This document shows, one piece after another, positions 1-64,000 of a stretch of DNA of 64,000 bases. Numbering within the stretch: position 1 is the first letter of the stretch; every line of letters starts with the position of its first letter. The DNA is from a virus. A program made the position numbers and the translations under genes. The stretch lies in IMG/VR virus record IMGVR_UViG_3300037471_000902, positions 32,001-96,000 of that record. One strand, written 5' to 3'. The notes beneath the pieces are model-generated. The model was not told the origin of the DNA and searched no databases. It was given only the letters and a program-made list of their open reading frames with translations.

Positions 1-1
1 G

Positions 2-559
2 TCAAACATCAACCACTTCAAGTCGTATCTTCAGCAACTTGAGCAATCTACAGGATTTAGGCCAGACTTTATCTGCATCGACTACATTGACATTACTGGT
101 TCCACATCAAATGTTCAGGTCGACAACCTGTTCTTGAAGGATAAATACGTCACTGAAGAAATCCGTAGCTTGGGCTTTGACTATGACGCAATCATGATCA
201 GTGCCGCACAGCTTGGACGCGGAGCTATCGAAGCCGAGCAACTCACTCAAGCGCACATTCAGGGTGGTATTTCAAAGATCAACACATCAGATTGGACAAT
301 TGGTATTCAGCAATCTGATCTGATGAAGTCGGCTGGTGAAATCTACTACTCAATTCTGAAAGCTCGTAACTCCAATGGTGTAGGGAAGAAGATCTTGCTT
401 GCGTGGGATCCAATCTCCTTGACTGTATCTTCATTAGGGCGACAGCCCGAAAAGCTGGAATTGAAGAAATCAGCTCCAGTAATGCCAACCGGAAAGACTG
501 TTTTTTCTGGTCAAAAGCCACAGTCTCCAAATATCCTTAACCTCTTCGAAGACAAATAA
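2..559 (+). CDS. Replicative DNA helicase, DnaB/T4 gp41-like (C-terminal part, truncated by window edge)
   Basis: Frame is open from base 2: ...FRPDFICIDYIDI (Walker B-like)...IRSLGFDYDAIMISAAQLGR...SKINTSD...LKARNS, matching SF4 helicase motifs. Confidence 0.85.
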   Translation, partial: SNINHFKSYLQQLEQSTGFRPDFICIDYIDITGSTSNVQVDNLFLKDKYVTEEIRSLGFDYDAIMISAAQLGRGAIEAEQLTQAHIQGGISKINTSDWTIGIQQSDLMKSAGEIYYSILKARNSNGVGKKILLAWDPISLTVSSLGRQPEKLELKKSAPVMPTGKTVFSGQKPQSPNILNLFEDK

Positions 560-867
560 TGTCAGAACAACAAAACCAAACTACTGAAACGCAAATCCAG
601 ACGATTACGATCGACGACAAGACGTACCCGCTGTCACAATTTTCTCCACGCATTGTTTCAATGGTTGCGCTGCGAGAAGTGTGGAGCAATCAAGCCAACG
701 TCGAGCGCGCTGCCCTAACTAAGACGGAAGCAGCCCTTCGCCAGCTAGACACTGAACTTCTCCAGATGTGCAATACAGAGCTGGAGGAGCAGGCAAAAGC
801 TGAAGCAGAGCAAGTCGTTGAGCCTGCTCCAGAGGTCAAGGTTAAGAAGAAGAAGGCTGCAAAGTAA
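559..867 (+). CDS. Small hypothetical protein (TITIDDKTYPL start, coiled coil, Lys-rich tail)
   Basis: 102 aa ORF coupled to the helicase by a TAATG overlap. Confidence 0.7.
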   Translation: MSEQQNQTTETQIQTITIDDKTYPLSQFSPRIVSMVALREVWSNQANVERAALTKTEAALRQLDTELLQMCNTELEEQAKAEAEQVVEPAPEVKVKKKKAAK

Positions 868-877
868 GGCTTCTCAT

Positions 878-1000
878 TGCTTCTGAGGATAATCTGGAGG
901 TGCCCAGAGGTCCTCAGAAGCACCTATCACAGCTACATGATAGGTACTATATCTCAGCGCACCATCATCTCTGAGCCATAAATAACCTATGGCTCAGAGA
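878..1000 (+). promoter_or_regulatory. Structured intergenic region with a TAAATA late promoter in a hairpin covering the next ATG
   Basis: Stems: 12 bp (878-889/911-922), 8 bp (922-929/938-945) and a perfect 13 bp (968-980/988-1000). TAAATA at 979-984, ATG at 989. Confidence 0.6.
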
Positions 1001-1447
1001 CATAAATTCAAAATCGTATCCTACATAGTCACCGCACTGACACTGATCATTGCGGCTATTATGTTTTCCGGGTTTGGACTACTAGCTTACTGGAATTTGC
1101 AATCCTCTGATAATGCTTATGTAGTTTTGAATCCCAATAAGCATTACGCTTACCTGTCTTATTACAACTCTATTCGCGTATATCGTGAATTTGAGATAAG
1201 GCGGCCGCTTGAAATCACCATTACTCGAGAGCTTAGACAAATGCGTGATGATGGTGTAGTCGTTCGAATTGAATTGGAATCAACACACGCATTTTATGAT
1301 GCTCCAGGCATTCACAAAGTTGAGCGTGGTGTCAACATTCCGTCCAACATTCAAGGTAAATGGCTTGTGATTGATAAGCTTTGCTGGCATGTTAATCCTA
1401 TTAGGAATGCCTGCGTTGATCTCCCAACTATATCTCTAGACGCATGA
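989..1447 (+). CDS. Membrane-anchored hypothetical protein (N-terminal TM helix, beta-rich domain with a Cys pair)
   Basis: Hydrophobic stretch IVSYIVTALTLIIAAIMFSGFGLLAYW; 152 aa. Confidence 0.7.
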   Translation: MAQRHKFKIVSYIVTALTLIIAAIMFSGFGLLAYWNLQSSDNAYVVLNPNKHYAYLSYYNSIRVYREFEIRRPLEITITRELRQMRDDGVVVRIELESTHAFYDAPGIHKVERGVNIPSNIQGKWLVIDKLCWHVNPIRNACVDLPTISLDA

Positions 1448-4400
1448 AACTCCACTCTGCGATTACCCTCAATGAGGGAATTACCCATATCGAGGACCTA
1501 CCCATCGATGATTTTATCAGGACTGTTAGGGACCTGAAAAGCAAGGTCGTTACCGAAAAGATGGATGGAGCGAATCTCTGGTTTGGCGTGGATGAAAATG
1601 GGCTCTTCACTTCACGTGAAGGTAAATCCAAGCGAGCAAAACGCTTCTACAACATCTCTGACTACCCGCTAGTTGCAAACTACAACGGATTCCGGGCAGC
1701 CCATCTTGCACTCAAGAAAGCTGAACATGGGATTGAGAAGATTTTGTCAGATGGTGACATGATCGAAATTGAAGTCATTTTTGGCAGGCAGCCAAACACC
1801 GTGACTTATGGAGCAGAGGACAAGAATTACATCGTCATTTTGAGAGCTGTTGAAGGAACAGATCAAGATAAGGCAGAGCGTCTTTCTAAAGCGCTACATG
1901 GGAAGTCTGTCACTGTCAAACCACAGATAGTGACATCTCCTGATGGAAATAAACTAGAAGTCACCGAACCTACTCAAGTTTGGCAGTTCACTGAAGTCAA
2001 ACCAATTGACACAAAATCGGTTGACACATCTCCAGCCCTTGAAAAATTGAAGGAGATGGAAAATTGGCTGGGAGCTCCAGCTGAGAATGTGCCTAACATG
2101 ACTAACAGGGAAGTCATTGAAGCCAAGCTGGGTAAGATTGACAAATCTCAACGCGATCTAGTCAAGTCAGAGCGTGAGACCCTTAAGCAAAGACTGCTTG
2201 ACAATTTCAAGCTGCCCATTAAAGAGTTTCTGTTAGGCACTCTTGTAAGAAAGATCAAGCCATCACTTCAGGGTGAAGTTCAACCTGATGAAGACGTGGG
2301 GGTTGAAGGCGTTGTTGTGCGTGATACTAACAACGGCGAGATGGTGAAAATTGTTGACAAGGACGTTTTCACAGCCATCAACAAATTCAACAATTCTGTC
2401 CGTGGACAGATCGCTGGATTGGTAAAGACAGATGATCAAGATGCACCAGTTGAAGCGCGAGGTGGTGTTTTCGGTGATGCAAAGATTCGCATAGGCATGC
2501 TTTTTGGGATGAAGGAGCTAGCCCTTTCGTCTAGTGCTCGTAAAATCCTCTCCAAATTCAAGGGTGTTGACGCGGCTGAGACAGCCAAAAACATGGCTGA
2601 CAACATTCAGGTGACTGATTTTGAAGCAATTCGTCACAAGGTTGCTGCAATTTTGAAGTCATCACTGGCAGAAATCGACAATATTCTGGTTCAATTCAAG
2701 GAAAATTCTGGTTCCTATAAATTGAAATTGAAGACAGGGAAAGAAATCGGATTCTCTCCTGATGTCATGAAGAGGAATCTGACGGCATTCGCTGAGACGA
2801 AGGTCGACATCAACAAAATTATCACCGCGGTGTTGAAAGCACGTACCATGCCTGAACTAATCATAGCGCTGTACGGTCGTACTATTCAATCTCTTTTTGA
2901 TACTAATGAGGCAGACAGCGTGAAGGAATCAATCTTCAAACAAATCAACCAAACGCTTAATGCGTTCGATCAACAAAAGCAAATGATGGAAGACGATGTA
3001 GGTGGGGCTCAACCACCTGCAACTGGCGCTGCAGCTATCTCTGGTCCTGACGGTGGACAAGCTCCTGAAAAGAGACTATTTGGTAATCGAGTCGTCGTAA
3101 AGCGTCAGCGCAATTTCAAGCGTAAGCCTCGCTTTGCGCAAGTTACTGAAAGCCTTCTAAAGCTTGTTGAATTTGACGCCGCGGTAGCAAGCGGTCAGTT
3201 TGCAACTGACGTCAATGACACAGTTAACGGCCGAAACGACGTTGAATTCAAAGCACTACGTAATCAAGTGAATGCGCCAGGTGCAAATGGAGCAGCAGTG
3301 TCGCAGACAGACATCTCAAATTATCTTGATAAAGCGCATGAGCTCAACGACGAGGTAGATACTGTCACTTTCGGCATGGAGATGGATGACGGAAGCGTCG
3401 CGAAGGTTTATGTGAATGCGACTCAAGCTGACCAGTTTGAGCAAACGCTGGCTGATATGCTGGGTAAAGAAGATAATTTAGAAAAGGTTATCGATGATCT
3501 AGCTCAGAACTTTGACATTGTTGACGTCGAGTGGCCACAAACAATGGCTCAACCCATGGACAGCACCGATCTGGGAACAGATTCTCAAGGAGATCCTGTA
3601 CTAGATCCCGTAATTGATTTAGGTAATCTAGATGATGAACCACCTGAGGATGATGCTGATGGTGGCCTGCTAAAGGCAATCAACGGCATGAAGAATCCTG
3701 AAGACATCGATTTGGCACCAGGTGCTGAACTTCCACCAGAAGAAACAGGTGAGGGTGTTCCACCAAGCGACGATGAAGACAGCAGTGAAGATCTCGATCT
3801 GATTAAGTCTGTCGCGAATGGTGAAGAGGGAGACGGTGGTACTGATGATACCCAAAACAATGACGTTGGCATTGACACGACCGTATTTGACGATGGAACA
3901 AATGATCAAGGTGATCAGGGTGATGATGATCAAGGTGATGATGATCAAGGTGATGAAGGCGGTTCTGGCGATGATAATTCACCAGCCCCTGAGGATGATG
4001 GATCGGGTGGCGAAGTTCCAGACGTTGATTTGGGTGACGCGGATGATGAGGATTCTGACGATGATTCCAATCAGACATCTGACGAAGATGCTAACGACAC
4101 GGATTCTGACAGCGAAGAAACACCAAAGAAAAAGAAAGCGTCCAAGGATGATGAGGACGAGGACGAATCAACTACTACACAGGAGTCGGCAATGACATTT
4201 GGCCAACAGTTCAAGGATAAGCTTCTTCTAGAAAAGAAAGAAACAAAGAAGTCAAAGAAAAAAATTGAGGTAGATTCTGTCGAGGGAACTTCCGAGTTTC
4301 CGGCTAGTCTCCAAAAGCTGATGCAATTCTTCCCTCAACGTGGTGAGAAAATGATGGTCGCCCTTATGTGGACCCTTGGTGCGCCAATCGAAGCACTCGT

Positions 4401-5358
4401 GATGAAGAAATCAGATCTTCGTGATTCTGTTCAGTCTTCTGGCGATATGTATCAGAAAGACAGCCAATTCCGTCTGTGGGTTAGCCGCGTAATTAACGGC
4501 TTCATTGCAGCTGAGAAGACGCAATCGACCGAAAAGGAAGTCAAAGAGAACAAGCTCGAGGATGAACTAAACAGCGTTTATCAGAAAGTAGTTTTGGAAA
4601 TCCTCGATAGGATTGGTTTGCCATCTTCTATTGAACGCATTGCAAGATTGCAGCTTCGCAACAATGTTCGCGAAAAGGCAGCGCTTATCCAACGCGACAG
4701 CCATCTTCGTGCATATGTAAAAATCCTAGCTGAACTTCTAGGTGTTGATGCAATCACTGGAATGAGAATGGCAGAAGCTATGTCTCCAGGTCTTCCAACA
4801 GATGCAGCGAATGATGATGACACAGCACCTAATCAGCAAGCGCAGCAGGCTCAGCGCACTGACGTTGGCGACACTAGCACGCAAGCATGGGTAGACACTG
4901 TCAAGGAACTTGCCATCGCTCTTGGCATTCCGTCTGATATTGTGAATTACAAGCAGACACAGACTGATATGATGATTAAGAAGCAGCGTCAATCTATCAA
5001 GAACAATGGTGTTGTTCTGCGTCGTGCACAGCAACTGCTCGCTCTTGTAAAGGGCAATGGTGCCGCAGTTAATGAGGCTGTTGAATTTGATCGAGCTGCC
5101 TCTGAAAAAGCTGCAGCACCTGTTGTTTCAGCACTCAAGAAGCAATTTGATGTAGATTATTCAATTAACAAGGATGGCTCTGTCACTGTCGTCGTGAATG
5201 GTGGATCTGTTGCACCACATGATGCAGGCAACAAAAATGTTGCATCTGCCAAAAATGTGTCGGCTGTAATTGACAGATTTTTCAAAGCCTACCGTGAGAA
5301 AGGCGTGACATTCACGCAACCAGTTAGCAACAAATTCACCATCGGAGTCAAGGCGTAA
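1444..5358 (+). CDS. Multidomain putative head protein: N-terminal RNA-ligase-like nucleotidyltransferase domain, long acidic linker, three C-terminal helical repeats
   Basis: Ligase-type motifs TEKMDG (I), EGVVV (IV), VKIVD (V); leader MKLHSAITLNE; D/E-rich linker about 3540-4190; three LG[A/L/I]P-type repeats. Confidence 0.65.
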   Translation: MKLHSAITLNEGITHIEDLPIDDFIRTVRDLKSKVVTEKMDGANLWFGVDENGLFTSREGKSKRAKRFYNISDYPLVANYNGFRAAHLALKKAEHGIEKILSDGDMIEIEVIFGRQPNTVTYGAEDKNYIVILRAVEGTDQDKAERLSKALHGKSVTVKPQIVTSPDGNKLEVTEPTQVWQFTEVKPIDTKSVDTSPALEKLKEMENWLGAPAENVPNMTNREVIEAKLGKIDKSQRDLVKSERETLKQRLLDNFKLPIKEFLLGTLVRKIKPSLQGEVQPDEDVGVEGVVVRDTNNGEMVKIVDKDVFTAINKFNNSVRGQIAGLVKTDDQDAPVEARGGVFGDAKIRIGMLFGMKELALSSSARKILSKFKGVDAAETAKNMADNIQVTDFEAIRHKVAAILKSSLAEIDNILVQFKENSGSYKLKLKTGKEIGFSPDVMKRNLTAFAETKVDINKIITAVLKARTMPELIIALYGRTIQSLFDTNEADSVKESIFKQINQTLNAFDQQKQMMEDDVGGAQPPATGAAAISGPDGGQAPEKRLFGNRVVVKRQRNFKRKPRFAQVTESLLKLVEFDAAVASGQFATDVNDTVNGRNDVEFKALRNQVNAPGANGAAVSQTDISNYLDKAHELNDEVDTVTFGMEMDDGSVAKVYVNATQADQFEQTLADMLGKEDNLEKVIDDLAQNFDIVDVEWPQTMAQPMDSTDLGTDSQGDPVLDPVIDLGNLDDEPPEDDADGGLLKAINGMKNPEDIDLAPGAELPPEETGEGVPPSDDEDSSEDLDLIKSVANGEEGDGGTDDTQNNDVGIDTTVFDDGTNDQGDQGDDDQGDDDQGDEGGSGDDNSPAPEDDGSGGEVPDVDLGDADDEDSDDDSNQTSDEDANDTDSDSEETPKKKKASKDDEDEDESTTTQESAMTFGQQFKDKLLLEKKETKKSKKKIEVDSVEGTSEFPASLQKLMQFFPQRGEKMMVALMWTLGAPIEALVMKKSDLRDSVQSSGDMYQKDSQFRLWVSRVINGFIAAEKTQSTEKEVKENKLEDELNSVYQKVVLEILDRIGLPSSIERIARLQLRNNVREKAALIQRDSHLRAYVKILAELLGVDAITGMRMAEAMSPGLPTDAANDDDTAPNQQAQQAQRTDVGDTSTQAWVDTVKELAIALGIPSDIVNYKQTQTDMMIKKQRQSIKNNGVVLRRAQQLLALVKGNGAAVNEAVEFDRAASEKAAAPVVSALKKQFDVDYSINKDGSVTVVVNGGSVAPHDAGNKNVASAKNVSAVIDRFFKAYREKGVTFTQPVSNKFTIGVKA
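3904..3957 (+). repeat. Short coding tandem repeat (DQG/DDDQG units) in the acidic linker
   Basis: gatcaaggtgatcagggtgatgatgatcaaggtgatgatgatcaaggtgatgaa. Confidence 0.8.
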
Positions 5359-6269
5359 TGAACCTGATTCAAGAACTTCTGTCTATTCGTGAGGATTATG
5401 ACAAGCTCTTTGAGCTTGTCCAACTCCCAGCAAATGCTTCGCTTGAGGACCTTACTCGCCGTATGGACGCGTGCAAGCGCGCTTTAAGCCTGTGCGCAAA
5501 ACTTCCTAAGGAAGATAGGAAGAAGTGGCTGTCGCAGACTTTCAAGAACATGAACATTGTTCGCGCAGCGTTGAGGCGTGTTCAGAAAACTACTACTCCA
5601 AGCTCGTCTGGCACAGGTGGTCTTTCCGCAGCTACTGTGCAGCGAACCAACGATCTGTATATCCGTCTACAAAATCTTGAACGACAGATGCGCAGCATGG
5701 CTAGGGAGAGTGGCGTTAGCTTGCGTGAGGACACTGCTGTGAAGCATGAGATTTCGACACGAATTCGCCGCTTCATGCACGAGAACGACATCCACTATCC
5801 AGGCGTTGATTCTCTTGAGGATCTACAGAAGGCTCACGCTCAACAAATCCTTGATAAGGGTGGCTGGAAAGGCGCTGACAGCGAAGAACGTGGCCTTGCG
5901 CACGCAATTGGTATTGCAAATCTTAGCAATGACGAACTAGAAGACATAATCCGCCGCCCACATACCGAAAATGGTCAGTCTGTTTGGGAGTTTCAAGAGA
6001 ATGACATGGCGTTCAGTGGTGGTGACACATTGCATGGACCCACTGTCGGTAATAGAGCGTATGTGATTGCTCGTGAAACTGATGAACACGGAAAACCAGC
6101 TGACGCATATCAAGGTCTTGTGATGGACGTAGATGATGGTCATCAACCAAATGATGACGATGTGATTTGGACAAATGGACCTGATTCGCGTAATGATCTT
6201 GAGGATTGGTGCGATGTCCATGGGCTTCCACACCCCTCTGAAGAAGATTGGGCTAATTTAGGTTTGTGA
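5358..6269 (+). CDS. Hypothetical protein with a capsid-targeting-like leader
   Basis: 303 aa, starts MNLIQELLSIRE; TAATG coupling to the upstream gene. Confidence 0.7.
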   Translation: MNLIQELLSIREDYDKLFELVQLPANASLEDLTRRMDACKRALSLCAKLPKEDRKKWLSQTFKNMNIVRAALRRVQKTTTPSSSGTGGLSAATVQRTNDLYIRLQNLERQMRSMARESGVSLREDTAVKHEISTRIRRFMHENDIHYPGVDSLEDLQKAHAQQILDKGGWKGADSEERGLAHAIGIANLSNDELEDIIRRPHTENGQSVWEFQENDMAFSGGDTLHGPTVGNRAYVIARETDEHGKPADAYQGLVMDVDDGHQPNDDDVIWTNGPDSRNDLEDWCDVHGLPHPSEEDWANLGL

Positions 6270-6679
6270 CAAAGCACCGCATTCCACCAAAACCTACATG
6301 GTTTGACACAGTTCCAGAAGGAACGTGTCGTTGGTGCAATGCGGTTGTCGGTTTGACTAAGACTGGCAGAGTTAGCAAAAGTCGCTGGCATCCAAGCTGT
6401 TTTGAAGAGTACGAATTACTTTTCTGGCCAAGTGCTACACGTAAAGCAGTTTGGAAGCGAGACAAAGGTGTTTGCTTTGAATGCAAGAAGCAGTGCGATA
6501 AGAAGGGTAAGAATGGGTGGGATCTTGACCATAAGGTCCCACTTATTGAGGGCGATGGCAGCCTTTCATTCTGGCAGATGGGAAATTTGCAAACCCTCTG
6601 TCGAGAGTGTCACAAGGCAAAGACAGCAAGAGAAGCAACTGAGCGTGCAGCTCGAAGGAAGCTAAATGAAGCTAAATGA
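6266..6679 (+). CDS. HNH endonuclease
   Basis: CFEC...WDLDHKVPL...NLQTLCRECHKAKT, a zinc-binding HNH signature. Confidence 0.9.
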   Translation: MTKHRIPPKPTWFDTVPEGTCRWCNAVVGLTKTGRVSKSRWHPSCFEEYELLFWPSATRKAVWKRDKGVCFECKKQCDKKGKNGWDLDHKVPLIEGDGSLSFWQMGNLQTLCRECHKAKTAREATERAARRKLNEAK

Positions 6680-7253
6680 AATCATGGACGCATCGAGCGC
6701 TATCGATATTCATCAGGAATTTGCAGTAGTAAAAGCATTCAGGGCAACCATTTTAGGCACTAGTCGCGATTACGCGACATATCCATTGCCAAAGGGAACT
6801 GTAGTTAAGGTGACAAGCATTCATAACGGTTACGTGCGTTTTTCTACAGGTGACGAGTACACGTTAACCATGACAGAAAATGCTTTTAGGAAGCATATGA
6901 TGAAGCGGGCCGAGTATAGTAGGCAGTGGATGAAGGATTTGAATGAGCAACACACATACAAGCCTCAGCAACAGCTCGCTGTCATTGGCGAGTTCAGCGC
7001 CACTCCAATTAAGAACATTTTCAAGAAGTGGCATCCGTCAAATCGACAGAATCCCGGAATCCGAGTTTTCTCAAAGGACACGCATGATTTCCAATGGAAC
7101 ATCATGTTCGTTAAACAGGAAGGAGATAAGGTATACTTTGATTCTGGTACATGGCGATGGATGGCTGACGCAGCACAATTTTACTCATGCACGAAAGACA
7201 TGAAGATGTGGCGTGGTACTAATTTTCTAAATGATTTGAGTGATGAAGAGTGA
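6666..7253 (+). CDS. Tandem two-domain member of a dispersed small beta-rich paralog family (putative internal head protein)
   Basis: Leader MKLNEIMD; two units of about 95 aa ending WMKDLNE and FLNDLSDEE. Confidence 0.7.
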   Translation: MKLNEIMDASSAIDIHQEFAVVKAFRATILGTSRDYATYPLPKGTVVKVTSIHNGYVRFSTGDEYTLTMTENAFRKHMMKRAEYSRQWMKDLNEQHTYKPQQQLAVIGEFSATPIKNIFKKWHPSNRQNPGIRVFSKDTHDFQWNIMFVKQEGDKVYFDSGTWRWMADAAQFYSCTKDMKMWRGTNFLNDLSDEE

Positions 7254-7268
7254 GTGCCTAAAATTCTG

Positions 7269-7304
7269 AAAAGGGTGTGCATTAAATAACAAGTACACCT
7301 TTTT
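7269..7304 (+). promoter_or_regulatory. TAAATA late-promoter motif in the loop of a 12-bp hairpin
   Basis: aaaagggtgtgc-attaaataacaa-gtacaccttttt with two G-U pairs; TAAATA at 7283-7288. Confidence 0.55.
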
Positions 7305-7309
7305 TGTTT

Positions 7310-7978
7310 ATGAAATTCAAATTTGACTATCCTGAGCTAATGACTGAAACAGTCAATGGCATGCGTATCTACATTACACCTCAAGGTGGTGCATATCCCA
7401 GCATCACAACTGTCCTGGGAAAGACAATGCCTGAAGAGAAGGTGAAAGCACTTGCTAATTGGGCAAATGCGATCGGTCAACTGAATGCGAAGAAGAAAAC
7501 CCAGGACGCAGCCGATCGAGGCACTGCAGTGCACACGCTCATTGAGCGATTCTTGAATGGTGAGGAAGAGTTCTCATCAAGTGAATTCTCTGCTGAAGCC
7601 CTCAACATGTTCAATGCGTTGAAGGTCAAGCTAAAAAAGATCGATGAGATTTGGTGCCAGGAAGTAGGCTTGTACTCTGACCTGCTCGCTCTCGCCGGAC
7701 GTGTAGATTGTATTGGTGTCTACAAGGGAGAGGAAGCAATCATTGACTTCAAGACATCTTCTAGGCTAAAGAGTCAGGAAGACATTGAAGATTATCGGTT
7801 TCAACTGTGTGCCTACGCGCTCATGCACAACGAGATGTTTGGCACCAATATCAATAAGGGCGTTATCTTAATGACGTCAGCGGCTGGTTTCCCGCAAGAG
7901 TTCCATGTAGATTTGATGCCTTACGTAGATAGACTATTTGATCGCGTACAAGACTTCTACAAGAAAATGGCACTATGA
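7310..7978 (+). CDS. PD-(D/E)XK exonuclease (Cas4/MGME1-like phage exonuclease)
   Basis: YPSITTVL, RGTAVH, E..LYS...AGRVDCIG, IIDFKTS, QLCAYA motifs. Confidence 0.9.
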   Translation: MKFKFDYPELMTETVNGMRIYITPQGGAYPSITTVLGKTMPEEKVKALANWANAIGQLNAKKKTQDAADRGTAVHTLIERFLNGEEEFSSSEFSAEALNMFNALKVKLKKIDEIWCQEVGLYSDLLALAGRVDCIGVYKGEEAIIDFKTSSRLKSQEDIEDYRFQLCAYALMHNEMFGTNINKGVILMTSAAGFPQEFHVDLMPYVDRLFDRVQDFYKKMAL

Positions 7979-8467
7979 ATGAAACAAGTCGCCCAGCTAC
8001 ATGGGGATTTCACGCTTGTTTATGCTGACATAAATGGAGTTGAATCCTACGGATTAATGGAAAATGACAAGCTTGTCGCCTTTTGCAAGGTTGAACCTAC
8101 AACAGTTTGTGGCGTAGATTACAAGAAGCTTATTGTCCTATTCACACTATCTAGTTCTCGTGGACTTGGATACTCTCTAATCTTGCTCTATGGCATGAAA
8201 GAGAGCAATATCACACCAATACTGGTTGATGATGCAATCTTTGACGGTGGTTGGGCAGTCATTAAAAAATTAGCACAAAACAAGGCTAATCTATCTGTCA
8301 AGAAGCTTGACAAAAACACTGGCAACGTTTCTGATTTTGATGATTCAAATCCACGTCGAAATCACGCGTTCATTTTAGAAAATGATGGGATTGGCTTCTA
8401 CACCGACTATACTAAATATGGAATGGGTAAAGCCTATTACTATCTTTTTGACGGTGAACTACTATAG
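7979..8467 (+). CDS. Possible GNAT-fold acetyltransferase-like protein
   Basis: LFTLSSSRGLGYS resembles GNAT motif A (R-G-x-G). Confidence 0.45.
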   Translation: MKQVAQLHGDFTLVYADINGVESYGLMENDKLVAFCKVEPTTVCGVDYKKLIVLFTLSSSRGLGYSLILLYGMKESNITPILVDDAIFDGGWAVIKKLAQNKANLSVKKLDKNTGNVSDFDDSNPRRNHAFILENDGIGFYTDYTKYGMGKAYYYLFDGELL

Positions 8468-8491
8468 ATTTGAAGAGTATAAAATACTAAC

Positions 8492-8842
8492 ATGAAAGTC
8501 AACCAGCTACTTCACGACTCTCCTCTAAAAGGTGAGAAGCGTATTGCACTCAACATGCTTGACATTACGAGCGATTTCGTTTTTGCCCGAGTCGAGGGAA
8601 TTAACATAAGAGGCAACTGGATTGGCGCTAGAATTCCAGAAGGCACCCTCATTGAAGTGACTGGCGAAAGAGAAGACGAGATGGGCGAACCAGTTGTGGT
8701 CTTCTCAATTGTTCATGGTGCCGCTGACGAGGAGTATTGCGTCCATGTCAATGATTTTGATGATCGCTTTGTGAAAATTGAAGAACTAGAAGAAAAGAAG
8801 CGCGAACGCAAGTTGAAGTGGTTCAATGATTTGCAGGACTAA
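8492..8842 (+). CDS. Member of the small beta-rich paralog family
   Basis: Leader MKVNQLLHD; IPEGTLIEV core; ends WFNDLQD. Confidence 0.7.
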   Translation: MKVNQLLHDSPLKGEKRIALNMLDITSDFVFARVEGINIRGNWIGARIPEGTLIEVTGEREDEMGEPVVVFSIVHGAADEEYCVHVNDFDDRFVKIEELEEKKRERKLKWFNDLQD

Positions 8843-9381
8843 AACCAATTCGGAATAGTCCGATCCCTCACCTTCCCATCCCACTTGGCGAATCTCAGCT
8901 TATCGAGACGATAAAAGTTTCGATAGCTCTCCACCACATCATCTGACTGATACTGCTCCGGCATTGCCTGGGGTGGGTCAATCCACTCTGCCTCGGGAAT
9001 GTTCTTGGGCGGATTCTCCAACACGTGTCCTAGTCGAATGAACACGTTATGGTCTCTCCCGTACCGCCAGTGATATTCAAACGCTAGAGCAGTGAAGAGC
9101 TCAAAAAGCCACATATAGTGCGCAGAACTTTGGCGCGCCCACTTGACGCATGGATGATTGATGTGAGTGGACTTGAACAGCTTCATTTCCATTCGAGGAT
9201 CGTCCATCCTGTAGCGAATCAGCTTTCGTCCTGACGAATCATCCACGTAAGGTTTACCGTCAAGAACACGGTGCGCAGTAGAGAGAATTTGTGCGTACTC
9301 AATAACCATCTTGAGTACGTGTTTGGAGCAGTGCATTTCTGCACACCTTACCACATCACGATCTAATATGAAAACGTTCAT
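8839..9381 (-). CDS. Pyrimidine-dimer DNA glycosylase family (DenV/endonuclease V-like)
   Basis: MNVFILD start, HVLKMVIEYAQILSTAH, THINHPC..W, PPQAMP, YRNFY. Confidence 0.85.
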   Translation of the reverse strand: MNVFILDRDVVRCAEMHCSKHVLKMVIEYAQILSTAHRVLDGKPYVDDSSGRKLIRYRMDDPRMEMKLFKSTHINHPCVKWARQSSAHYMWLFELFTALAFEYHWRYGRDHNVFIRLGHVLENPPKNIPEAEWIDPPQAMPEQYQSDDVVESYRNFYRLDKLRFAKWDGKVRDRTIPNWF

Positions 9382-9387
9382 ACGCAT

Positions 9388-9396
9388 ATTTTATCA
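9388..9396 (-). promoter_or_regulatory. Extended -10 (TGnTAAAAT) sigma70-type promoter
   Basis: TGATAAAAT on the minus strand, 6 nt before the ATG at 9381; the same 9-mer occurs at 37510-37518. Confidence 0.45.
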
Positions 9397-9547
9397 CTTT
9401 GATTCCAGTTTAATTTCAGCGCCATGAAGTTACAATATAAGGATTACGGGTAAAAACCATGATAACACTAGAAGATCTCAAGGGTGCATTCATGATCTGC
9501 TTGCAGCAGTACGCGCTCGTGGACCAGCAAGTTTTAAGGAATAAAAA

Positions 9548-9769
9548 ATGCCTAACTATACTCGCACTGTTTCTGTCAAGATCTCGTCTGAAGAACTCAC
9601 AGACATTCTGAAACAACATCTGAAGATCCCAGCGGATGCAAAGGTGACCTTCACTACTCGTGAAGTCAGCACTGACTATTTTGGTCGGGACTCACGAACA
9701 GTTTTTGATGGTGTTCGGATTGAATACGAGGAAAAACCCGTCGCAGAAAAATTTGAAAGGGGGTTCTAA
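9548..9769 (+). CDS. Small hypothetical protein
   Basis: 73 aa, AAGGA RBS upstream. Confidence 0.7.
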   Translation: MPNYTRTVSVKISSEELTDILKQHLKIPADAKVTFTTREVSTDYFGRDSRTVFDGVRIEYEEKPVAEKFERGF

Positions 9770-9834
9770 TGGCTTGGCAAACAATGAAGACTGCCAAACG
9801 TGAAATTCTACGAATCGCGTTTTTGCAAAACTAA
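9769..9834 (+). CDS. Possible 21-aa micro-ORF (MAWQTMKTAKREILRIAFLQN)
   Basis: TAATG overlap with the upstream stop; fills the intergenic gap. Confidence 0.35.
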   Translation: MAWQTMKTAKREILRIAFLQN

Positions 9835-9853
9835 TTTATAACGGGAGAAAATA

Positions 9854-9916
9854 ATGGGACTTTGGGCACTACCACTCTTTTTCAGCATCATGTTTCGAGT
9901 TTGGTTTGGACTATGA
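9854..9916 (+). CDS. 20-aa hydrophobic micropeptide (MGLWALPLFFSIMFRVWFGL)
   Basis: GGGAG RBS at 9843-9847; ATGA overlap with the next gene. Confidence 0.5.
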   Translation: MGLWALPLFFSIMFRVWFGL

Positions 9917-10092
9917 GCCGAAACGATATCACAGGCGACTCACTCGTCAGCAAAACCGCAAACCAAGCCTATCGCGACGGCTGGGATCGTATCTTCGGCA
10001 AGAAGAAAGAAGAGAAGAAGCAGGCACCAGAAGTTGGTGAAGAGGGTTACTCCGAGTATATTACTCGGATCATGGCGCAGAAAAAGCCATGA
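9913..10092 (+). CDS. Small phage hypothetical protein
   Basis: MSRNDITGDSLVSK...YRDGWDRIFGKK, a pattern recalled from other phage small proteins. Confidence 0.7.
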   Translation: MSRNDITGDSLVSKTANQAYRDGWDRIFGKKKEEKKQAPEVGEEGYSEYITRIMAQKKP

Positions 10093-10138
10093 ACTAATGC
10101 GCCATCAGAAGCGCATAAGTACAATAAAGGAGACATCA

Positions 10139-10906
10139 ATGCAACTGCGAACAGCAGATATCAGGAAGACTTTTGTTCGTCTTCTTGCAGAAGAAAAATT
10201 CACACAAATTAATCGTGAATCCAGCATGACTGGGCTGGTTGGTAATACAACCATCGAAATCCTTGGTGCTAACTTCATTGCAGACGAGGACAGCATCTTT
10301 GGTGAAGTGAATTGGGATTACGTTAAGCGCGAAGAAGAGTGGTATAACTCCCAGTCATTGAACGTGAATGACATCCCTGGTGGTGCCCCAGCAATTTGGA
10401 AAGCCGTGGCAGACAAGGACGGCTTTATCAACAGTAATTACGGCCACTTGATCTATTCTCCAGAGAATGGCTTTAAAAAGCCGGCCGCATCAGGTTCGTC
10501 CATGCGTGAGGCTGAAACTGATGGATGGATGTCTCAGTACAAGTGTACACTTCAAGAACTAACGCAGAGCCCCTCTTCTCGTCGTGCTTGCATGATCTAC
10601 ACTCGCCCGCAGATCTGGCTGGACTATAACAAGAATGGTAGATCTGACTTCATTTGTACCAATGTGGTTCAATATCTGATTCGTGATGGCAAAGTCCATG
10701 CTGTTGTTCAAATGCGAAGCAATGACGCTGTGTTCGGATACAAAAACGACAAAGTGTGGCAGCAGCATGTTCTTGAGAAGCTGACATCTGATTTGAATGC
10801 GGCTGGAAATAACTACGAAGTTGGTGATTTGATTTGGAACGTAGGCAGTCTTCATGTTTATGCAAGACACTACAACCTTGTTGACCCCGTCAAGTACGCA
10901 AAATGA
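10139..10906 (+). CDS. dCMP hydroxymethyltransferase (T4 gp42-like, thymidylate synthase fold)
   Basis: INSNYG, SRRACMIYTRP, SDFICTNVVQYLIRD, MRSNDAVFGYKND..WQ, GSLHVYARH; AAGGAG RBS before ATG 10139. Confidence 0.85.
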   Translation: MQLRTADIRKTFVRLLAEEKFTQINRESSMTGLVGNTTIEILGANFIADEDSIFGEVNWDYVKREEEWYNSQSLNVNDIPGGAPAIWKAVADKDGFINSNYGHLIYSPENGFKKPAASGSSMREAETDGWMSQYKCTLQELTQSPSSRRACMIYTRPQIWLDYNKNGRSDFICTNVVQYLIRDGKVHAVVQMRSNDAVFGYKNDKVWQQHVLEKLTSDLNAAGNNYEVGDLIWNVGSLHVYARHYNLVDPVKYAK

Positions 10907-11124
10907 AACTGAGCTTCTACATTAGTGGACAAGCCGGATACGCGTTCTGTGATTCAGTGGAACTGGATTCTCGCATTCCAGTTCCACGAATTGGAGAGAA
11001 GGTTCTTCTAAAATGTGCTGATGAATACTATCGCCAGCACATCGTGACGGACATTGTCCACTCCTACTGTACTGAAACGATTTTCATCTACGTCCTTCCA
11101 CCCTCAAACGAAACAGATATATGA
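10903..11124 (+). CDS. Hypothetical protein
   Basis: 73 aa, ATGA coupled; IPVPRIGEKV motif. Confidence 0.65.
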   Translation: MKLSFYISGQAGYAFCDSVELDSRIPVPRIGEKVLLKCADEYYRQHIVTDIVHSYCTETIFIYVLPPSNETDI

Positions 11125-11546
11125 GCCTTCTTTCTGAAATCAAAACTCTGCAGCTTACGGCTAGAAAAAATCGTGATGCTATTGCCTCAGCACTTCTGAC
11201 AACACTGCTTGGCGAAGCCAGCATGCCCGGCAAGAATGATGGAAATCGTGAATCGACAGACATGGAAGTTGTTGCGGTTATCAAGAAGTTTGTGAAGAAC
11301 ACGCAAGAAATGATCCGACTTGCTGACAACGAAACCTCTCGAAAGGAGCTCTCTATTTTGGAAAGTTTCCTGCCGAAGCAGTTGACTGAGGATGAACTTC
11401 GCCGGGCGTTTAGCGAAATCATTGAAAACAACGTCGTCAAGAATATGGGCGCATATATGAACACGCTCAAAACATTCTATCCAGGGATGTATGATGGTGC
11501 GACAGCTAGTCGCATTTTGAAGGAACTTCTTGGTATGCAGAAGTGA
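11121..11546 (+). CDS. GatB/YqeY domain protein
   Basis: ARKNRD...LTTLLGE...EVVAVIKKFVK...ELSILESFLPKQLTEDEL...NMG. Confidence 0.85.
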   Translation: MSLLSEIKTLQLTARKNRDAIASALLTTLLGEASMPGKNDGNRESTDMEVVAVIKKFVKNTQEMIRLADNETSRKELSILESFLPKQLTEDELRRAFSEIIENNVVKNMGAYMNTLKTFYPGMYDGATASRILKELLGMQK

Positions 11547-11734
11547 TTCAATACGTTCTCCGTTTTAAGGACAACACATACCACTCGTGTGTCGGTATTG
11601 GAAGTTCTACTGAGGAGAAGGGCATGGCAAAGCGTTATCAATCAATTAAGGAAGCTCAAGACGATGCTAATTTCCTAGTTGATGTTGACGCTATTGTCAT
11701 GGCTAATTCTGAACAAATCGTGAAACGATATTGA
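11543..11734 (+). CDS. Hypothetical protein
   Basis: 63 aa, GTGA coupled. Confidence 0.55.
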   Translation: MIQYVLRFKDNTYHSCVGIGSSTEEKGMAKRYQSIKEAQDDANFLVDVDAIVMANSEQIVKRY

Positions 11735-11739
11735 TCACG

Positions 11740-11769
11740 GTTTTACTGCAGTGTCTCTCGAGCTATAAT
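11740..11769 (+). promoter_or_regulatory. Early (sigma70-type) promoter
   Basis: GTTTTACT-N16-TATAAT, resembling the T4 early promoter GTTTAC...TAnnnT. Confidence 0.5.
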
Positions 11770-11777
11770 AAGAAGAA

Positions 11778-13505
11778 ATGAAATATGAACAACAAATTCT
11801 CGAGTCCTTCCAGCGACTCAAGTTCACTCCTCGAGCTGGACAAGCAGCAGCTGTAAATCAAGTTCTTTCAGCTTTCCTTGATGAAGGAAAGCGAAATGTT
11901 ATTCTGAACGCATCAACTGGAACTGGTAAGTCCATCATTGGTGCAGTCACTGCTGAAACGCTTTCCTCTATCCGTGGTGGAGGCTCCTTTAGGCCCAAAT
12001 CCAGCATTAGCCTCACTGCTACAAACGTTCTCGCCAAGCAATATGAGAATACTTTTGAGCAGTTGCTGGAGGATCGTCGCTTCATCATGATCAAGGGTGC
12101 GAACAATTATGATTGTTCTGCTCTGACCACGGATGAAAAATTGGAAAAAGCAGATGCATGTGCGTGGTTTACCATGGTGCAGAATGCATCTGAATTCCAG
12201 CAGACGCTTGACAATCACTGCGAGAAATGCGATTACCTTAGCATAAAGAAAGCAAGGAATCATGTTCGTCACCTCACGACGAACTATTCCTTCTACTTCA
12301 TCGATCGCATGTACACTGGCAAGTTCGAAGACAGAGACTTGATTGTGTGGGATGAGGCACACCTTGTCAATGACCTGTTTAGTGAGCACAATGCAATCTA
12401 TTTCTCGCAGAAGATCATGCAGCGAACAGCTCAGGATATTGCTGACACAATTCAGCTGACTGATTTGGAAATTGCCAAGAAGATCAAGCGCGTTGGTGAT
12501 GATTGCGCCAAGAAAGATAAAATCAACGATAGCAACTACAAAGCGTATCTCCATGCGTTGATTGACATCTACAAGTACGCAAAGGAACGCGGAGTAATTC
12601 GTCAAGAGAAAGCATTGCGCTCTGGTAAGATGAGCGAATACAGCAAATTGACGCGCTTCGTGAAGGAATACGAGGGCAAGCTCTGCAAGATTGACGATCT
12701 CTTCAAGTACGAATATGATCACGTATTCGAATACAAGGAAGACGAGAGCGCAGTATCAGTGAAGCCAATCTTCGTTGGCAACATGATGGAAGCTCTTGAA
12801 GCTGCTGACTTTAACCTCTTCATGTCTGCCACGATTAGTGATGAGTTCATGACAACAACGATGAAGCTTGATCCTGAAAAGACCAAGTTCATTAAGTTAC
12901 CGCCAACGTTCCCAAAAGAAAATAAGGAAATTGTTTTCTTCGATCCTATGTCGTTGAACTTCACGTCATTGAAGGATCCCCAGACTGTGGTGAGACTGAG
13001 GAAGAACGTCGCAAAGATTGTCAAGCACCATATCGAGGATGGAGAGCGAGGCATTATTCTCACACCCTCGTTCAAGTTGACGCAGGAAATTTCTGCTGAA
13101 ATTAGCAAAATCAGTGGATACAAACTGTTTGAACACAAGCAGGGTGAGAAGCTGGAAAATGTCTTGCATGCGTTCAAGAATTATAAGGGTGTTGCTATCC
13201 TTATGTCGCCATCCATGTTTGAAGGTGTTGACCTTCCTGGCGACCAGTCTAGATTCCAGATCGTTGTAAAGGCGCCATTCCCCTCGCTAGGTGACAAGCG
13301 AATGAAATTCATTCTAGATCATCACCAGTCTCTCTACAACACTATCACTATCATGAAATTGGTCCAAGGAGCAGGTCGATCTGTTCGTTCCATGGACGAC
13401 CATGCGGTGACTTATGTCTTGGACGCAAATGGAAAAAGGCTGTTTACGTCCAAACAGAACATCTGGCTTGACGAATTCAATGTTAGATTCACCAACATGC
13501 TGTAA
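11778..13505 (+). CDS. DinG/Rad3(XPD)-like SF2 helicase
   Basis: Q motif PRAGQ, Walker A ASTGTGKS, DEAH, MSAT, EGVDLPG, QGAGRSVR; four Cys in the Fe-S domain position. Confidence 0.9.
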   Translation: MKYEQQILESFQRLKFTPRAGQAAAVNQVLSAFLDEGKRNVILNASTGTGKSIIGAVTAETLSSIRGGGSFRPKSSISLTATNVLAKQYENTFEQLLEDRRFIMIKGANNYDCSALTTDEKLEKADACAWFTMVQNASEFQQTLDNHCEKCDYLSIKKARNHVRHLTTNYSFYFIDRMYTGKFEDRDLIVWDEAHLVNDLFSEHNAIYFSQKIMQRTAQDIADTIQLTDLEIAKKIKRVGDDCAKKDKINDSNYKAYLHALIDIYKYAKERGVIRQEKALRSGKMSEYSKLTRFVKEYEGKLCKIDDLFKYEYDHVFEYKEDESAVSVKPIFVGNMMEALEAADFNLFMSATISDEFMTTTMKLDPEKTKFIKLPPTFPKENKEIVFFDPMSLNFTSLKDPQTVVRLRKNVAKIVKHHIEDGERGIILTPSFKLTQEISAEISKISGYKLFEHKQGEKLENVLHAFKNYKGVAILMSPSMFEGVDLPGDQSRFQIVVKAPFPSLGDKRMKFILDHHQSLYNTITIMKLVQGAGRSVRSMDDHAVTYVLDANGKRLFTSKQNIWLDEFNVRFTNML

Positions 13506-13511
13506 ATCAAA

Positions 13512-13763
13512 ATGAAGATTGAAATCAGTATTGGCAACAATCGTCCTGTTGACGCCATCAATACAATCCTAGACACCCCAATCATGAAAATCAATCCTGC
13601 GGTGTCTAAGTATTTGGAGGATTGGATTGAGAATGATGAAGAAAGAGAATATACATTTCGTGAATTCCTTTCAGCGATAGACAGTGCATTTGACAGATCA
13701 GAATGCTTCTGCATTGTGATGGAAACACTGCTAGATGAGGTGATGAAAAGTGAATCTAATTGA
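13512..13763 (+). CDS. Hypothetical protein
   Basis: 83 aa ORF within the operon. Confidence 0.6.
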   Translation: MKIEISIGNNRPVDAINTILDTPIMKINPAVSKYLEDWIENDEEREYTFREFLSAIDSAFDRSECFCIVMETLLDEVMKSESN

Positions 13764-13776
13764 GTCCGGAGGACGA

Positions 13777-14289
13777 ATGAGCGAAGAATTGAAGCCGTGC
13801 CCGTTCTGCGGGAGCGCCCCAAGGCTCCTGCGGTTGGTGGAGGCATACCAGGATGCCGATGGACAGCATGCGGGCGAATACGACGCATGGTTCAACGTGC
13901 AATGCGACAACTGCGGCATTGAGCAGGGCGATGAATACCGATCCAGTGCAATTGCAGCATGGAACAAGCGCGCCTCGCGTGACGCGGAGGTGCAGAGGCT
14001 GCAAAGCCCTTCGTACATGCGACACCAGCCCATAAGCAACTGCGAGTGCGCCGACTGCATCCGATTCTTCCAGCTTGCAGCAATCAGGGGCGACGCTATT
14101 CAGCACGATTTGCTCAAGCTTTCCCAAGAGGTTGAAACTTTGAAAAAGAATCTGAAGGATTGGGAAGATAATGCCAAATATCTCCTTGACTCAACACCTG
14201 GTGCTATTCGCTCATGCTACAAGGGACTCGACGAAAATCTGCTCGAGTCCCTCTGCATTACCTACATCAAGTTACGCGGTCAATCTTGA
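13777..14289 (+). CDS. Lar-family restriction alleviation protein fused to an unknown C-terminal region
   Basis: MSEELKPCPFCG...VQCDNCG...AIAAWNKR; GGAGGA RBS at 13768-13773. Confidence 0.8.
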   Translation: MSEELKPCPFCGSAPRLLRLVEAYQDADGQHAGEYDAWFNVQCDNCGIEQGDEYRSSAIAAWNKRASRDAEVQRLQSPSYMRHQPISNCECADCIRFFQLAAIRGDAIQHDLLKLSQEVETLKKNLKDWEDNAKYLLDSTPGAIRSCYKGLDENLLESLCITYIKLRGQS

Positions 14290-15866
14290 TCGAATTTGAC
14301 CTTATCAGGGGTGCCGGCTTTGCGTTCACCAACATAGATAAAAATGCAGAGCATGTCCAAAAAGTCCTTGAGCGGTTCATGGTGTTCGCGGCTAATGTAA
14401 CTCCGCTTTTCACCAGTGATTTTTGTTCTTAGACTGGCACCAAAGGTCTTACGATCTACATACTGTCCATTGACATAGTCGGTTGTTTTAACACTGTTCG
14501 GTTTTATTTCCACTTTAATGTGGTATGGACTCGAGGCTGCAATTTCTTGGATTGCAGCCTCGATTTTCTTTGCGATGGACGGCATCTTTTTATTCCATTC
14601 AGCAATGTCCTTTGCTACAATCGCCATGAACTTTCTAATTTTCTCTTTGGCGTGTTCTTTTTGATTGACAATGAGGTCATCCTTTTGTTTCCGCAAATTG
14701 TTGGCAAAGTCATCCTGTACGTCATCATCATACAAACCAAGCATTAGATCGATCTTTCTAGTGTCAGGTGCTCTCTGCGATATGAGATTGCGAAGTTGCG
14801 CGGTCTCATTAAAAACTGGTGGGTAGATTATTAGTGGATTAACTTTTTCTGGTTTAAACCAGCCAGTGCCATCACCATTATGACGGTAGAGCCCAGTTTT
14901 AGCAGCATTTGTACTAAAGCCCTCATGTTCATGGGGTTTGCTGCGGGCGAGGGCATGATACTGTGGTCCAAATTTTAGCTTCTCGTGTAGGATCTCCATA
15001 ATATCAGACATGATCTCATCACGGCCTTTGGCAGCTTGGACCTCACCATCAAAGATGAAAGTTACCTTATTGCTATCACTCCTGTTAAGGAATTTATCAA
15101 GATTGAACGTCTTGATGTCATCAAATCCATAAAGATTGCTTGCGCCAGGACCGTCAATCCACCCTATTAGATGGAATCCTGATTCCTCAGCCTTGGCTAA
15201 CCATTTCTCAATAGTTTCCTTCTGAAATTGTTTGACTAATTCTCTGTGACTGTCATCTGTCTTAACGCTTGGTTTTTTAAATGACCTAGTCTTAGGGTCA
15301 TACTGTTCCTGAAATTTGAATGGACTCACCTCAATCGTGACGCTCTTAATCTTCCTTTTCTCTAAACCATAGGCTGTCTTCTTGGCATTAGGAGGAGACT
15401 TCATCGAGCTATTGACTGATCCGATTTCAAGAAAGTCCGTCAATTTATCTTTTCTATTTGCTGGTTTTGACGGATCATCTGGCATTCTTGATTGATAGGA
15501 GTTAGCAATCTCCTTGAATGCGCGTGCAAGAACAGAAGATGGGGTTCCTGTTCCAGCTGTTGCTTCGGTCAGATCATCAAGAAACTTCTTATCATAGTCT
15601 TTCTTCAGCACCGTATCTCTGTTAATGTAGTAACGATACGCCCAGAATAGTTCGGGACTGTCTTTCTTTTGGAAGAGAATCTTATCATATCCAGGCATTT
15701 CGCCTGGCACGATTGAATGAACAGTAAGTTCAGTGCCAGGAAAAACATATGTGCCATCCGTTTCACCATGAAAGGAAAGCGCGTAAAAGTTCTCTTCTGT
15801 CGAGATTAGTTTTGTACCCGGTTCTAGGTCTAGATACGCTTCAGAAATAAATTGCTTGAATCTCAT
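14280..15866 (-). CDS. Putative internal head polyprotein: N-terminal paralog-family domain plus a large unknown domain
   Basis: Leader MRFKQFISEA; VFPGTELTVHSI core; first domain ends FLDDLTEA. Confidence 0.7.
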   Translation of the reverse strand: MRFKQFISEAYLDLEPGTKLISTEENFYALSFHGETDGTYVFPGTELTVHSIVPGEMPGYDKILFQKKDSPELFWAYRYYINRDTVLKKDYDKKFLDDLTEATAGTGTPSSVLARAFKEIANSYQSRMPDDPSKPANRKDKLTDFLEIGSVNSSMKSPPNAKKTAYGLEKRKIKSVTIEVSPFKFQEQYDPKTRSFKKPSVKTDDSHRELVKQFQKETIEKWLAKAEESGFHLIGWIDGPGASNLYGFDDIKTFNLDKFLNRSDSNKVTFIFDGEVQAAKGRDEIMSDIMEILHEKLKFGPQYHALARSKPHEHEGFSTNAAKTGLYRHNGDGTGWFKPEKVNPLIIYPPVFNETAQLRNLISQRAPDTRKIDLMLGLYDDDVQDDFANNLRKQKDDLIVNQKEHAKEKIRKFMAIVAKDIAEWNKKMPSIAKKIEAAIQEIAASSPYHIKVEIKPNSVKTTDYVNGQYVDRKTFGASLRTKITGEKRSYISREHHEPLKDFLDMLCIFIYVGERKAGTPDKVKFDQD

Positions 15867-16744
15867 TTCAGTTCTTCTGGAATTGGAAGCTTGGCTTCTT
15901 TGAGTGATTTTATTGCATCAGCAAAAATCTCTTGAGCATCTTTTCTAGCCCTAATTTGCTTGATGACGTCTTCGGCAGTCATGATGTCTTTTGCTGATAC
16001 ATTCTGTCCAAATAGGAATTTGGCAACAGTATCTGGATCAGTGATGATATCTGGATTTGGGTCAAACTTAATATTCTTTCCAGAGATAGCCTGGGCGTGC
16101 ATGGCTAATTGGCCTGGATCCATCTTATTCATCGTCTTTCCAAACGTCTTTGTTTCCTTGTCATATTTTGCGGCTTTAAACAGCCGCTCTACGCCAGTGT
16201 CTAATTTGATAGCTCTTGACGCACGAGCTACGACTTCACCCTTATACTTCATGATGAAATCTTTTCCACCTTCATGAGTATGGCGCATCGCTGCCATGAG
16301 AAGGAAGTTTCTAACTACGCCTGGATACTTAGACTTGTCACCTTCGGAAGAATAGTAGATGAACTTTGCCCATGTTTTGTCATTCACAAACATTAAGTCA
16401 ACCTGAACTTTCTTTCCGCCCACATCTACTGCGTATGAGCCGATTTTTGTTCCCTTGTTGAACGTGCCCTCATTGTTTACCAATTCCATCATTTTCAAAT
16501 TGGCTTGTTCGCTAGACATCTCATCATTTCCTATGACGATGTCAATGTCACCGCTATCATTCTTTTTACCCGCAAGAGTGAGGTGAACCGTTCCAAGAGT
16601 GCGGTTCTTGATATCGGGCAAATTGAGAGTTCGACCCACGATGTCAAGGGCTTTCTCAATGTCTTCTTTCGTTGCTCGCTGAGTGTTGAACTTCTCAGTT
16701 GCAGCACCGCCCTCAGCAAGAAATTGTTTGAATGTTGTGACCAT
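15863..16744 (-). CDS. Pol-beta-superfamily nucleotidyltransferase with a capsid-targeting-like leader
   Basis: LGT...SGDIDIVI (hG[ST]...DxD) and third Asp in VQVDLMF; leader MVTTFKQFLAE. Confidence 0.75.
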   Translation of the reverse strand: MVTTFKQFLAEGGAATEKFNTQRATKEDIEKALDIVGRTLNLPDIKNRTLGTVHLTLAGKKNDSGDIDIVIGNDEMSSEQANLKMMELVNNEGTFNKGTKIGSYAVDVGGKKVQVDLMFVNDKTWAKFIYYSSEGDKSKYPGVVRNFLLMAAMRHTHEGGKDFIMKYKGEVVARASRAIKLDTGVERLFKAAKYDKETKTFGKTMNKMDPGQLAMHAQAISGKNIKFDPNPDIITDPDTVAKFLFGQNVSAKDIMTAEDVIKQIRARKDAQEIFADAIKSLKEAKLPIPEELK

Positions 16745-16768
16745 TTGTTTGAATTGGTGTTCTAGATC

Positions 16769-16781
16769 TATTTACTAAATA
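16769..16781. promoter_or_regulatory. Back-to-back divergent late promoters (TATTTA-C-TAAATA)
   Basis: Palindromic motif between divergent genes starting at 16744 (-) and 16803 (+). Confidence 0.65.
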
Positions 16782-16802
16782 TCTGATTACAGGACACGTA
16801 AA

Positions 16803-17768
16803 ATGCCCAATCAATATATCACGCCAGTCTGGAACAGTGAGGTGTGTCACACCCTTATTCTTAGAACTGGCTCTGTTTCTGCTGGGACAGTCACTGTCAA
16901 ATACATGAACCATCGTCTGTCGACGGGCGATGTGATGAGTTTGGAGACAAATGCTGAGTATTCAGCATGGAGTGGTGAGCACCCCATTACAGTGGTTGAT
17001 CAGAACACATTCACATTTTCAATCACAGGCACGCTACCTTTTCCTTCTCAAAAACCAGGACAAGGAATTGCACTAACTGCAAGATTTAAAAAGTACTCAC
17101 AGCTGATGACATTTCCAGCTAAAGCGAGAATCACTATACCTGCTGGAACAACAGTGATTGTGGAGCATTATGATTCTGGATGGAAGACGCTGAAGACACT
17201 TCATTCGACCGATAGTCCTTCTGATATTGTGTTCTCCAATCAATTCAAAGAAGTCAGATTGCAAGTTTCTGCGGGACCTGGTCAAGGAGAAGCCATCGCT
17301 ATCCATGAATCAGCACCACCATTGTCCGATCCAACTACCACTTATCCTGTCCCAACAACAATTCCAACTATTGGAGCACCTGGTACTTATGGGGTGGTGA
17401 CAGTGAACGAATTTGGACAAGTCATTGCTGGCGAAGCTCCGCAGGGTGAGCAGAATATTTTTAGTGGATCAGCGCAAGTTACGTCAACTTCGACGACAAT
17501 CATCGATTCAATCTCTACTGTCACATACAGATCGGCAAAATATCAAGTTCAGATTACTGATGGCGTTAACGTGGAAACTGTAGAGGTTATGCTGATGCAT
17601 GACAACAGTGATGTCTTTGTTTCAGAACATGGAAACGTATTCAACTCGCCAAATTCGCTTGGAAACTTTAATGCATTAATGTCTGGGAGCACAATTTCCC
17701 TTACATACACCGCATACACCGCCACTAACAAAACAATACGCTTTATCAGGACGGCTATTGATAGTTAA
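16803..17768 (+). CDS. Virion fibre-associated structural protein
   Basis: C-terminal domain (YRSAKYQVQI...HD...GNF) is paralogous to the C-terminus of 17802-21839. Confidence 0.7.
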   Translation: MPNQYITPVWNSEVCHTLILRTGSVSAGTVTVKYMNHRLSTGDVMSLETNAEYSAWSGEHPITVVDQNTFTFSITGTLPFPSQKPGQGIALTARFKKYSQLMTFPAKARITIPAGTTVIVEHYDSGWKTLKTLHSTDSPSDIVFSNQFKEVRLQVSAGPGQGEAIAIHESAPPLSDPTTTYPVPTTIPTIGAPGTYGVVTVNEFGQVIAGEAPQGEQNIFSGSAQVTSTSTTIIDSISTVTYRSAKYQVQITDGVNVETVEVMLMHDNSDVFVSEHGNVFNSPNSLGNFNALMSGSTISLTYTAYTATNKTIRFIRTAIDS

Positions 17769-17798
17769 ATAAATAGATCCTAGAACTTACCTAGGGTC
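17766..17798 (+). promoter_or_regulatory. Double TAAATA late promoter followed by a hairpin over the RBS region
   Basis: TAAATAAATA at 17766-17775; gatcctag/ctagggtc stem. Confidence 0.55.
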
Positions 17799-17801
17799 AA
17801 C

Positions 17802-20800
17802 ATGGCAACAATTAAGGACTTCTTCGTTAAACAAGGTGCACAGGCAACGACAACACTCGTTGCGGGTGCAGGTCAGGCAAACCAGCTCACACTCGCTGGT
17901 GGAGCATCCGGCTCTCCGGGCATTGTGAGCCTGACAGCGTCTGGCACTGATACTAACATCAACGTAAACGTAGTCACCAAGGGAACCGGCATATTCACTG
18001 TTAACGGTAACCCCATCACGGTGACTCCGGCTGGCACGAGTGGACAAGTCCAATACAATAACAGCGGATCATTCGGTGCTTATTCGATCACTGGTACTGC
18101 TGGTTCTGTTGTTATGTCCAACGCGCCGACAGTCGTAGGCGGATCATTCACAGCCCTAACGACTCTTACTGTTCGCAACGCCGGTACTGGTGCGTTCGAT
18201 ATGTCTGTCTCGCACAACGGAACCCTAACTGCGAACAGAACCCTAACAGTCAATCTTAACGACGCATCGCGAACTCTCTCCCTTGCAGGCGACTTAACAC
18301 TAGCAGGTGCGTTCACTACTTCCGGCGCAAACGCACTGACACTGACAACTACTGGTTCGACTAACGTCACGTTGCCTACTGCGGGTACACTTGCGACTCT
18401 GGCAGGAACAGAGACGTTCACCAACAAAACGCTGACCACACCGCAAATTAACGCGGCAACAGTCGGCGTAAATGCGGCGGTAACTGCAGGTACTAACGCA
18501 CAGGGTCAAGGTGCTCTCACTAGCGACATCAACGTCATCACGACGAACGCGTCGAACCCAGGTGGTGTGACTCTGCCTACCGCTACGGTAGGACGTTGGG
18601 TTTCAATTGTTAACAAGTCAGCTAACCCACTGAAGGTTTATCCAGCCTCTGGCGCCGCGATTGATGCCGGTGCAGCTAACGCTTCAATTGATCTTCCTGC
18701 TGGTGGTAAGCTAGAATTCCTTGCTAGCTCGACCACGCTGTGGCACTCGTCTGCGACAGGCGCCAAGGGCAACGGTATCCTGACTCTGGCAGGTAATTTG
18801 ACCACGTCAGGTGCGTTCGCTACCACCTTCACAATGACTGGTGCTACAAGCGTCACCTTCCCAACGTCTGGTACACTGATGACCACGACTGGTAACACGT
18901 CAGGTCAGGCAGGTTCTGTTGCAAACGCGGTCACGTTCAACAACGGTGGTGCAGGTGCTGCATCAGGCTCGACGTTCAACGGTTCGTCTGCAGTCACTGT
19001 ATCGTACAATACGATCGGTGCTCCATCAACAACAGGTACAAACGCGTCCGGTACATGGGGCATCTCGATCTCGGGAACCGCAACCAACGCGACAAACGTT
19101 GGTATTACTGACGACACAGCAACCAACGCTACGATGTATCCAGCGTGGGTTACTGCCAACACTGGTAACCTACCAGTAAAAACAACGTCGACAAAGCTGA
19201 CGTTCAACCCATCAACAGGTGTACTGTCCTCGACGTCGTTCACTGGTGCAGGTACCGGATTGACTGGTACTGCAGGCTCATTGAGTATTGGTGGTAACGC
19301 CGCCACGGCAACCAAGGTCAATAACGCTGTCACGTTCAACAACTCGAACTCTGGTGCCGCATCTGGAACAACATTTGATGGTTCCAGCGCGATCACCATT
19401 TCGACGAACACAATCGGCGCTGTTCCACTAGCCGGTGGAACAATGACTGGATCATTGACACTGAATGCAGACCCAACTCAAGCATTGCACGCTGCGACGA
19501 AGCAATATGTTGATGCAACTGCTAGTGGCTTGGATATCAAGGGTTCTGTTCGCGCTGCTACTACCGCGGCTCTGACTGTCACCTACTCTAACGGCGCAAG
19601 CGGCGTTGGTGCAACGCTTACCAACGCTGGTGCTCAAGCAGCTTTTGTTCTTGATGGTGTAACTCTTGCCACAAACGATCGTGTTCTCGTCAAGAACCAG
19701 GCATCTGCATTCCAGAACGGTATCTACACGGTCACTAACATTGGATCAGGCTCTACTAACTGGGTGCTGACTCGAGCTGTTGACGCTGATACAGCAACTG
19801 AAGTTACACCAGGTCTCTTCACATTCATTGAGGAAGGAACGACGCTAGGTGACACTGGCTGGATCTTGACATCCACTGGTGCAACGACTATCGGTACTAC
19901 CAACCTGCCATTCACCCAGTTCTCTTCAGCTGGTGTGGCTACCGCGGGTAACGGTATCGTTCAATCGGGTAACGTTTTCCACTTTGCGAAGTCTTCGAAC
20001 TATACTGTTGGCGATCTTTTCTACGCCAACTCTACGACGGGACTTACGACACTAACAGCTGTCGCGACAGGTAATGCAATTATTTCTGGTGGTGTTGGTG
20101 CTGCTCCATCATGGGGTAAGATTAACCTCGACACTTCTGGAACTGCACACGTAACTGGTACTCTGCAAGTTGGATCTGGTGGTTCTGGTGCTACGACACT
20201 AACTGGATACCTCAAGGGCAACGGTACTTCTGCCTTCACCGCATCGGCAACAATTCCTGGTGCTGACATTAACGGCAACATTTCTGGAAATGCAGCAAAC
20301 GTAACTGGCACTGTCGCGATTGCTAACGGTGGTACTGGCGTGACCTCGACTACTCAGTGGGGTATCGTATACGGTGCGTCAAGCACCACATATGGAACAA
20401 CTGCGGCTGGTACAGCTGGACAGGCGCTTGTTTCCAACGGATCTGCAGCACCAACATGGCAGACACTTGACATGTCGTATCTGCCAGATTCTGCATTAAA
20501 GAAATCTGTAAAGGCGGCAACCACAGCTAGCGTCACCCTCGCTGGTTCTGCACCCAACACGCTTGATGGTGTCACACTTGCAGCTAACGACCGCATTTTG
20601 GTTAAGAACCAGGCTACTGCTGCTCAGAACGGTATCTACATTGTTCAAACTCTGGGTACAGGCGCTAACGGTACTTGGGTTAGATCCGCAGATGCTGACG
20701 TTGCTAGTGAAATTGCAGGTGGTTTTGTAAACGTTGACCAGGGAACTGTCAACGGCGGACTGATGTTCAAGACGACGTTCAAGACGACTGACACGCTTGG

Positions 20801-21839
20801 CACCACCGGCATGACTTGGTACCAAGTCTACACGTCAAATGACTCCGCAACAGCTAACACTGCCAACGCTCTTGTTCTGCGTGATGGTTCTGGTAACTTC
20901 AGCGCTGGCACAATCACTGCTACGCTGTCTGGTAACGCAACATCAGCGACCACTGCAACTAACTCGACGAACGCGGCGATCACTGATGACACGTCAACCA
21001 ACGCGTCGATGTTCCTCGCATGGGTTACTACAGCGTCTGGCAACCAGGCAGTGAAGGTAAGCTCTACAAAGCTGACATTCAACCCATCAACTGGTGTGCT
21101 GACAGCGTCGGGTGGTTTCTCTGGAACGGCTACAAACGCAACGAACACTGCGATCACAGATGACACAGCGACTAACTCGACGATGTACCCTATGTTCGTC
21201 GCGGCAGCATCTGGTAACCAGCCAAACAAGGTAAGCTCCACAAAGCTAACCTATAACCCATCAACTGGAACATTGTCTGCAACCACGTTCAGTGGTGCGT
21301 TGAGTGGAACTGCGACGAACGCAACGAACATTGCGATCACCGATGATACCTCTACTAACGCCACGATGTACCCAGTGTGGGTTACTACAGCATCTGGTAA
21401 CCAGGCTGCTAAGGTGTCAAGCTCGAAGATGTCGTTCAACCCTTCAACGGGTACTGTAACAGCGTCTAACTTCAACACTGCTGGAACCACGACAACTGGT
21501 ACCACAGCGTATGGATCAAATGCGACAGTAACGACGGGTTCTGCATCTGTGACCACGACGTCAACTACAACTGTTGACACATGGCTTGCTACATCATATC
21601 GTTCTGCGCGCTATACAGTACAGATTGCTGATGGAACTAGCTATGAAACAGCTGATATGCTGATCATCCATGATGGTACAACAGCATACGTTACTGTCTT
21701 CGGTAACGTGTTCACGTCAGCATTCTCGTTGGGTAACTTTGACGCATCCATCGCGACTGGTACGCTTAGCGTCACCTATACCGCGACGGCAGCTACTTCC
21801 AAAACCGTGAAGTTTACTCGCCAGCTAATGACTGTCTAA
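17802..21839 (+). CDS. Long tail/whisker fibre protein (T/G/A/S/N-rich, repetitive)
   Basis: 1345 aa; two DGVTLA.NDR.LVKNQ...QNGIY domains, AATKQYVD, four ITDDT.TN..M repeats. Confidence 0.85.
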   Translation: MATIKDFFVKQGAQATTTLVAGAGQANQLTLAGGASGSPGIVSLTASGTDTNINVNVVTKGTGIFTVNGNPITVTPAGTSGQVQYNNSGSFGAYSITGTAGSVVMSNAPTVVGGSFTALTTLTVRNAGTGAFDMSVSHNGTLTANRTLTVNLNDASRTLSLAGDLTLAGAFTTSGANALTLTTTGSTNVTLPTAGTLATLAGTETFTNKTLTTPQINAATVGVNAAVTAGTNAQGQGALTSDINVITTNASNPGGVTLPTATVGRWVSIVNKSANPLKVYPASGAAIDAGAANASIDLPAGGKLEFLASSTTLWHSSATGAKGNGILTLAGNLTTSGAFATTFTMTGATSVTFPTSGTLMTTTGNTSGQAGSVANAVTFNNGGAGAASGSTFNGSSAVTVSYNTIGAPSTTGTNASGTWGISISGTATNATNVGITDDTATNATMYPAWVTANTGNLPVKTTSTKLTFNPSTGVLSSTSFTGAGTGLTGTAGSLSIGGNAATATKVNNAVTFNNSNSGAASGTTFDGSSAITISTNTIGAVPLAGGTMTGSLTLNADPTQALHAATKQYVDATASGLDIKGSVRAATTAALTVTYSNGASGVGATLTNAGAQAAFVLDGVTLATNDRVLVKNQASAFQNGIYTVTNIGSGSTNWVLTRAVDADTATEVTPGLFTFIEEGTTLGDTGWILTSTGATTIGTTNLPFTQFSSAGVATAGNGIVQSGNVFHFAKSSNYTVGDLFYANSTTGLTTLTAVATGNAIISGGVGAAPSWGKINLDTSGTAHVTGTLQVGSGGSGATTLTGYLKGNGTSAFTASATIPGADINGNISGNAANVTGTVAIANGGTGVTSTTQWGIVYGASSTTYGTTAAGTAGQALVSNGSAAPTWQTLDMSYLPDSALKKSVKAATTASVTLAGSAPNTLDGVTLAANDRILVKNQATAAQNGIYIVQTLGTGANGTWVRSADADVASEIAGGFVNVDQGTVNGGLMFKTTFKTTDTLGTTGMTWYQVYTSNDSATANTANALVLRDGSGNFSAGTITATLSGNATSATTATNSTNAAITDDTSTNASMFLAWVTTASGNQAVKVSSTKLTFNPSTGVLTASGGFSGTATNATNTAITDDTATNSTMYPMFVAAASGNQPNKVSSTKLTYNPSTGTLSATTFSGALSGTATNATNIAITDDTSTNATMYPVWVTTASGNQAAKVSSSKMSFNPSTGTVTASNFNTAGTTTTGTTAYGSNATVTTGSASVTTTSTTTVDTWLATSYRSARYTVQIADGTSYETADMLIIHDGTTAYVTVFGNVFTSAFSLGNFDASIATGTLSVTYTATAATSKTVKFTRQLMTV
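20950..21470 (+). repeat. Three tandem coding repeats of about 55 aa (ATN.TN.AITDDT.TN..M...SGNQ..KVSS.K...NPSTG); a fourth copy lies near 19080-19230
   Basis: Visible in the translation; boundaries approximate. Confidence 0.8.
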
Positions 21840-21858
21840 CGACAGTTTTAATCAGGTT

Positions 21859-21887
21859 AAGGGGGACACCATTTAGGTGTCCCCCTT
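21859..21887 (+). terminator. Strong hairpin after the fibre gene (terminator or processing site)
   Basis: aagggggacacc-attta-ggtgtccccctt, perfect 12 bp but with a weak U-tract; TAAATA follows at 21905-21910. Confidence 0.6.
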
Positions 21888-21934
21888 CCTCATGCGCCAG
21901 TGGATAAATAAAGCGTTGATCGCTAGGAAATTTA

Positions 21935-24900
21935 ATGGCAACGAAAAACTTCTTCACACGCGCACTAGGCGTAGATTTTGGTAACTGGACGCTAAATCTT
22001 GACGCGTCAGGAACACCATTCACTGCCAACAGGTTGCTGTCATTTGACACTGCAGATTCAGATAGAACTATTTCTCTCTCAGGCAACTTAAGCATTGCCA
22101 ACAACTTCACAACGTCAGGGAATTTTCCTCTAACACTCACAACCACTGGTAGCACTAACGTCACGTTTCCAACTAGTGGAACATTAGCAGTAACGGGCTC
22201 AAACACCTTTACTGGAAATCAGACAATTTCTGCAGCGGGAAGCACCTCATCAGCTCAATTGGTGTTCTCTGGCACAACGATGAACTGGGTAGATTTTGGA
22301 ATACTTGGTTCCGCGGCTCCAGCGTTCACTACACGAAGCGCAGGAACCAAGATTGTTCTGTCAAACACATTGTCTGGTAGTGCTGCAGATTTCGCGTTGG
22401 GTATGGAATCTGGTGCGATGTGGTTCTCTGCTGCCGGAACAGGTAACAGCTTCAAATGGTATGGCGGCACTACCACTGCCATGACATTGACTGGTGGTGG
22501 TAACCTAACGACAACTGGTTCTCTTACTGTTGGTTCAGGGATTACTAGCGCAAACAACTACTTAACGTTGGCAAACCCAGGTATCGGTTTTGGTAACGGT
22601 TTCTCATTCACAAGAGGCACTGACCAAGCGGGTATTAACGTAATTGAAACAGCGAGTGATACCACGCTGTATGAAATTTGGATGGGTGATAACCCTGATG
22701 GGACATCAGACGCAATCCAGTTCAGATGGACTGATTGGCAGGGCGCCAACAGTATGGTTGTTCCATTTTATATGGCCGACAAATCTGTTCGTGTTGTTGG
22801 TTCACTTGCGCACTGGGGCACCATTTCTCAGCAAGGCGCAAGCAATTTCTACACGACAGCCAACACCAGTGCTATTAATGGAGCAGATAAACTTCTCCAA
22901 TTCAACACGATCGGAAAACTACGAGTTGTAGGTTCAACTGTTGACATAAACGCATTTGACGTCACTGGCTACAGTGCAACGAGCGGTAACTCGTTTTGGA
23001 TCAAGCTAGATACCACGACCACGTTTGCGTGGGGGTATGGGTCAGTTTCAACTGGCACCGCGACTGCGACTGGCATTGCACTGTCAACATCACCACAAAC
23101 ATTAGCCAACGGGGTGTCTGTCGGATTTACAGCGACAACCGGAGCTGTTGGTGATGCTTGGCATTGCCGAATTTACAAGGGCACAACTAGCTCACCAAAT
23201 GCTCTAGGAAGCACCAATATTACTGGTGTTCTAAACGTCAGTCAGACAACCGCGAACGCAATAAATGCCAGCCTTGCTAGCATGGGCAGCACCGCTGACA
23301 CAAACTTCAAGTTAGTAGTTGCCAACGGTTCTGGTACAAACGGAACCGGACAAGAAGTAGCGAATCTTGGTGTTCGCTATAATAGTGGATCGCTACTGTC
23401 TGGATTCAGCTTTATTCGTGGCGCTTCTTCTACTAACTCGTATTTTGATTTTTACTCTGACGGCTCGGTGCGCGGCCGCCTTACTGGTGGTGGAAACTTA
23501 TTAATCGGTACGACTACTGACGATGGTATCAGCAAATTGCAAGTCAGTGGTCAGGTAATGACCACTGCTAGCGTTAACCTCTCGTCAGGCAGTACGAACG
23601 GGGCTGGTTCGGGCGGGGTAGTGTTGGGTCTTAAGTTTGCGCAGGCAAACCCAGGTACCGCGACGAACTACAAGATTGCAACCTTACCAGTATCAAATGC
23701 CGCAACATTTGAACATCTTGTTCTGGAAGGTGTCTTTGATTCTGGTTGGGGTTCAGCCAACAAGACAACATTCAAGATTCTTGTTAGCAACCGTAACGCG
23801 CTCATTGTGCAATACGAAAAGGGTGCTGCTCGCCAATCACATATTGACATGTACACTGAAGCGGATGGTTCAGTGTCAGTGTGGCTTGTCATGGATGCTA
23901 GCACGTACACTTCAGCCACCGTCAATATGCACGGAGTTGGGTCGTCGCCAGCTAACCATATCCAGCTGTACCACAATCCAAGCACAGGCACGCCAACCGG
24001 TACTCTTTCGTTCAGCACCGCGACAGCCTCTCCAATCTATCAAACTTCTAGCGGTGGACGCTTCATCATTGGTTCTGGTACAGATGATGGCGTGAACAAG
24101 CTTCAGGTTAACGGCCTTGCGAACTTCAGCACGGACGTAAACGTTAACGGCGACATCTACGTCATTGGTGGTGATGTCAGAATTAGAAACTCTGGCACAG
24201 GTGCTTTTAACTTTGTTGAGCGTCACAGCGGTACTATGACCGCTGATAGGTCTCTTAACTGGGACTTGGGTGATGTTTCTCGCAACATTACCCTCGGTGG
24301 AAACATCACCACAGCTGGTAGCTTCACAATCTCCGGTGCATTCGCCACAACCCTGACAGTTACTGGCGCAACAACCCTGACATTGCCTACCTCTGGTACA
24401 GTCATTGCGACGGCGAGCATGCAGGGCGGTCGCTCCTATTTGACGCATGATTTCTCTACGTACATTCAGCTGTACGAGACAAAGTTCATCAACCCGACAG
24501 GATCAACAAACCTCCCTACTGGCTACTCTGGTAACGGATACTTATTTGGTATGGGCGCAGGTGACGTCGCCTCTCGCGGTTTTGAACTGCTTGGTTCCAG
24601 CTCTAACCAGTTATGGTACCGCGAGCGTGGATCTGGAGCGTGGATTCGAGTAGCAGGCACTGACCCAACTCAATATGGCACAGGCCAAACAAGCTATGCT
24701 ACTGGCGACATGCTCTATGCGTCTGCCACGAACGCGCTCAGCAAGCGAGCAATTGGCACAACAGGTCAAGCGCTAACCGTTTCAGGTGGAGTACCTACAT
24801 GGTCGACTCTCGACATGAGTTACCTGCCTGACGCTGTCTTCAAGAAATCAGTAAAGGCAGCAACGACAAGTACGTTAACTATTACAGCTCGCGCGTCCAC

Positions 24901-26929
24901 GACGTTAACTGTAGGTGGAACAGCCTTAACACTTGACGGTGTTTCCCTTGCAAACACCGATCGCGTGCTTGTTAAAGACAACACAACTGGCGTCGCAGGT
25001 GCAGGAGCAGCTGATAATGGCATCTACTCAGTAAGTGGTATTGGTACTTCTGTTGTTTTAACGCGAGTTGTTGACGCTGACATTAGTTCTGAGATCGCAG
25101 GTGCGGTGGTTGGTGTTGATCAAGGCACTGTGAATGGTGGACAGCTGTTCACGACTACCTTCAAGACAACCGATACCCTTGGCACTACGTCAATGCTGTG
25201 GTATCAAAACTATACATCGCAACAGTCAGCCACGGCCAACACAGCGAACACCCTCGTATTGCGCGACGGTTCTGGAAACTTTTCTGCAGGTACAATTACA
25301 GCTACTTCCTTCTCTGGTAGCGGTGCATCACTAACTAGCCTTAACGCTTCTAACCTTAGTTCTGGAACAGTAGCAACTGCACGATTAGGTAGTGGATCCG
25401 CATACAACGCATCCTTCTTACGCGGTGATGGAACATGGGCGCGTCCAGGTAATTCGATCGTGGCATCTGCTGTCAATACCGCTGGCACAGATCAGAACAA
25501 ATGGGCGCGTCTAGCAGCACTGACAATTACAGCGCAATTTGGCGATGCTAATATTTCTCTTGACATAACTGGTTTAGGAACTGGGTCAGGAACATCGAGC
25601 TTTGGCAGAGTGTATGTACGCGTTAAACAACAGAACGCGATGGCTGGCGTTCCAGTTTATTCCCTATACTGTGATGGCTTAGTTGTTCTTGATCCAACCC
25701 GTCTGGCACTTGTTATTGTTCAGAATGATGCAAGTGCCACAGTCGCGGAACTATGGATCAAGGCACCACTGACTTTTGAAACCATCTACGCCTTTGAACG
25801 TTTTGGGTATGTAAGCAGTGGGTCTATCAATTATTACACTGGTTCAACATATCAGGCAGCTCTTCCAGCAGGGTCATTTATCACCGCTGATCCGATGCCG
25901 GGATGGATATTGAATAGCGGCACCGGCGATTTCGGAATCAACGTGTCTCACAATGGCACCTTGACAGCCAACCGTAATCTATCGTGGAACCTGAATGATG
26001 CTGATCGTACGGTTAATTTGTCAGGTAACTTAACGCTTGCGGGCAACCTCACGACGGCCGGTGCGAACTCCATTACTTTGACGACCACTGCTCCAACTAG
26101 TGTTACGCTGCCTACGACTGGAACACTTGCAACAGTTGCAGACACCCTTGCGTTAGTGGGTGGGTACCCTGTTTCTGCGTCAAACACTGATTTAAACAGC
26201 TATACCACAACTACGGCATTCTTGCGCGGAACAAACATGACAAACGCGCCAGACTTAGGATGGTGGCAAGTTCTAGTTCAGACACACGACTCGGGTACAT
26301 TGTGGGTAATGCAAACAGCCTGGGCTTATCAAGCTGGTACACCTGCTACGACTGCAACTACGATGTACAAGAGAGCTCGAGTGAACGGTGTCTGGACAGC
26401 GTGGAACAAGATTATTGACAGCAACTCACTGATCCTTGCTAATACGCTCACCACGTCTGGTAACTTCGCGGTCACTCTGACTTCAACAGGAACAACCAAC
26501 GTTACCTTGCCGACTACTGGTACTCTTGCAACGCTTGCAGGAACAGAGACGCTGACGAACAAAACAATGTCGACAGGAAGTACATGGAATGGTAATGCTG
26601 TTCCTGTCGCCAATGGAGGAACTGGCGCGACTACAGCTTTATCAGCTCGTGCTAATTTGGCCGCGGCGACCTATACTGCAGACACTGCGGCACCGTCAAA
26701 TCCAAATGACGGTGACAAATGGCTAAATACAACCACTGGCATTGAGTTCACCTACGTTGATGATGGTACATCAGCACAGTGGGTTGAATTAGGTGGAACA
26801 TTGGTCACGCAGAATGGTGCGCAGACGTACATAAGTGACACCCAACCAACAGATTCAGGACCATATTTCTGGATACAGACCGGAACAGGCTCAGATGGAA
26901 CAGGCGTAATGCTCTGGTTCAACGTGTAA
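21935..26929 (+). CDS. Long mosaic tail fibre protein
   Basis: 1664 aa; shares modules with 17802-21839 and 28666-32754; DDG..KLQV repeats; C-terminal APSNPNDGDKWLN...QWV module. Confidence 0.85.
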   Translation: MATKNFFTRALGVDFGNWTLNLDASGTPFTANRLLSFDTADSDRTISLSGNLSIANNFTTSGNFPLTLTTTGSTNVTFPTSGTLAVTGSNTFTGNQTISAAGSTSSAQLVFSGTTMNWVDFGILGSAAPAFTTRSAGTKIVLSNTLSGSAADFALGMESGAMWFSAAGTGNSFKWYGGTTTAMTLTGGGNLTTTGSLTVGSGITSANNYLTLANPGIGFGNGFSFTRGTDQAGINVIETASDTTLYEIWMGDNPDGTSDAIQFRWTDWQGANSMVVPFYMADKSVRVVGSLAHWGTISQQGASNFYTTANTSAINGADKLLQFNTIGKLRVVGSTVDINAFDVTGYSATSGNSFWIKLDTTTTFAWGYGSVSTGTATATGIALSTSPQTLANGVSVGFTATTGAVGDAWHCRIYKGTTSSPNALGSTNITGVLNVSQTTANAINASLASMGSTADTNFKLVVANGSGTNGTGQEVANLGVRYNSGSLLSGFSFIRGASSTNSYFDFYSDGSVRGRLTGGGNLLIGTTTDDGISKLQVSGQVMTTASVNLSSGSTNGAGSGGVVLGLKFAQANPGTATNYKIATLPVSNAATFEHLVLEGVFDSGWGSANKTTFKILVSNRNALIVQYEKGAARQSHIDMYTEADGSVSVWLVMDASTYTSATVNMHGVGSSPANHIQLYHNPSTGTPTGTLSFSTATASPIYQTSSGGRFIIGSGTDDGVNKLQVNGLANFSTDVNVNGDIYVIGGDVRIRNSGTGAFNFVERHSGTMTADRSLNWDLGDVSRNITLGGNITTAGSFTISGAFATTLTVTGATTLTLPTSGTVIATASMQGGRSYLTHDFSTYIQLYETKFINPTGSTNLPTGYSGNGYLFGMGAGDVASRGFELLGSSSNQLWYRERGSGAWIRVAGTDPTQYGTGQTSYATGDMLYASATNALSKRAIGTTGQALTVSGGVPTWSTLDMSYLPDAVFKKSVKAATTSTLTITARASTTLTVGGTALTLDGVSLANTDRVLVKDNTTGVAGAGAADNGIYSVSGIGTSVVLTRVVDADISSEIAGAVVGVDQGTVNGGQLFTTTFKTTDTLGTTSMLWYQNYTSQQSATANTANTLVLRDGSGNFSAGTITATSFSGSGASLTSLNASNLSSGTVATARLGSGSAYNASFLRGDGTWARPGNSIVASAVNTAGTDQNKWARLAALTITAQFGDANISLDITGLGTGSGTSSFGRVYVRVKQQNAMAGVPVYSLYCDGLVVLDPTRLALVIVQNDASATVAELWIKAPLTFETIYAFERFGYVSSGSINYYTGSTYQAALPAGSFITADPMPGWILNSGTGDFGINVSHNGTLTANRNLSWNLNDADRTVNLSGNLTLAGNLTTAGANSITLTTTAPTSVTLPTTGTLATVADTLALVGGYPVSASNTDLNSYTTTTAFLRGTNMTNAPDLGWWQVLVQTHDSGTLWVMQTAWAYQAGTPATTATTMYKRARVNGVWTAWNKIIDSNSLILANTLTTSGNFAVTLTSTGTTNVTLPTTGTLATLAGTETLTNKTMSTGSTWNGNAVPVANGGTGATTALSARANLAAATYTADTAAPSNPNDGDKWLNTTTGIEFTYVDDGTSAQWVELGGTLVTQNGAQTYISDTQPTDSGPYFWIQTGTGSDGTGVMLWFNV

Positions 26930-26942
26930 ATAAGGAATAGAA

Positions 26943-27239
26943 ATGGCATTGCAAAACCTATTAGGCGATATAGCACTTGACTCGAATCTTCAGAAGATCG
27001 CAGAATATCTTGAAGTGATTGCTTCAACAATTGGTAGAACTTACCCGGATTCAAACGGTCGTCTTCAGGTTAACGTTGCAGCAGGCACTCTTCCCACCGT
27101 GACAACTGTCACCACCGTAAGCACCGTAAGCACCGTTACTAACGCCACTCAGCAAAGTGGATATAGCACTGCATACGATCAGTATTGCCAAATGATGACT
27201 AACGCATCATATATCAGAAGCAGAATCACCACAAGTTAA
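26943..27239 (+). CDS. Small fibre-associated protein
   Basis: 98 aa with TVTTVTTVSTVSTVT repeats; TAAATA and AAGGA upstream. Confidence 0.65.
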   Translation: MALQNLLGDIALDSNLQKIAEYLEVIASTIGRTYPDSNGRLQVNVAAGTLPTVTTVTTVSTVSTVTNATQQSGYSTAYDQYCQMMTNASYIRSRITTS

Positions 27240-27246
27240 ATAGAAA

Positions 27247-28662
27247 ATGACGACTACAGTTAACCTTAAGAGACTACTTGATCGCAAACAGTGGGAAATG
27301 TGCAGCTTCGCACCGGTGACAACTGGTGCGGGCATGTTCGTGGCATCAAGTGGACTGTTTGATCAATACCAATATTTGGTTGCATCAAACACCACCGCAT
27401 ATGTGTATGATCCATTTGAAGATGGATGGACAACATTGCCTTCTCCTGCATTAGCTGGTACTTTTGGTGCGGGGACTGCTGGAACAAGGCATCCCGCAGG
27501 ACCACGGGGATTCCCAACTGCTGGAACGACGACCACCATCACAACGTCGCTTAACCTGCAACGTCAACTTTCTGGATATGTGATTCGTATCATTGCCGGT
27601 CCCAATGCTGGAAGTGAATACACGATTTTGAGGAACACGACAGGTTCAAACTCAATCATTACGATCACTGGAACGGCAGCTCAAGCCTTTACTACCGCGA
27701 GTGAATTCATTCTGGTGACTGGTCGCTTATGGGTTGTTAACGGTGGTACTCTTGCATCTGGTTCTTTCAAGTACTACGATTTAGCTACCAACACGTGGAA
27801 CAACGCGACACAGACTGGTCTTCCAGCCACAATCGGCACTGATAGTAGATTGGTTGCAACTCCCGGGTATCTACTAAACAACTTTGTCACGGCGACAGCG
27901 ACTGTCTTTTCTACCACTACTATTGGAACTGGCTCGGCTACATGGGCGACAAACATGTGGACTAACTATCAAGTTCGCATCACGAGTGGAACTGGTGCTG
28001 GACAATTTAGATCAATTGCATCTAATACTGCAACAACTCTAACAGTTTCATCAGCGTGGACAACTACCCCAGATGGAACATCTCAGTACGTTATTGAGGG
28101 AAATGATGACTACATCTATTACCTAGGTAACAACGCGGTGACGATGTACCGCTATAGCATCTCGGGTAACACGTGGTCGACACTATCGCCTGTTGCTGCC
28201 CGTACTGGTGCACCTGTCGCCGGTATGAGTGCGCATTGGGTTTATAACGTCAGCGATTCTTCTTGGAGTGATCTAACTGGCGCGACTAACTTCTTGAATG
28301 GCCGCTACATCTACTCGTTTAGAGGCGGCGCGGCAACACTAGATCGCTATGACATCGCGGCAAACACGTGGGAAAGTGACGTTGCATACGCACCCAAGGG
28401 CGAAACACTAAGTTCTGGCTCAAGCTATGCATACGCAGATGACTACATCTACGTAAACCTAACTAATACCGGACGTGTTGTCAAGTATAACGTCGCAAAG
28501 CAATTGCTTGAACCTTTTACCCAACTCTTCTACGCACAGAGCACCACAGCGCTTGGTGATCGCTTCTTTGATGTGGTTTATACTGATGGAGCGACAAAGC
28601 TTCGCTGGCTTTACTTCATCACGCACACTCAAACTGCGATGTTCAGAATTTTGGTATTTTAA
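27247..28662 (+). CDS. Kelch-like beta-propeller virion protein
   Basis: Repeated YDP...W, YYDLATNTW, RYSISGNTW, RYDIAANTW blades. Confidence 0.7.
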   Translation: MTTTVNLKRLLDRKQWEMCSFAPVTTGAGMFVASSGLFDQYQYLVASNTTAYVYDPFEDGWTTLPSPALAGTFGAGTAGTRHPAGPRGFPTAGTTTTITTSLNLQRQLSGYVIRIIAGPNAGSEYTILRNTTGSNSIITITGTAAQAFTTASEFILVTGRLWVVNGGTLASGSFKYYDLATNTWNNATQTGLPATIGTDSRLVATPGYLLNNFVTATATVFSTTTIGTGSATWATNMWTNYQVRITSGTGAGQFRSIASNTATTLTVSSAWTTTPDGTSQYVIEGNDDYIYYLGNNAVTMYRYSISGNTWSTLSPVAARTGAPVAGMSAHWVYNVSDSSWSDLTGATNFLNGRYIYSFRGGAATLDRYDIAANTWESDVAYAPKGETLSSGSSYAYADDYIYVNLTNTGRVVKYNVAKQLLEPFTQLFYAQSTTALGDRFFDVVYTDGATKLRWLYFITHTQTAMFRILVF

Positions 28663-28665
28663 TCT

Positions 28666-31600
28666 ATGGCGCTTAATTTTCCGTCAAGTCCTACGCCTGG
28701 ACAAACATATACGTTCGGCTCTAAGACCTGGACGTGGGATGGCACTGTCTGGAATCTAACACCAACTGTAGCATTGTCGAGTCAGTATGGTGGTACCGGC
28801 GTGAACAACGCCGGGAAAACTATTACACTTGGTGGTAATCTAACAACGTCTGGATCAAATGATCTGACGTTTACAACAACTGGTTCCACAAACATTACAT
28901 TGCCAACAACTGGGACAGTAGCTACACTTGATGGTGTTGAGACATTCACGAACAAGACGATATCAGCACCAGTTGTTATTGGACCAGTTGACCAACGCGA
29001 TGGAACAACAGGACAAGACTATAGACTCTATAACACCTATACAGACGCATCTAATTACGAGCGTGCATACCTACGTTGGACTGGAAACGTCTTAAAGTTC
29101 GGTACTGAAGCTGCAGGAACTGGTGTGGTTCGTGACATTTGGGTAGTTGCAGGTACTGGCGGAAACGTGTATATTGGGGCGAACACCGCACCACGGTGGC
29201 TGGTCAACAACACTGCGGCCTTCCTGCCAGCTGCTGATAACACACAGACAATTGGCAGCGCGAGCGCTCAAGTGTCTGTTGTGTATATTGGTAGCCGCAT
29301 TCAATTAAACGCAGTCGGATACCTTGCGTGGGGAGCCGACACGAACATGTACCGGGAGGCAGCAAGTACTCTTGCTTATCGCAACGGTGGCCAGCCTAAC
29401 ACGTTGCGAATCTACAACACATACACTGACGCATCAAACTATGAACGTTTGAGACTTGGATTTGCAACCAACATTGCATATCTAAGCACTGAGTCCTTAG
29501 GCACCGGTACGCAGCGTGGTTTGGTTATCAACGCGGCCACTCAGGATTTTCAGATCGCAGGTTCAACAAAATGGTCAATTGACAGTAGCGGAAATCTAAC
29601 AGCTACTGGATCGAATGACATTACTACGTCTGGCGACTTCACGGCTGGTAACCATCGTATATTCAGCTTCACTCGCACAGTTCCAACAACTGTTGGTGTT
29701 GAAGTCGACATAGGCACATTTTCATTACTAACTGTTGGCACGACGAATATTGACATGTGGATCAACGTTCAGAGCAGCAGTTTTTCTGTCGCCAAGCGCT
29801 ACAACATCCCAGTCACTTATGGAGCAACAAGTGGTGCTTGGCAGACGGTGGTGCCAATCAATAATTCTGGTCCGTACTTAGGTAATGACTTTGACTTAGA
29901 GATCCAGGTAAACTCCGGATCAGCGCTCTTACGTATGCGCCGTTCCGCTGGAACAACTGCGGGCACAGCCTACATCGTAATGTCTGTAGCTGGTGTGTCA
30001 AGTGACGCATTTTCACCGTCCACTACCACATCCGCAGTGGCAGCACCGACCGTTAAGTACGCGCCAGCGCTGGTGAATATTGACACAGTCACTAACCCAG
30101 ATATTAATGGTGGTACAGTTGATTCGCTAACCACACTTTCTATTCGTAACCAGGGAACTGGTGCTTTTGATCTATCTTTTGTGCATAACGGCACAATGAC
30201 CGCAGGGCGATCACTGACTCTTAATGTCAACGACGCATCACGCAGTATTAGCCTGAGTGGTGATCTAACGCTTGCGTCAGCACTCACTACTGTCGGTGCA
30301 TTCACGCTGTCGTTAACAACTACTGGAACAACTAACGTCACCTTACCAACAACAGGAACGCTTGCCACGTTAGCAGGCACCGAGACGTTTACTAACAAGA
30401 CGATTGGCGATACTTTAACTCTGGGTGCTGCTGGAAGTGCAACTTCACCGCAAATTTTGCTGAACGGCTCCAGTATGAACTGGATTCAGTTCACGATTGC
30501 GGGTGTTGGTGCACCAGCATTCACAACAAGAAGTTCAGGTACGAAGCTTGTGCTGTGGCCTCAAGTCGACGCTACGAACGTCGACTATGCAATAGGCATA
30601 GAGAACTCTAACATTTGGTTTAGTGTTCCAACCTCGGCTAGCCAGTATGGTTTTAAGTGGTACACAGGTACGACCAACGCTGCCACTCTGAATTCTGTTG
30701 GTTTAACCGTTACTGGTACGATCGCGGCGTCTAATCTGAGTTTAGGTGGAAACTTTGCTACGTCTGGCGCGAGTGCTCTCACTCTGACAACGACTGGCGC
30801 GACGAACGTCACACTTCCTACCGCAGGTACACTTGCGACTCTGGCTGGAACGGAAACGCTCACAAATAAGACACTGACCACGCCGCAAATTAACGCAGCT
30901 ACGGTCGGTGTGGCGGCTACTGTCACCGCAGGTACTAATGCGCAAGGCCAGGGTGCATTGACGTCAGATATAAACGTCGTCACAACAGCCTCTAACAATC
31001 CTAGTGGTGTGACACTACCAACGGCGACGGTGGGCCGTTGGGTGAGTATTGTGAACTCGGGTGCCAATCCATTAAAAGTCTATCCTGCTTCAGGTGCAGC
31101 AATTGATGGTTTGGGAGCGAACGTCGCTGTTGATCTACCAGTTGGTGCTAAGCTAGAATTTTTAGCTTCGACAACAACAAAATGGCATTCATCAGCAACT
31201 GGTGCCAAGGGAGCGGGTGTTCTGACACTCGCTGGCAACTTGACAACGTCTGGTGCGTTCGCCACAACACTCACGATGACTGGTGCTACCAGCGTCACGC
31301 TTCCAACAGCTGGTACCCTTGCAACACTTGCTGGTACTGAAACACTCTCGAACAAAACTATCAGCGGTGGCACGTTCTCTGGCACGATCGCTGGAACTCC
31401 TACTATTTCTGGCAACTGGACCATGGACGGGGCATTCCCCGGCATGTACCTAAACGAGAACGATCAGGGAACTGACCTTAAGAAGTGGTTCATGGTCGTA
31501 GATGGACAGCAATTCCAGTTTCAGACGCGAACTGACGCGAACGCTGTTATCGCAACACCATTTGCGGTGAATAGATCTGGAAACTTGACTGTTCTGGGAA

Positions 31601-32754
31601 CAGTAACTAGCAACGGCGGAAAGGTTCTGACTCTCGCTGGTAATTTGACAACGTCTGGAGCATTTGCTACTACCCTAACAGCTACTGGAACCACAACTGT
31701 TACCCTACCCACGACAGGTACACTGGCAACACTGGCTGGAACAGAAACGTTTACCAGCAAGACATTAACTAGTCCAACGGTCAACGGTGGAGCTTTGACG
31801 GCACTGACTGCTCTAGGAATTAGATCAACGGGTACGGGCGCTTTTGACCTTACACTTGCCAATACCGAAAACCTGACGGCTGGCCGCACGCTTACACTGA
31901 AGGTCAATGACGCTGCACGTACAGTCGATTTGGCTGGTAACCTGACGCTCGCATCATCCTTCACCACGAGTGGCGCCAACGCACTCACGTTGACCACAAC
32001 AGGTTCAACGAACGTCACGTTGCCAACGAGCGGAACGCTGGCAACGCTGGCTGGCACTGAGACATTGACTAATAAGACACTGAGCGCACCAGTAGTCTCG
32101 TACGCCTCAGTTACACCTGGCACAAACACGCAAGGTCAAGGTGCAATGACTGCGGACATCAACGTGGTCAGTACAGTTGGAAGTAACCCGTCCGGTGTAA
32201 CTCTGCCAACGGCCACTACAGGAAGAAGAATCACTGTAATTAACCGATCTGGTGGAAATATTGCAGTTTTTCCAGCGTCTGGTGGAACAATCGATACATT
32301 GACAATCAATGCGTCGGTTGTTATGCCAGTAAACAGTATCCTTGAGTTTTTTGCAACGTCAAGCACCCAGTGGTACTCCACGTCTGTTCGAGTTTTATCA
32401 GGCTCAACTAATGTATACGGACTTGGTTATGCTCCGACGGGAACAGGTAGTACTTTACAGCAGAGTTCACCTCGAACAACATCTGTCACAATAAACACAC
32501 TAAGTGGATACTTCCTGATGGCTTCAGTTGCACAAGCTGACGCAGACGCAGGGGCAGTAATATTCACAGTAAACAATTCTGCGGTTGCATCGCAGGATGT
32601 CGTTATTGCAAATGCATGTAGTTCTAGCTATGATTGGGTTGTACAAGTAGTCAAGGTTGGAAGTGGTTTCTTTAGACTGCGCGTGGTAAACGTGAACGGT
32701 TCCTCTGTGACTGAAGGTACACCGATCTCATTTGCAGTGTTCAAGAACACATAA
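28666..32754 (+). CDS. Long mosaic tail fibre protein
   Basis: 1362 aa; MALNFPSSPTPGQTYT..WTWDG N-terminal module; multiple TLPT.GTLATLAGTET.TNKT cassettes; duplicated YNTYTDASNYER. Confidence 0.85.
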   Translation: MALNFPSSPTPGQTYTFGSKTWTWDGTVWNLTPTVALSSQYGGTGVNNAGKTITLGGNLTTSGSNDLTFTTTGSTNITLPTTGTVATLDGVETFTNKTISAPVVIGPVDQRDGTTGQDYRLYNTYTDASNYERAYLRWTGNVLKFGTEAAGTGVVRDIWVVAGTGGNVYIGANTAPRWLVNNTAAFLPAADNTQTIGSASAQVSVVYIGSRIQLNAVGYLAWGADTNMYREAASTLAYRNGGQPNTLRIYNTYTDASNYERLRLGFATNIAYLSTESLGTGTQRGLVINAATQDFQIAGSTKWSIDSSGNLTATGSNDITTSGDFTAGNHRIFSFTRTVPTTVGVEVDIGTFSLLTVGTTNIDMWINVQSSSFSVAKRYNIPVTYGATSGAWQTVVPINNSGPYLGNDFDLEIQVNSGSALLRMRRSAGTTAGTAYIVMSVAGVSSDAFSPSTTTSAVAAPTVKYAPALVNIDTVTNPDINGGTVDSLTTLSIRNQGTGAFDLSFVHNGTMTAGRSLTLNVNDASRSISLSGDLTLASALTTVGAFTLSLTTTGTTNVTLPTTGTLATLAGTETFTNKTIGDTLTLGAAGSATSPQILLNGSSMNWIQFTIAGVGAPAFTTRSSGTKLVLWPQVDATNVDYAIGIENSNIWFSVPTSASQYGFKWYTGTTNAATLNSVGLTVTGTIAASNLSLGGNFATSGASALTLTTTGATNVTLPTAGTLATLAGTETLTNKTLTTPQINAATVGVAATVTAGTNAQGQGALTSDINVVTTASNNPSGVTLPTATVGRWVSIVNSGANPLKVYPASGAAIDGLGANVAVDLPVGAKLEFLASTTTKWHSSATGAKGAGVLTLAGNLTTSGAFATTLTMTGATSVTLPTAGTLATLAGTETLSNKTISGGTFSGTIAGTPTISGNWTMDGAFPGMYLNENDQGTDLKKWFMVVDGQQFQFQTRTDANAVIATPFAVNRSGNLTVLGTVTSNGGKVLTLAGNLTTSGAFATTLTATGTTTVTLPTTGTLATLAGTETFTSKTLTSPTVNGGALTALTALGIRSTGTGAFDLTLANTENLTAGRTLTLKVNDAARTVDLAGNLTLASSFTTSGANALTLTTTGSTNVTLPTSGTLATLAGTETLTNKTLSAPVVSYASVTPGTNTQGQGAMTADINVVSTVGSNPSGVTLPTATTGRRITVINRSGGNIAVFPASGGTIDTLTINASVVMPVNSILEFFATSSTQWYSTSVRVLSGSTNVYGLGYAPTGTGSTLQQSSPRTTSVTINTLSGYFLMASVAQADADAGAVIFTVNNSAVASQDVVIANACSSSYDWVVQVVKVGSGFFRLRVVNVNGSSVTEGTPISFAVFKNT

Positions 32755-32790
32755 AACCTGTAAATATTATCTTATCATAAGGAGATCTTT

Positions 32791-33123
32791 ATGAACGACC
32801 TACTATTTTGTGTATTATTTCTATGGGGCTTCTGGCTCCTATACATCTTAGTCATGGGTCTCTATAGAGCGCATCTTCAGGGGCGCCTAGGCAAGGTAGC
32901 AACAGTTCTAGCATATCCAGCCGTGCTACTCGGTTACGCTGTTGACGCATTCTCAAACATCACCCTAGCAACGCTATTTTTTGCAGATTTACCCCGTGAG
33001 CTGCTAGTCACGACACGGCTCAAGCGTTACAAGGCAATTGACGATGGGTGGAGAAAAGCTGCTGCAGAATGGATTTGCACGAACTTGCTTGACCCATTCG
33101 ATCCTAGTGGTGATCATTGCTAA
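32791..33123 (+). CDS. Small membrane protein downstream of the fibres
   Basis: Two hydrophobic segments; ends WICTNLLDPFDPSGDHC; TAAATA at 32761 and AAGGAG RBS. Confidence 0.7.
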   Translation: MNDLLFCVLFLWGFWLLYILVMGLYRAHLQGRLGKVATVLAYPAVLLGYAVDAFSNITLATLFFADLPRELLVTTRLKRYKAIDDGWRKAAAEWICTNLLDPFDPSGDHC

Positions 33124-33134
33124 AGGGGCGAATC

Positions 33135-33632
33135 ATGGACTATGTAGAAGGAAGAAATGAAATCAAGTCAGGCGACCTTCTTGCATTCACACATGTCGGA
33201 TGGAAGAGCTGGCGTGACATCAAGATTCAGATCGTTCGAATGTTTACTAAGTCTGAATATTCGCACGTTGGTGTAGCGTGGGTTGTTGGGGGTCGCGTAT
33301 TTGTTCTCGAGGCTGTAGTTCCCCTAATACGCATTTATCCACTTTCTAAGTGCGGCAATTTCTACCACATTCCCATGGATTTGAACTGGACTCCTGATGT
33401 GGAAGGTTTTGCATTATCCAAAGTGGGTGAGGAATATTCTCAATTCGAGGCCATACTCGCGTCTATTGATAAACTTGAGCAGGGCGCAAATAACAAATGG
33501 GAATGCGCAGAGTATGTCAAAGCAGTTTTTGGGAAGGCCGGTGTTGTATTGAATGGCGAGGCTACTCCTACTGACGTTGTCAGAAGTGCACAAGAACTGG
33601 GAAAATGCACTCGCCTCGTTAGGAATAGTTGA
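33135..33632 (+). CDS. Permuted papain-like (YaeF/YiiX, NlpC/P60-type) enzyme
   Basis: GDLLAF, YSHVGV (His), VLEAV, WECAEYV (Cys after His), TPTDV. Confidence 0.8.
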   Translation: MDYVEGRNEIKSGDLLAFTHVGWKSWRDIKIQIVRMFTKSEYSHVGVAWVVGGRVFVLEAVVPLIRIYPLSKCGNFYHIPMDLNWTPDVEGFALSKVGEEYSQFEAILASIDKLEQGANNKWECAEYVKAVFGKAGVVLNGEATPTDVVRSAQELGKCTRLVRNS

Positions 33633-33686
33633 TTCTAGTTAAAATATTTCTTTCATAACATTTCACATCAGTCATCTAAATAGCTG

Positions 33687-34421
33687 ATGCACACAAACAT
33701 GAATTTCCTTATTACCTTAGATCTGGACAGCGACACGGCCCCAGATTTCTCTAACGAGTTCAAAGAATTTGTCAAGAAGTTCAACCTAGAAGTAACTGAA
33801 ACTTTACTTGACAATAGCCACACAGCAATGTTCACTAAGCAGTTGGCAAAAGTTGAAGAATCTGAAGAGCTTAGCCCTGAAGAGGCTGAGAAAACTCCAG
33901 CATTAAACGAGGATGACCTCTGCCCCACATGTGGCGAGGCAGAGTGTAATTGCCCAGAACCAGAACATAAGTGTGAAATGTGTGACGATGATCACAAATG
34001 TGATGAATGCAGTTCTGATAAAGAAGACGTCAAGGAAGAACTGAAAATGTTTGACTTTGATCCTTGCAGAGTGCTCACACTCAGCACTCTTGTTGATATT
34101 CCTGTCAAGGTTAATTTGCAAGAGAAAAATACGAAGCTTTTTGTAAGCTCCGTTCTTAGTGAGAACCAAGTTGTTCGCTTCCACTACAACTCTCATTATC
34201 ACGCGCTTCCAAGTTATACAGATAATCGTGTGCATATCGTGAATGAGGGGCATGACGTTGGGTCAGCGACTGTTCGCCTCGTCCTCGACTTTGCTGGTAA
34301 GACATTCCCATCTCTAGTAGATATTACAGAAGGTCAAGAGGACGTACTCATCATTGGATCAGATCTCTTTGAGATCATCCAAAAGGATAAGGGTACTTCT
34401 GATGTTGTATCGACCAAATAA
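33687..34421 (+). CDS. Hypothetical protein with a Cys/His-rich linker
   Basis: CPTCGEAECNCPEPEHKCEMCDDDHKCDEC; TAAATA at 33677-33682 within a hairpin. Confidence 0.65.
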   Translation: MHTNMNFLITLDLDSDTAPDFSNEFKEFVKKFNLEVTETLLDNSHTAMFTKQLAKVEESEELSPEEAEKTPALNEDDLCPTCGEAECNCPEPEHKCEMCDDDHKCDECSSDKEDVKEELKMFDFDPCRVLTLSTLVDIPVKVNLQEKNTKLFVSSVLSENQVVRFHYNSHYHALPSYTDNRVHIVNEGHDVGSATVRLVLDFAGKTFPSLVDITEGQEDVLIIGSDLFEIIQKDKGTSDVVSTK

Positions 34422-35112
34422 TATCGAGTTTCGTGTAGCATCTGCGGCTGCAATTGGGGAATTCAAAACAGCCCAAGCTCACACATTCCTGCAGGTATGT
34501 CGCAGAGAATTTGAGTTCGGTCTTTCCGCCAAGGAAGTAGTACTGCTGTCCTATGACAGATTCTCTCATTGGCTGTTTGACATTGAGCGTGATTTTCTTG
34601 ATGCATCGCACAAACAGACATCTCAGGCGTTGATTGACAAGCTCGTGAGATTATTTCATGGTGAATTGCAAGTCATTGAACAGATCTGTGCTGATAATCC
34701 CGAGATTTTCAGTAAGTCTATTCAAGAATATGTCAAGTGTATCCATGGATATGCAGCAGAAGATATGCAGCTTGTTATTTCACAGGTTGCAGATAATAAA
34801 CCATCCAAAGCATTCATCGCCGTCAGCGAATGCTTAACAGATTATCTTCAACATCTTCTACTAGCAATGCACGAGTACAACAATAATCTTGTCTTACGAA
34901 ATGCTCCATTCCTGTGCATTGGTAGATACAGTCTTCTACCAAAGAAAGACGGCTATTCATCGATTACAGAACGAGCAGCATTCTTTCGAGAAGTATTAGG
35001 ACCACATCAGACATTTATCATCAAGAATTTTACTGATGAAGCACTGGAAGAATCTGTCATCAGTGCGTTAGAAAAGTCTGGAATAATCGCGCACGCGGAA
35101 GTTCTGGTGTAA
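34402..35112 (+). CDS. Hypothetical helical protein
   Basis: Long ORF overlapping the end of the upstream gene; start uncertain. Confidence 0.65.
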   Translation: MLYRPNNIEFRVASAAAIGEFKTAQAHTFLQVCRREFEFGLSAKEVVLLSYDRFSHWLFDIERDFLDASHKQTSQALIDKLVRLFHGELQVIEQICADNPEIFSKSIQEYVKCIHGYAAEDMQLVISQVADNKPSKAFIAVSECLTDYLQHLLLAMHEYNNNLVLRNAPFLCIGRYSLLPKKDGYSSITERAAFFREVLGPHQTFIIKNFTDEALEESVISALEKSGIIAHAEVLV

Positions 35113-35156
35113 ACTGTCTTTCAGATAAATACAATCTGATAAGCAGCAGGCATGCC

Positions 35157-35816
35157 ATGGACTTCCTTTTCGACATTGTAAAGCAACTAGCTGCAAGCCT
35201 AAGCCCAACGCAGTTTTTGTGGATACTCGGCATTATTGCGGGGACCACGTTTTTCTTGGTGCGGTTTATCCTAGCAAACAAAAAGAAAATTGTTTCTTGG
35301 TTGACTGGACAAAAAGAAGTAGATGAAACACAGGTTGCATTGCAGGACATCAAGGCCGCACTTTTAAAACTGTTGACAACGCAAGATTTTCAACAGGACT
35401 TAGCTCGCCTCGATGTTAGCATAAAACTGGCGCTCACTGCCCAAGCTGCTGATTTGGAGGCTATTCGCGAAAAACTTGTTGAGCTTTCATCTATCAAGAC
35501 AGAACTTGTTACAGCAAGTCGACATATTCTTGACGAATTGTCAGAGATTAAGCATACTATTCATGTGCACAATGACGGAAGTCAGACGCAATATCGTGAT
35601 GTGCTTTTGCAGCTGAATAAGAGCCATGAACTCATTGCTCGTAACCTGATGCAAATTGAAAAGATGGACGAGTTTTTCAAAGCCACCGTGCCTGAATTCC
35701 GTGGTTATCATCATGAGCTTGGCACTGAGCTGAATAATCTCAGCCGTGACATTGCGCTGGTTGAGCGCAGCATTCAGATGCAGATGAACTCTGGGTTGGC
35801 AGTAAAACTCAGATAA
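35157..35816 (+). CDS. Membrane-anchored coiled-coil protein
   Basis: TM segment FLWILGIIAGTTFFLVRFIL followed by heptad repeats; TAAATA at 35126-35131 in a hairpin loop. Confidence 0.7.
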   Translation: MDFLFDIVKQLAASLSPTQFLWILGIIAGTTFFLVRFILANKKKIVSWLTGQKEVDETQVALQDIKAALLKLLTTQDFQQDLARLDVSIKLALTAQAADLEAIREKLVELSSIKTELVTASRHILDELSEIKHTIHVHNDGSQTQYRDVLLQLNKSHELIARNLMQIEKMDEFFKATVPEFRGYHHELGTELNNLSRDIALVERSIQMQMNSGLAVKLR

Positions 35817-35845
35817 ATACAGAACATTCTTCATAATATACACAT

Positions 35846-36484
35846 ATGGCCGTCAAATCCCCTTTCATCATTCGACCAGATTTTTTATCACCATTAATGT
35901 GTGAGAGAATCCTTGCCGATCTGGATACTACTCCTAATTTTGACGTAGAGGGTGATCCTCTCAAGCTGGAGAGACACAATTTGGCATGGGAACAGACGAT
36001 CATTGATGCCTTTCATGAGGTTGTTCCAGAGATTGAGGAACGATATAGCTGTGTGTATAGAGGACTAGAAAAACCTCTGTTCCAACTCTATCCAGAGAAT
36101 GCTAAGGTTCCAGCTGAACAGCCCGGATGTGCTAATAGCAAATACATCCGCAAGCGGTGGGTCCAAACTCGAGACATTGATTTAGTCGGTTTTATCTGGC
36201 TAAAGGATTTCAACTCCAGTGTTCCCCTTGATCCGCGTGTTGAGGTCTTCGGTGGAAAGCTAGAATTTCCCGCCTATAACTTCTCGCTTGTGCCTCAGAA
36301 GGGTACGCTTGTCATGTTTCCTGCAGGCCCACACTTTATTACAGTTACATCACCGATTTTACTAGGATCGCTACAGCAAGTAAAATTAACTGTAAGCGTA
36401 AAAACAACTGAAGGTGGTCAGTGGTTTTATCAACCGACAAACTTTCCAGGCAAATGGCAAGATTGGCTCAATGAGCATCTTTAA
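35846..36484 (+). CDS. 2OG-Fe(II) oxygenase-fold protein, apparently lacking the canonical HxD...H ligands
   Basis: DFLSPLMCE start, GGKLEFP, PQKGTLVMFPA (prolyl-hydroxylase-like core). Confidence 0.65.
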   Translation: MAVKSPFIIRPDFLSPLMCERILADLDTTPNFDVEGDPLKLERHNLAWEQTIIDAFHEVVPEIEERYSCVYRGLEKPLFQLYPENAKVPAEQPGCANSKYIRKRWVQTRDIDLVGFIWLKDFNSSVPLDPRVEVFGGKLEFPAYNFSLVPQKGTLVMFPAGPHFITVTSPILLGSLQQVKLTVSVKTTEGGQWFYQPTNFPGKWQDWLNEHL

Positions 36485-36492
36485 GGAATAAT

Positions 36493-36942
36493 ATGAAGAT
36501 TCGCGACATCATTGAAGGAAACGTTACCCACATAAAGCGCGTTCTTGATCTGGCAACAGGTGAGTGGAAGATGATTGACATGTCTAAGGCAAAGCCAATC
36601 AGCATGATGGCTGCACTTGGCGATGAAGAAGGTGCAGCCCTCCAGGAAGCTGGAGTTCATCTGGCTGAGAAGCCAGATGATTGGGAATATCTTGATGATC
36701 ACTACGTCATTACTCCTTCTAAGATGCGAAAGGTTGAAGAAATCTTAGGACGCGAACTTGATCGTGTAGCTGGTGAAACTCTTTTTGGTGGTGTAAAACC
36801 TCGAGGTCCTCTTGCTCAACTTAGCAAGGAACCGAAGAGAGGGATTTTTGTCATTCAGTTCGTGCAGGATGGCAGCAAATATCTTGTAAACACATTGCAC
36901 GCCAACTCATACATTCGTATGTGGGCTAAGATTGACGTATGA
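36493..36942 (+). CDS. Hypothetical protein with a capsid-targeting-like leader
   Basis: MKIRDIIE; internal MMAALGDEE...LQE. Confidence 0.7.
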   Translation: MKIRDIIEGNVTHIKRVLDLATGEWKMIDMSKAKPISMMAALGDEEGAALQEAGVHLAEKPDDWEYLDDHYVITPSKMRKVEEILGRELDRVAGETLFGGVKPRGPLAQLSKEPKRGIFVIQFVQDGSKYLVNTLHANSYIRMWAKIDV

Positions 36943-37493
36943 AACTTCACAAAATTCTTCTAGAACAGGAACGTGGCTGGCGCGTTCTGCATGGCGCGGA
37001 AGCTGACAAAGATGAGTACGTTGGTGCTCGGGTTGGTACACTAGATGACACAACCTACGACGAGCTTGTTGCTATTTTAGGTGAACCAACTGAAAAAAAT
37101 GTCGGTGATGATTTTGATAAGTGTGCTGTCAAATGGGTCATTCTTGGAAATGATGGAACAGTTTGCCGCATTTATGACTACAAGCAGTCCACACAGTACA
37201 CTGGCGACGAAGACTTAGAATTCAGCAATCTCCATGATGATGAGGATGTTGCTAGGGAATTGGAAATGAAACAACATGGAAGGTCGCAAACTGAAGCTGA
37301 GAGATTGGGGGTTTCGCGTGTCAATTCGTGGAGTATTGGTGGTGGAGCAAACGACATTGAAAAGAGATTGCATGATCGGTTCGGGCAAAGGATGACAGCT
37401 GGCGTCGCCGTTGAATTAGCCAAAAAAATATTTGGTGATAAAGCTGTTCACAGCATCTTTGAGAAACCCTTTAGGGACATGTTTAACAGTTAA
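36939..37493 (+). CDS. Phage protein (TTYDELV..LGEPT...IYDYK...WSIGG type) with a capsid-targeting-like leader
   Basis: MKLHKILLE leader; ATGA coupled. Confidence 0.7.
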   Translation: MKLHKILLEQERGWRVLHGAEADKDEYVGARVGTLDDTTYDELVAILGEPTEKNVGDDFDKCAVKWVILGNDGTVCRIYDYKQSTQYTGDEDLEFSNLHDDEDVARELEMKQHGRSQTEAERLGVSRVNSWSIGGGANDIEKRLHDRFGQRMTAGVAVELAKKIFGDKAVHSIFEKPFRDMFNS

Positions 37494-37545
37494 TTTAAAA
37501 CTCTTGCTGTGATAAAATCATACAGTCGAGGACCCCTCTTGATGT

Positions 37546-38109
37546 ATGAGCATTGATGATATCGAACTTTCAGGATCCTTCTTTCGAAGACTTGCTCCAT
37601 CCGAACAGCAAGTCTTCCTTCAAAATCTCGCAACGCGTCGTAGACGATATGAGGCAATTAGCTCAGCGTTACGAGGTGAATGCGGTCTTTCCGAAGAGTG
37701 CAAGAAAAAACTTCTCATTGTGGGCGACCGACCCGGTCCATCCAGACCCACAGATCCTCGATTTCATCATACACCTTTCTATTCCACATTCCACTGTTCA
37801 GGATGGCTCAACGCACTTCAGGTTGATGAAGGAACGCCAGAGGACGAGCTCGTCTGGATTAACTCTACAAATGAGTTGGGATGCAATCTCCCTGGAAGAA
37901 TCCTCACAGCGCTAGAACCATGGGGAATTATCTTGCTGGGCGGACATGCAAGTAAGTGGTTTGAAAGCACTGATGGGAATGAGAACTGGCGAATTCAATT
38001 CCGTTTTGACCATCCTCAGTACTGGAAGCGGTTTCGGAACAAGGATCCATATCCTATCTTCCGAGAGATGAATGAGTTGATTGCCGGACGCAGAGACAGA
38101 TTGTGGTAA
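37546..38109 (+). CDS. Uracil-DNA-glycosylase-superfamily protein
   Basis: LLIVGDRPG, PF...SG.WL, WIN, IILLG..A, HPQY motifs; extended -10 TGATAAAAT at 37510-37518. Confidence 0.7.
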   Translation: MSIDDIELSGSFFRRLAPSEQQVFLQNLATRRRRYEAISSALRGECGLSEECKKKLLIVGDRPGPSRPTDPRFHHTPFYSTFHCSGWLNALQVDEGTPEDELVWINSTNELGCNLPGRILTALEPWGIILLGGHASKWFESTDGNENWRIQFRFDHPQYWKRFRNKDPYPIFREMNELIAGRRDRLW

Positions 38110-38147
38110 TTTGATTGTCTGAAGGGGTCAGATGAGGCCCAGAGATG

Positions 38148-38177
38148 AAAAAAGGGAGCCTATGAAAGCTCCCTTTT
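38148..38177. terminator. Bidirectional intrinsic terminator at a convergence point
   Basis: aaaaaagggagc-ctatgaaa-gctccctttt between convergent genes. Confidence 0.8.
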
Positions 38178-38625
38178 AAGTTGGGTTGGATGTCTCTGGG
38201 AGGATCAGATCCTCACCATCAAAAATTTTGACTGTCCCATAACCAAAAACCTTCTCAAGGGCTTCTCTGTAGCGAAGCTGCAGACTTGGCAAGACAAAAC
38301 TCGCATGTGAGGAGCGTGATGACTTGACGGTAACATCAGCATGAACTTGATGACCACGTGGATACATCTTCTCCTTCTTAAGAAGTTCCTTCACGTGATT
38401 AGCTACTTCAGGATCATCGCTCAAATCACTTATCAAGTCATGCTTCAAATCCTTTAGATCACCCTTTCTTCGCAGTCCATGCACATAGACGTCCTCGCAA
38501 TTGCCTAGAGCCTTCTTCAAGGCATCTATGATTTCCGTCTCACTCATCTCTCTACTCAGCGTGATGACATAGTAGATGGCATAGTATGAGTAATTCTCGG
38601 CAAGAAATTGTTTGAACGTGTTCAT
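38176..38625 (-). CDS. Putative internal head protein
   Basis: Leader MNTFKQFLAE; internal LISDLSDDPEV. Confidence 0.7.
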   Translation of the reverse strand: MNTFKQFLAENYSYYAIYYVITLSREMSETEIIDALKKALGNCEDVYVHGLRRKGDLKDLKHDLISDLSDDPEVANHVKELLKKEKMYPRGHQVHADVTVKSSRSSHASFVLPSLQLRYREALEKVFGYGTVKIFDGEDLILPETSNPT

Positions 38626-40205
38626 GCGCTTTCTCTAATTTTTCGGCGGTAGTAATCCACACCCTGTAGATCAATACCATTCACGGCATTTCCTACGCCG
38701 TCATGGTGAATAAGACCATATGCAAACTCGCCCTTTGTAAGCGAAGGATAGCGAGCACTGTGTGGCGTCTGCTTGATTGGTTTTCCAGCAATCGTGGTTT
38801 TGCCGGACGCATTGTAGCCGTTCCAGTAGGGCTTTATTTCAGCCTTGTAGAATTGAATCATTGCTTTTGTGGCTTTATACGCATCACAGCGGTCTGCGCA
38901 TGCTGTAGTGCCATGATATTTCAATGCAATTTTGTCAAGCATTTGATAGAGCCCCATCGCAGAACTTGTTGGGTTCTTAGCATAGGGGTTATATCTAGAC
39001 TCAATCTTTGCAATGAACTTGATAAGCTTTTTGTCCTCAGCATCTAGTGAACCATCCTCATCAAGTGCACGCTCAATTTCAGCATTCACCGCGTTGGCAT
39101 CTGGAATCACACTGGGGGTGCAATCAGATACAGATGGCATCTGATTGCTAGATGGTGGAGTAGTGCTATTTGGTTCAGATGTTGTGGGATCAGATCCAAT
39201 CACTAGTGGACAGCCACCACCGCTTCTAGCATTCACTTCGTGCTGCGTAAGTGCTGGTGACGTGTTAGTTCTTGTTTGATCTGCTGGCTGCGATCCGTCA
39301 TTCTGGACGGGTGGGGTAATTATTATAGACCCACGAATATACGGGGTCGGATCAACTGGTGTACTACCACCTAAATGCAGCTCAAAGTGCAGGTGGGGAC
39401 CAGTGCTAGCACCCGTAGATCCTTCAAGCGCGATGACTTGTCCTTGACGAACTTTTTGTCCATTGCTTACAAGAAGTTGTTTGCAGTGGGCGTATAGCGT
39501 CATGCCTAGAAGTTTACCGTCAGCTGCCTTGTGATTGATTCTAATGCAGTTGCCATATCCACCAGCTGATCCAGCAAAGCACACGTCTCCATCAGCAGCA
39601 GCTACAATTTTGCCTTGACCCTTTGCACCAGGAGACATGGCAACCCAGTCTTGACCCTTGTGGAATTTCTGAACTTTAGAGATCGGATGAATGCGTGGGC
39701 CGAAACCGCTGTTAACCTTTGCTGATCCTGACGAAGGAACGTACGGTTGGACTAGGGAGAAGGACTCCCCTTTTGTTGGTTTGCTAGGAGAGAAAGTGAA
39801 TTGGCGAGAGTCAATGACGCCCTCGCTATCATTCGCGGTGATTGTAATTTGGAACGTTGCACCTTCTTGCGAGGTGTCAACAGTACCACTCAACTTGCCA
39901 GTTGATGAGACAAACGAGAGTCCAGGAACCGATGGACTCATTGTCCACGATGTTGCTGTGCGAGGTCCCTGTGAAAGCGTAAACGTCTCATCGACTTTCA
40001 ATTGAGCGTCAGCAGTGATAGAGGTGTTTTGAATTCTATTGACTAAATCTTGGCGCGCGTCGTCCTTTGGACCCGCATCATTTCCGCGCAATGCGTAGCA
40101 ATCAATGTTTTCACCGGGCAAAATCTCAGTAAAAGGAACTCCATTGTTTGGAGGAATCCTCGTGGGACGTTCATTTACTACCGGTTTTTCGCAACCACAA
40201 CTCAT
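38622..40205 (-). CDS. Multidomain peptidoglycan hydrolase: Ig-like + M23 peptidase + lysozyme/transglycosylase-like
   Basis: PGLSF..STGKLSGT (Ig-like); HKGQD and GPHLHFE (M23); IESRYNPYAKN..SSAMGLYQ (SLT-like). Confidence 0.85.
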   Translation of the reverse strand: MSCGCEKPVVNERPTRIPPNNGVPFTEILPGENIDCYALRGNDAGPKDDARQDLVNRIQNTSITADAQLKVDETFTLSQGPRTATSWTMSPSVPGLSFVSSTGKLSGTVDTSQEGATFQITITANDSEGVIDSRQFTFSPSKPTKGESFSLVQPYVPSSGSAKVNSGFGPRIHPISKVQKFHKGQDWVAMSPGAKGQGKIVAAADGDVCFAGSAGGYGNCIRINHKAADGKLLGMTLYAHCKQLLVSNGQKVRQGQVIALEGSTGASTGPHLHFELHLGGSTPVDPTPYIRGSIIITPPVQNDGSQPADQTRTNTSPALTQHEVNARSGGGCPLVIGSDPTTSEPNSTTPPSSNQMPSVSDCTPSVIPDANAVNAEIERALDEDGSLDAEDKKLIKFIAKIESRYNPYAKNPTSSAMGLYQMLDKIALKYHGTTACADRCDAYKATKAMIQFYKAEIKPYWNGYNASGKTTIAGKPIKQTPHSARYPSLTKGEFAYGLIHHDGVGNAVNGIDLQGVDYYRRKIRESA

Positions 40206-40208
40206 GGT

Positions 40209-40814
40209 TTATTTTCCTAGCTTGCACTTGAACTTACCATCGTGGAAGTAAAGAGTCATCATTACCTGCATCGTTAAGTATGGGAAATATTCATCATTTG
40301 TAAATTCATTCCACGCATCAATTACACAATTGATGAAATGTTCACCAGTGATTTCATTTGGTGTTAAGTCATCACCCATATAACGACTAAAACCCCTCGT
40401 GGCCATGGCGCGCATTGAGGCACTGGCAATGCCAATGCGTTTGAGTTCTCTAAAAAGAAGATTCAAGCTATCAACAGCATCAAGTAAAGATTGTTCAATC
40501 TGTGATTTTTGTTCTGGTATCTCAAGGTCTTCATTTCCATCATAAAGATTGTCTAGGAAATGTTTGTTGGAATCGGCTTGCTTAATTTGGCAAATGACTG
40601 AAATGTTATCATCATTTTTAAATTCGTGCACATTAGTAAAAACCGAGAGATCAATTTGCTCATTATTTGACTGTAACAGATTTACATATCCTGCTGGCGA
40701 GTTGGGATGCAATCTCCCTGGCACCTTGCGGTTAAACGCAGCCTCAAGCATTGTTCTCACAATATTACTAAGAATTGTCCCGCGCCGATAACTGGCCACT
40801 TCGTTTAATTTCAT
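40209..40814 (-). CDS. Hypothetical protein with a capsid-targeting-like leader
   Basis: MKLNEVA; internal FLDNLYD. Confidence 0.65.
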   Translation of the reverse strand: MKLNEVASYRRGTILSNIVRTMLEAAFNRKVPGRLHPNSPAGYVNLLQSNNEQIDLSVFTNVHEFKNDDNISVICQIKQADSNKHFLDNLYDGNEDLEIPEQKSQIEQSLLDAVDSLNLLFRELKRIGIASASMRAMATRGFSRYMGDDLTPNEITGEHFINCVIDAWNEFTNDEYFPYLTMQVMMTLYFHDGKFKCKLGK

Positions 40815-41107
40815 TTTGATGATTGTTGATCGAGCTTCTTCTGTTCGTCGCTTAGAAACTTTGCGATTTCATGAAGTTTTGCTTCGAGTTCTTCAACGCG
40901 CATATTCATTTCGGCTGCCCAACGAGCAACGTCAGATTGATCTGCCTTGTCCCAATCAACACTAGGTAATGGAGCTGGAATAGTAAGCGATTCTTTGGGA
41001 GGAACGCGAAGAATGTATTCCTGCTTTACAACAGTTGTTGGTTCAATCTTTTCCACTGACGCACAACCCGTCAGCAGAATCATTAATGCTAAAGCGATCT
41101 TCTTCAT
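40811..41107 (-). CDS. o-spanin (Rz1-like lipoprotein)
   Basis: Signal peptide with lipobox LLTGC, Pro-rich middle; directly downstream of the i-spanin. Confidence 0.8.
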   Translation of the reverse strand: MKKIALALMILLTGCASVEKIEPTTVVKQEYILRVPPKESLTIPAPLPSVDWDKADQSDVARWAAEMNMRVEELEAKLHEIAKFLSDEQKKLDQQSSK

Positions 41108-41514
41108 TTCTTCTTCCTTTTCTGGATGTCCTTTAGAGTCTCACGAAGAACGGGAGCAATAGTTCCGTTGTTTCGTGGATCCTTCAGCATCTCATCAATT
41201 TTCTTGTTAGCGTCAGCGAGATTTGCTTGGCTGACTTGCTTTTGTTTAGCGAGTTCTGCAATCAACGCTTGAGCATCCTTGCGCTCTTCCAAAAGCTTCT
41301 TGTTAGCTTCTACCGTAGATTGATTTGCCTTAGCAGCTTCTTCAAGATTAAACTTCAGCGTGGTATTGTTGGCTTTCAAAATAGCGTTGTTCTCTTGAAG
41401 CGTAGACACTTGCTTCTCAGCAGAGTGGAGTTGAAACCTTGTGAGACCCAGAATTAGTGCGAGTACCAAAACTGCACCAATGAGGACCTTTGTCAAAATG
41501 CTACCGGTGAACAT
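41104..41514 (-). CDS. i-spanin (Rz-like)
   Basis: N-terminal TM helix and a long coiled coil. Confidence 0.8.
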   Translation of the reverse strand: MFTGSILTKVLIGAVLVLALILGLTRFQLHSAEKQVSTLQENNAILKANNTTLKFNLEEAAKANQSTVEANKKLLEERKDAQALIAELAKQKQVSQANLADANKKIDEMLKDPRNNGTIAPVLRETLKDIQKRKKK

Positions 41515-41546
41515 ATTTTCCCTTTTACTTCATCCATGACTGAACA

Positions 41547-41867
41547 TCATAGCTTCTTGCTCGTCAGACCTCGCATAAACTTCATATGGTCGTCACGTAC
41601 TTTCTGTTTCGCAAAGCCAGCAGGTTTTGCAAACTTTTCAAACTTAGCCCGATCCATTTGAAAGTCGAGATTAGGATTACTAGCATCACAGAATTGTACA
41701 ACCGTGTCAGTTAGATCAGTGATTTGGTACAGGTGATCATCGTAGACCGCTACTTCACCTTTTTTAAAGAATGAATATGCGCGCGTCGAAGTTTTGAATT
41801 CAAATTCCATATCTACTTCAAGCGTCATTTCGACTATCAATGACCCCAATTCTTGTAGAAGTTTCAT
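41547..41867 (-). CDS. Member of the small beta-rich paralog family
   Basis: Leader MKLLQELGSLIVE (ATGA coupled at 41867); ends KFMRGLTSKKL. Confidence 0.65.
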   Translation of the reverse strand: MKLLQELGSLIVEMTLEVDMEFEFKTSTRAYSFFKKGEVAVYDDHLYQITDLTDTVVQFCDASNPNLDFQMDRAKFEKFAKPAGFAKQKVRDDHMKFMRGLTSKKL

Positions 41868-42094
41868 AGAGTTCTGCGTGATGCAGTAGTTAGGGCGCGG
41901 AGAGCCGCGTTGAACGCACAAGGTTCGACACGAAGGTTACCCAAATCATAGTCATTTATGACTGATTCATCAACTTCATTGAAGTGGAAAATTCCCTTGT
42001 TGCCAATCTTCTCAATGTAGTCTAGGCGATAGCCTAAAAACTTCAAGGAAGCTGCTAGAAGAATGTCTTGGGTTTCGATGGTCTTTTTGGACAT
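41864..42094 (-). CDS. DUF5659-like small protein
   Basis: ETQDILLAASLKFLGYRL..IEK.GNKGIFHF; late-promoter hairpin upstream. Confidence 0.6.
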   Translation of the reverse strand: MSKKTIETQDILLAASLKFLGYRLDYIEKIGNKGIFHFNEVDESVINDYDLGNLRVEPCAFNAALRALTTASRRTL

Positions 42095-42096
42095 GT

Positions 42097-42138
42097 TCTT
42101 TCCTATAGATTGATCAGATATTTATGATCTAGGAAAGA
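42097..42138 (-). promoter_or_regulatory. TAAATA in a hairpin loop whose 3' arm contains the RBS
   Basis: tctttccta...gatca-gatattta-tgatc-taggaaaga; motif at 42119-42124. Confidence 0.6.
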
Positions 42139-42144
42139 TTGGGA

Positions 42145-42429
42145 CTAGCTTTTTAATGAATTCAGGAAGGCACGATCAAATTCACGTTTCGGCGACGTCG
42201 AATTAAGGAATGTTTTCTCGTCAAGATCGAATAATCCAGCATCAACATCAGTCGCGTCGATAAAATAGACGCGTCCATTCTTTCTTTCCTTAACAAGGAT
42301 TTTGTGTCCTGGGGAGAAATAATTGTCAGGAGGCGGGACATTCCCGCACTCGCACCCGGCTTCGAAAGGCTTCGTGACAACGAACATGTCGGCACTTTCG
42401 AATAGATCAAATAAATCACAGACTTTCAT
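42145..42429 (-). CDS. Member of the small beta-rich paralog family
   Basis: MKVCDLFDLFE; FVVTKPFEA...FSPGHKILVKERKNGRVYF; ends FLNSLKS. Confidence 0.7.
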   Translation of the reverse strand: MKVCDLFDLFESADMFVVTKPFEAGCECGNVPPPDNYFSPGHKILVKERKNGRVYFIDATDVDAGLFDLDEKTFLNSTSPKREFDRAFLNSLKS

Positions 42430-42980
42430 TCAAATTCCTTCAAATGCTTAATCAACTCGACAGTCTGTCTGACATCCTTGCTATATTGATACATGGCATC
42501 GCGCTGTTTCTGACCGTGCAGCGAGTTTATCTTCTTCAGGTACTCGCGTGAGTTTAGGTAATGATAGCGCGCACCAACAGCATTCTTAAGCCATTTTTCG
42601 AAACCATATTTAAAGCCGTCGCGCGTGAGCACGAATAGTAGGGACCAATCAACACGCACCTCAAAACTTTTATCGGGGGTTAGTATACCTTCAAGTGCCT
42701 CGAACTCTTTATCAAGTTTCTTAAGCGCTTTGTTAGCTAATGAGCTGAGCTGATCCTTTTCATCTATGGACAGCAAATCATAGTAGTCAAAGCAAGTATT
42801 ACTGACGTTCCATTTGAAAGTAACAACATACTCCCCATCACCAGCCCATGCGTATTTTCTCTTATCGATAGTGACGTTAACGAATTTGTCCGCTTTTGCA
42901 AGTTCATGTTTTGCACGTTCAAAATAGATCTTCCTGTACTCTGGTGGGAAGTCACCATCGATAAGTTCACTAAATTTCAT
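42426..42980 (-). CDS. Hypothetical protein with a capsid-targeting-like leader
   Basis: MKFSELID; ATGA coupled. Confidence 0.65.
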   Translation of the reverse strand: MKFSELIDGDFPPEYRKIYFERAKHELAKADKFVNVTIDKRKYAWAGDGEYVVTFKWNVSNTCFDYYDLLSIDEKDQLSSLANKALKKLDKEFEALEGILTPDKSFEVRVDWSLLFVLTRDGFKYGFEKWLKNAVGARYHYLNSREYLKKINSLHGQKQRDAMYQYSKDVRQTVELIKHLKEFE

Positions 42981-43420
42981 TTTCGTCTACCCATGCGGCG
43001 ATCGTGGGCACGTTGTCTTAATTCATCTTGTACGTCAGGATCATCATGCAGATCATGAAGTTTCAGCTTGTTTGCAGAAAGATATTGCACGTCTCTTAGC
43101 ATGTTGTGTGCAGCTAAAGCAATTTCATCTGCTTCAAAGCGACCTGGAGAGTTAGGAGAAGAGAAGTGCGGTTTGAAGTACTCACTTTTGATTTCATTCT
43201 CGTCTCCGAACAGTCGCAGACGAACTTGCTCCATATATTCATGATACTCAATCTCAACACACGGGTCATCTTCTTCTGTAGCAGCCGCATTGTAGACGAT
43301 GAGCATGTGCTCACCATGAAAATCCTCGATATACAGCTTACCACCCCTCAATTCATCCTTGATGTTCTTGATTGGGTTTTGAATCTTGAAACGATTTTCA
43401 AGAAGCTCTATGAATTTCAT
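42977..43420 (-). CDS. Hypothetical protein with a capsid-targeting-like leader
   Basis: MKFIELLE; C-terminal LHDLHDDPDV. Confidence 0.7.
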   Translation of the reverse strand: MKFIELLENRFKIQNPIKNIKDELRGGKLYIEDFHGEHMLIVYNAAATEEDDPCVEIEYHEYMEQVRLRLFGDENEIKSEYFKPHFSSPNSPGRFEADEIALAAHNMLRDVQYLSANKLKLHDLHDDPDVQDELRQRAHDRRMGRRK

Positions 43421-43986
43421 GATACAGCAATAGTGAGCGTATATGTCACTACCAATTCTCTGTTAGCAGTTTTTAGAATTGGGGAGAAGACAATGTGCGT
43501 AAGCAATTTGTTATCTTCAGTGAAGAGACCTAGTTCGTCAAATGCAAACTGTGCATCTGGGTTAGTATTTGGTGGCGAATCAGAAAGATCCTGTCCGCTT
43601 GGTTCACCAGCAGCAATCGTTGCAGTGCAGATCACGATTGATGTGGTTGCTGGATCAAGACTTTCCTGATACGTGACAGAGTTTTCAGCTGGTGCTGAAA
43701 CATCCGCGTCATCGATGATTTCTTCATATGTCGCGTTATAGAGATCTGCCGTAGATCCCGTCACGTTAGGAGCTTGGTAGGTGATTTGGTTAGTGCCATC
43801 AATCGATGAACCACCATTACCTAATTTCAATTTGTAGATAACGCCATTCGCGTCATTAGCAAGGCATCTAGCAATGGCGATAGCCATGTTCTTATTATGG
43901 ACCGCATTGAACTTGTCAAGAACGACTTCGCCTGTAGCTTTGTCCTGAATAAGGACGTGACCTTTAACCTGAGTTTGGATTTGCAT
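43417..43986 (-). CDS. Baseplate/tail-collar-like structural protein
   Basis: KGHVLIQD...NAVH...LGNGG...FDELGLF...LLTHIVFSPILKTANRELVVTYTL; TAAATA at 44011-44016. Confidence 0.75.
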   Translation of the reverse strand: MQIQTQVKGHVLIQDKATGEVVLDKFNAVHNKNMAIAIARCLANDANGVIYKLKLGNGGSSIDGTNQITYQAPNVTGSTADLYNATYEEIIDDADVSAPAENSVTYQESLDPATTSIVICTATIAAGEPSGQDLSDSPPNTNPDAQFAFDELGLFTEDNKLLTHIVFSPILKTANRELVVTYTLTIAVS

Positions 43987-44030
43987 TAAATTTCTCCGTG
44001 GAGCTGATTCTATTTATCCATGTGCCTTCA

Positions 44031-47000
44031 TTATCGGGCTGCGTAGTGGGCCGCAATTCTTGTTGATGAAAGTACTGTGTTGTAGATTGCTACTTCACCA
44101 ATTCGCCCCTTGAATGCAGATACTCCCACGCCAACCCCAGCTTCTTGAGCTGCTCCAATTCTCCAAGGAACAGTATTGCTGTTAATTGTGATTGTTGCAG
44201 TCGACACGCTTCCTTGGCTTACGCCATTTACCCAGAGGGCCGCTGTACCACCAGCGCTGTATGTAGCAACAACGTGATAATCCTGACCTGGAGTCAAAAC
44301 GTTAGACAGAACTTCAGCATCTACTGTTAGATCGTTTCCTGTTGATAATCTGAATCTGAGCTTGTTGATAGATCCATCCCAAACAACGGCAACTGGGAAA
44401 TCAGAAGCAGTTTGTGGATCATAGATCGTTTTTCCAACAATGAACTGCATTGGCTGTGTGTTGCTTCCATCCGCGTTGAAGAAGAACTCAATGGACAGCG
44501 TTGTGTAGCCTGTTGTAATGCTCGTGTTGACACATGAAGCACTTGTTCCAGAGAACAAAACAGAACCTCCACCACTTGTGAAACCCGCCTGATTCAAGGT
44601 ATATGTGCCATTGTACGTTCCAGCAATTCCAGTAGCACCGCCGGCGATTCCAGTAGAGCCACTGTTAAAGGCGGTGGTACCAATTACTTCATTAAGCCTG
44701 TAGTACATAACAGGGGAGTCAGCCAATATCTGCTGATGATATCTAGCCGCGACTGGGAAGACATCTCCAGGAATTGAATAATTGGATGTGTGTCTACCAG
44801 TTCCAATTGTTATCCGCACTGGTCCCATATTACCAGTAAAGACAGCTGTAGAGTCAGGAATACGGGCTGCCTGTGCTGCGCCAAGACACCCAGCATCTGA
44901 ACTGAAGTTGCCCGATATTGACAAGGTCCCTTCTAAATTACCATTAGCGAAAATGTAAACAATTGAACCAACTCTTGACATCTCAACAAAGTGCCAAGTA
45001 CTGAATGCTAGAGCTGTGGTCCCTGTTACAGCACTGCCGCCCTTTTGGAAGTATATATTTCCGCTAGCATTGATGCCGAATGACGTTCTGTTGGCAAAAT
45101 CACCAGTACCATTGGTATATTGTGACCAAATATAGCCGCTGGTTGTTGGATAAATCCAAGCCTCTACAGTTGCGTCTTCACCAGCAATATGCGCCCCGGC
45201 TGGAAGTTCTAGACGCGGAGTACCTCCTGACGGACCAGGGAAAGACATGGTGCTAAACCCAGCAAACTTGACAGTCGATGACGAGGATGATAGACCATTG
45301 TTGTTTGACAGCGTAATGTTAGCTGGTGACTTATCAGTGAATGACCCATCATTTAGAATGAGTTTTACTTGCTGTAAATTCTTGTCATTATTCTCTTTCA
45401 GCGTTATGGGAGCTGAGACAGTATTTGAGGCAATTGCCTGCACATCATAGGTAAATGCATTTGGCTCTGCTGATACATCGTTCATGCCGAGTTTTGGAAC
45501 GAATGGAGATACTGGCGGAACAAATGGTGCTGTATAGCGCGCAACACCACGTGTAATTCTTATATCATCAATATAGCCGCTAAACCACCAGTCATTGTTG
45601 CCACCACCATTGGGGTACTGACCAATGCGTATGGCAGTTCCGGGGTCGTACATAGCTCCCGGTGCGGTCGCAATCGCGACAACTGCACCGTTCACAAAGA
45701 CACGCATTGCGTTGTTAGCCACTGTGAAAGTAAAAGCAACGTGGTACCATGTGTTTGTCGTGATGATGCCAGCTGGTGATGCTGCAGCAGTAACAACGGT
45801 TCCAGAGCTGGTGCCTATTGTGCCAGATATGGAACCGTTGTTGTACACACGAAGTCCATATGCTTCTTTCGTGCTACCAGATATTTCTCCCTTTTCTAAA
45901 ATGCAGCATCCCGTAGATGCTGTACCAAGGGAATTAAGATAAATCCAGGCTTCAATCGTGAAATCTACTACAGCCAAGTTTAGTGAGCTGCTGTTTTGGA
46001 CAGCGATAGAATCGTCAACACCATCCAAGAACAGTGCAGATCCGAACTTACCAAATGAACTAATGAATGGTGCGCCACTGCTGCCTGTTCCCATGCCGAC
46101 AGTGTTGACGTTAATAGATGCATCAGTGAAAGTTGTCGATCCATTGCTTCCATTAAAGTTCAACAACAGTGCAACTTGGTTGAAATATGGGTCAACCATT
46201 AACGGGAGTGGTGTTGTAGGAATGGGGAATTTATCGATATAGCGCGCGATACCTTTACTGATACGGACCTGATCCATATAGCCTGACCAATACTGGTTTG
46301 AACCTGAATTATCGCGGCCTATTACGCATCGTGCATCTGCAAAAGTTGCAGATGTTACCCATGTTCCAGTGATGACACCATCCACAAATGCTCGTATGCT
46401 TGTACCAGAACGACAGAGCGCAATATGAGTCCATCCATTCAGCGCTGGACCTAAAGTTGATTGCCCCGAAATTTGGTCTGCGTTATTTGAAAAGATCTGC
46501 AGAATGCCGTTAGACGCATACAACATGAATCCGATTGAACTGCCCGCAGTCGCCCGACCATCGAATAACACATGACCACCAGTGTTGTTAGTCGAGTACA
46601 CCCACATTTCGATAGTGAAGTCCGACGAACTAAGGTTTATAGCACCGTTAGGGACACTTAAGTAACTTGTTGTTCCGTTGAATGAGAATGATAATGAACC
46701 AAACTTGGCTTGTGCAGAGGATGTGGTAACTGCAGTATGAGTGATAGCGTTAAGCAGCTGAGAATAATCCACTGGTCTAGTATTATTCATCGCGCTTAGG
46801 ATAAGCACGTTCTTGATCCAGTACAGATCCCCAGTATGGGAAAACGGAGTAACAGATGGTGTAAATGAACCTGTATATCTTGCCGTTCCATTTGTTACGC
46901 GGAAATCTGAAAGGTAGAATTGTGCAGCGCACTCACCCAGAATAATACCACCAACACCATTTCCCCATGTTGCGCCATCTGTGAATGTTCCCAAGAGTGA

Positions 47001-47714
47001 TCCATTCAACCAAACAGAACATGTTGATCCTGATCGTGTCACCGCAAGATGGAACCACGTGTTAGTTGGAATAGCATTTACCGAGCCAATGTTAACTGTC
47101 GCATTGCCAAATCTGTTGAAACCTAGCTGTCCGCTGGCGATTGACAATGATGTGCGACCAGTTGCATCAGCTCCCTGACGGCAGATGAACAAGTTAATAT
47201 CGCTGCCATCATATCTATACCAGCCCTCGACGGTAAATTCACCAGTCAGTAGGAGACCTGACTGGTTTGAAAATACAATGCTGTTCGAGACATTTCCACC
47301 GACCAGAATAGATGTGGTTCCCCACTTTGCTTGCGCATTCGTGATTGAGCAACCAGTGACACTTGTCGGTTGAAAGTGTGGGGGTGCCGAGTTTAGGATT
47401 GTCGTACTTCCATTTGCGCCAGTTCCATGAAGCAGTAATGGTACGTTTTCCCAATAAGGATCAATCCCACCTAACACGCCAGTATCAGTGAATGTGATTT
47501 GACCAACATTGTCAATCTTGTACACGTAATCTGACGAGTACGAAGACTGTGTGCTGGTAAAATTGAAGCTTGTCGGCATTCCCGTCACAGCGACAGTACC
47601 GAGAATCGATGACACTGATTTAAAGTCAAAGTGTGAAAGGGTCTGCGCTGCTAAAGCAACGACAGACGCCATCGAGAATCGATATAAATTGATTACTCCA
47701 ACAATACCGCTCAT
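44031..47714 (-). CDS. Multi-LamG/concanavalin-A-like lectin domain virion protein
   Basis: Repeated FT[V/I]E.W...W.H.A..R...Y.D..RIT.G.ARY units plus a terminal LADSP.MYYRLNE LamG-type domain. Confidence 0.85.
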   Translation of the reverse strand: MSGIVGVINLYRFSMASVVALAAQTLSHFDFKSVSSILGTVAVTGMPTSFNFTSTQSSYSSDYVYKIDNVGQITFTDTGVLGGIDPYWENVPLLLHGTGANGSTTILNSAPPHFQPTSVTGCSITNAQAKWGTTSILVGGNVSNSIVFSNQSGLLLTGEFTVEGWYRYDGSDINLFICRQGADATGRTSLSIASGQLGFNRFGNATVNIGSVNAIPTNTWFHLAVTRSGSTCSVWLNGSLLGTFTDGATWGNGVGGIILGECAAQFYLSDFRVTNGTARYTGSFTPSVTPFSHTGDLYWIKNVLILSAMNNTRPVDYSQLLNAITHTAVTTSSAQAKFGSLSFSFNGTTSYLSVPNGAINLSSSDFTIEMWVYSTNNTGGHVLFDGRATAGSSIGFMLYASNGILQIFSNNADQISGQSTLGPALNGWTHIALCRSGTSIRAFVDGVITGTWVTSATFADARCVIGRDNSGSNQYWSGYMDQVRISKGIARYIDKFPIPTTPLPLMVDPYFNQVALLLNFNGSNGSTTFTDASINVNTVGMGTGSSGAPFISSFGKFGSALFLDGVDDSIAVQNSSSLNLAVVDFTIEAWIYLNSLGTASTGCCILEKGEISGSTKEAYGLRVYNNGSISGTIGTSSGTVVTAAASPAGIITTNTWYHVAFTFTVANNAMRVFVNGAVVAIATAPGAMYDPGTAIRIGQYPNGGGNNDWWFSGYIDDIRITRGVARYTAPFVPPVSPFVPKLGMNDVSAEPNAFTYDVQAIASNTVSAPITLKENNDKNLQQVKLILNDGSFTDKSPANITLSNNNGLSSSSSTVKFAGFSTMSFPGPSGGTPRLELPAGAHIAGEDATVEAWIYPTTSGYIWSQYTNGTGDFANRTSFGINASGNIYFQKGGSAVTGTTALAFSTWHFVEMSRVGSIVYIFANGNLEGTLSISGNFSSDAGCLGAAQAARIPDSTAVFTGNMGPVRITIGTGRHTSNYSIPGDVFPVAARYHQQILADSPVMYYRLNEVIGTTAFNSGSTGIAGGATGIAGTYNGTYTLNQAGFTSGGGSVLFSGTSASCVNTSITTGYTTLSIEFFFNADGSNTQPMQFIVGKTIYDPQTASDFPVAVVWDGSINKLRFRLSTGNDLTVDAEVLSNVLTPGQDYHVVATYSAGGTAALWVNGVSQGSVSTATITINSNTVPWRIGAAQEAGVGVGVSAFKGRIGEVAIYNTVLSSTRIAAHYAAR

Positions 47715-49528
47715 GCGAAGTCCTTGTTCAGCGTGGCGCGCCACGTGGTGCCATTGTCGAAGGAGGTGATACCTAACACGTCAACTTTGTTTACCGCGCT
47801 TGAGATGGTTGGTGCAGAACCACCTGGCCATTTGAATGATGAAGGCCACGCGAAAGTGCGAGGTGTTGCAGGATCTTGCGTGATTTGGATCATCAAGCTA
47901 ATACCTCTTCCAGCGCCAGGAAGATTTGAGAATGTCAGGTTAGTGACGTTAGCGCCCAATGTCAATGTGAAATAATCACCCAGCAGACAATCAACGTTGA
48001 CTGTGCCAGAGCTGTTAGTCAGTGTTGAAACAGTGCTGATTCCGTTTGCAATTGCGAGATAACCGATCAAATTGACCTTTAATCCCTTAGCTGTTCCATC
48101 TCCAATCTGATCTACGTCGATCGTGATTTCAGAATCATCTGCGATTAGAATTGCAGATCCAGTCAGAACAGGTGGTGTCGCAGCTGTTGCAGAAGTTTTC
48201 TCTCCGTTGTCAATGGTGATTTTTGTCGAGAACACTGATGTTCCGTTTACCTTCACGTTGACAGTAACTAGCGCGCCGCTGGTTTGAGCAGTGTTTAAGC
48301 TTGCACGAACTGCAAAAAGACGGAATGCTCGTGGAGCACGAAGAGTAATTTTACCAGTTCCAGTTGTTAGCGCAGAAGTTTCATCACTTGCAGCAATTGG
48401 CAAGTCGTAGGTGTCGCCATTATTTGAAAGAGCTGCATCAACATAGGATTTAACAGCTTTCTCAGTTGGGATGTTAGAGTCTGCATTACCCGCGAGAGCA
48501 GTCGATGTGGTGACAGAGATTCCGCTGTCCTTAATTACCTTACCAGTTGTCCCGTTGAATGTGACAATACGATCTGTCACAGAGGAAGATGGACCAGTTA
48601 CATCACCAGCAGGTTTAGCATCGACGTACGCCTTAACCGCGGCTTCTGTTGGAATATTCGTATTAGAGTTGCCAGCCAGAGTAGTTGAGGTAGTGAGTGA
48701 AAGTCCACTATCCTTGATAACTTTTCCGCTCGTTGCATTGAACGTTGCAAAATGATCAACAACCGCTGATGCGGGTCCAGCCACGTCACCAGTTCCAGTA
48801 GGACGCGAGTCAACATACGCCTTGACAGCAGCTTCTGTAGGGATATTCGTATTAGAGTTGCCAGCTAATGTGGTGCTCGTAGTTACTGCTAATCCACTGT
48901 CCTTAATTACTTTGCCGGTCGTGGCATTGAAGGAAGCAAGATTGTCAACAACAGATGACGCAGGACCTGTGACATCTCCAGAACCAGTTGGCTTTGAGTC
49001 GACGTATGCCTTGACAGCAGCTTCTGTTGGAATGTTCGTGTTGGAATTTCCAGCCAGTGTGGTGCTTGTGGTGATAGCAAGGCCACTGTCCTTGATCACT
49101 TTACCGGTTGTTCCGTTGAATGTGACAACACGATCTGCCACTGAGGAAGCTGGACCTGTGACGTCTCCAGTACCACCAGTTGCTAGAACAATCCAGTTAG
49201 TGCCATTGTATTGGTAATTGACGGATTCATCAACTGCATAGACGAGCCATCCATTTTTTGGTGGATAAAATTCCCATGCAGCAGGAATTGCACTCCAACG
49301 TGCAATGCTTTTATCGTGGCCGGCCCATGCACCTGTTGCAGAAGCACCGACGATGTATGTTGCGCCGTCAGTTGGTGAACCAGGTGGAGCTGTGAGATCC
49401 TTATCAAGGATTTTTGGTTGAACTAACGTGTCAAGACCGCGCCACATGGCCATGAGCGCGTCATAGTGTTCCTCGCCCTTAGTACCATTAACGAGTAAGC
49501 CTAGGTTTGGGCCATTAGAAAGTGCCAT
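47711..49528 (-). CDS. DUF2793-type fibre protein with four tandem repeats
   Basis: LTAPPGSPTDGATYIVGASATGAWAGHD..IA N-terminus; C-terminal TLTLGANVT...WPSSFKWPGG...FDNGTTW. Confidence 0.8.
   Translation of the reverse strand: MALSNGPNLGLLVNGTKGEEHYDALMAMWRGLDTLVQPKILDKDLTAPPGSPTDGATYIVGASATGAWAGHDKSIARWSAIPAAWEFYPPKNGWLVYAVDESVNYQYNGTNWIVLATGGTGDVTGPASSVADRVVTFNGTTGKVIKDSGLAITTSTTLAGNSNTNIPTEAAVKAYVDSKPTGSGDVTGPASSVVDNLASFNATTGKVIKDSGLAVTTSTTLAGNSNTNIPTEAAVKAYVDSRPTGTGDVAGPASAVVDHFATFNATSGKVIKDSGLSLTTSTTLAGNSNTNIPTEAAVKAYVDAKPAGDVTGPSSSVTDRIVTFNGTTGKVIKDSGISVTTSTALAGNADSNIPTEKAVKSYVDAALSNNGDTYDLPIAASDETSALTTGTGKITLRAPRAFRLFAVRASLNTAQTSGALVTVNVKVNGTSVFSTKITIDNGEKTSATAATPPVLTGSAILIADDSEITIDVDQIGDGTAKGLKVNLIGYLAIANGISTVSTLTNSSGTVNVDCLLGDYFTLTLGANVTNLTFSNLPGAGRGISLMIQITQDPATPRTFAWPSSFKWPGGSAPTISSAVNKVDVLGITSFDNGTTWRATLNKDFA
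48434..49168 (-). repeat. Four tandem coding repeats of about 185 bp (GDV.GP.S.V.D....FN.T.GKVIKDSG...TTST.LAGN...NIPTE.AVK.YVD)
   Basis: Visible in both DNA and translation. Confidence 0.9.
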
Positions 49529-49545
49529 TTCTCAAATTTCCTTTT

Positions 49546-52044
49546 TTAAGTTCCCAGTGATAGGCCAAGGCCATATCCTAATCCAGTCAGCACGCTTGTA
49601 GAGCAAATAACCGTGAACGGTCCTGTTCCATCTGGAACAGTAAACGAAAAACTCATTGTGCTGGTTGCAGCGGGTATCTGATCATACGGTGAATTATTGA
49701 CAGGAACGTTGAATGTTGAACCTGAATCAGCAGTAATCGTCACAGACTGAACATCCGCGGGCTCTGTCAAAGTGACGACATACGAAGTCGTCACTGAATC
49801 AACATGCAATCCGCTAATGTCATGAACTGAAGGTGTATAAATCAAGTTAGTTCTAGTGAGCGTGCTTGACTCATACTCATTAATTACTAGTCCCTCAAAG
49901 AATGATGTACTAGAACTGTCTCCGGACGACGTGTCACCAACAACCGTAATCTCATTGTCAATATTTAGGTGTTCGCTAATTTTGACATTTATCACCTGTG
50001 CCCACGAGCTCTGCTGGTGGAACCTGATAGTCATCAACGTAGATGAGTTGATAAATTCGCTGAAAAAATCTGAATCAAAAGTAAGGAATGACGCCTGTCC
50101 AGCCGCTTGGGTGACAGACATAATCCGAGTATTTGGATCAGAAGCCGCGAAAATATCTACAGTGCTTGGCTTATCTGGGAAAACCGCGGGTTCAGAATCA
50201 GCATTCAGATATTCAAATGCCAATGGTACCCATCCGTCAGAGTCCAACAGTGATTGATATCCAGGAGAATTGTTAAAGCGGAAACGAATGTAATCTCGTT
50301 CTACCTTGTCGATAACAATCTCATCACCAGCAGTTGCACCTGGGATGATAACAACGTTCTTGCTATGATAGAGTGGAAAATACTCTTGAAGAGGATCAAC
50401 CGGATATTTTTTCTCCCATGCTCCCGCGTCAAACGGAATCTCGTCATTTGGAAATTCGTCAAATCCAACATCAATAGGATATGAGCTGACAGGAGCAATG
50501 AAGATGGAGAGCTTGTTAGTCGGACCGGTTCCAGTAATTAGGAATTTTGAAATGTCGTCCTCATACGAGACGCCAAGTTGGAGACCTTTTGAGAATCCAT
50601 ACACGTTGTTTTCTACTGTTGCAGTGGTAAATCCACTAGGACCAGTTGTGAAGCTGACAGTGTATTTGCTTGGTTGCGCTGAGCTGTGGACCCATCGTTG
50701 TTCTTCAAAGCCAAAAAACAATTCGCTAATATCAGAACCAACGCATGGATAGTAGGTCAGTTCAGGAATTTTGAAGCCAATCTGACCATTAAAATACCAC
50801 TCACCAATAGTTGCAGGAGTTTGCCAGCCGCTCAAGCTGCCATAAACTAAGTAGCTAGGACGACGCTTTCCACCAGTGTCTTTTACAGTGAACGTGAATT
50901 GTTCAGCCGCGGCAAACGTATGTCCATTTTTATTGATGGTGAAGTGTACGTTAGCGTCCTTATACGATTGGTTAACATCTAGATTTTCAACCGTATATCC
51001 AGGACCATGGAGTGTGTATGTAGTTGCCGAAATGAACGTAAGCGTGTACGCACCAGCAACTGCCCATTCAAGTCCATGGGCATACAGAGTTAGTGTTGGA
51101 GTTCCGCTAGCAAGAGAACCAGTGAATGTTGGAGCGCCGACAAGTGCTAACGCGTTGGTTTTGATAAGCGTCCAGGTCTGATCAATGCTGTCAGATGCAA
51201 CGTAGACCTTCACGCTAGGAGTCAAAACAAACTCATCACCATCCACGATATCAGCATTTACAGTAGCTGTGAATGTAACCCTAGCATCTGCAAAAAGAAC
51301 TGATGGGGTGGCATTACCAATCAAACCACTTGTCGATCCAACAACTGAAAATGTTTGTGTGTCAGCATCCCATGTAATGGTCCACTCTTCTGGGTAACCG
51401 TTATCCCAGCTGTCAACGCTTACACTGCCAAACGATCTATCAACTTGTTTTGGATATGATAGAGTTCCAAGACGCGGTTCATTCTCTGCGCCAGGTTGAA
51501 GTGATTGCCATGACTGCGCTGTAGCATTTGTTAAGAAGGAGAACGCGCCGTGGCTGATATGATAGCCAATACTTTCGACAAGTTCTACGCCATTTCTTTC
51601 TACACGTGGGATTCCAACTCCACTAAAGTGTCTAGGACTAAAAACACCGCTGTTTAAGCCAGCAATTTCACTTGCGTTAGTCGCAATGAATTTATTTTGA
51701 CTTGATTCGCTAAACAGCTTGTTAACTAGAATCGGCGCAAACGGATATGTGAGGCGCCGCCCATCTGACGCGATGATTTTATCAGCAGAAAGTGTGCTCT
51801 CTGGACGAATGGGAGCGCGCTCCCAAACCTTCCTTAGAATATTCTGACTCGCCTTAGTGTAGTCCAACCCTAGTATGGCCATAGAGCGAACGTCAGAAAC
51901 TACTGAGACATTTACTGTGTCTTCGAAAAGATATTCTTCAACAACTTCAGAAAGTTTCGTGTGAAATGGCTTTACGTCTAGAACGTAGTCTATAAGACTG
52001 TCGACGTGTCCGTTTGATACGACGAGATTGTTTGCGTCAGCCAT
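49546..52044 (-). CDS. Large baseplate/tail structural protein
   Basis: LIDYVLDVKPFHTKL motif; repeated WT.T....FSV.GS.SG units; TGATG coupling. Confidence 0.75.
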   Translation of the reverse strand: MADANNLVVSNGHVDSLIDYVLDVKPFHTKLSEVVEEYLFEDTVNVSVVSDVRSMAILGLDYTKASQNILRKVWERAPIRPESTLSADKIIASDGRRLTYPFAPILVNKLFSESSQNKFIATNASEIAGLNSGVFSPRHFSGVGIPRVERNGVELVESIGYHISHGAFSFLTNATAQSWQSLQPGAENEPRLGTLSYPKQVDRSFGSVSVDSWDNGYPEEWTITWDADTQTFSVVGSTSGLIGNATPSVLFADARVTFTATVNADIVDGDEFVLTPSVKVYVASDSIDQTWTLIKTNALALVGAPTFTGSLASGTPTLTLYAHGLEWAVAGAYTLTFISATTYTLHGPGYTVENLDVNQSYKDANVHFTINKNGHTFAAAEQFTFTVKDTGGKRRPSYLVYGSLSGWQTPATIGEWYFNGQIGFKIPELTYYPCVGSDISELFFGFEEQRWVHSSAQPSKYTVSFTTGPSGFTTATVENNVYGFSKGLQLGVSYEDDISKFLITGTGPTNKLSIFIAPVSSYPIDVGFDEFPNDEIPFDAGAWEKKYPVDPLQEYFPLYHSKNVVIIPGATAGDEIVIDKVERDYIRFRFNNSPGYQSLLDSDGWVPLAFEYLNADSEPAVFPDKPSTVDIFAASDPNTRIMSVTQAAGQASFLTFDSDFFSEFINSSTLMTIRFHQQSSWAQVINVKISEHLNIDNEITVVGDTSSGDSSSTSFFEGLVINEYESSTLTRTNLIYTPSVHDISGLHVDSVTTSYVVTLTEPADVQSVTITADSGSTFNVPVNNSPYDQIPAATSTMSFSFTVPDGTGPFTVICSTSVLTGLGYGLGLSLGT

Positions 52045-55000
52045 CAATTTATTCCGTCTTCCAGTTCTGCTTCAGTTCTCTCTTCAACTGTTGTAGTCGT
52101 GTAGACAGAAACAAATGAAGTTTTGAAGATGTCAGTGAACTCATAATTGTTTGCAAGGGCGTCTTCGAGCACTGCGAAGAAAATCTCATTGATTTGCTTA
52201 GCACGAGCGCTTGACCAGATTAATTCCATAGTTGCTCGAGCAGTTTCTGCGTCCTTAAACCATTCATCTGCATCGTCAAAATTAACTGCCCTGATATAAT
52301 CAGGGATCACCGTGCCACCGATCTTGAGCTCGAGTGATGTATTTAGAATCGTGTGCTTAATCGTAGAACGTACTAGATCAGTGTCAGCGAAAATCTGACC
52401 TGGCTTAAAGCCAAATCGCGTGCGTGTTCCATTTCTAGCATCGTAGTCGACGCGTGATTGGGCTGGTAGAGGGTTACCACCGACATCAGCTCCAGCTGCC
52501 GCGTCTGTAAGTTGATCCCACAGCTTTCGCGGAATCCTTGAGTTCTGACTCTTTCTAATCAGTGTCCATTCAGCGTGAACATTTCGCAGGTTAAGATCCT
52601 CAGGATCATCTCTCAGCGTGTTGTTGTTTGCTAGACGCAGCTTGTAAGTCCCGTTGTTAGTGACATAGGTATTGAGGCCTGCGATGACGATGGAATCGTA
52701 CGCCTTTTTATCCTCTACAAGCTGTTCAAACGCCATGTATTCGCTTGGACCATTTTTCAAAATGGACTTTGCTTGTACTAGAGACATGCTCTTGTTAGGG
52801 CGAACAACAGTGCTGTCCTCAACCCAGAAATAATATTTGGCGCCTACGATTGACCCATTCTCGTTGCGCACGTCAATTTTGGTGTATTGATAGTCAGTTT
52901 TGTACTGGACTTGAATTGACGGATTATCTACTTCTTCTGGGTTAAATGCGAGTTCAGCAGCAGTAGGCTCATATGCACGATACACTAGGAGCGCTTTCGC
53001 GCCAAGGTGCAGTATATTAGTGAGTGCGATGCTTTCAGAACCAAGAGTTGACGTAATGACGTAGTTCTTCGGACTTATCTGGATTCCATCAACAAAGACT
53101 GACACTCTGTTTGGATTGATAGCCTCATTAGGTTGCAGGAAATCAGATCCAGAGAAACTAATGATGTCTGTTTCGTTGGAGATCTTCTGAATTTGAATTG
53201 GATTCAGCGCCTCCCAATCAGTCCATGATGTTGTATAGCGTTTGATTGGGATACCATTCCTCAAGGTGAGAGTATCAACGCCAATGTCCTTGATAATATC
53301 TGACGATGCGATGATTTCAACATTGGCACCGATATATGGGAACCACTTGTGGTGAGGGAATGCCAAGTCACTGTCAAGATCGTCTTGCGTTGGCACTTCA
53401 AAGCTTACCCACCCATACTCTGTCGTTGCATAGTCTGGATCGCTTTCATCATTAATGAAAATGGTGTCTGGCAGTGCGATGATTTGAGTGAATGCGTTAC
53501 CCTCGCGGACATACACGTCGACCCACGACATAGCAATATCAGTTGCTAGATCACCAGCCAAATACGTAGACGTCATGTCATCACGAACGACTGTCAAGCG
53601 AAGTCCAGTATTTGGGAACTCAATTGTTAGGGTGTTATCAGAATCTGGAAGCCAGTCATTCAATGCTACTTCTTCAGTAGTGTTGTGTTGGTCTGTAATT
53701 CGCAGGCGACGAATGTAAGATGCGGAGTCGCGCTGTTCCAAACTCACGGTGAGAGTTAGCCGACCGATCATCGATCCAATCCTGCCATCTGGAATAGCAG
53801 ATATGCTAATGCTCGTCAGCAAGCCTGATGCCAATAGCGATGGCGAGGAGAGTGTCGCTGACGAGCCAATGTCATAGACTAAACTATCTTCATTTACAAC
53901 AATCTCACCAAATGGAGTATTGTTCTTCCATGCAGAAACATGATTTCCAGGAACAATGTCAAAATCTTCAAGTCGACCAGCATCAACATAGATTGCATTA
54001 TCAGCAACAATCAATCGCTGCATACCAGGACCAAATGCTGGGTGCGCGTTTACACCGCCAACAAGAGACTTTGACCATGCTATTGGTTTTACAGAAATGG
54101 ATCGATTGCGGCGGTAGTTAGTTTTTCTAGCTGCCTTGCCTGATGCCCTAGAGATTGCAGGAATATCTGAAGCACCTTCTTCTTCCAACGCCAATGCATC
54201 ATATTCTGAAGGAGGAACATCGCTTTCAACCCACTCATACAGATCGATGCTTGCCCATTCTGCCAAGTTGCCCCAGCGAGCATGGCGCTCATTACGATCT
54301 GAGAAAATCGTAGCATCATAGTATGGGATATACCCAAGATTAGCTGTATTCCACCAAACACGGCCAACTTCCTTTTTACCCCATGCCTTTAGAGCAACAT
54401 AATTAGGGTTCTTGACAGTCTGACCAGTCGTATTGTAGAAGGCAGGATCCTTAGAAGTTATCGAGCTGATGATTTCAAGTGGTTCGTACGCATGAATGCC
54501 AATGGCTGGGTGCCAAAGTGCAAATTCCTTAATCATCTCGTTTTCTACGTAGTCAAACAATTTAACTGGGCTTACCTTTGTAGGATTTACCCAAGTATAA
54601 CCACGAACAGCAAAACGAACACCGCGTGCATCAACGTTCACTGCTGAAGGAACATTTATGATTTTCAATGTCGATGCATTCACCATCAATGCATCAACTG
54701 TTGAAGTTTCTGACAGTACTACAAGGCCGCCTTCATGGTCATACGTGTATTCTTGCACGAATACATTTGGAGGTACTTCGCTATTATGAAAAATACCAAC
54801 ATCGACAAAGGTGTTAGCTTGTAGATTTGCTGTCTCCACGAAAAATTCCATCTCTTCTGCGTCGAAGGAAATTTCTTGTCCCAAATCGTCTATGCTAAAC
54901 CAGCGCGTATCATCATTCGATTCTATCTGCGTGAAGTTTGGCAGAGGAGTTGACGGAGTATCAGTGAAGAACTGGAGCTGAGTAAATTTTTGAATGCAGT

Positions 55001-56450
55001 CAGCGACTTCAACCTTTACCTCTGGGAAGGAGCGTAGTCTAGCATCGCCATACTCCGCGATTTTGTAAGCCCAATATTCATCAACATCAGCTTTCGTGAA
55101 TTTTTTGTAGTTCACGAAAGCATCAATCGCCATATTCGTTCCCTTGGCCTGAATGAGACCGCGCCAGAAGTTAAATTGGGTAGCATCACTTGCACCAAGA
55201 TCATTGAAGTATGATTTCTTGTTGTAGCCTAATAAAGATAAGGCGTGCTCTGCTGTTACTGGTTCATCAAAGGTTCTGCCTGCGTCATAGTACTTGCCAA
55301 TTGCGTCAACGCTGGAGGTGATGTTTCTAACGACATTGTTCCCAGACAGAACAAAACCTGGGAAGTGTGGCTTGCGGTTGGTTTCCTCTTGACGAGTAAA
55401 ATCCAAATACGCTGATTGAATGCGTAAACCTAGGAATGGATCAAAGATTGTAGCGCTATCAGACCCCTCGCTCACATTGTTGTTCATGAGCAGAACATGC
55501 TCATACTCGTCAATGAACAGATGCGCGGAGAAAATTGGCACACTGGAATAAGTCACTGTGTGGTCATCTAGGCGAACAACATCTAACTTGCTCACAGGGA
55601 TAGCAGAGCCCACAACATCGAACACTGCTTGGGCTGTGCTGACGTCTATAAACGCTGACTCTGTATATTGTGATTGGAGACCGGATGGTGTGTCCAGCCA
55701 GATCGAATGCATGAATGGATTCAGAATATGGCCTTCACCAGGAGCAAAATTCCTGTAGATACGGTCTACAAGTTTTTCGATCTCAAGTTGCCAATCTAAA
55801 TTCCGACCTGTTTCTGAATCAGTGATGATTGATTCACCATGATTAAAACGGAAACCCAAATCGTCAAGACGGTGAATATATCCGTACAGAACATTTATCA
55901 AATTCTGTACACCAGTAACCGTGAATGGCGTTGTCACAGACCTTACTTCACCGTTTATAGAGAAGTGTTTCCATTCACGATCTGTGGATTCTCCCTGCAG
56001 GGCGTTGAACGTCTGATATTCTGCACTAGTATCCAGATCATAGTACTCCATGATTGGGTGAGCAGGATTGTAGGTCTCGACACGGAAGACCCAATCAGCA
56101 CCATCCTCATATGGAACAACATATCCATTGTGAGCAGCCATCGTTCCAGATTGAACAAGCTGTACACGGATTGCTGATATCCATTTGCCTTCTACGTGTT
56201 CGCGCTTCTTTAATACGACATTGTACGCGGTAGATGGAAGTATTCCGAATGTAGTCCCAATCTTTATCGTGTCGTTCCGAATGAGGGCGCCCAGACGATG
56301 GGCTAGCCTGACCTCCCAGTTTCTATACGCATTTGTTGCTTCAGACTGGTCTGTGTCAATATAGCTGTGACGAAGCAGGTTAGTAAACAGCTGCCCCAAA
56401 CCAAGGAACTTCTGCGTTTTAGCAGGTGTAAACTTTGCTTTAAATCCCAT
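52044..56450 (-). CDS. Giant virion structural (baseplate) protein
   Basis: 1468 aa; FWRGLIQAKGT, VDEYWAYKIAEYG, WGKKEVGRVWWNT, LYEWVESDVPPSEY, IFKTSF. Confidence 0.75.
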   Translation of the reverse strand: MGFKAKFTPAKTQKFLGLGQLFTNLLRHSYIDTDQSEATNAYRNWEVRLAHRLGALIRNDTIKIGTTFGILPSTAYNVVLKKREHVEGKWISAIRVQLVQSGTMAAHNGYVVPYEDGADWVFRVETYNPAHPIMEYYDLDTSAEYQTFNALQGESTDREWKHFSINGEVRSVTTPFTVTGVQNLINVLYGYIHRLDDLGFRFNHGESIITDSETGRNLDWQLEIEKLVDRIYRNFAPGEGHILNPFMHSIWLDTPSGLQSQYTESAFIDVSTAQAVFDVVGSAIPVSKLDVVRLDDHTVTYSSVPIFSAHLFIDEYEHVLLMNNNVSEGSDSATIFDPFLGLRIQSAYLDFTRQEETNRKPHFPGFVLSGNNVVRNITSSVDAIGKYYDAGRTFDEPVTAEHALSLLGYNKKSYFNDLGASDATQFNFWRGLIQAKGTNMAIDAFVNYKKFTKADVDEYWAYKIAEYGDARLRSFPEVKVEVADCIQKFTQLQFFTDTPSTPLPNFTQIESNDDTRWFSIDDLGQEISFDAEEMEFFVETANLQANTFVDVGIFHNSEVPPNVFVQEYTYDHEGGLVVLSETSTVDALMVNASTLKIINVPSAVNVDARGVRFAVRGYTWVNPTKVSPVKLFDYVENEMIKEFALWHPAIGIHAYEPLEIISSITSKDPAFYNTTGQTVKNPNYVALKAWGKKEVGRVWWNTANLGYIPYYDATIFSDRNERHARWGNLAEWASIDLYEWVESDVPPSEYDALALEEEGASDIPAISRASGKAARKTNYRRNRSISVKPIAWSKSLVGGVNAHPAFGPGMQRLIVADNAIYVDAGRLEDFDIVPGNHVSAWKNNTPFGEIVVNEDSLVYDIGSSATLSSPSLLASGLLTSISISAIPDGRIGSMIGRLTLTVSLEQRDSASYIRRLRITDQHNTTEEVALNDWLPDSDNTLTIEFPNTGLRLTVVRDDMTSTYLAGDLATDIAMSWVDVYVREGNAFTQIIALPDTIFINDESDPDYATTEYGWVSFEVPTQDDLDSDLAFPHHKWFPYIGANVEIIASSDIIKDIGVDTLTLRNGIPIKRYTTSWTDWEALNPIQIQKISNETDIISFSGSDFLQPNEAINPNRVSVFVDGIQISPKNYVITSTLGSESIALTNILHLGAKALLVYRAYEPTAAELAFNPEEVDNPSIQVQYKTDYQYTKIDVRNENGSIVGAKYYFWVEDSTVVRPNKSMSLVQAKSILKNGPSEYMAFEQLVEDKKAYDSIVIAGLNTYVTNNGTYKLRLANNNTLRDDPEDLNLRNVHAEWTLIRKSQNSRIPRKLWDQLTDAAAGADVGGNPLPAQSRVDYDARNGTRTRFGFKPGQIFADTDLVRSTIKHTILNTSLELKIGGTVIPDYIRAVNFDDADEWFKDAETARATMELIWSSARAKQINEIFFAVLEDALANNYEFTDIFKTSFVSVYTTTTVEERTEAELEDGIN

Positions 56451-56453
56451 TTC

Positions 56454-56513
56454 AGGTGACCTTGAATCTCATGACTATTATTTAGTCAATTAGTGAGATT
56501 CAAAAAGTCACCT
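56454..56513 (-). promoter_or_regulatory. 60-nt three-stem hairpin with TAAATA at its apex, covering the RBS of the next gene
   Basis: aggtgac/gtcacct, ttgaatctca/tgagattcaa, tgacta/tagtca; motif at 56479-56484. Confidence 0.7.
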
Positions 56514-59500
56514 TATACTAGAACACGACGGATGATCTGCAGGCTAGTTCCACCCACAAGGAAACCGTAATTTAAGCCATCGCCGTGATAGGATCGTGAA
56601 TCATCGCCCCACGAGATTCCCAAATCATTGAAAGTAAACGTGACACCGTCAGTGCTGGTGTAGGTCTCAAATTGGAAAATAGAGTCATTTCGAAGTTGCA
56701 GCACATAAGTGTCGTTAACCGCAACCGCAGCACTTGGCTTAAGATCAGGATTATTGTTTGGGAATGCATAGGTCCATGTCACACCACCGTCAGTACTTGT
56801 TGCAATGGAATTTGCCCAACGCACACAAATGAAATTGTTTGCATCAAGCTGCATTAATGTGTTAGGTTGGCTCCAATCAGGATCAAATCTTGACAATAAC
56901 GACCATGATGTTCCGTTAGTGCTTGAGAAAATCTTGTGCGCGCTCAAATCGTCGCTATCCTCAGCGATTGCTAGGAATCTATTGTTAAATGAATCCCAAT
57001 GAATGCTTTGGAAAAACAAGTTTCCAGACTGGACTAGATGTCTAGTCCAGGTCTGGCCATCTGTGGAACTATGAATGTAGAAGCTGTCAGAATCTGCATA
57101 CTCACTGCCAGTGGCCGCGCACCATAAATTCAGGGCGGGGCTCCACACTAATCCACTGCTACTCAGTGAGTTATAGTAAGAGGGTGCTGGCTCAGTAAAG
57201 CTGCCAGTTGTCCACGTAATGCCATCTGTCGATTTTGCCCATTGGCTGTTCTGATCTCCAACAGTTAGGAAATATGAACCATTCCATGAGATAGCGTAAG
57301 ATGCAAACGAATTGGTAATTGTAGTCCACGTGGCTCCACCGTCGGTACTTCTAGCAATGCTTGTACCACCGTTCTCGATCGCGACAAGCACTTGATCTGG
57401 ATCACCCGCAACACCAATAGAGCTGAATGGAAGTGTCTTTGTTGAACCAGTCAACACATATGTGGGTTCAGCTGGAGCAACGTTGACCGTCAGGGTGGCA
57501 TCTACGGGATTAAGACTGAAGCTGGCGCTTTCACCACTCAAGACTCGACGAGCAGTAAGTGTTGCAGATGAACCAACCATTACGAATGATCCTGCCGTTG
57601 GACTTAATCCAACCACATTAGGCTCCATCTCAAGCTCAATGATATCGCCTAGATTGAACGGTTTTCCCAAATCCTCAATAACGACATCAGTGAATATGAA
57701 GCCGCCAGATGTGAAGCTGAATGCTTCGCCTTCGCGAACATATCCTACTAGAGCCCCGTCTACTGTCACATCAAATATTGTCACGTTATCTTCAACATGA
57801 GAGCAGACAAATTTGACGGTCCCAAAATTGAGTGAAACAATTCCAGTTGAGTTCTTGATGTGTTTAGTAGCATCACGATCAACAATGACATCTAATCCTT
57901 CTCCGTGCATCTTGAAATCATTTGCTCCAATTGGGCGCATCAGACTTCTTTCAAGACGAGGCGAATTATTCCCTGTAAAATACGTGTAGCCCCAAACCTT
58001 ATCAAGGAAATTTAGAGGATCATTCTTAAAGTGCACCCTTGCGCAACCATAGAAGTACTCAAGAGATCGCCTCCATGCTGCCTCTGTTGGACCCCAATCA
58101 CCAAATTTATATCCCTTATCAATATCTGCCGGGATCACATTCGTGAGTGCATAGGATGCATTTCCACTGGAGCTTGATACATAGGGTGGAAGAAGGATGT
58201 CAGTTGCTGGATCTACGCAAATCTTCAAGCCTGGGCGTTGAGCTCGGATAAAATCCCACATTGAGGTTGTCCACAATCTTGTGCCAGTAGTATCTGCGTA
58301 TTGACCCCAATCTATTGATAGGGCTTGCTCAGCCGCCAGCTGTGTCTCATATCCTAGGAGTTTCCACGGCTCCAAATTAGGACGAGCCGTGGATAGAGAA
58401 CCCGATCTGTTAAAATATGCAAGGTAGATTTGATGCCAGCGAGCAGTATGAATGGGGACATTGTCAAACACTGCTTGAGAATAGTTCCACGTAAAGGCAT
58501 TTGCCGCATCAAAGTACGGAGCGTACATATCAAGATTGTACTTGGCTGCGTACTTTGCGAATTCAACTTCCTTGTCAGCTTCATACATGCTTGTATCAAT
58601 CTTCACTGACATAGCAGGGTGAATCCCAGCAAAGAGCTTCTCTTCGATAGCCAAAATCAAACTTGTTCTAATGATAGATGGAGTGACAATCGACCATGCA
58701 CTAGAAATGCCAGACGACGAAATTACCCACTCATTACTTGAAGCATCCCATTGATAGAGAGTATTCGTAGAGCGATTGTACCAGGTCTCGCCAGGAGCTC
58801 CTGTTGGGGTTGTTGACCCTTCATGCGTGACAACAAACGCGCGAAGTTGACCCGTCGATACCTGCATCCACAACTGGTTCTTGTATGGCAGTGATGGCAT
58901 GCCCTCAGAAATGAAGCCCCCAACTTTCACACCATCAAACCGTGTGACGATCGTATTGACTAGATTCCTGTTGAAATCAAGTTCGACACCCAGCACAGGT
59001 GAATGATGACCATCATGGTGGACGATCATGTCTATACCTAGAATGTGGTCGAATGCAATAGTTGGTTCGACAGCGGCGACAACACTCATCATAGGAAGAG
59101 TGACTGGCCAATACTTGACATTTGCAGTGGTGTCACTAAACACTTGACGCAAGTGTTCATCACTAGCACGCACTTCTTCGAATTTTGCTAGCAGTGACTG
59201 AATTCCAGCGTTCGTCGAGCTAATAGTACTCAACGTGAGTGGTGTAGTTGAAATGAAATTCGCGAGCTCGTTGTTTAGGAATTGATCAACGCTAGAGATT
59301 GCAAGTCTATATTGATACTCACCAAAATCAATAATGCTCAGTGGAGAGATGTCCTTCTGAATGAGCATGCTGACTAAGAGCGGGAAGTTGCCATTGTATT
59401 CACGAATAGCACCGCCAAACCCATAATCTGGATCTAAATTTCTAAAGTTGTTGACACCAAACGATGAGCCTTCAAAACCATCCTGACTCTTGATAACACT

Positions 59501-59941
59501 TCTAAAATGGTCGATAAGGTTGCCATAGCTAGATTCAGCATCAAGTGTTTTTGGCAGGTTCTCAAACATTCGTCGAGGAGTTAACCATGTGCCTTCGCCT
59601 GAAGTATCTGCTGCAGCACCACCTGGGAAATTCACTAGCTTTCCAAGTTCATCCTTTTTCACATAGCGCGGCATCGTGGCGTTATGGATATTGACTGTGA
59701 ATTTGTCGCCAACAACAAATGTCCCGCTAGCGATAGTGAACGTGGCATCGTCACACTCAAATGCAGTTCCTACAACTAGTGTGCCAACTGCCCCGCTTCT
59801 GCTTCCAAGAACACTGAAGGTTGTTGGAGTTATTGCAGTCAGAGTCCAAACCTGGGTGTCAGCGTATGTTTTAGCGGTGACAGCGAGTGCGTCTTTTAAA
59901 TTTTCGTTAGAGCCAATGAAGCTAATGAATGTGGAAACCAC
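56513..59941 (-). CDS. Giant structural protein with a C-terminal BNR/Asp-box beta-propeller
   Basis: FTWNYS, RPNLEPWKLLGY, FGDWGPTEAAWRRS core; six S[T]DG..W-type Asp-boxes; GGAG RBS before the GTG start. Confidence 0.75.
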   Translation of the reverse strand: MVSTFISFIGSNENLKDALAVTAKTYADTQVWTLTAITPTTFSVLGSRSGAVGTLVVGTAFECDDATFTIASGTFVVGDKFTVNIHNATMPRYVKKDELGKLVNFPGGAAADTSGEGTWLTPRRMFENLPKTLDAESSYGNLIDHFRSVIKSQDGFEGSSFGVNNFRNLDPDYGFGGAIREYNGNFPLLVSMLIQKDISPLSIIDFGEYQYRLAISSVDQFLNNELANFISTTPLTLSTISSTNAGIQSLLAKFEEVRASDEHLRQVFSDTTANVKYWPVTLPMMSVVAAVEPTIAFDHILGIDMIVHHDGHHSPVLGVELDFNRNLVNTIVTRFDGVKVGGFISEGMPSLPYKNQLWMQVSTGQLRAFVVTHEGSTTPTGAPGETWYNRSTNTLYQWDASSNEWVISSSGISSAWSIVTPSIIRTSLILAIEEKLFAGIHPAMSVKIDTSMYEADKEVEFAKYAAKYNLDMYAPYFDAANAFTWNYSQAVFDNVPIHTARWHQIYLAYFNRSGSLSTARPNLEPWKLLGYETQLAAEQALSIDWGQYADTTGTRLWTTSMWDFIRAQRPGLKICVDPATDILLPPYVSSSSGNASYALTNVIPADIDKGYKFGDWGPTEAAWRRSLEYFYGCARVHFKNDPLNFLDKVWGYTYFTGNNSPRLERSLMRPIGANDFKMHGEGLDVIVDRDATKHIKNSTGIVSLNFGTVKFVCSHVEDNVTIFDVTVDGALVGYVREGEAFSFTSGGFIFTDVVIEDLGKPFNLGDIIELEMEPNVVGLSPTAGSFVMVGSSATLTARRVLSGESASFSLNPVDATLTVNVAPAEPTYVLTGSTKTLPFSSIGVAGDPDQVLVAIENGGTSIARSTDGGATWTTITNSFASYAISWNGSYFLTVGDQNSQWAKSTDGITWTTGSFTEPAPSYYNSLSSSGLVWSPALNLWCAATGSEYADSDSFYIHSSTDGQTWTRHLVQSGNLFFQSIHWDSFNNRFLAIAEDSDDLSAHKIFSSTNGTSWSLLSRFDPDWSQPNTLMQLDANNFICVRWANSIATSTDGGVTWTYAFPNNNPDLKPSAAVAVNDTYVLQLRNDSIFQFETYTSTDGVTFTFNDLGISWGDDSRSYHGDGLNYGFLVGGTSLQIIRRVLV

Positions 59942-59958
59942 CGAGTGAACTCCGAAAA

Positions 59959-59996
59959 GAGATAGGGTAGCAAAAAGTGCTACCCTTATTTATCTC
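59959..59996 (-). promoter_or_regulatory. TAAATA late promoter in a bulged hairpin
   Basis: gagata-gggtagca-aaaag-tgctaccc-ttat-ttatctc; motif at 59987-59992. Confidence 0.6.
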
Positions 59997-60015
59997 CATT
60001 CAGAATCTTAAAAAA

Positions 60016-62604
60016 TCACACCTGCGTCGCAGCCCAGATGGTTTTCAAGACATCATTTTCTTTCCAGAACAGCAGTCTATCATCCTCGTCCTTGATACCC
60101 AGTCCAAGCACGTAATCACTGTTCACGGTGGTTTTTAGGCGACGGCTGATAATTGGATCGACAGTAAAGTCTGGATCCTCAGCATAGAAAAAGATCCCTG
60201 ATGTCACGCCTGCATGGGTTCCATCATAATAGAAAAGATCAAATTGTGGAATCTGATTGAACCTAACCTTTTCTTGACGATACCCAAATCCATTCCCAAT
60301 CTCTTCTTCAGCAGGATTATTATTCTGATCGACCCAACCATTTAGCTGAAGATCAGACAAATACTCTATGATGGGGCGTGCTGCCTGAACACAGTCATCT
60401 AAGATTGCTGGGTCAATGTCATTCTTATGGGCCCAGAAATTATACCTCTGCCAATCAGTGAATTCAGGATTCAAGAAATAACCAACGAGGTTAAGATCTA
60501 ACAAACCTGATTTTCCAAGTATGCCAGTGTGTGCTAGGTTTCCACTATGATTGCTGGAAATTCCTGTAATAATGGCTTCCCCAAGAGTATCGTCCCATTC
60601 AAACGTGACGTTATGTGAATGGACATCATCAACAGTTGATGTGAGCGTGATGGTTGAAAGGGCGCCAGACTTTAAATCATTCCATTGCGATAATGAAAGA
60701 TTTACGTGATGGTAGTGGTCACTGGTACCCAGCTCATACAGATATTCAGACGGGGTAACTGGAACGTCTGATACGGTTGAAGTTGATTTCCAAATCTCGA
60801 ATGAGTCGAAATACATCGTCGCACCTTGGTTAGTATTTTCACTAAGACCAATGCGAATTTTACGCCCAGATGGTTGTGGGATATTTCCAGTAAATGGCGC
60901 GCTTACTACTTGAGTGCCGTTTATACGGCCTATGATCGTGTTGCCAATTCGTTCAACCTCGATATCGTAAGTTACACCTTGTGGTAGTAAGCCAAACGAA
61001 AAGAGAATAGGGAATGTGGTGCCATTTGCCAAGTAGAAGAACAAACCGTTGGTTGTGTTGCCACCGCCTAACGCTTGGCTGTAATAGAGAAGGAACTGTG
61101 ATCCTACCCCAGTTTGTCCTGGGTCCATATTGGACAGAATGCTTTTACCTGCACTGTTTGTCCAGTTTGCACGCAATTTGATTTTCCAATCGTCATGCGC
61201 GGGAAGCATATTGGTACTTGTGGCCGCCGTCTCCAAATACGATGTAGTATTAGCGATATGGAGGGATTGTGTTCCAGCAAGTGGACTTGTTGAAGATACT
61301 GATACACCAGTTCCACCAGTTGTCCAGACAGAATCTGCCGCGCCAGTGTCAAGGTATCCGCTCTCAAAATCCATATTGACAATTTTACTAGACGCATAGG
61401 TGTGCCACGGAGTCGCAGGTCCATCAAAATTGAATGCACCTTCAGCGAAACGGTTCTGTAATTCCCATGTCGACCCGCTGTAGGTGTCGCCGTCTGTGAC
61501 ATACACGCGCGATAGAAGTGGCCAGTTCTGCGCACTATTGAAATTAGGAGCTCGTTGCCACTTGCTCGTATCTACAATGTACACGCCATTCTCAGCCGGA
61601 TTTGTTTGAGCCGTCAACAACACTGCATCACCAAGTTGTACGCGCACACCATCAACGAGCATCATAGTTGCATCAGGGGAAATATTAGATAGGAATCCTT
61701 TTCCAACTCCTGACGTTGCTGGGATGAATCGAACAGAGTTTCCACCTGTCACGTACGTGATGTCAATTTGGAATTTGTCACCAGCACTGAAGGCAACAGA
61801 TCCAATAGTAATGGTAAACGAGAATAGCAGATCAGAATCCCCACTGTCACCCATTCCATGGCCACCTGACGCGCCATTTTGCAGACTAGGCGCGCTGACA
61901 TAGAATGTGTTTGCATCACCTGCACCAGTATTTGCTAGAGTGAGGGCACCAGTATTTGTTGAATCCCCTGGAACTGTTTGGGAGTACAATGTTCCTTGAT
62001 TTCCAGAAATAACAACCGTGGTAGGACTTGTGAAGAGAACCTCCACAGTTTCAGGTGGGCGGTCCTTACCATACATGCGAAGGTCACGATCAGCTACTAA
62101 TCTGACTGGTAGTTTCTGAGTGCTTGTTGACTTTGGGAACTGCTGGACGTAATATTCTGGATCAATGTCAGGGTTCCAAGGCAGTACTGGCTTGTTCTTC
62201 AGCGCCTTGCCATACCAGAAGTAGTTTGAGTAATTTACAAACTTATCAAAATTAATTGGTGGCGCGTAATTTAGAGATTGCTCCAGCAGAATCTCATTTA
62301 GTTTCGTGGTGTCAATACCAAGCGCGTCCATTTTGGCGATAAGGTCGTCAAATGTGAACGCTTTTTCCTCAGTACCTGTCTTAACATAGAGCGCGGGGAC
62401 CAGTGCGTTCTGTTCTCTATCAAGATTAGGTGAGTCAATTACCGCGGCAGAAGTATCGGTGATCTTACCAATCTGGCCGTTTATGACGACGCTCTGTTCC
62501 TCTGCCAGAAAACGGTTGAAGAGGTTGGATAAAAGGCTTGTGCTTCTTTCGTTCCTAAGTTCAAGGGGAACGTAATTAACAAGGTCGATCTTTTGTTTTG
62601 ACAT
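60016..62604 (-). CDS. Large baseplate-like structural protein with inserted fibre, LamG-like and His-rich domains
   Basis: PPINFDKFVNYSNYFW, WQRYNFWAH, QAARPIIEY, PQFDLF; TAAATA at 62631-62636 beside a hairpin. Confidence 0.75.
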   Translation of the reverse strand: MSKQKIDLVNYVPLELRNERSTSLLSNLFNRFLAEEQSVVINGQIGKITDTSAAVIDSPNLDREQNALVPALYVKTGTEEKAFTFDDLIAKMDALGIDTTKLNEILLEQSLNYAPPINFDKFVNYSNYFWYGKALKNKPVLPWNPDIDPEYYVQQFPKSTSTQKLPVRLVADRDLRMYGKDRPPETVEVLFTSPTTVVISGNQGTLYSQTVPGDSTNTGALTLANTGAGDANTFYVSAPSLQNGASGGHGMGDSGDSDLLFSFTITIGSVAFSAGDKFQIDITYVTGGNSVRFIPATSGVGKGFLSNISPDATMMLVDGVRVQLGDAVLLTAQTNPAENGVYIVDTSKWQRAPNFNSAQNWPLLSRVYVTDGDTYSGSTWELQNRFAEGAFNFDGPATPWHTYASSKIVNMDFESGYLDTGAADSVWTTGGTGVSVSSTSPLAGTQSLHIANTTSYLETAATSTNMLPAHDDWKIKLRANWTNSAGKSILSNMDPGQTGVGSQFLLYYSQALGGGNTTNGLFFYLANGTTFPILFSFGLLPQGVTYDIEVERIGNTIIGRINGTQVVSAPFTGNIPQPSGRKIRIGLSENTNQGATMYFDSFEIWKSTSTVSDVPVTPSEYLYELGTSDHYHHVNLSLSQWNDLKSGALSTITLTSTVDDVHSHNVTFEWDDTLGEAIITGISSNHSGNLAHTGILGKSGLLDLNLVGYFLNPEFTDWQRYNFWAHKNDIDPAILDDCVQAARPIIEYLSDLQLNGWVDQNNNPAEEEIGNGFGYRQEKVRFNQIPQFDLFYYDGTHAGVTSGIFFYAEDPDFTVDPIISRRLKTTVNSDYVLGLGIKDEDDRLLFWKENDVLKTIWAATQV

Positions 62605-62668
62605 TCTGGAATCTCATCACGGGAATGAGATATTTATCCCAGGTAGTCAATCTTGATATTGACCTATT

Positions 62669-62875
62669 TTAAAAATCTTCTGAGCACCATTCATAATCAT
62701 AGTGAGTCGTGAAGATCTGATACACCTCGATTTGAATGCTAGTATGGCTACCCTGTTCCTCAACATAAACATTCACCTTTGGAACAAGTCGTGGATCCTT
62801 GTCCCTTACATCCTGCTGTCTGTGCAGAATTCCAGTTCCATATGCGAATATTCCGGCTGGAGTGAGAGTAGCCAT
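62669..62875 (-). CDS. Small hypothetical protein
   Basis: 68 aa, starts 3 nt after the upstream stop and fills the gap. Confidence 0.4.
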   Translation of the reverse strand: MATLTPAGIFAYGTGILHRQQDVRDKDPRLVPKVNVYVEEQGSHTSIQIEVYQIFTTHYDYEWCSEDF

Positions 62876-62878
62876 GTT

Positions 62879-64000
62879 TTACTTCATTTGTCTAAGCACT
62901 GTTGGGGTAAGAGCAGCCACGATTTCGACATCATTAACCGTCGCACAAGATTGCAGAACTTCATCAAAGCCGGAATCGACAGTGAAGAGTGAGCCAAAGG
63001 AGTTGACAGAATATGTTGGGACAGGAACTACAGAAGCAATCTGAGTTGGCAGTCGTTGATGAATTAGGCTGATTAGTTCTGTTGCATAGAACTTGTCACC
63101 AAAATCCCAGTTAGCAATGTTGAAGTAGGAGTTGATGACAGCAATCACTTCAGCCTTGATTCGTTCGTCAGAGAACGTGGCACCTTGGGCCTTCACAATT
63201 CTAAACTTGGCGCGCAACTGCGGATCAGCCAATGCACCAAACAAGAGCTTGATTTTTCCAGAGTGCAGAACGAGAGTATCTGAAAGCATCTTGTTCTTCA
63301 AGAGTTCTGCATATGAGGTGCGAAGCTCAAGCGGCGTTGGCGGCGTTGGCTCAACGCTAATAACACCACGAATGTAATCATTCATATTCTGGTAGTAACC
63401 GCGAGATAGAATGAACGCATCATGAATGTTAGTCACAGACGGATCAATCAAGTTTGTGACGGGAGAGAAATGCTGCCACATGAAGTCTAGCCCAGTGTCA
63501 GCGCTGCACGTACCATCTGGGTGAGAAATGATTGGCATGCTGCGGCGACGAACAAGAACCTTTCCATCTGGATTGGCTCCAGTCTCAGTGAAGAACTGAC
63601 CTGCTGAAAACTCGAAATCTAAACCAGCGTAAGGACCGCTAAGAATAATGAGGCGGCCTGTGTCAAATCTGATCGTGTCAAATGGGTCAATGTCGTATCC
63701 ACCTGTGTAGATGTATGAGCCACATGGGAGCCACGTCGTTGAGCCATTTTCAACAATTCCAAATTCAAACGAATCAGCCGAGAAGTGCTCGTACTGAAGC
63801 ATGTTGTCAATGACGCCGGTACCAGAAATTGTGTACGCTAAGCTATTAGCTGGCAGAACCTCGAGTTGTGATGTGACAACATTTCCGTCATTGTCATAGA
63901 TGCTTCCAACAACGTCGTATACGTGGTTGTGACGGAGTGGACGGCCATCAGAATCAAGATTCGATCGAAGGATACGGATCTTGTCATACACAGTCTTCTT
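62879..64000 (-). CDS. Baseplate wedge protein (C-terminal part, truncated by window edge)
   Basis: WQHF...IDPSVTNIHD, KMLSDTLVLH, LFG..A...LRAKFRIVK, INSYFNIANWDFGDKFYATEL. Confidence 0.75.
   Translation of the reverse strand, partial: KKTVYDKIRILRSNLDSDGRPLRHNHVYDVVGSIYDNDGNVVTSQLEVLPANSLAYTISGTGVIDNMLQYEHFSADSFEFGIVENGSTTWLPCGSYIYTGGYDIDPFDTIRFDTGRLIILSGPYAGLDFEFSAGQFFTETGANPDGKVLVRRRSMPIISHPDGTCSADTGLDFMWQHFSPVTNLIDPSVTNIHDAFILSRGYYQNMNDYIRGVISVEPTPPTPLELRTSYAELLKNKMLSDTLVLHSGKIKLLFGALADPQLRAKFRIVKAQGATFSDERIKAEVIAVINSYFNIANWDFGDKFYATELISLIHQRLPTQIASVVPVPTYSVNSFGSLFTVDSGFDEVLQSCATVNDVEIVAALTPTVLRQMK

Follow-up and report, generated by a model that had tools for sequence, protein, structure and literature searches.

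The internal head proteins of phage T4 are the closest described counterparts of the proteins that we analyze here. IPI, IPII, IPIII, and Alt begin with a short N-terminal leader that ends in hydrophobic-x-Glu, and a gp21-type (Peptidase_S77) protease is present in the lineage. Each consists of one unit, and processing cuts it a single time, behind the leader; in Alt, gp21 is able to trim a C-terminal site too. T4 internal proteins are small, fast-evolving, and non-conserved, and they reside in variable loci. A second parallel comes from the inner-body and ejection proteins of phages phiKZ, 201phi2-1, and SPN3US, which are many, include paralogue families, and are cleaved after Glu by a gp21-related protease. 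The cleavage motif of phiKZ-type phages is S/A/G-x-E, and the paralogues in these three phages are specified by separate genes and are not known to form tandem arrays of one unit. Separate cleavage-site sequence logos exist for T4, phiKZ, and SPN3US (PMC9026906). Beyond phages, the nematode polyprotein allergens follow a comparable design: a single product of tandem homologous units yields many small binding proteins through regularly spaced cuts (PMC3079579). There, organism, fold, protease, and biology are all unrelated to those considered here, and the comparison is an analogy only.

Here, we describe a family of small domains from an uncultured, giant, T4-related phage. The window that we analyzed is a 64,000-nucleotide stretch (positions 32,001 to 96,000 of IMG/VR record IMGVR_UViG_3300037471_000902) of a 112-kb fragment that is 31% complete. 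The original prediction placed six diverged domains in five open reading frames (ORFs), and all five are present at its coordinates with the quoted strings in them. An HMM search of the full genome, which that prediction proposed, reveals a larger family: nine units in eight genes, with three of the units outside the window. A wider protein search adds 15 outside relatives.

The units differ in how they begin and end. D1 (94 aa; 6666-6947, plus strand) is the first unit of the two-unit gene 6666-7253, which has the leader MKLNEIMD. Its predicted SH3-like body is followed by the C-terminal helix EYSRQWMKDLNE, which runs into an internal L-N-E joint at 6939-6947. D2 (101 aa; 6948-7250, plus strand), the second and terminal unit of that gene, has no leader of its own, and its helix ends FLNDLSDEE, with L-S-D, not Glu. 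D3 (116 aa; 8492-8839, plus strand) is a single-unit gene with the helix end KWFNDLQD; its start, MKVNQLLHD, makes a weak leader; residues 1-12 contain no hydrophobic-x-Glu. D4 (101 aa; 15564-15866, minus strand) forms the N-terminal module of a 528-aa protein encoded at 14280-15866. It possesses a strong, T4-like leader, MRFKQFISEA, and its helix leads to an internal L-T-E joint (15564-15572), then ATAGTG, then a 427-aa part for which Pfam and PHROGs scans gave no match. The candidate D5 (106 aa; 41550-41867, minus strand) starts with the leader-like MKLLQELGSL and ends KFMRGLTSKKL. D6 (94 aa; 42148-42429, minus strand) is a single-unit gene with leader MKVCDLFDLFE and terminal helix end REFDRAFLNSLKS. 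The extra units lie at genome positions 30932-31195 (plus strand), 11802-12071 (plus strand; match limited to the C-terminal 31 columns), and 107862-108191 (minus strand; masked by an over-long ORF call). D5 and D6 are located in a minus-strand late structural cluster, and D9, outside the window, in a baseplate-gene cluster. The slots of family genes vary while the flanking genes are conserved in G001, one of the two closest complete relatives (G001 and G002); T4 internal-protein loci are likewise variable slots (PMC3012670).

The family is visible at the profile level only. Units have diverged strongly, to about 20-27% identity in alignments, and pairwise BLASTP among the six gave nothing significant (best E 0.015 in a six-sequence database). 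Body-only leave-one-out tests with the phage's own eight units were likewise within noise. Both results agree with the idea that no family exists, and that the likeness arose by chance among small beta-rich phage ORFs with a common short C-terminal motif. We regard that idea as very improbable. Specifically, leave-one-out HMMs run against the 117-ORF genome recovered 6666-7253, 42145-42429, and one extra copy at E 1e-6 to 1e-7. When 1.84 billion proteins were searched with a profile of the phage's own units, the 15 outside metagenomic relatives emerged; in most of these, a T4-like capsid-targeting leader precedes an array of 2-7 units. An HMM built without the phage's units, and with leader and C-terminal tag trimmed off, placed D2, D6, D1, D9, D3, and D7 at ranks 2-7 of 626 (E 2e-5 to 2e-3), which recovers six of the nine units of the phage genome by body alone. 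D2 scored best among the phage's own units (E 2.2e-5), and D6, D1, and D3 followed at E 1.2e-4, 1.4e-4, and 1.5e-3; the full outsider HMM gave E 1.7e-13 for D6 and 3.1e-8 for D3. D4 matched the full outsider HMM at E 1.2e-9, its body alone was not significant (E 0.59), and profile-profile comparison with a profile excluding D4 was significant (hhalign probability 96%, E 4.6e-9, 96 columns). The ninth unit was first located by its tag alone, and the body match came afterwards. A confident AlphaFold model from a 9-row alignment also speaks against chance. By these profile comparisons, we consider the family real, and chance likeness is refuted for D1, D2, D3, D4, and D6. Of the six units first proposed, those five stand. 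For 41547-41867 alone, chance likeness is possible: D5 ranked first in the own-family body test (E 0.007), the outsider HMM gave E 0.21, and hhalign returned a probability of 5.6% (E 0.007), so its membership is not established.

Database searches place the family outside current annotation. Pfam and PHROGs scans of the phage's own units and 10 outsiders yielded no real match; a phrog_7063 match to D3 (E 0.0015) and toxin-domain matches (E about 0.05) were judged noise, and the outsider candidate P0021 was a low-complexity false match. GenBank phages gave no match by megablast or tblastn with the window, the 528-aa and 195-aa proteins, or P0008. A word-based protein search with A1 returned the phage's own proteins only, and a "longer" protein search with A3 gave no match. 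IMG/VR scans with the 528-aa, 195-aa, and P0019 proteins, an IMG/VR scan with a degenerate DNA pattern for D-R-x-W-L-N-S/G-L-K-E, and metagenome scans with P0019 and P0011 were all empty. Several outsiders are carried on contigs of 331,996 bp and 25,254 bp. The proposed search of related phages produced one copy, a tagless family member in G001 (E 4e-11 by a larger local HMM), the sole exception among relatives. A profile search of 45 related IMG/VR records and 8 cultured relatives gave no family match, a weak negative because the same search missed the tagless G001 copy. No cultured carrier was found among the 8 cultured relatives or, with P0008, the GenBank phages.

Structure prediction suggests that the unit is an SH3-like beta-barrel of ~90-110 aa closed by a helix-strand-helix cap, in keeping with the beta-rich, SH3-like fold originally proposed. 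AlphaFold models D6 with pLDDT 82 and pTM 0.71, and D1 with pLDDT 91-97 over residues 11-90. The predicted elements of D1 are E18-21, E25-30, E38-41, E46-53, E56-60, E66-70, H71-77, E78-80, and H81-95. In the model of the two-unit protein, residues 98-143 have low confidence, and the C-terminal half of D2 repeats the D1 order (E144-152, E155-159, E164-168, H169-175, E176-178, H179-192). Among the best 50 PDB matches that Foldseek listed for D6, almost all are SH3 domains or SH3-containing proteins. Across the two Foldseek PDB searches, the top neighbors are Src-family SH3 domains, Shank3, STAC3, and two tandem SH3b proteins, TagH-C and dipeptidyl-peptidase VI. These matches are weak (E 0.009-0.1, none at E <=0.001; TM 0.6-0.7 on target), as are leads from the ESM Atlas (Atlas model pLDDT 0.56; SH3_3/SH3_4-containing neighbors at TM about 0.36). 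What the units appear to share with SH3 and bacterial SH3-like domains is, in the models, a small five-stranded barrel of similar size. Classical SH3 domains lack the extra helix-strand-helix cap, and no Pfam SH3 model (SH3_1, SH3_3, SH3_4, others) was reported for the units even at E 0.1. A DNA-binding, Sso7d-like reading was rejected: the units are not basic, and no such fold is among the matches listed.

The last, amphipathic helix follows the pattern [DE]-[FYW]-x-[RK]-x-[FW]-[LM]-x-[SGD]-L-x-[ED]. The element first described as a C-terminal tag does sit at the end of the unit; it is modeled as an integral, confident helix and not as a free appendage. That the helix is modeled at high confidence as part of the domain, and that the conserved residues (positions 2, 6, 7, and 10) share one helix face, as simple packing predicts, fits another account. 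The units could be ordinary cytoplasmic tandem-SH3-like adaptors, never packaged or cut, whose N-terminal motif and L-x-E are by-products of helix composition and acidic linkers. Five single-unit members without a leader (D7 and D8 in this genome; P0018, P0022, and P0025 among the outsiders) also favor it. We nonetheless judge it quite unlikely, given how Glu is distributed at the joints and how the leader is distributed among ORFs.

Specifically, L-x-E ends are found in 31 of 36 internal tags and in 0 of 18 terminal tags (Fisher P 3.5e-10, an optimistic value because units in orthologous arrays are not independent). Terminal tags mostly end L-x-D. In this genome, both internal copies end L-x-E (DLNE, DLTE), and all seven terminal copies have L-x-D or L-x-S ends. 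Of the five internal exceptions, four possess hydrophobic-x-Glu within the next 7 residues, and the fifth, at P0011 residue 269, seems to be a spurious tag match that falls within the body of a unit. Terminal ends tolerate a nearby Glu (LLDKDE, LKDDEV, LSDEE), but never at the L-x-_ position. At internal joints, by contrast, Glu is nearly fixed at that position. For head-protease processing, the arrangement amounts to an unusually clean natural experiment: one helix closes with Glu wherever a further unit must be freed and with Asp wherever nothing follows. In T4, Asp at P1 of the targeting sequence blocks gp21 processing and not targeting (PMC9026906).

The leader argues in the same direction against cytoplasmic adaptors. 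The pattern M-[KR]-[FLIV]-x-[EQD]-[FL] starts six of the eight family genes here and 12 of 16 outsiders, and Glu mostly follows within a few residues. It occurs at 12 of 117 ORF starts versus 1 of 635 internal Met residues, and its enrichment at ORF starts is 23-65 times. It closely resembles the experimentally defined T4 capsid-targeting sequence, MKTYQEFIAE. Members without a leader, two here and three among the outsiders, do mean that the family is not only head cargo, and these single-unit copies suggest a further, cytoplasmic use of the module.

No protease or capsid gene is present in the 31%-complete fragment. In relatives, Peptidase_S77 (gp21-type, PF03420) scores above cut-off in G001 (85 bits), G002 (90 bits), and RsoM2USA (103 bits). 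Because the arrays, the Glu/Asp contrast at the joints, and the relatives' protease all point the same way, the reading of these genes as putative cleavable head-cargo polyproteins is well supported by comparison. The polyprotein proposal of the original prediction gains from the leader-headed arrays of up to seven units found outside this phage.

Most family genes have a T4-type leader at the start and one to seven units. Leaders and L-x-E joints together suggest that the proteins are probably packaged, processed to single units of ~10 kDa, and delivered along with the DNA. The notion is that the leader would carry the precursor into the prohead core. Subsequently, a gp21-type prohead protease would take the leader off and would also cut after the Glu of the hydrophobic-x-Glu that closes each internal helix. 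The head would then contain free, compact ~10-kDa units, each with the helix at its end, the last one finishing in an uncleavable L-x-Asp. These units would remain with the DNA and exit with it at infection. DNA-embedded internal protein has been seen by bubblegram imaging in relatives 121Q and phAPEC6 (PMC7247149).

That internal protein mass could also consist of prohead core or inner-body building material, and the arrays could be such material, helping to construct or fill the very large head, cut by the protease during scaffold clearance, and without a role in the host cell. T4 core proteins follow the same logic of leader and cleavage, structural filler suits repeated units, and the net charge is unremarkable (pI 4.8-9.0). 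We hold this alternative unlikely. In the profile search, most close relatives lack the family, two complete genomes that share the head genes among them, so it is not essential for head building. The divergence among units and the leaderless copies weigh against it as well, and cuts spaced ~100 aa apart would leave folded domains, not small peptides able to escape the shell. We lean, with some confidence, toward the view that T4-related jumbo phages have an unannotated domain family whose units are loaded by a leader, cut by the protease, and delivered from the head.

The likeness to T4 internal proteins has limits. T4 internal proteins are cut once, whereas these arrays contain up to seven homologous units with a predicted cut site after each; moreover, the units here are not strongly basic, and some members are leaderless. 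The analogy with IPI drawn in the original prediction survives as a functional one only. No PHROG or Pfam match to IPI, IPII, or IPIII was obtained for any unit or outsider scanned, and no IPI entry is among the best 50 rows of each of two Foldseek PDB searches. The phiKZ, 201phi2-1, and SPN3US proteins differ in phage lineage and cleavage motif and have no sequence match with the units here. What is new is that the repeated units are homologous and that Glu and Asp contrast at their ends: the modules are paralogues of a single small, non-enzymatic domain, in which a conserved helix precedes the site.

Our most plausible guess is that the units are diversified binding modules, possibly directed against host defense proteins. 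A bolder version, which we offer as doubtful speculation, is that jumbo T4-related phages package diversified libraries of SH3-like binders as polyproteins of homologous units. One leader would load up to seven different units, the head protease would free them at the helix-L-x-Glu joint, and the units would enter with the DNA, each neutralizing a different host factor, for example, a defense protein. The conserved helix could also serve as an extended element for recognition by, or docking to, the protease or the core, and leaderless copies could be versions of these binders that are produced once infection has begun.

The family is absent from Pfam-A and PHROGs, and a confident model and about 55 units are available to work from. 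If cutting and delivery are confirmed, tandem-unit polyproteins would be a means to load stoichiometric sets of small proteins via a single targeting signal. Leader, unit, and L-K-E joint would then constitute a natural scaffold for multi-protein loading into phage heads, and the T4 internal-protein paradigm would be widened.

The original prediction grouped six small domains, encoded by five genes on both strands, into a single diverged family. The five ORFs, and the strings quoted from them, are present in the sequence. Pairwise BLASTP among the six units returned nothing significant, and thus, the family claim rests on profiles. Specifically, leave-one-out HMMs run over the 117 ORFs of the genome recovered the two-unit gene 6666-7253 (units D1, 6666-6947, and D2, 6948-7250; plus strand), the unit at 42145-42429 (D6, minus strand), and one further copy, with E values of 1e-6 to 1e-7. 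Most of the score came from the last 12–15 residues, a stretch here called the tag, and a first body-only test, in which the tag was cut off the own-genome HMMs, gave noise-level results. When all six frames were scanned with an HMM of the tag alone, a ninth unit emerged, D9 (genome positions 107862-108191, minus strand), concealed beneath an over-long ORF call. The body of D9, which took no part in the tag search, displays the family pattern. Two units outside the window end WLNSLIDLDE and WMQSLLDSD. The call covering D9, a 478-aa cytidylyltransferase-like ORF past the window end (L004:12605-14192, or genome 106604-108191), is over-extended, and ~58 codons at its start run across the 110-aa D9 in another frame. 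The enzyme probably starts at MMNKFEFQSLFE, its ATG overlapping the D9 stop; the string CATAAATA lies ~30 nt upstream of D9.

A profile of all nine units, including D7 (genome 30932-31195, plus strand) and D8 (genome 11802-12071, plus strand), was searched against 1.84 billion representative proteins. Beyond the phage's own, 15 real metagenomic proteins were identified; another match, P0021, was rejected as a low-complexity false match. The ten outsiders scanned have no match in Pfam-A or PHROGs. They are mostly arrays: P0007 (570 aa) contains six matching stretches, P0008 (684 aa) contains seven, and P0011, P0017, P0023, P0015, and P0019 contain three to five each. One 331,996-bp contig carries three outsiders (P0012, P0019, and P0020), as does one 25,254-bp contig (P0026, P0011, and P0027).

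Membership was assessed with an HMM built only from 37 outsider units, with the leader and tag regions removed, and run against the 626 proteins of this genome and of G001, a close complete relative. Ranks 2–7 went to D2 (E 2e-5), D6 (1e-4), D1 (1.4e-4), D9 (4e-4), D3 (8492-8839, plus strand; 1.5e-3), and D7 (2e-3). The top-ranked protein came from G001 (287420-288022, minus strand); it possesses the leader MELLKQLLALSE and an SH3-like body (E 4e-11) and lacks the C-terminal tag helix, and its C-terminal half is acidic and unrelated. D4 (15564-15866, minus strand), the N-terminal module of the 528-aa protein 14280-15866, fails against the body-only HMM (E 0.59), matches the full outsider HMM (E 1e-9), and is covered over its whole length by hhalign (probability 96%, E 4.6e-9). 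Only the C-terminal 31 columns of D8 match (74% probability). D5 (41547-41867, minus strand) yields E 0.21 with the outsider HMM and an hhalign probability of 5.6%. Thus, by the outsider HMM and hhalign, five of the six reported units (D1, D2, D3, D4, and D6) are confirmed as one family, but the membership of D5 is not established. In a profile search of related genomes, the family was missing from most relatives searched, a weak negative because the same search missed the tagless G001 copy.

The common fold, tentatively called SH3-like in the original prediction, is consistent with AlphaFold2 models. The D6 model (nine-row alignment; mean pLDDT 82, pTM 0.71) shows a short N-terminal helix, which is the leader and is of low confidence, five strands, and then a helix (71-77), a strand (78-80), and a helix (81-93). 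D1, modeled within its 195-aa protein from a 17-row alignment, reaches pLDDT 91–97, and the C-terminal half of D2 shows the same element order; stretch 98-143 of this model is unreliable because few rows aligned there. Because the input consisted of paralogue alignments, the runs do not test the homology hypothesis independently. For both models, the best Foldseek PDB matches are mostly SH3 domains or tandem bacterial SH3 proteins (TM on target 0.6–0.7, E only 0.009–0.1), while BFVD returned only uncharacterised phage proteins. Together, the models and the SH3 matches suggest an SH3-like barrel with an extra helix–strand–helix cap. The proposed C-terminal tag is indeed conserved, but it is modeled as the last helix of the domain. 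Conserved positions 2, 6, 7, and 10 of its 12 lie on one face, which fits packing on the barrel, a shared partner, or both.

The tandem genes had also been read as cleavable polyproteins, a notion that finds support at the joints between units. When every tag in the outsiders and in the nine units of this genome is counted, 31 of 36 internal joints have Glu directly after L-x, mostly as L-K-E preceding an acidic linker, versus 0 of 18 terminal ends, where Asp occupies most and Ser or Ile the remainder (Fisher P 3.5e-10, which overstates the evidence because orthologous arrays contribute units that are not independent of one another). Four of the five internal exceptions have hydrophobic-x-Glu at most 7 residues downstream, and the fifth (P0011 residue 269) is an apparent false tag match within a unit body. 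Glu does occur close to terminal ends (LLDKDE, LKDDEV, LSDEE), which shows that the contrast concerns the L-x-_ position specifically. In T4, processing of IPIII depends on residues 8 and 10 of its targeting sequence; with Asp at position 10, the protein can still be targeted but is not processed (PMC9026906). As judged from sequence, the Glu/Asp contrast matches these T4 genetics.

Another short motif, hydrophobic-x-[DNS]-L-[YHISV]-D-[DG]-[DNP], recurs mid-protein in leader-bearing proteins, for example as FSNLHDDED, ISDLSDDPE, LDNLYDGNE, LHDLHDDPD, and MLGLYDDDV. It is found in 36939-37493, 38176-38625, 40209-40814, 42977-43420, 14280-15866, and four genes past the end of the window. With a loose form of the motif, 32 matches are obtained versus 13.8 expected. 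Terminal family units end in L-x-D-[DPG], read as uncleavable, and these ends look like the same motif.

The leader itself, M-[KR]-[FLIV]-x-[EQD]-[FL], mostly with Glu within a few residues, begins 6 of 8 family genes here and 12 of 16 outsiders. Five outsiders start MRFKQFLES, and an example from this genome is MRFKQFISEA. Such leaders closely resemble the T4 signal MKTYQEFIAE. In this genome, 12 of 117 ORF starts carry the pattern versus 1 of 635 internal Met; the corresponding figures for G001 are 21 of 507 versus 4 of 2232. Depending on the pattern used, T4-like capsid-targeting starts are present in 12–17 of the 117 ORFs here (~1 in ten) and in 21–29 of the 507 in G001; those here include the large proteins 1444-5358 (1304 aa), 15863-16744, and 5358-6269. 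Two units of this genome and three outsiders lack the leader, and D3 has a leader without a cut site. These absences, together with the patchy distribution, point against a purely head-cargo role.

Family genes occupy different slots in this genome and in G001, with conserved genes on both sides, and the same variable-slot behavior has been described for T4 internal-protein loci (PMC3012670). The late structural cluster on the minus strand includes D5 and D6; D9, beyond the window, belongs to a baseplate-gene cluster. Between leader-bearing genes is a spanin-like pair (40811-41514, minus strand), both members of which are conserved in G001: 41104-41514, with an N-terminal membrane helix, overlaps the lipoprotein 40811-41107 (lipobox LLTGC). 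Several family genes show start–stop coupling to the upstream gene; the TAA of a Cys-rich HNH-like ORF (6266-6679, plus strand) overlaps the ATG of 6666-7253.

The window (bases 32001-96000) derives from a 111,857-bp IMG/VR record of 31% completeness (CheckV), and no head genes were found in this fragment. Its baseplate wedge protein shares 43% identity with the counterpart in Ralstonia jumbo phage RsoM2USA and also matches XacN1, GAP32, CBB, PA5oct, and other T4-related giants. The nearest complete genome among those compared is G001 (IMG/VR, 343 kb; wedge protein 66% identical), syntenic in gene order and inverted in orientation. Peptidase_S77, the T4 gp21-type prohead protease, scores above the Pfam cut-off in each of G001, G002 (the other closest complete relative), and RsoM2USA. 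Two genes that are undivided in G001 are split here: a 2756-aa G001 protein corresponds to three consecutive ORFs (52044-56450, 56513-59674, and 60016-62604; 52044-62604 in all, minus strand), and an 898-aa G001 protein corresponds to a pair of neighboring ORFs that precede the window (genome 12142-15122, plus strand).

Loading by means of a leader and trimming by gp21 are classical features of T4. Among the papers listed in our literature search, which covered phage polyproteins, cleavage by gp21, and capsid targeting, none describes such arrays. New here are a defined domain family without annotation, the tandem arrangement of homologous units, not unrelated enzymes, a conserved helix directly upstream of the predicted cut site, and the contrast between internal Glu and terminal Asp. 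The hypothesis is that the leader would carry the precursor into the prohead core, where a gp21-type protease would remove the leader and cut after each internal L-x-Glu. The freed ~10-kDa folded units would stay in the head and exit with the DNA; by analogy with IPI*, for which the argument has been made (PMC3012670), units this small would be suited to passing through the tail. Loading plus cutting is the reading toward which we lean, with some reserve. That the units may act as anti-defence binders is a tentative and rather improbable suggestion.

Follow-up and report, generated by a model that had tools for sequence, protein, structure and literature searches.

A recurrent acidic module in leader-bearing accessory proteins of an uncultured jumbo phage

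A short acidic module, here called P2, recurs in otherwise unrelated proteins of an uncultured jumbo phage, with 12 copies in 10 proteins of a 112-kb contig. P2 is under purifying selection, linked to proteins that carry, at the N-terminus, a leader resembling the T4 capsid-targeting sequence, and restricted to this lineage, and we are confident that it is a real and portable element. The window, a stretch of 64,000 nucleotides from this phage, was the subject of an original prediction in which 12 peptides were taken as copies of a single acidic amphipathic tag. Coordinates, strands and translations were exact for all 12, but the peptides fall into three groups rather than one. Five of them (LMLGLYDDDV, FSNLHDDEDV, LISDLSDDPEV, FLDNLYD and LHDLHDDPDV) belong to P2. 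Half (WMKDLNE, FLNDLSDEE, WFNDLQD, FLDDLTE, FMRGL and FLNSLKS) are the tails of a domain, F1. The remaining peptide is:

36604..36630, plus strand: MMAALGDEE in gene 36493-36942, missing from the P2 HMM match list and lacking the F1 tail pattern.

MMAALGDEE belongs to neither class, and its inclusion is unsupported.

The P2 module and its carriers

P2 follows the pattern phi-[DN]-phi-S-x-L-x-D-[DG]-[DPN]-[DE], continues into a variable, mostly basic helix and spans 25-40 residues. The copies among the listed peptides are:

37191..37301, plus strand: ..DLEFSNLHDDEDVARELEMKQH.., P2 module of gene 36939-37493, between the IYDYK strand and WSIGG; regex match, HMM 39.9 bits.
38353..38463, minus strand: ..HDLISDLSDDPEVANHVKELLKK.., P2 module of gene 38176-38625; regex and P2 HMM, also matched by the foreign-only HMM.
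40476..40586, minus strand: ..KHFLDNLYDGNEDLEIPE.., P2 module of gene 40209-40814; regex and P2 HMM, LYDG[DN]xDLxIP subtype.
42980..43090, minus strand: ..KLKLHDLHDDPDVQDELRQRAHDRRMGRRK and stop, C-terminal P2 module of gene 42977-43420; regex and P2 HMM.
14664..14774, minus strand: ..IDLMLGLYDDDVQDDFANNLRKQK.., P2 module at residue 375 of gene 14280-15866 (528 aa); regex and P2 HMM.

We searched the 126 ORFs of the contig (36,576 aa) with the regex [LIFMVW]x[DNSEG]LxD[DG][DPNE] and obtained 13 matches, against a mean of 0.5 and a maximum of 4 in residue shuffles. Two complete relatives, together 224,920 aa, yielded three matches to the same regex, a rate at which at least 13 matches have a Poisson probability of 9e-15. 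The proposed extension L-x-D-D-(x)-[DE]-V was likewise confirmed, with three strict matches against 0.016 expected. P2 HMM scores dropped sharply after the 12 copies, all of which have Asp at the L-x-acid position. An independent HMM, built solely from six foreign homologs of gene 36939-37493, ranked genes 42977-43420 (its top non-self match, 17.5 bits, E = 1e-5), 67628-68515 (both copies) and 38176-38625 directly under 36939-37493 itself, and gave no match in the two complete relatives.

Since the DNA of the copies has GAT GAT codons alone in common and the Leu codons vary, the similarity lies at the protein level, as had been proposed. The term acidic also proved apt (mean net charge -3.8 over 13 residues). 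Amphipathicity did not: hydrophobic-moment z-scores ranged from -1.1 to +2.3, and in the downstream helix it was inconsistent between copies.

P2 is grafted into loops, between domains or onto C-termini, in accessory proteins that are otherwise unrelated, and a leave-one-out search found no homology among the flanks of its carriers. Several copies sit at the extreme C-terminus, and proteins with two copies resemble domain-module-domain-module layouts. The protein of gene 14280-15866 has an F1 domain at its start as well as a P2 module, and a cytidylyltransferase-like enzyme carries P2 on a 185-aa C-terminal extension that its orthologs lack. Gene 40209-40814 shares the LYDG[DN]xDLxIP subtype with 72105-73133, and a near-identical strain variant (P0065) retains its P2. 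Three P2 genes are inserted into an otherwise conserved baseplate (hub/wedge) cluster, beside gp5-, gp27- and gp25-like genes; the remaining carriers are encoded away from tail genes.

Gene 36939-37493 had been singled out as a possible graft, and comparison with homologs upheld this. The stretch from IYDYK to WSIGG measures 41-54 residues in seven long-form members and 6-29 in about 46 others, an insertion of 35-45 aa relative to the short homologs. Six foreign homologs (P0004-P0009) retain the P2 insertion, which is missing from about 50 short ones. By the same rule, four of these six have the leader; across the family it occurs in 5/7 insertion-bearing members versus 1/~51 of the rest (p = 2.7e-5, the members not being phylogenetically independent). 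Pairwise identity among long forms is 0.41 in the module core, 0.39 in the domain core, 0.19 in the following helix and 0.22 in the C-terminal region; the module core is thus conserved like the domain core, which indicates purifying selection on P2. Leu, Asp and Pro are invariant or near-invariant across homologs, whereas the following surface helix varies in length and sequence. An AlphaFold model of the protein places helices at residues 95-98 and 102-113, separated by a turn (pLDDT 83-92), the short helix spanning F-S-N-L and the next beginning just past D-D-E. P2 in this protein is therefore predicted to be an ordered helical insert, not a floppy tag or free peptide. A low-confidence model of 67628-68515 also begins helices directly after both DDP[ED] motifs.

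The F1 domain and its tail helices

F1 is a small beta-rich domain of roughly 90 aa that recurs in paralogous copies. A conserved C-terminal helix of 13 residues, the tail helix, closes each copy and follows the pattern +E[FYW]x+x[WF][LM]x[SD]Lx[DES]. Alignment and leave-one-out searches assigned the following tails to F1:

6909..6947, plus strand: AEYSRQWMKDLNE, tail helix of the first F1 domain of gene 6666-7253.
7206..7250, plus strand: MWRGTNFLNDLSDEE and stop, tail helix of the second F1 domain of gene 6666-7253.
8801..8839, plus strand: RERKLKWFNDLQD and stop, tail helix at the end of gene 8492-8842.
15564..15602, minus strand: KDYDKKFLDDLTE, tail helix of the N-terminal F1 domain of gene 14280-15866.
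41550..41597, minus strand: RDDHMKFMRGLTSKKL and stop, tail helix of gene 41547-41921.
42148..42186, minus strand: REFDRAFLNSLKS and stop, tail helix at the end of gene 42145-42429.

Leave-one-out HMMs ranked F1 members 1 to 7 of 678 with the tail included, and 3/8 members still came first without it. The F1 body of 41547-41921, whose true start is probably MKLLQELG, was among those that ranked first even without the tail. Gene 42145-42429 ranked first either way and matched an F1 copy that lies upstream of the window, 1,068-802 bases before its start (BLASTP E = 0.002). The P2 HMM gave F1 tails no score. We considered these tails as an independent tag and rejected the idea: the peptides are the end of the domain's closing helix and are inherited with it. 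Two internal tails end in triplets that fit the T4 L/I-x-E cleavage pattern, AEYSRQWMKDLNE in L-N-E and KDYDKKFLDDLTE in L-T-E (followed by ATAGTG); the leader PSSM places them at percentiles 100 and 99.5, respectively.

Relation of P2 to the leader

The expectation that a short protein-level motif recurs in sequence-unrelated, leader-bearing proteins holds for P2: nine of its ten carriers have the leader, compared with 13/116 other ORFs (Fisher p = 2.7e-7). A PSSM built from the MK-phi-x-x-L-phi-E leaders of the two complete relatives scored P2 at a mean of -7.7 and the background at -19.8. The predicted leader register was the top-scoring one in 8/12 copies, the four residues upstream of the P2 Leu outscored control L-x-D-acid sites (p = 0.001), and Met occupied the position equivalent to leader Met1 in 5/18 copies. 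One leader of the contig also shows the likeness:

42951..42974, minus strand: leader MKFSELIDGD at the N-terminus of gene 42426-42980; P2 regex match at residue 3, P2 HMM just 3.9 bits.

This is the highest-scoring N-terminus on the P2 PSSM (11.5), and its fit to the P2 regex indicates that leader and module are alike. The likeness is one of pattern, and partly a consequence of how P2 was defined. Where leaders have the cleaved Glu, the foreign homologs have Ser, Ala, Asp or Pro; conservation among them is highest at the Asp that follows and at the Pro, classic helix N-cap residues with no leader counterpart. Leader proteins of the contig contain fewer [LI]xE triplets than expected (45 versus 57.6) and its other proteins more (232 versus 198.6; contrast p = 0.013), a depletion that is weak in this contig and was not found in relative G002.

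The contig, about 31% complete by CheckV estimate, is without head genes. By the same rule the two complete relatives have 40 and 23 leader-like ORFs, and they encode a T4-type prohead protease (Peptidase_S77, gp21-family). Regex and HMM searches of their 224,920 aa found no P2 module. As a general scheme, the proposed two-signal system is contradicted by these genomes: because leader-rich complete relatives are without P2, the module is not a general second sorting signal and is dispensable for leader-based loading.

Candidate roles of P2

P2 could be a structural mini-domain and nothing else, a self-contained helix-turn-helix insert that has no common binding partner and reached the various accessory genes by descent or through the shuffling of modules. 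Its conserved residues would then comprise hydrophobic anchors together with a pair of helix N-caps, one formed by [DN] at -4 and the other by Asp-Pro-Glu. In the helix N-capping box or hydrophobic staple, Asp or Asn precedes the helix, Pro-Glu forms the first turn and hydrophobics bracket the cap. The high-confidence AlphaFold helices of 36939-37493 begin exactly at the P2 cap, and the weaker 67628-68515 model agrees. The near-invariant Leu, Asp and Pro beside a variable, inconsistently amphipathic helix, and relatives that use the same leader system without P2, fit as well; capping alone would also favour Asp over Glu. We nevertheless consider this reading somewhat doubtful, since a generic cap explains neither 12 copies in 36,576 aa against three loose matches in 224,920 aa, nor a 25-fold enrichment in one phage, nor the near-exclusive link to leader proteins, nor movement as a 35-45-residue loop insertion that is kept although the domain folds without it in about 46 homologs. 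Alternatively, P2 might be a second signal unlike the leader, docking all carriers to one other partner, for instance part of the ejection machinery or the tail hub, packaged DNA or, once injected, a target in the host. That the module recurs, is portable and goes with leaders would suit such a signal, as would the three carriers in the baseplate cluster, and with its acidic patch leading into a Lys/Arg-rich helix P2 could attach to DNA or to the surface of a protein. It is unlikely, however, because the N-terminal half of P2 resembles the leader rather than being new, and other carriers lie away from tail genes. P2 is missing from relatives whose baseplate, tail and head genes are conserved, which makes a conserved structural partner improbable unless altered in this lineage.

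The two L-x-E-ending internal F1 tails and the layout of two-copy proteins would agree with P2 being a site where the prohead or another protease cuts polyprotein-like cargo. This is very improbable: the acidic residue is Asp instead of Glu in every copy, and Asp blocks T4 processing (PMC9026906); homologs have no conserved phi-x-E in or beside the module; a cut in 36939-37493 would split a domain that is folded in the model; and a site at the extreme C-terminus, where several copies lie, fits poorly. Chance, the caveat attached to the original prediction, would mean a degenerate acidic pattern in D/E-rich small proteins. Broad patterns are indeed just about twofold above shuffles ([FWLM][LMFI]x[DNSG]L.., 19 matches versus 9.3; [FW][LMF]x[DNSG]L, 16 versus 7.2), and MMAALGDEE, which matches no model, is the one peptide to which the caveat still applies. 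For P2 chance is refuted by the regex excess, the HMM score gap and detection by the foreign-only HMM, and conservation in homologs from other samples also speaks against it.

The P22 scaffolding C-terminal coat-binding helix-turn-helix and encapsulin cargo-loading peptides dock proteins inside an HK97-fold shell and can be transferred to foreign cargo. Like P2 they are small charged helical or peptide elements, without sequence likeness to it; the P22 element is C-terminal and basic and the encapsulin peptides are C-terminal and Gly-Ser-Leu-rich, whereas P2 is acidic first and variable in position. In giant phages such as phiKZ, 201phi2-1 and SPN3US, a gp21-like protease with cleavage after Glu recognises short features common to many proteins inside the virion (PMC9026906). 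Those head and ejection families are recognisable paralogs with propeptides and cleavage motifs; P2 carriers, in contrast, are not detectably homologous outside the module, which has no conserved Glu site.

The closest parallel is the T4 capsid-targeting sequence (MKTYQEFIAE; IPI-III and Alt; removed by gp21). Both elements are short, are common to unrelated hypervariable accessory proteins, and contain two hydrophobic residues, spaced three apart, ahead of a hydrophobic-x-acid triplet. The T4 sequence is N-terminal, whereas P2 lies within the protein or at its C-terminus, is present in one or two copies beside a normal leader, and continues into an Asp-Pro-Glu cap and basic helix that the T4 sequence lacks; unlike T4-type leaders, P2 is missing from close relatives that have leaders. 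Targeting by the IPIII sequence depends on residues 4 and 7, gp21 cuts after L/I-x-E, and Asp at position 10, in place of the terminal Glu, stops processing while targeting is still possible (PMC9026906); P2 has Asp there.

We tentatively prefer to explain P2 as a relative of the leader that is internal and uncleavable, perhaps providing extra prohead docking; head packaging of the carriers, any binding by P2 and its resistance to cleavage are what we infer here. The module begins with a short helical turn that holds two or three hydrophobic anchors (phi -5, phi -3 and Leu 0); next comes an acidic turn, the Asp(-Pro-Glu) of which caps the following helix, and this variable, mostly Lys/Arg/Gln-rich helix completes it. 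On the preferred reading, P2 retains from the leader both the hydrophobic i/i+3 pair and, in unchanged register, the Leu-x-acid triplet, with Asp replacing the Glu that marks the cleavage site of a gp21-type protease. Such a module may let its carrier make an additional contact that is not cleaved, either with the prohead core or, acting as a pseudo-substrate, with the protease, and the carrier protein would be spared being cut in two.

Two classes of acidic peptide

The original prediction read 12 peptides as copies of one acidic amphipathic tag on leader proteins (proteins with an N-terminal start like the T4 capsid-targeting sequence, CTS) and proposed a second sorting or docking signal. 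All 12 peptides translate as written. The single tag did not hold up, as reading of the proteins and a scan of the whole contig showed that two different classes had been merged; MMAALGDEE, counted as a copy, falls outside both.

The peptides WMKDLNE, FLNDLSDEE, WFNDLQD, FLDDLTE, FMRGL and FLNSLKS each terminate a unit of ~90 aa, the small beta-rich domain F1. Alignment of eight F1 units, two of them upstream of the window, identified as their common piece a 13-residue helix, +E[FYW]x+x[WF][LM]x[SD]Lx[DES], which comes after the shared strands and is domain-terminal in 8/8 aligned copies. With leave-one-out HMMs including this tail helix, the omitted unit ranked 1-7 of 678 proteins. With the tail removed, 3/8 units came first, namely 41547, 42145 and the one located 1,068-802 bases ahead of the window start; another ranked 10th and the rest were undetected. 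The tail is thus the most strongly conserved portion of F1, a paralog domain that could be demonstrated in part, and not the free-standing tag that had been proposed. Only two F1 tails are internal. These end in L-N-E and L-T-E, matching the T4 L/I-x-E cleavage rule, and the proteins that contain them may be split at these junctions.

The second class, P2, is an acidic module of 25-40 residues, numbered here from its Leu as position 0. F1 tails were not borne out as copies of the P2 motif, since a P2 HMM gave -1.6 and -1.8 bits for the two tails reported; with a half-motif PSSM, 3/8 F1 tails fell within the top 5% of background. Judged by eye, the spacing did not fit EF-hand, dockerin, clamp-binding or TolB-box patterns, which were dropped.

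The contig, its relatives and their leader proteins

The window corresponds to bases 32001-96000 of a single virus contig of 111,857 bp; positions beyond the window end are numbered onward from 64000 (locus L002, where L002:2649 is 66649). In this contig, ~31% complete by CheckV estimate, head genes including a PF03420 prohead protease were not found. Its baseplate and tail genes match uncultured phage genomes of 320-368 kb in IMG/VR, with gp25-like protein identity of up to 78%, and match Ralstonia phage RsoM2USA at 43% and Xoo-sp13- and PA5oct-type jumbo phages at ~41-43%. Gene order is largely kept in G001, a complete relative of 343 kb. T4-type prohead proteases (Pfam Peptidase_S77, PF03420) scored 84.7 bits in G001 and 90 bits in G002, a further complete relative.

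ORFs were called by a simple longest-ORF rule, with two starts corrected by eye. One fixed rule, which lets in some false positives such as a helicase, identified leaders on 22/126 ORFs here, 40/558 in G001 and 23/585 in G002. Examples are MRFKQFISEA, MNTFKQFLAEN, MKFIELLEN and MKLHELFEA. At ~163-182 kb (L070-L071), G001 harbors a tandem array of ~10 genes (277-441 aa), all starting MRFK[DQAS][YF][LI]xE, very near the MKTYQEFIAE of T4. Other genes observed in the window were as follows.

1444-5358 (+): 1304-aa protein with a leader-like start and an RNA-ligase-like N-terminus (KxDG motif; Pfam RNA_ligase below threshold); G001 homolog, E = 3e-293
15863-16744 (-): 293-aa protein starting MVTTFKQFLAEGG, among the few leader proteins conserved in G001 (counterpart E = 2.6e-94, start MINFKTFLLMEGG); weak, sub-threshold match to a DNA polymerase beta palm (nucleotidyltransferase) model
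17802-32754 (+): three giant fibre-like proteins of 1345, 1664 and 1362 aa with long internal repeats in common (up to 82% identity over 203 aa); a 321-aa protein encoded upstream shares their C-terminal ~120 residues
40811-41514 (-): small lipoprotein-like ORF (MKKIALALMILLTGC...) overlapping an ORF with an N-terminal membrane helix and coiled coil; both conserved in G001, with the look of a spanin pair by eye, lying among cargo genes and adjoining the 527-aa gene 38622-40205

Recurrence and insertion of P2

P2 copies were found at the following places, seven of them outside the range of the original prediction.

Within that range: LMLGLYDDDV, FSNLHDDEDV, LISDLSDDPEV, FLDNLYD(GNED) and LHDLHDDPDV
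66649-67236: one copy
67628-68515: two copies
72105-73133: two copies
74604-76040: one copy
Gene 21,243-20,845 bases upstream of the window start: one copy

The pattern phi-x-[DNSEG]-L-x-D-[DG]-[DPNE], where phi is a hydrophobic residue, matched 13 times in the contig against 0.5 in shuffles. In G001 and G002 together it matched 3 times in 224,920 aa, a rate which predicts 0.49 matches here (p = 9e-15). An HMM of the 12 P2 copies scored its members at 19-45 bits and the next protein at 7.5 bits, and HMM or regex searches showed P2 to be absent from G001, G002 and 65 other loci examined. Since the pattern had been defined after the fact, we built an independent HMM from only the six foreign homologs of 36939-37493 (P0004-P0009). 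It ranked 36939-37493 first, followed by 42977-43420 (17.5 bits), 67628-68515 (both modules) and 38176-38625, with zero false positives above these modules and no match in the relatives.

Homology was undetectable in the flanks, 65 residues on each side, where leave-one-out tests gave random results, ruling out one hidden paralog family behind all P2 carriers. The family HMM of 36939-37493 aligned to the other carriers over the module only. Asp codons were the only DNA common to P2 copies, which bears out the predicted similarity at protein rather than DNA level and rules out a DNA repeat or mobile DNA element. The one Pfam or PHROG family to reach threshold on a carrier was CTP_transf_like, matching the enzyme part of 74604-76040, and close homologs of the carriers were found neither in GenBank phages nor in IMG/VR. 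Word-index searches returned no match for 38176-38625, for which the ESM Atlas gave weak leads only, and a sole match for the P2 profile, a strain variant of 40209-40814. For internal translation starts at the Met of three P2 modules, no Shine-Dalgarno-like sequence was found upstream, but true starts here often have none either. A leader was present in 9/10 P2 proteins versus 13/116 other ORFs (p = 2.7e-7), so that the proposed link to leader proteins stands for this class. We conclude that the P2 module is very probably real, portable, under selection and associated with leader proteins.

When 1.84 billion representatives were scanned in full with HMMER, 57 relatives of 36939-37493 were recovered, and these confirmed the suspected grafting of P2 into this protein: the stretch between IYDYK and WSIGG spans 41-54 residues in seven members and 6-29 in ~46 relatives. 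The long form comprises exactly 36939-37493 and P0004-P0009, the first of these homologs being encoded on a 332-kb contig; IMG/VR and metagenome scans returned short-form relatives only. The long stretch holds phi-D-phi-S-x-L-H-x-D-P-E followed by a Lys-rich helix. Pairwise identity among long forms was 0.41 in the module core and 0.39 in the domain core, against 0.19 in the helix after the module and 0.22 in the C-terminal part. The leader rule was passed by 5/7 long-form members and 1/~51 others (p = 2.7e-5), but the seven form one clade and this association possibly reflects a single event.

An AlphaFold model of 36939-37493, built with 41 family members (pLDDT 87.4, pTM 0.82), predicted the insert as a short helix at 95-98 (F-S-N-L), a turn, and helices at 102-113 and 119-123, with pLDDT 83-92. 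In this model a helix directly follows Asp(-Pro-Glu), as in a helix N-cap or helix-turn-helix. A poor single-sequence model of 67628-68515 (pLDDT 39.6) agreed, with helices at 139-154 and 280-294. Searching the PDB for the fold of the 36939-37493 model gave no meaningful match (best TM 0.32).

P2 was also found on genes and gene parts missing from relatives. Three leader-bearing P2 genes are inserted between gp6-, gp25-, gp5- and gp27-like genes, in a baseplate cluster otherwise collinear with relatives. A cytidylyltransferase-like, leader-bearing enzyme adjoins baseplate genes in all relatives examined; in this phage only, it bears a 185-aa C-terminal extension with P2. This enzyme is a candidate packaged nucleotidyltransferase.

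66649-67236 (L002:2649-3236): inserted P2 gene
67628-68515 (L002:3628-4515): inserted P2 gene
72105-73133 (L002:8105-9133): inserted P2 gene
74604-76040: cytidylyltransferase-like enzyme (Pfam CTP_transf_like, E = 3.5e-7; L002:10604-11863, i.e., 74604-75863)

At or close to the sites of the three inserted genes, relatives have other leader-bearing genes (e.g., L024:10369-11022 and L010:14057-14308). The junctions of the baseplate cluster look like hot spots for insertion of cargo genes.

P2, the leader and possible functions

The protein encoded by 67628-68515 has the leader MKVSNLFEHD and the internal modules MDLSNLIDDP and IDFSSLVDDP. We derived a leader PSSM from 15 MK-phi-x-x-L-phi-E leaders of G001 and G002. 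In one fixed register, the 12 P2 modules averaged -7.7 versus -19.8 for background, and this register was the best within three residues either way in 8/12 copies; F1 tails fit the same register. The four residues upstream of the P2 Leu were more leader-like than control L-x-D-acid sites (p = 0.001), although a hydrophobic residue at -3 is already part of the P2 pattern, which makes this comparison partly circular. Met occupied the position equivalent to leader Met1 in 5/18 copies.

Unlike the T4 CTS, which occupies the first ~10 residues at the extreme N-terminus, P2 copies start at residues 65-393 or are C-terminal, the only N-terminal case being the MKFSELIDGD leader of 42426-42980. Like the T4 CTS, in which targeting residues 4 and 7 are hydrophobic (PMC9026906), the 12 P2 copies each combine an invariant Leu at 0 with a hydrophobic residue at -3, and this register matches the leaders of relatives. 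Whereas the T4 CTS ends in L/I-x-Glu and is cut after it by gp21, P2 has Leu-x-Asp in 12/12 own copies; the foreign homologs have Leu-His-[S/A/D/P] at this triplet. According to a review (PMC9026906), residues 4 and 7 of the T4 IPIII CTS govern its targeting and residues 8 and 10 its processing; a CTS with Asp at position 10 goes unprocessed but can still direct targeting. The position matching residue 10 is Asp in 12/12 own P2 modules.

[LI]xE was depleted in the contig's leader proteins (45 versus 57.6 expected from shuffles) and enriched in its other proteins (232 versus 198.6), with p = 0.013; this weak effect was not seen in G002. It is the pattern expected if leader proteins are exposed to a Glu-specific prohead protease.

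Since P2 is absent from G001 and G002, both rich in leader proteins, it cannot be an obligatory partner signal in a general two-signal scheme, and the original prediction fails in this respect. We tentatively prefer, as possible rather than probable, to regard P2 as an internal, uncleavable relative of the leader, which would add a putative contact with the prohead core or protease without cleavage. The main rival, a somewhat doubtful one, is a purely structural helix-turn-helix insert. It draws on the foreign homologs, which do not keep the acid at the 'cleavage' position and conserve most strongly Asp-Pro, the helix-cap residues; on capping, which alone already predicts Asp over Glu; and on the AlphaFold model, in which P2 is predicted to be an ordered insert. 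Docking of P2 to some other putative partner, as originally proposed, appears unlikely, and use of P2 as a processing site very unlikely. Chance is excluded for P2.

In a broader reading, which we consider unlikely, a single peptide code, phi-x-x-Leu-x-acid, would be used in three forms (leaders, F1 tail helices and P2) and recognised by the prohead core and its protease. A final Glu would then mean 'dock, then cut and release' (leaders and the internal F1 junctions LNE and LTE) and a final Asp 'dock but stay uncut' (P2 and terminal tails). Release, tethering and the sites at which polyproteins are split could in this way be controlled by the phage separately for each protein.

To our knowledge, T4-type leaders are the only described route for loading foreign or accessory proteins into the head of these phages, and their ten N-terminal residues are held to be sufficient. 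If the same proteins bear a further module that is internal, conserved and transferable, this could mean that loading, retention or release is tuned beyond the leader. P2 could also serve as a handle to recognise injected cargo in uncultured jumbo phages. If true, the Asp-for-Glu reading would tie a T4 mutagenesis result, reportedly from 1996, to natural design, and would be usable for tethering proteins uncleaved inside T4-type capsids. Even if P2 is a structural insert only, it would still be a clear case of mini-module shuffling among fast-evolving phage accessory genes.
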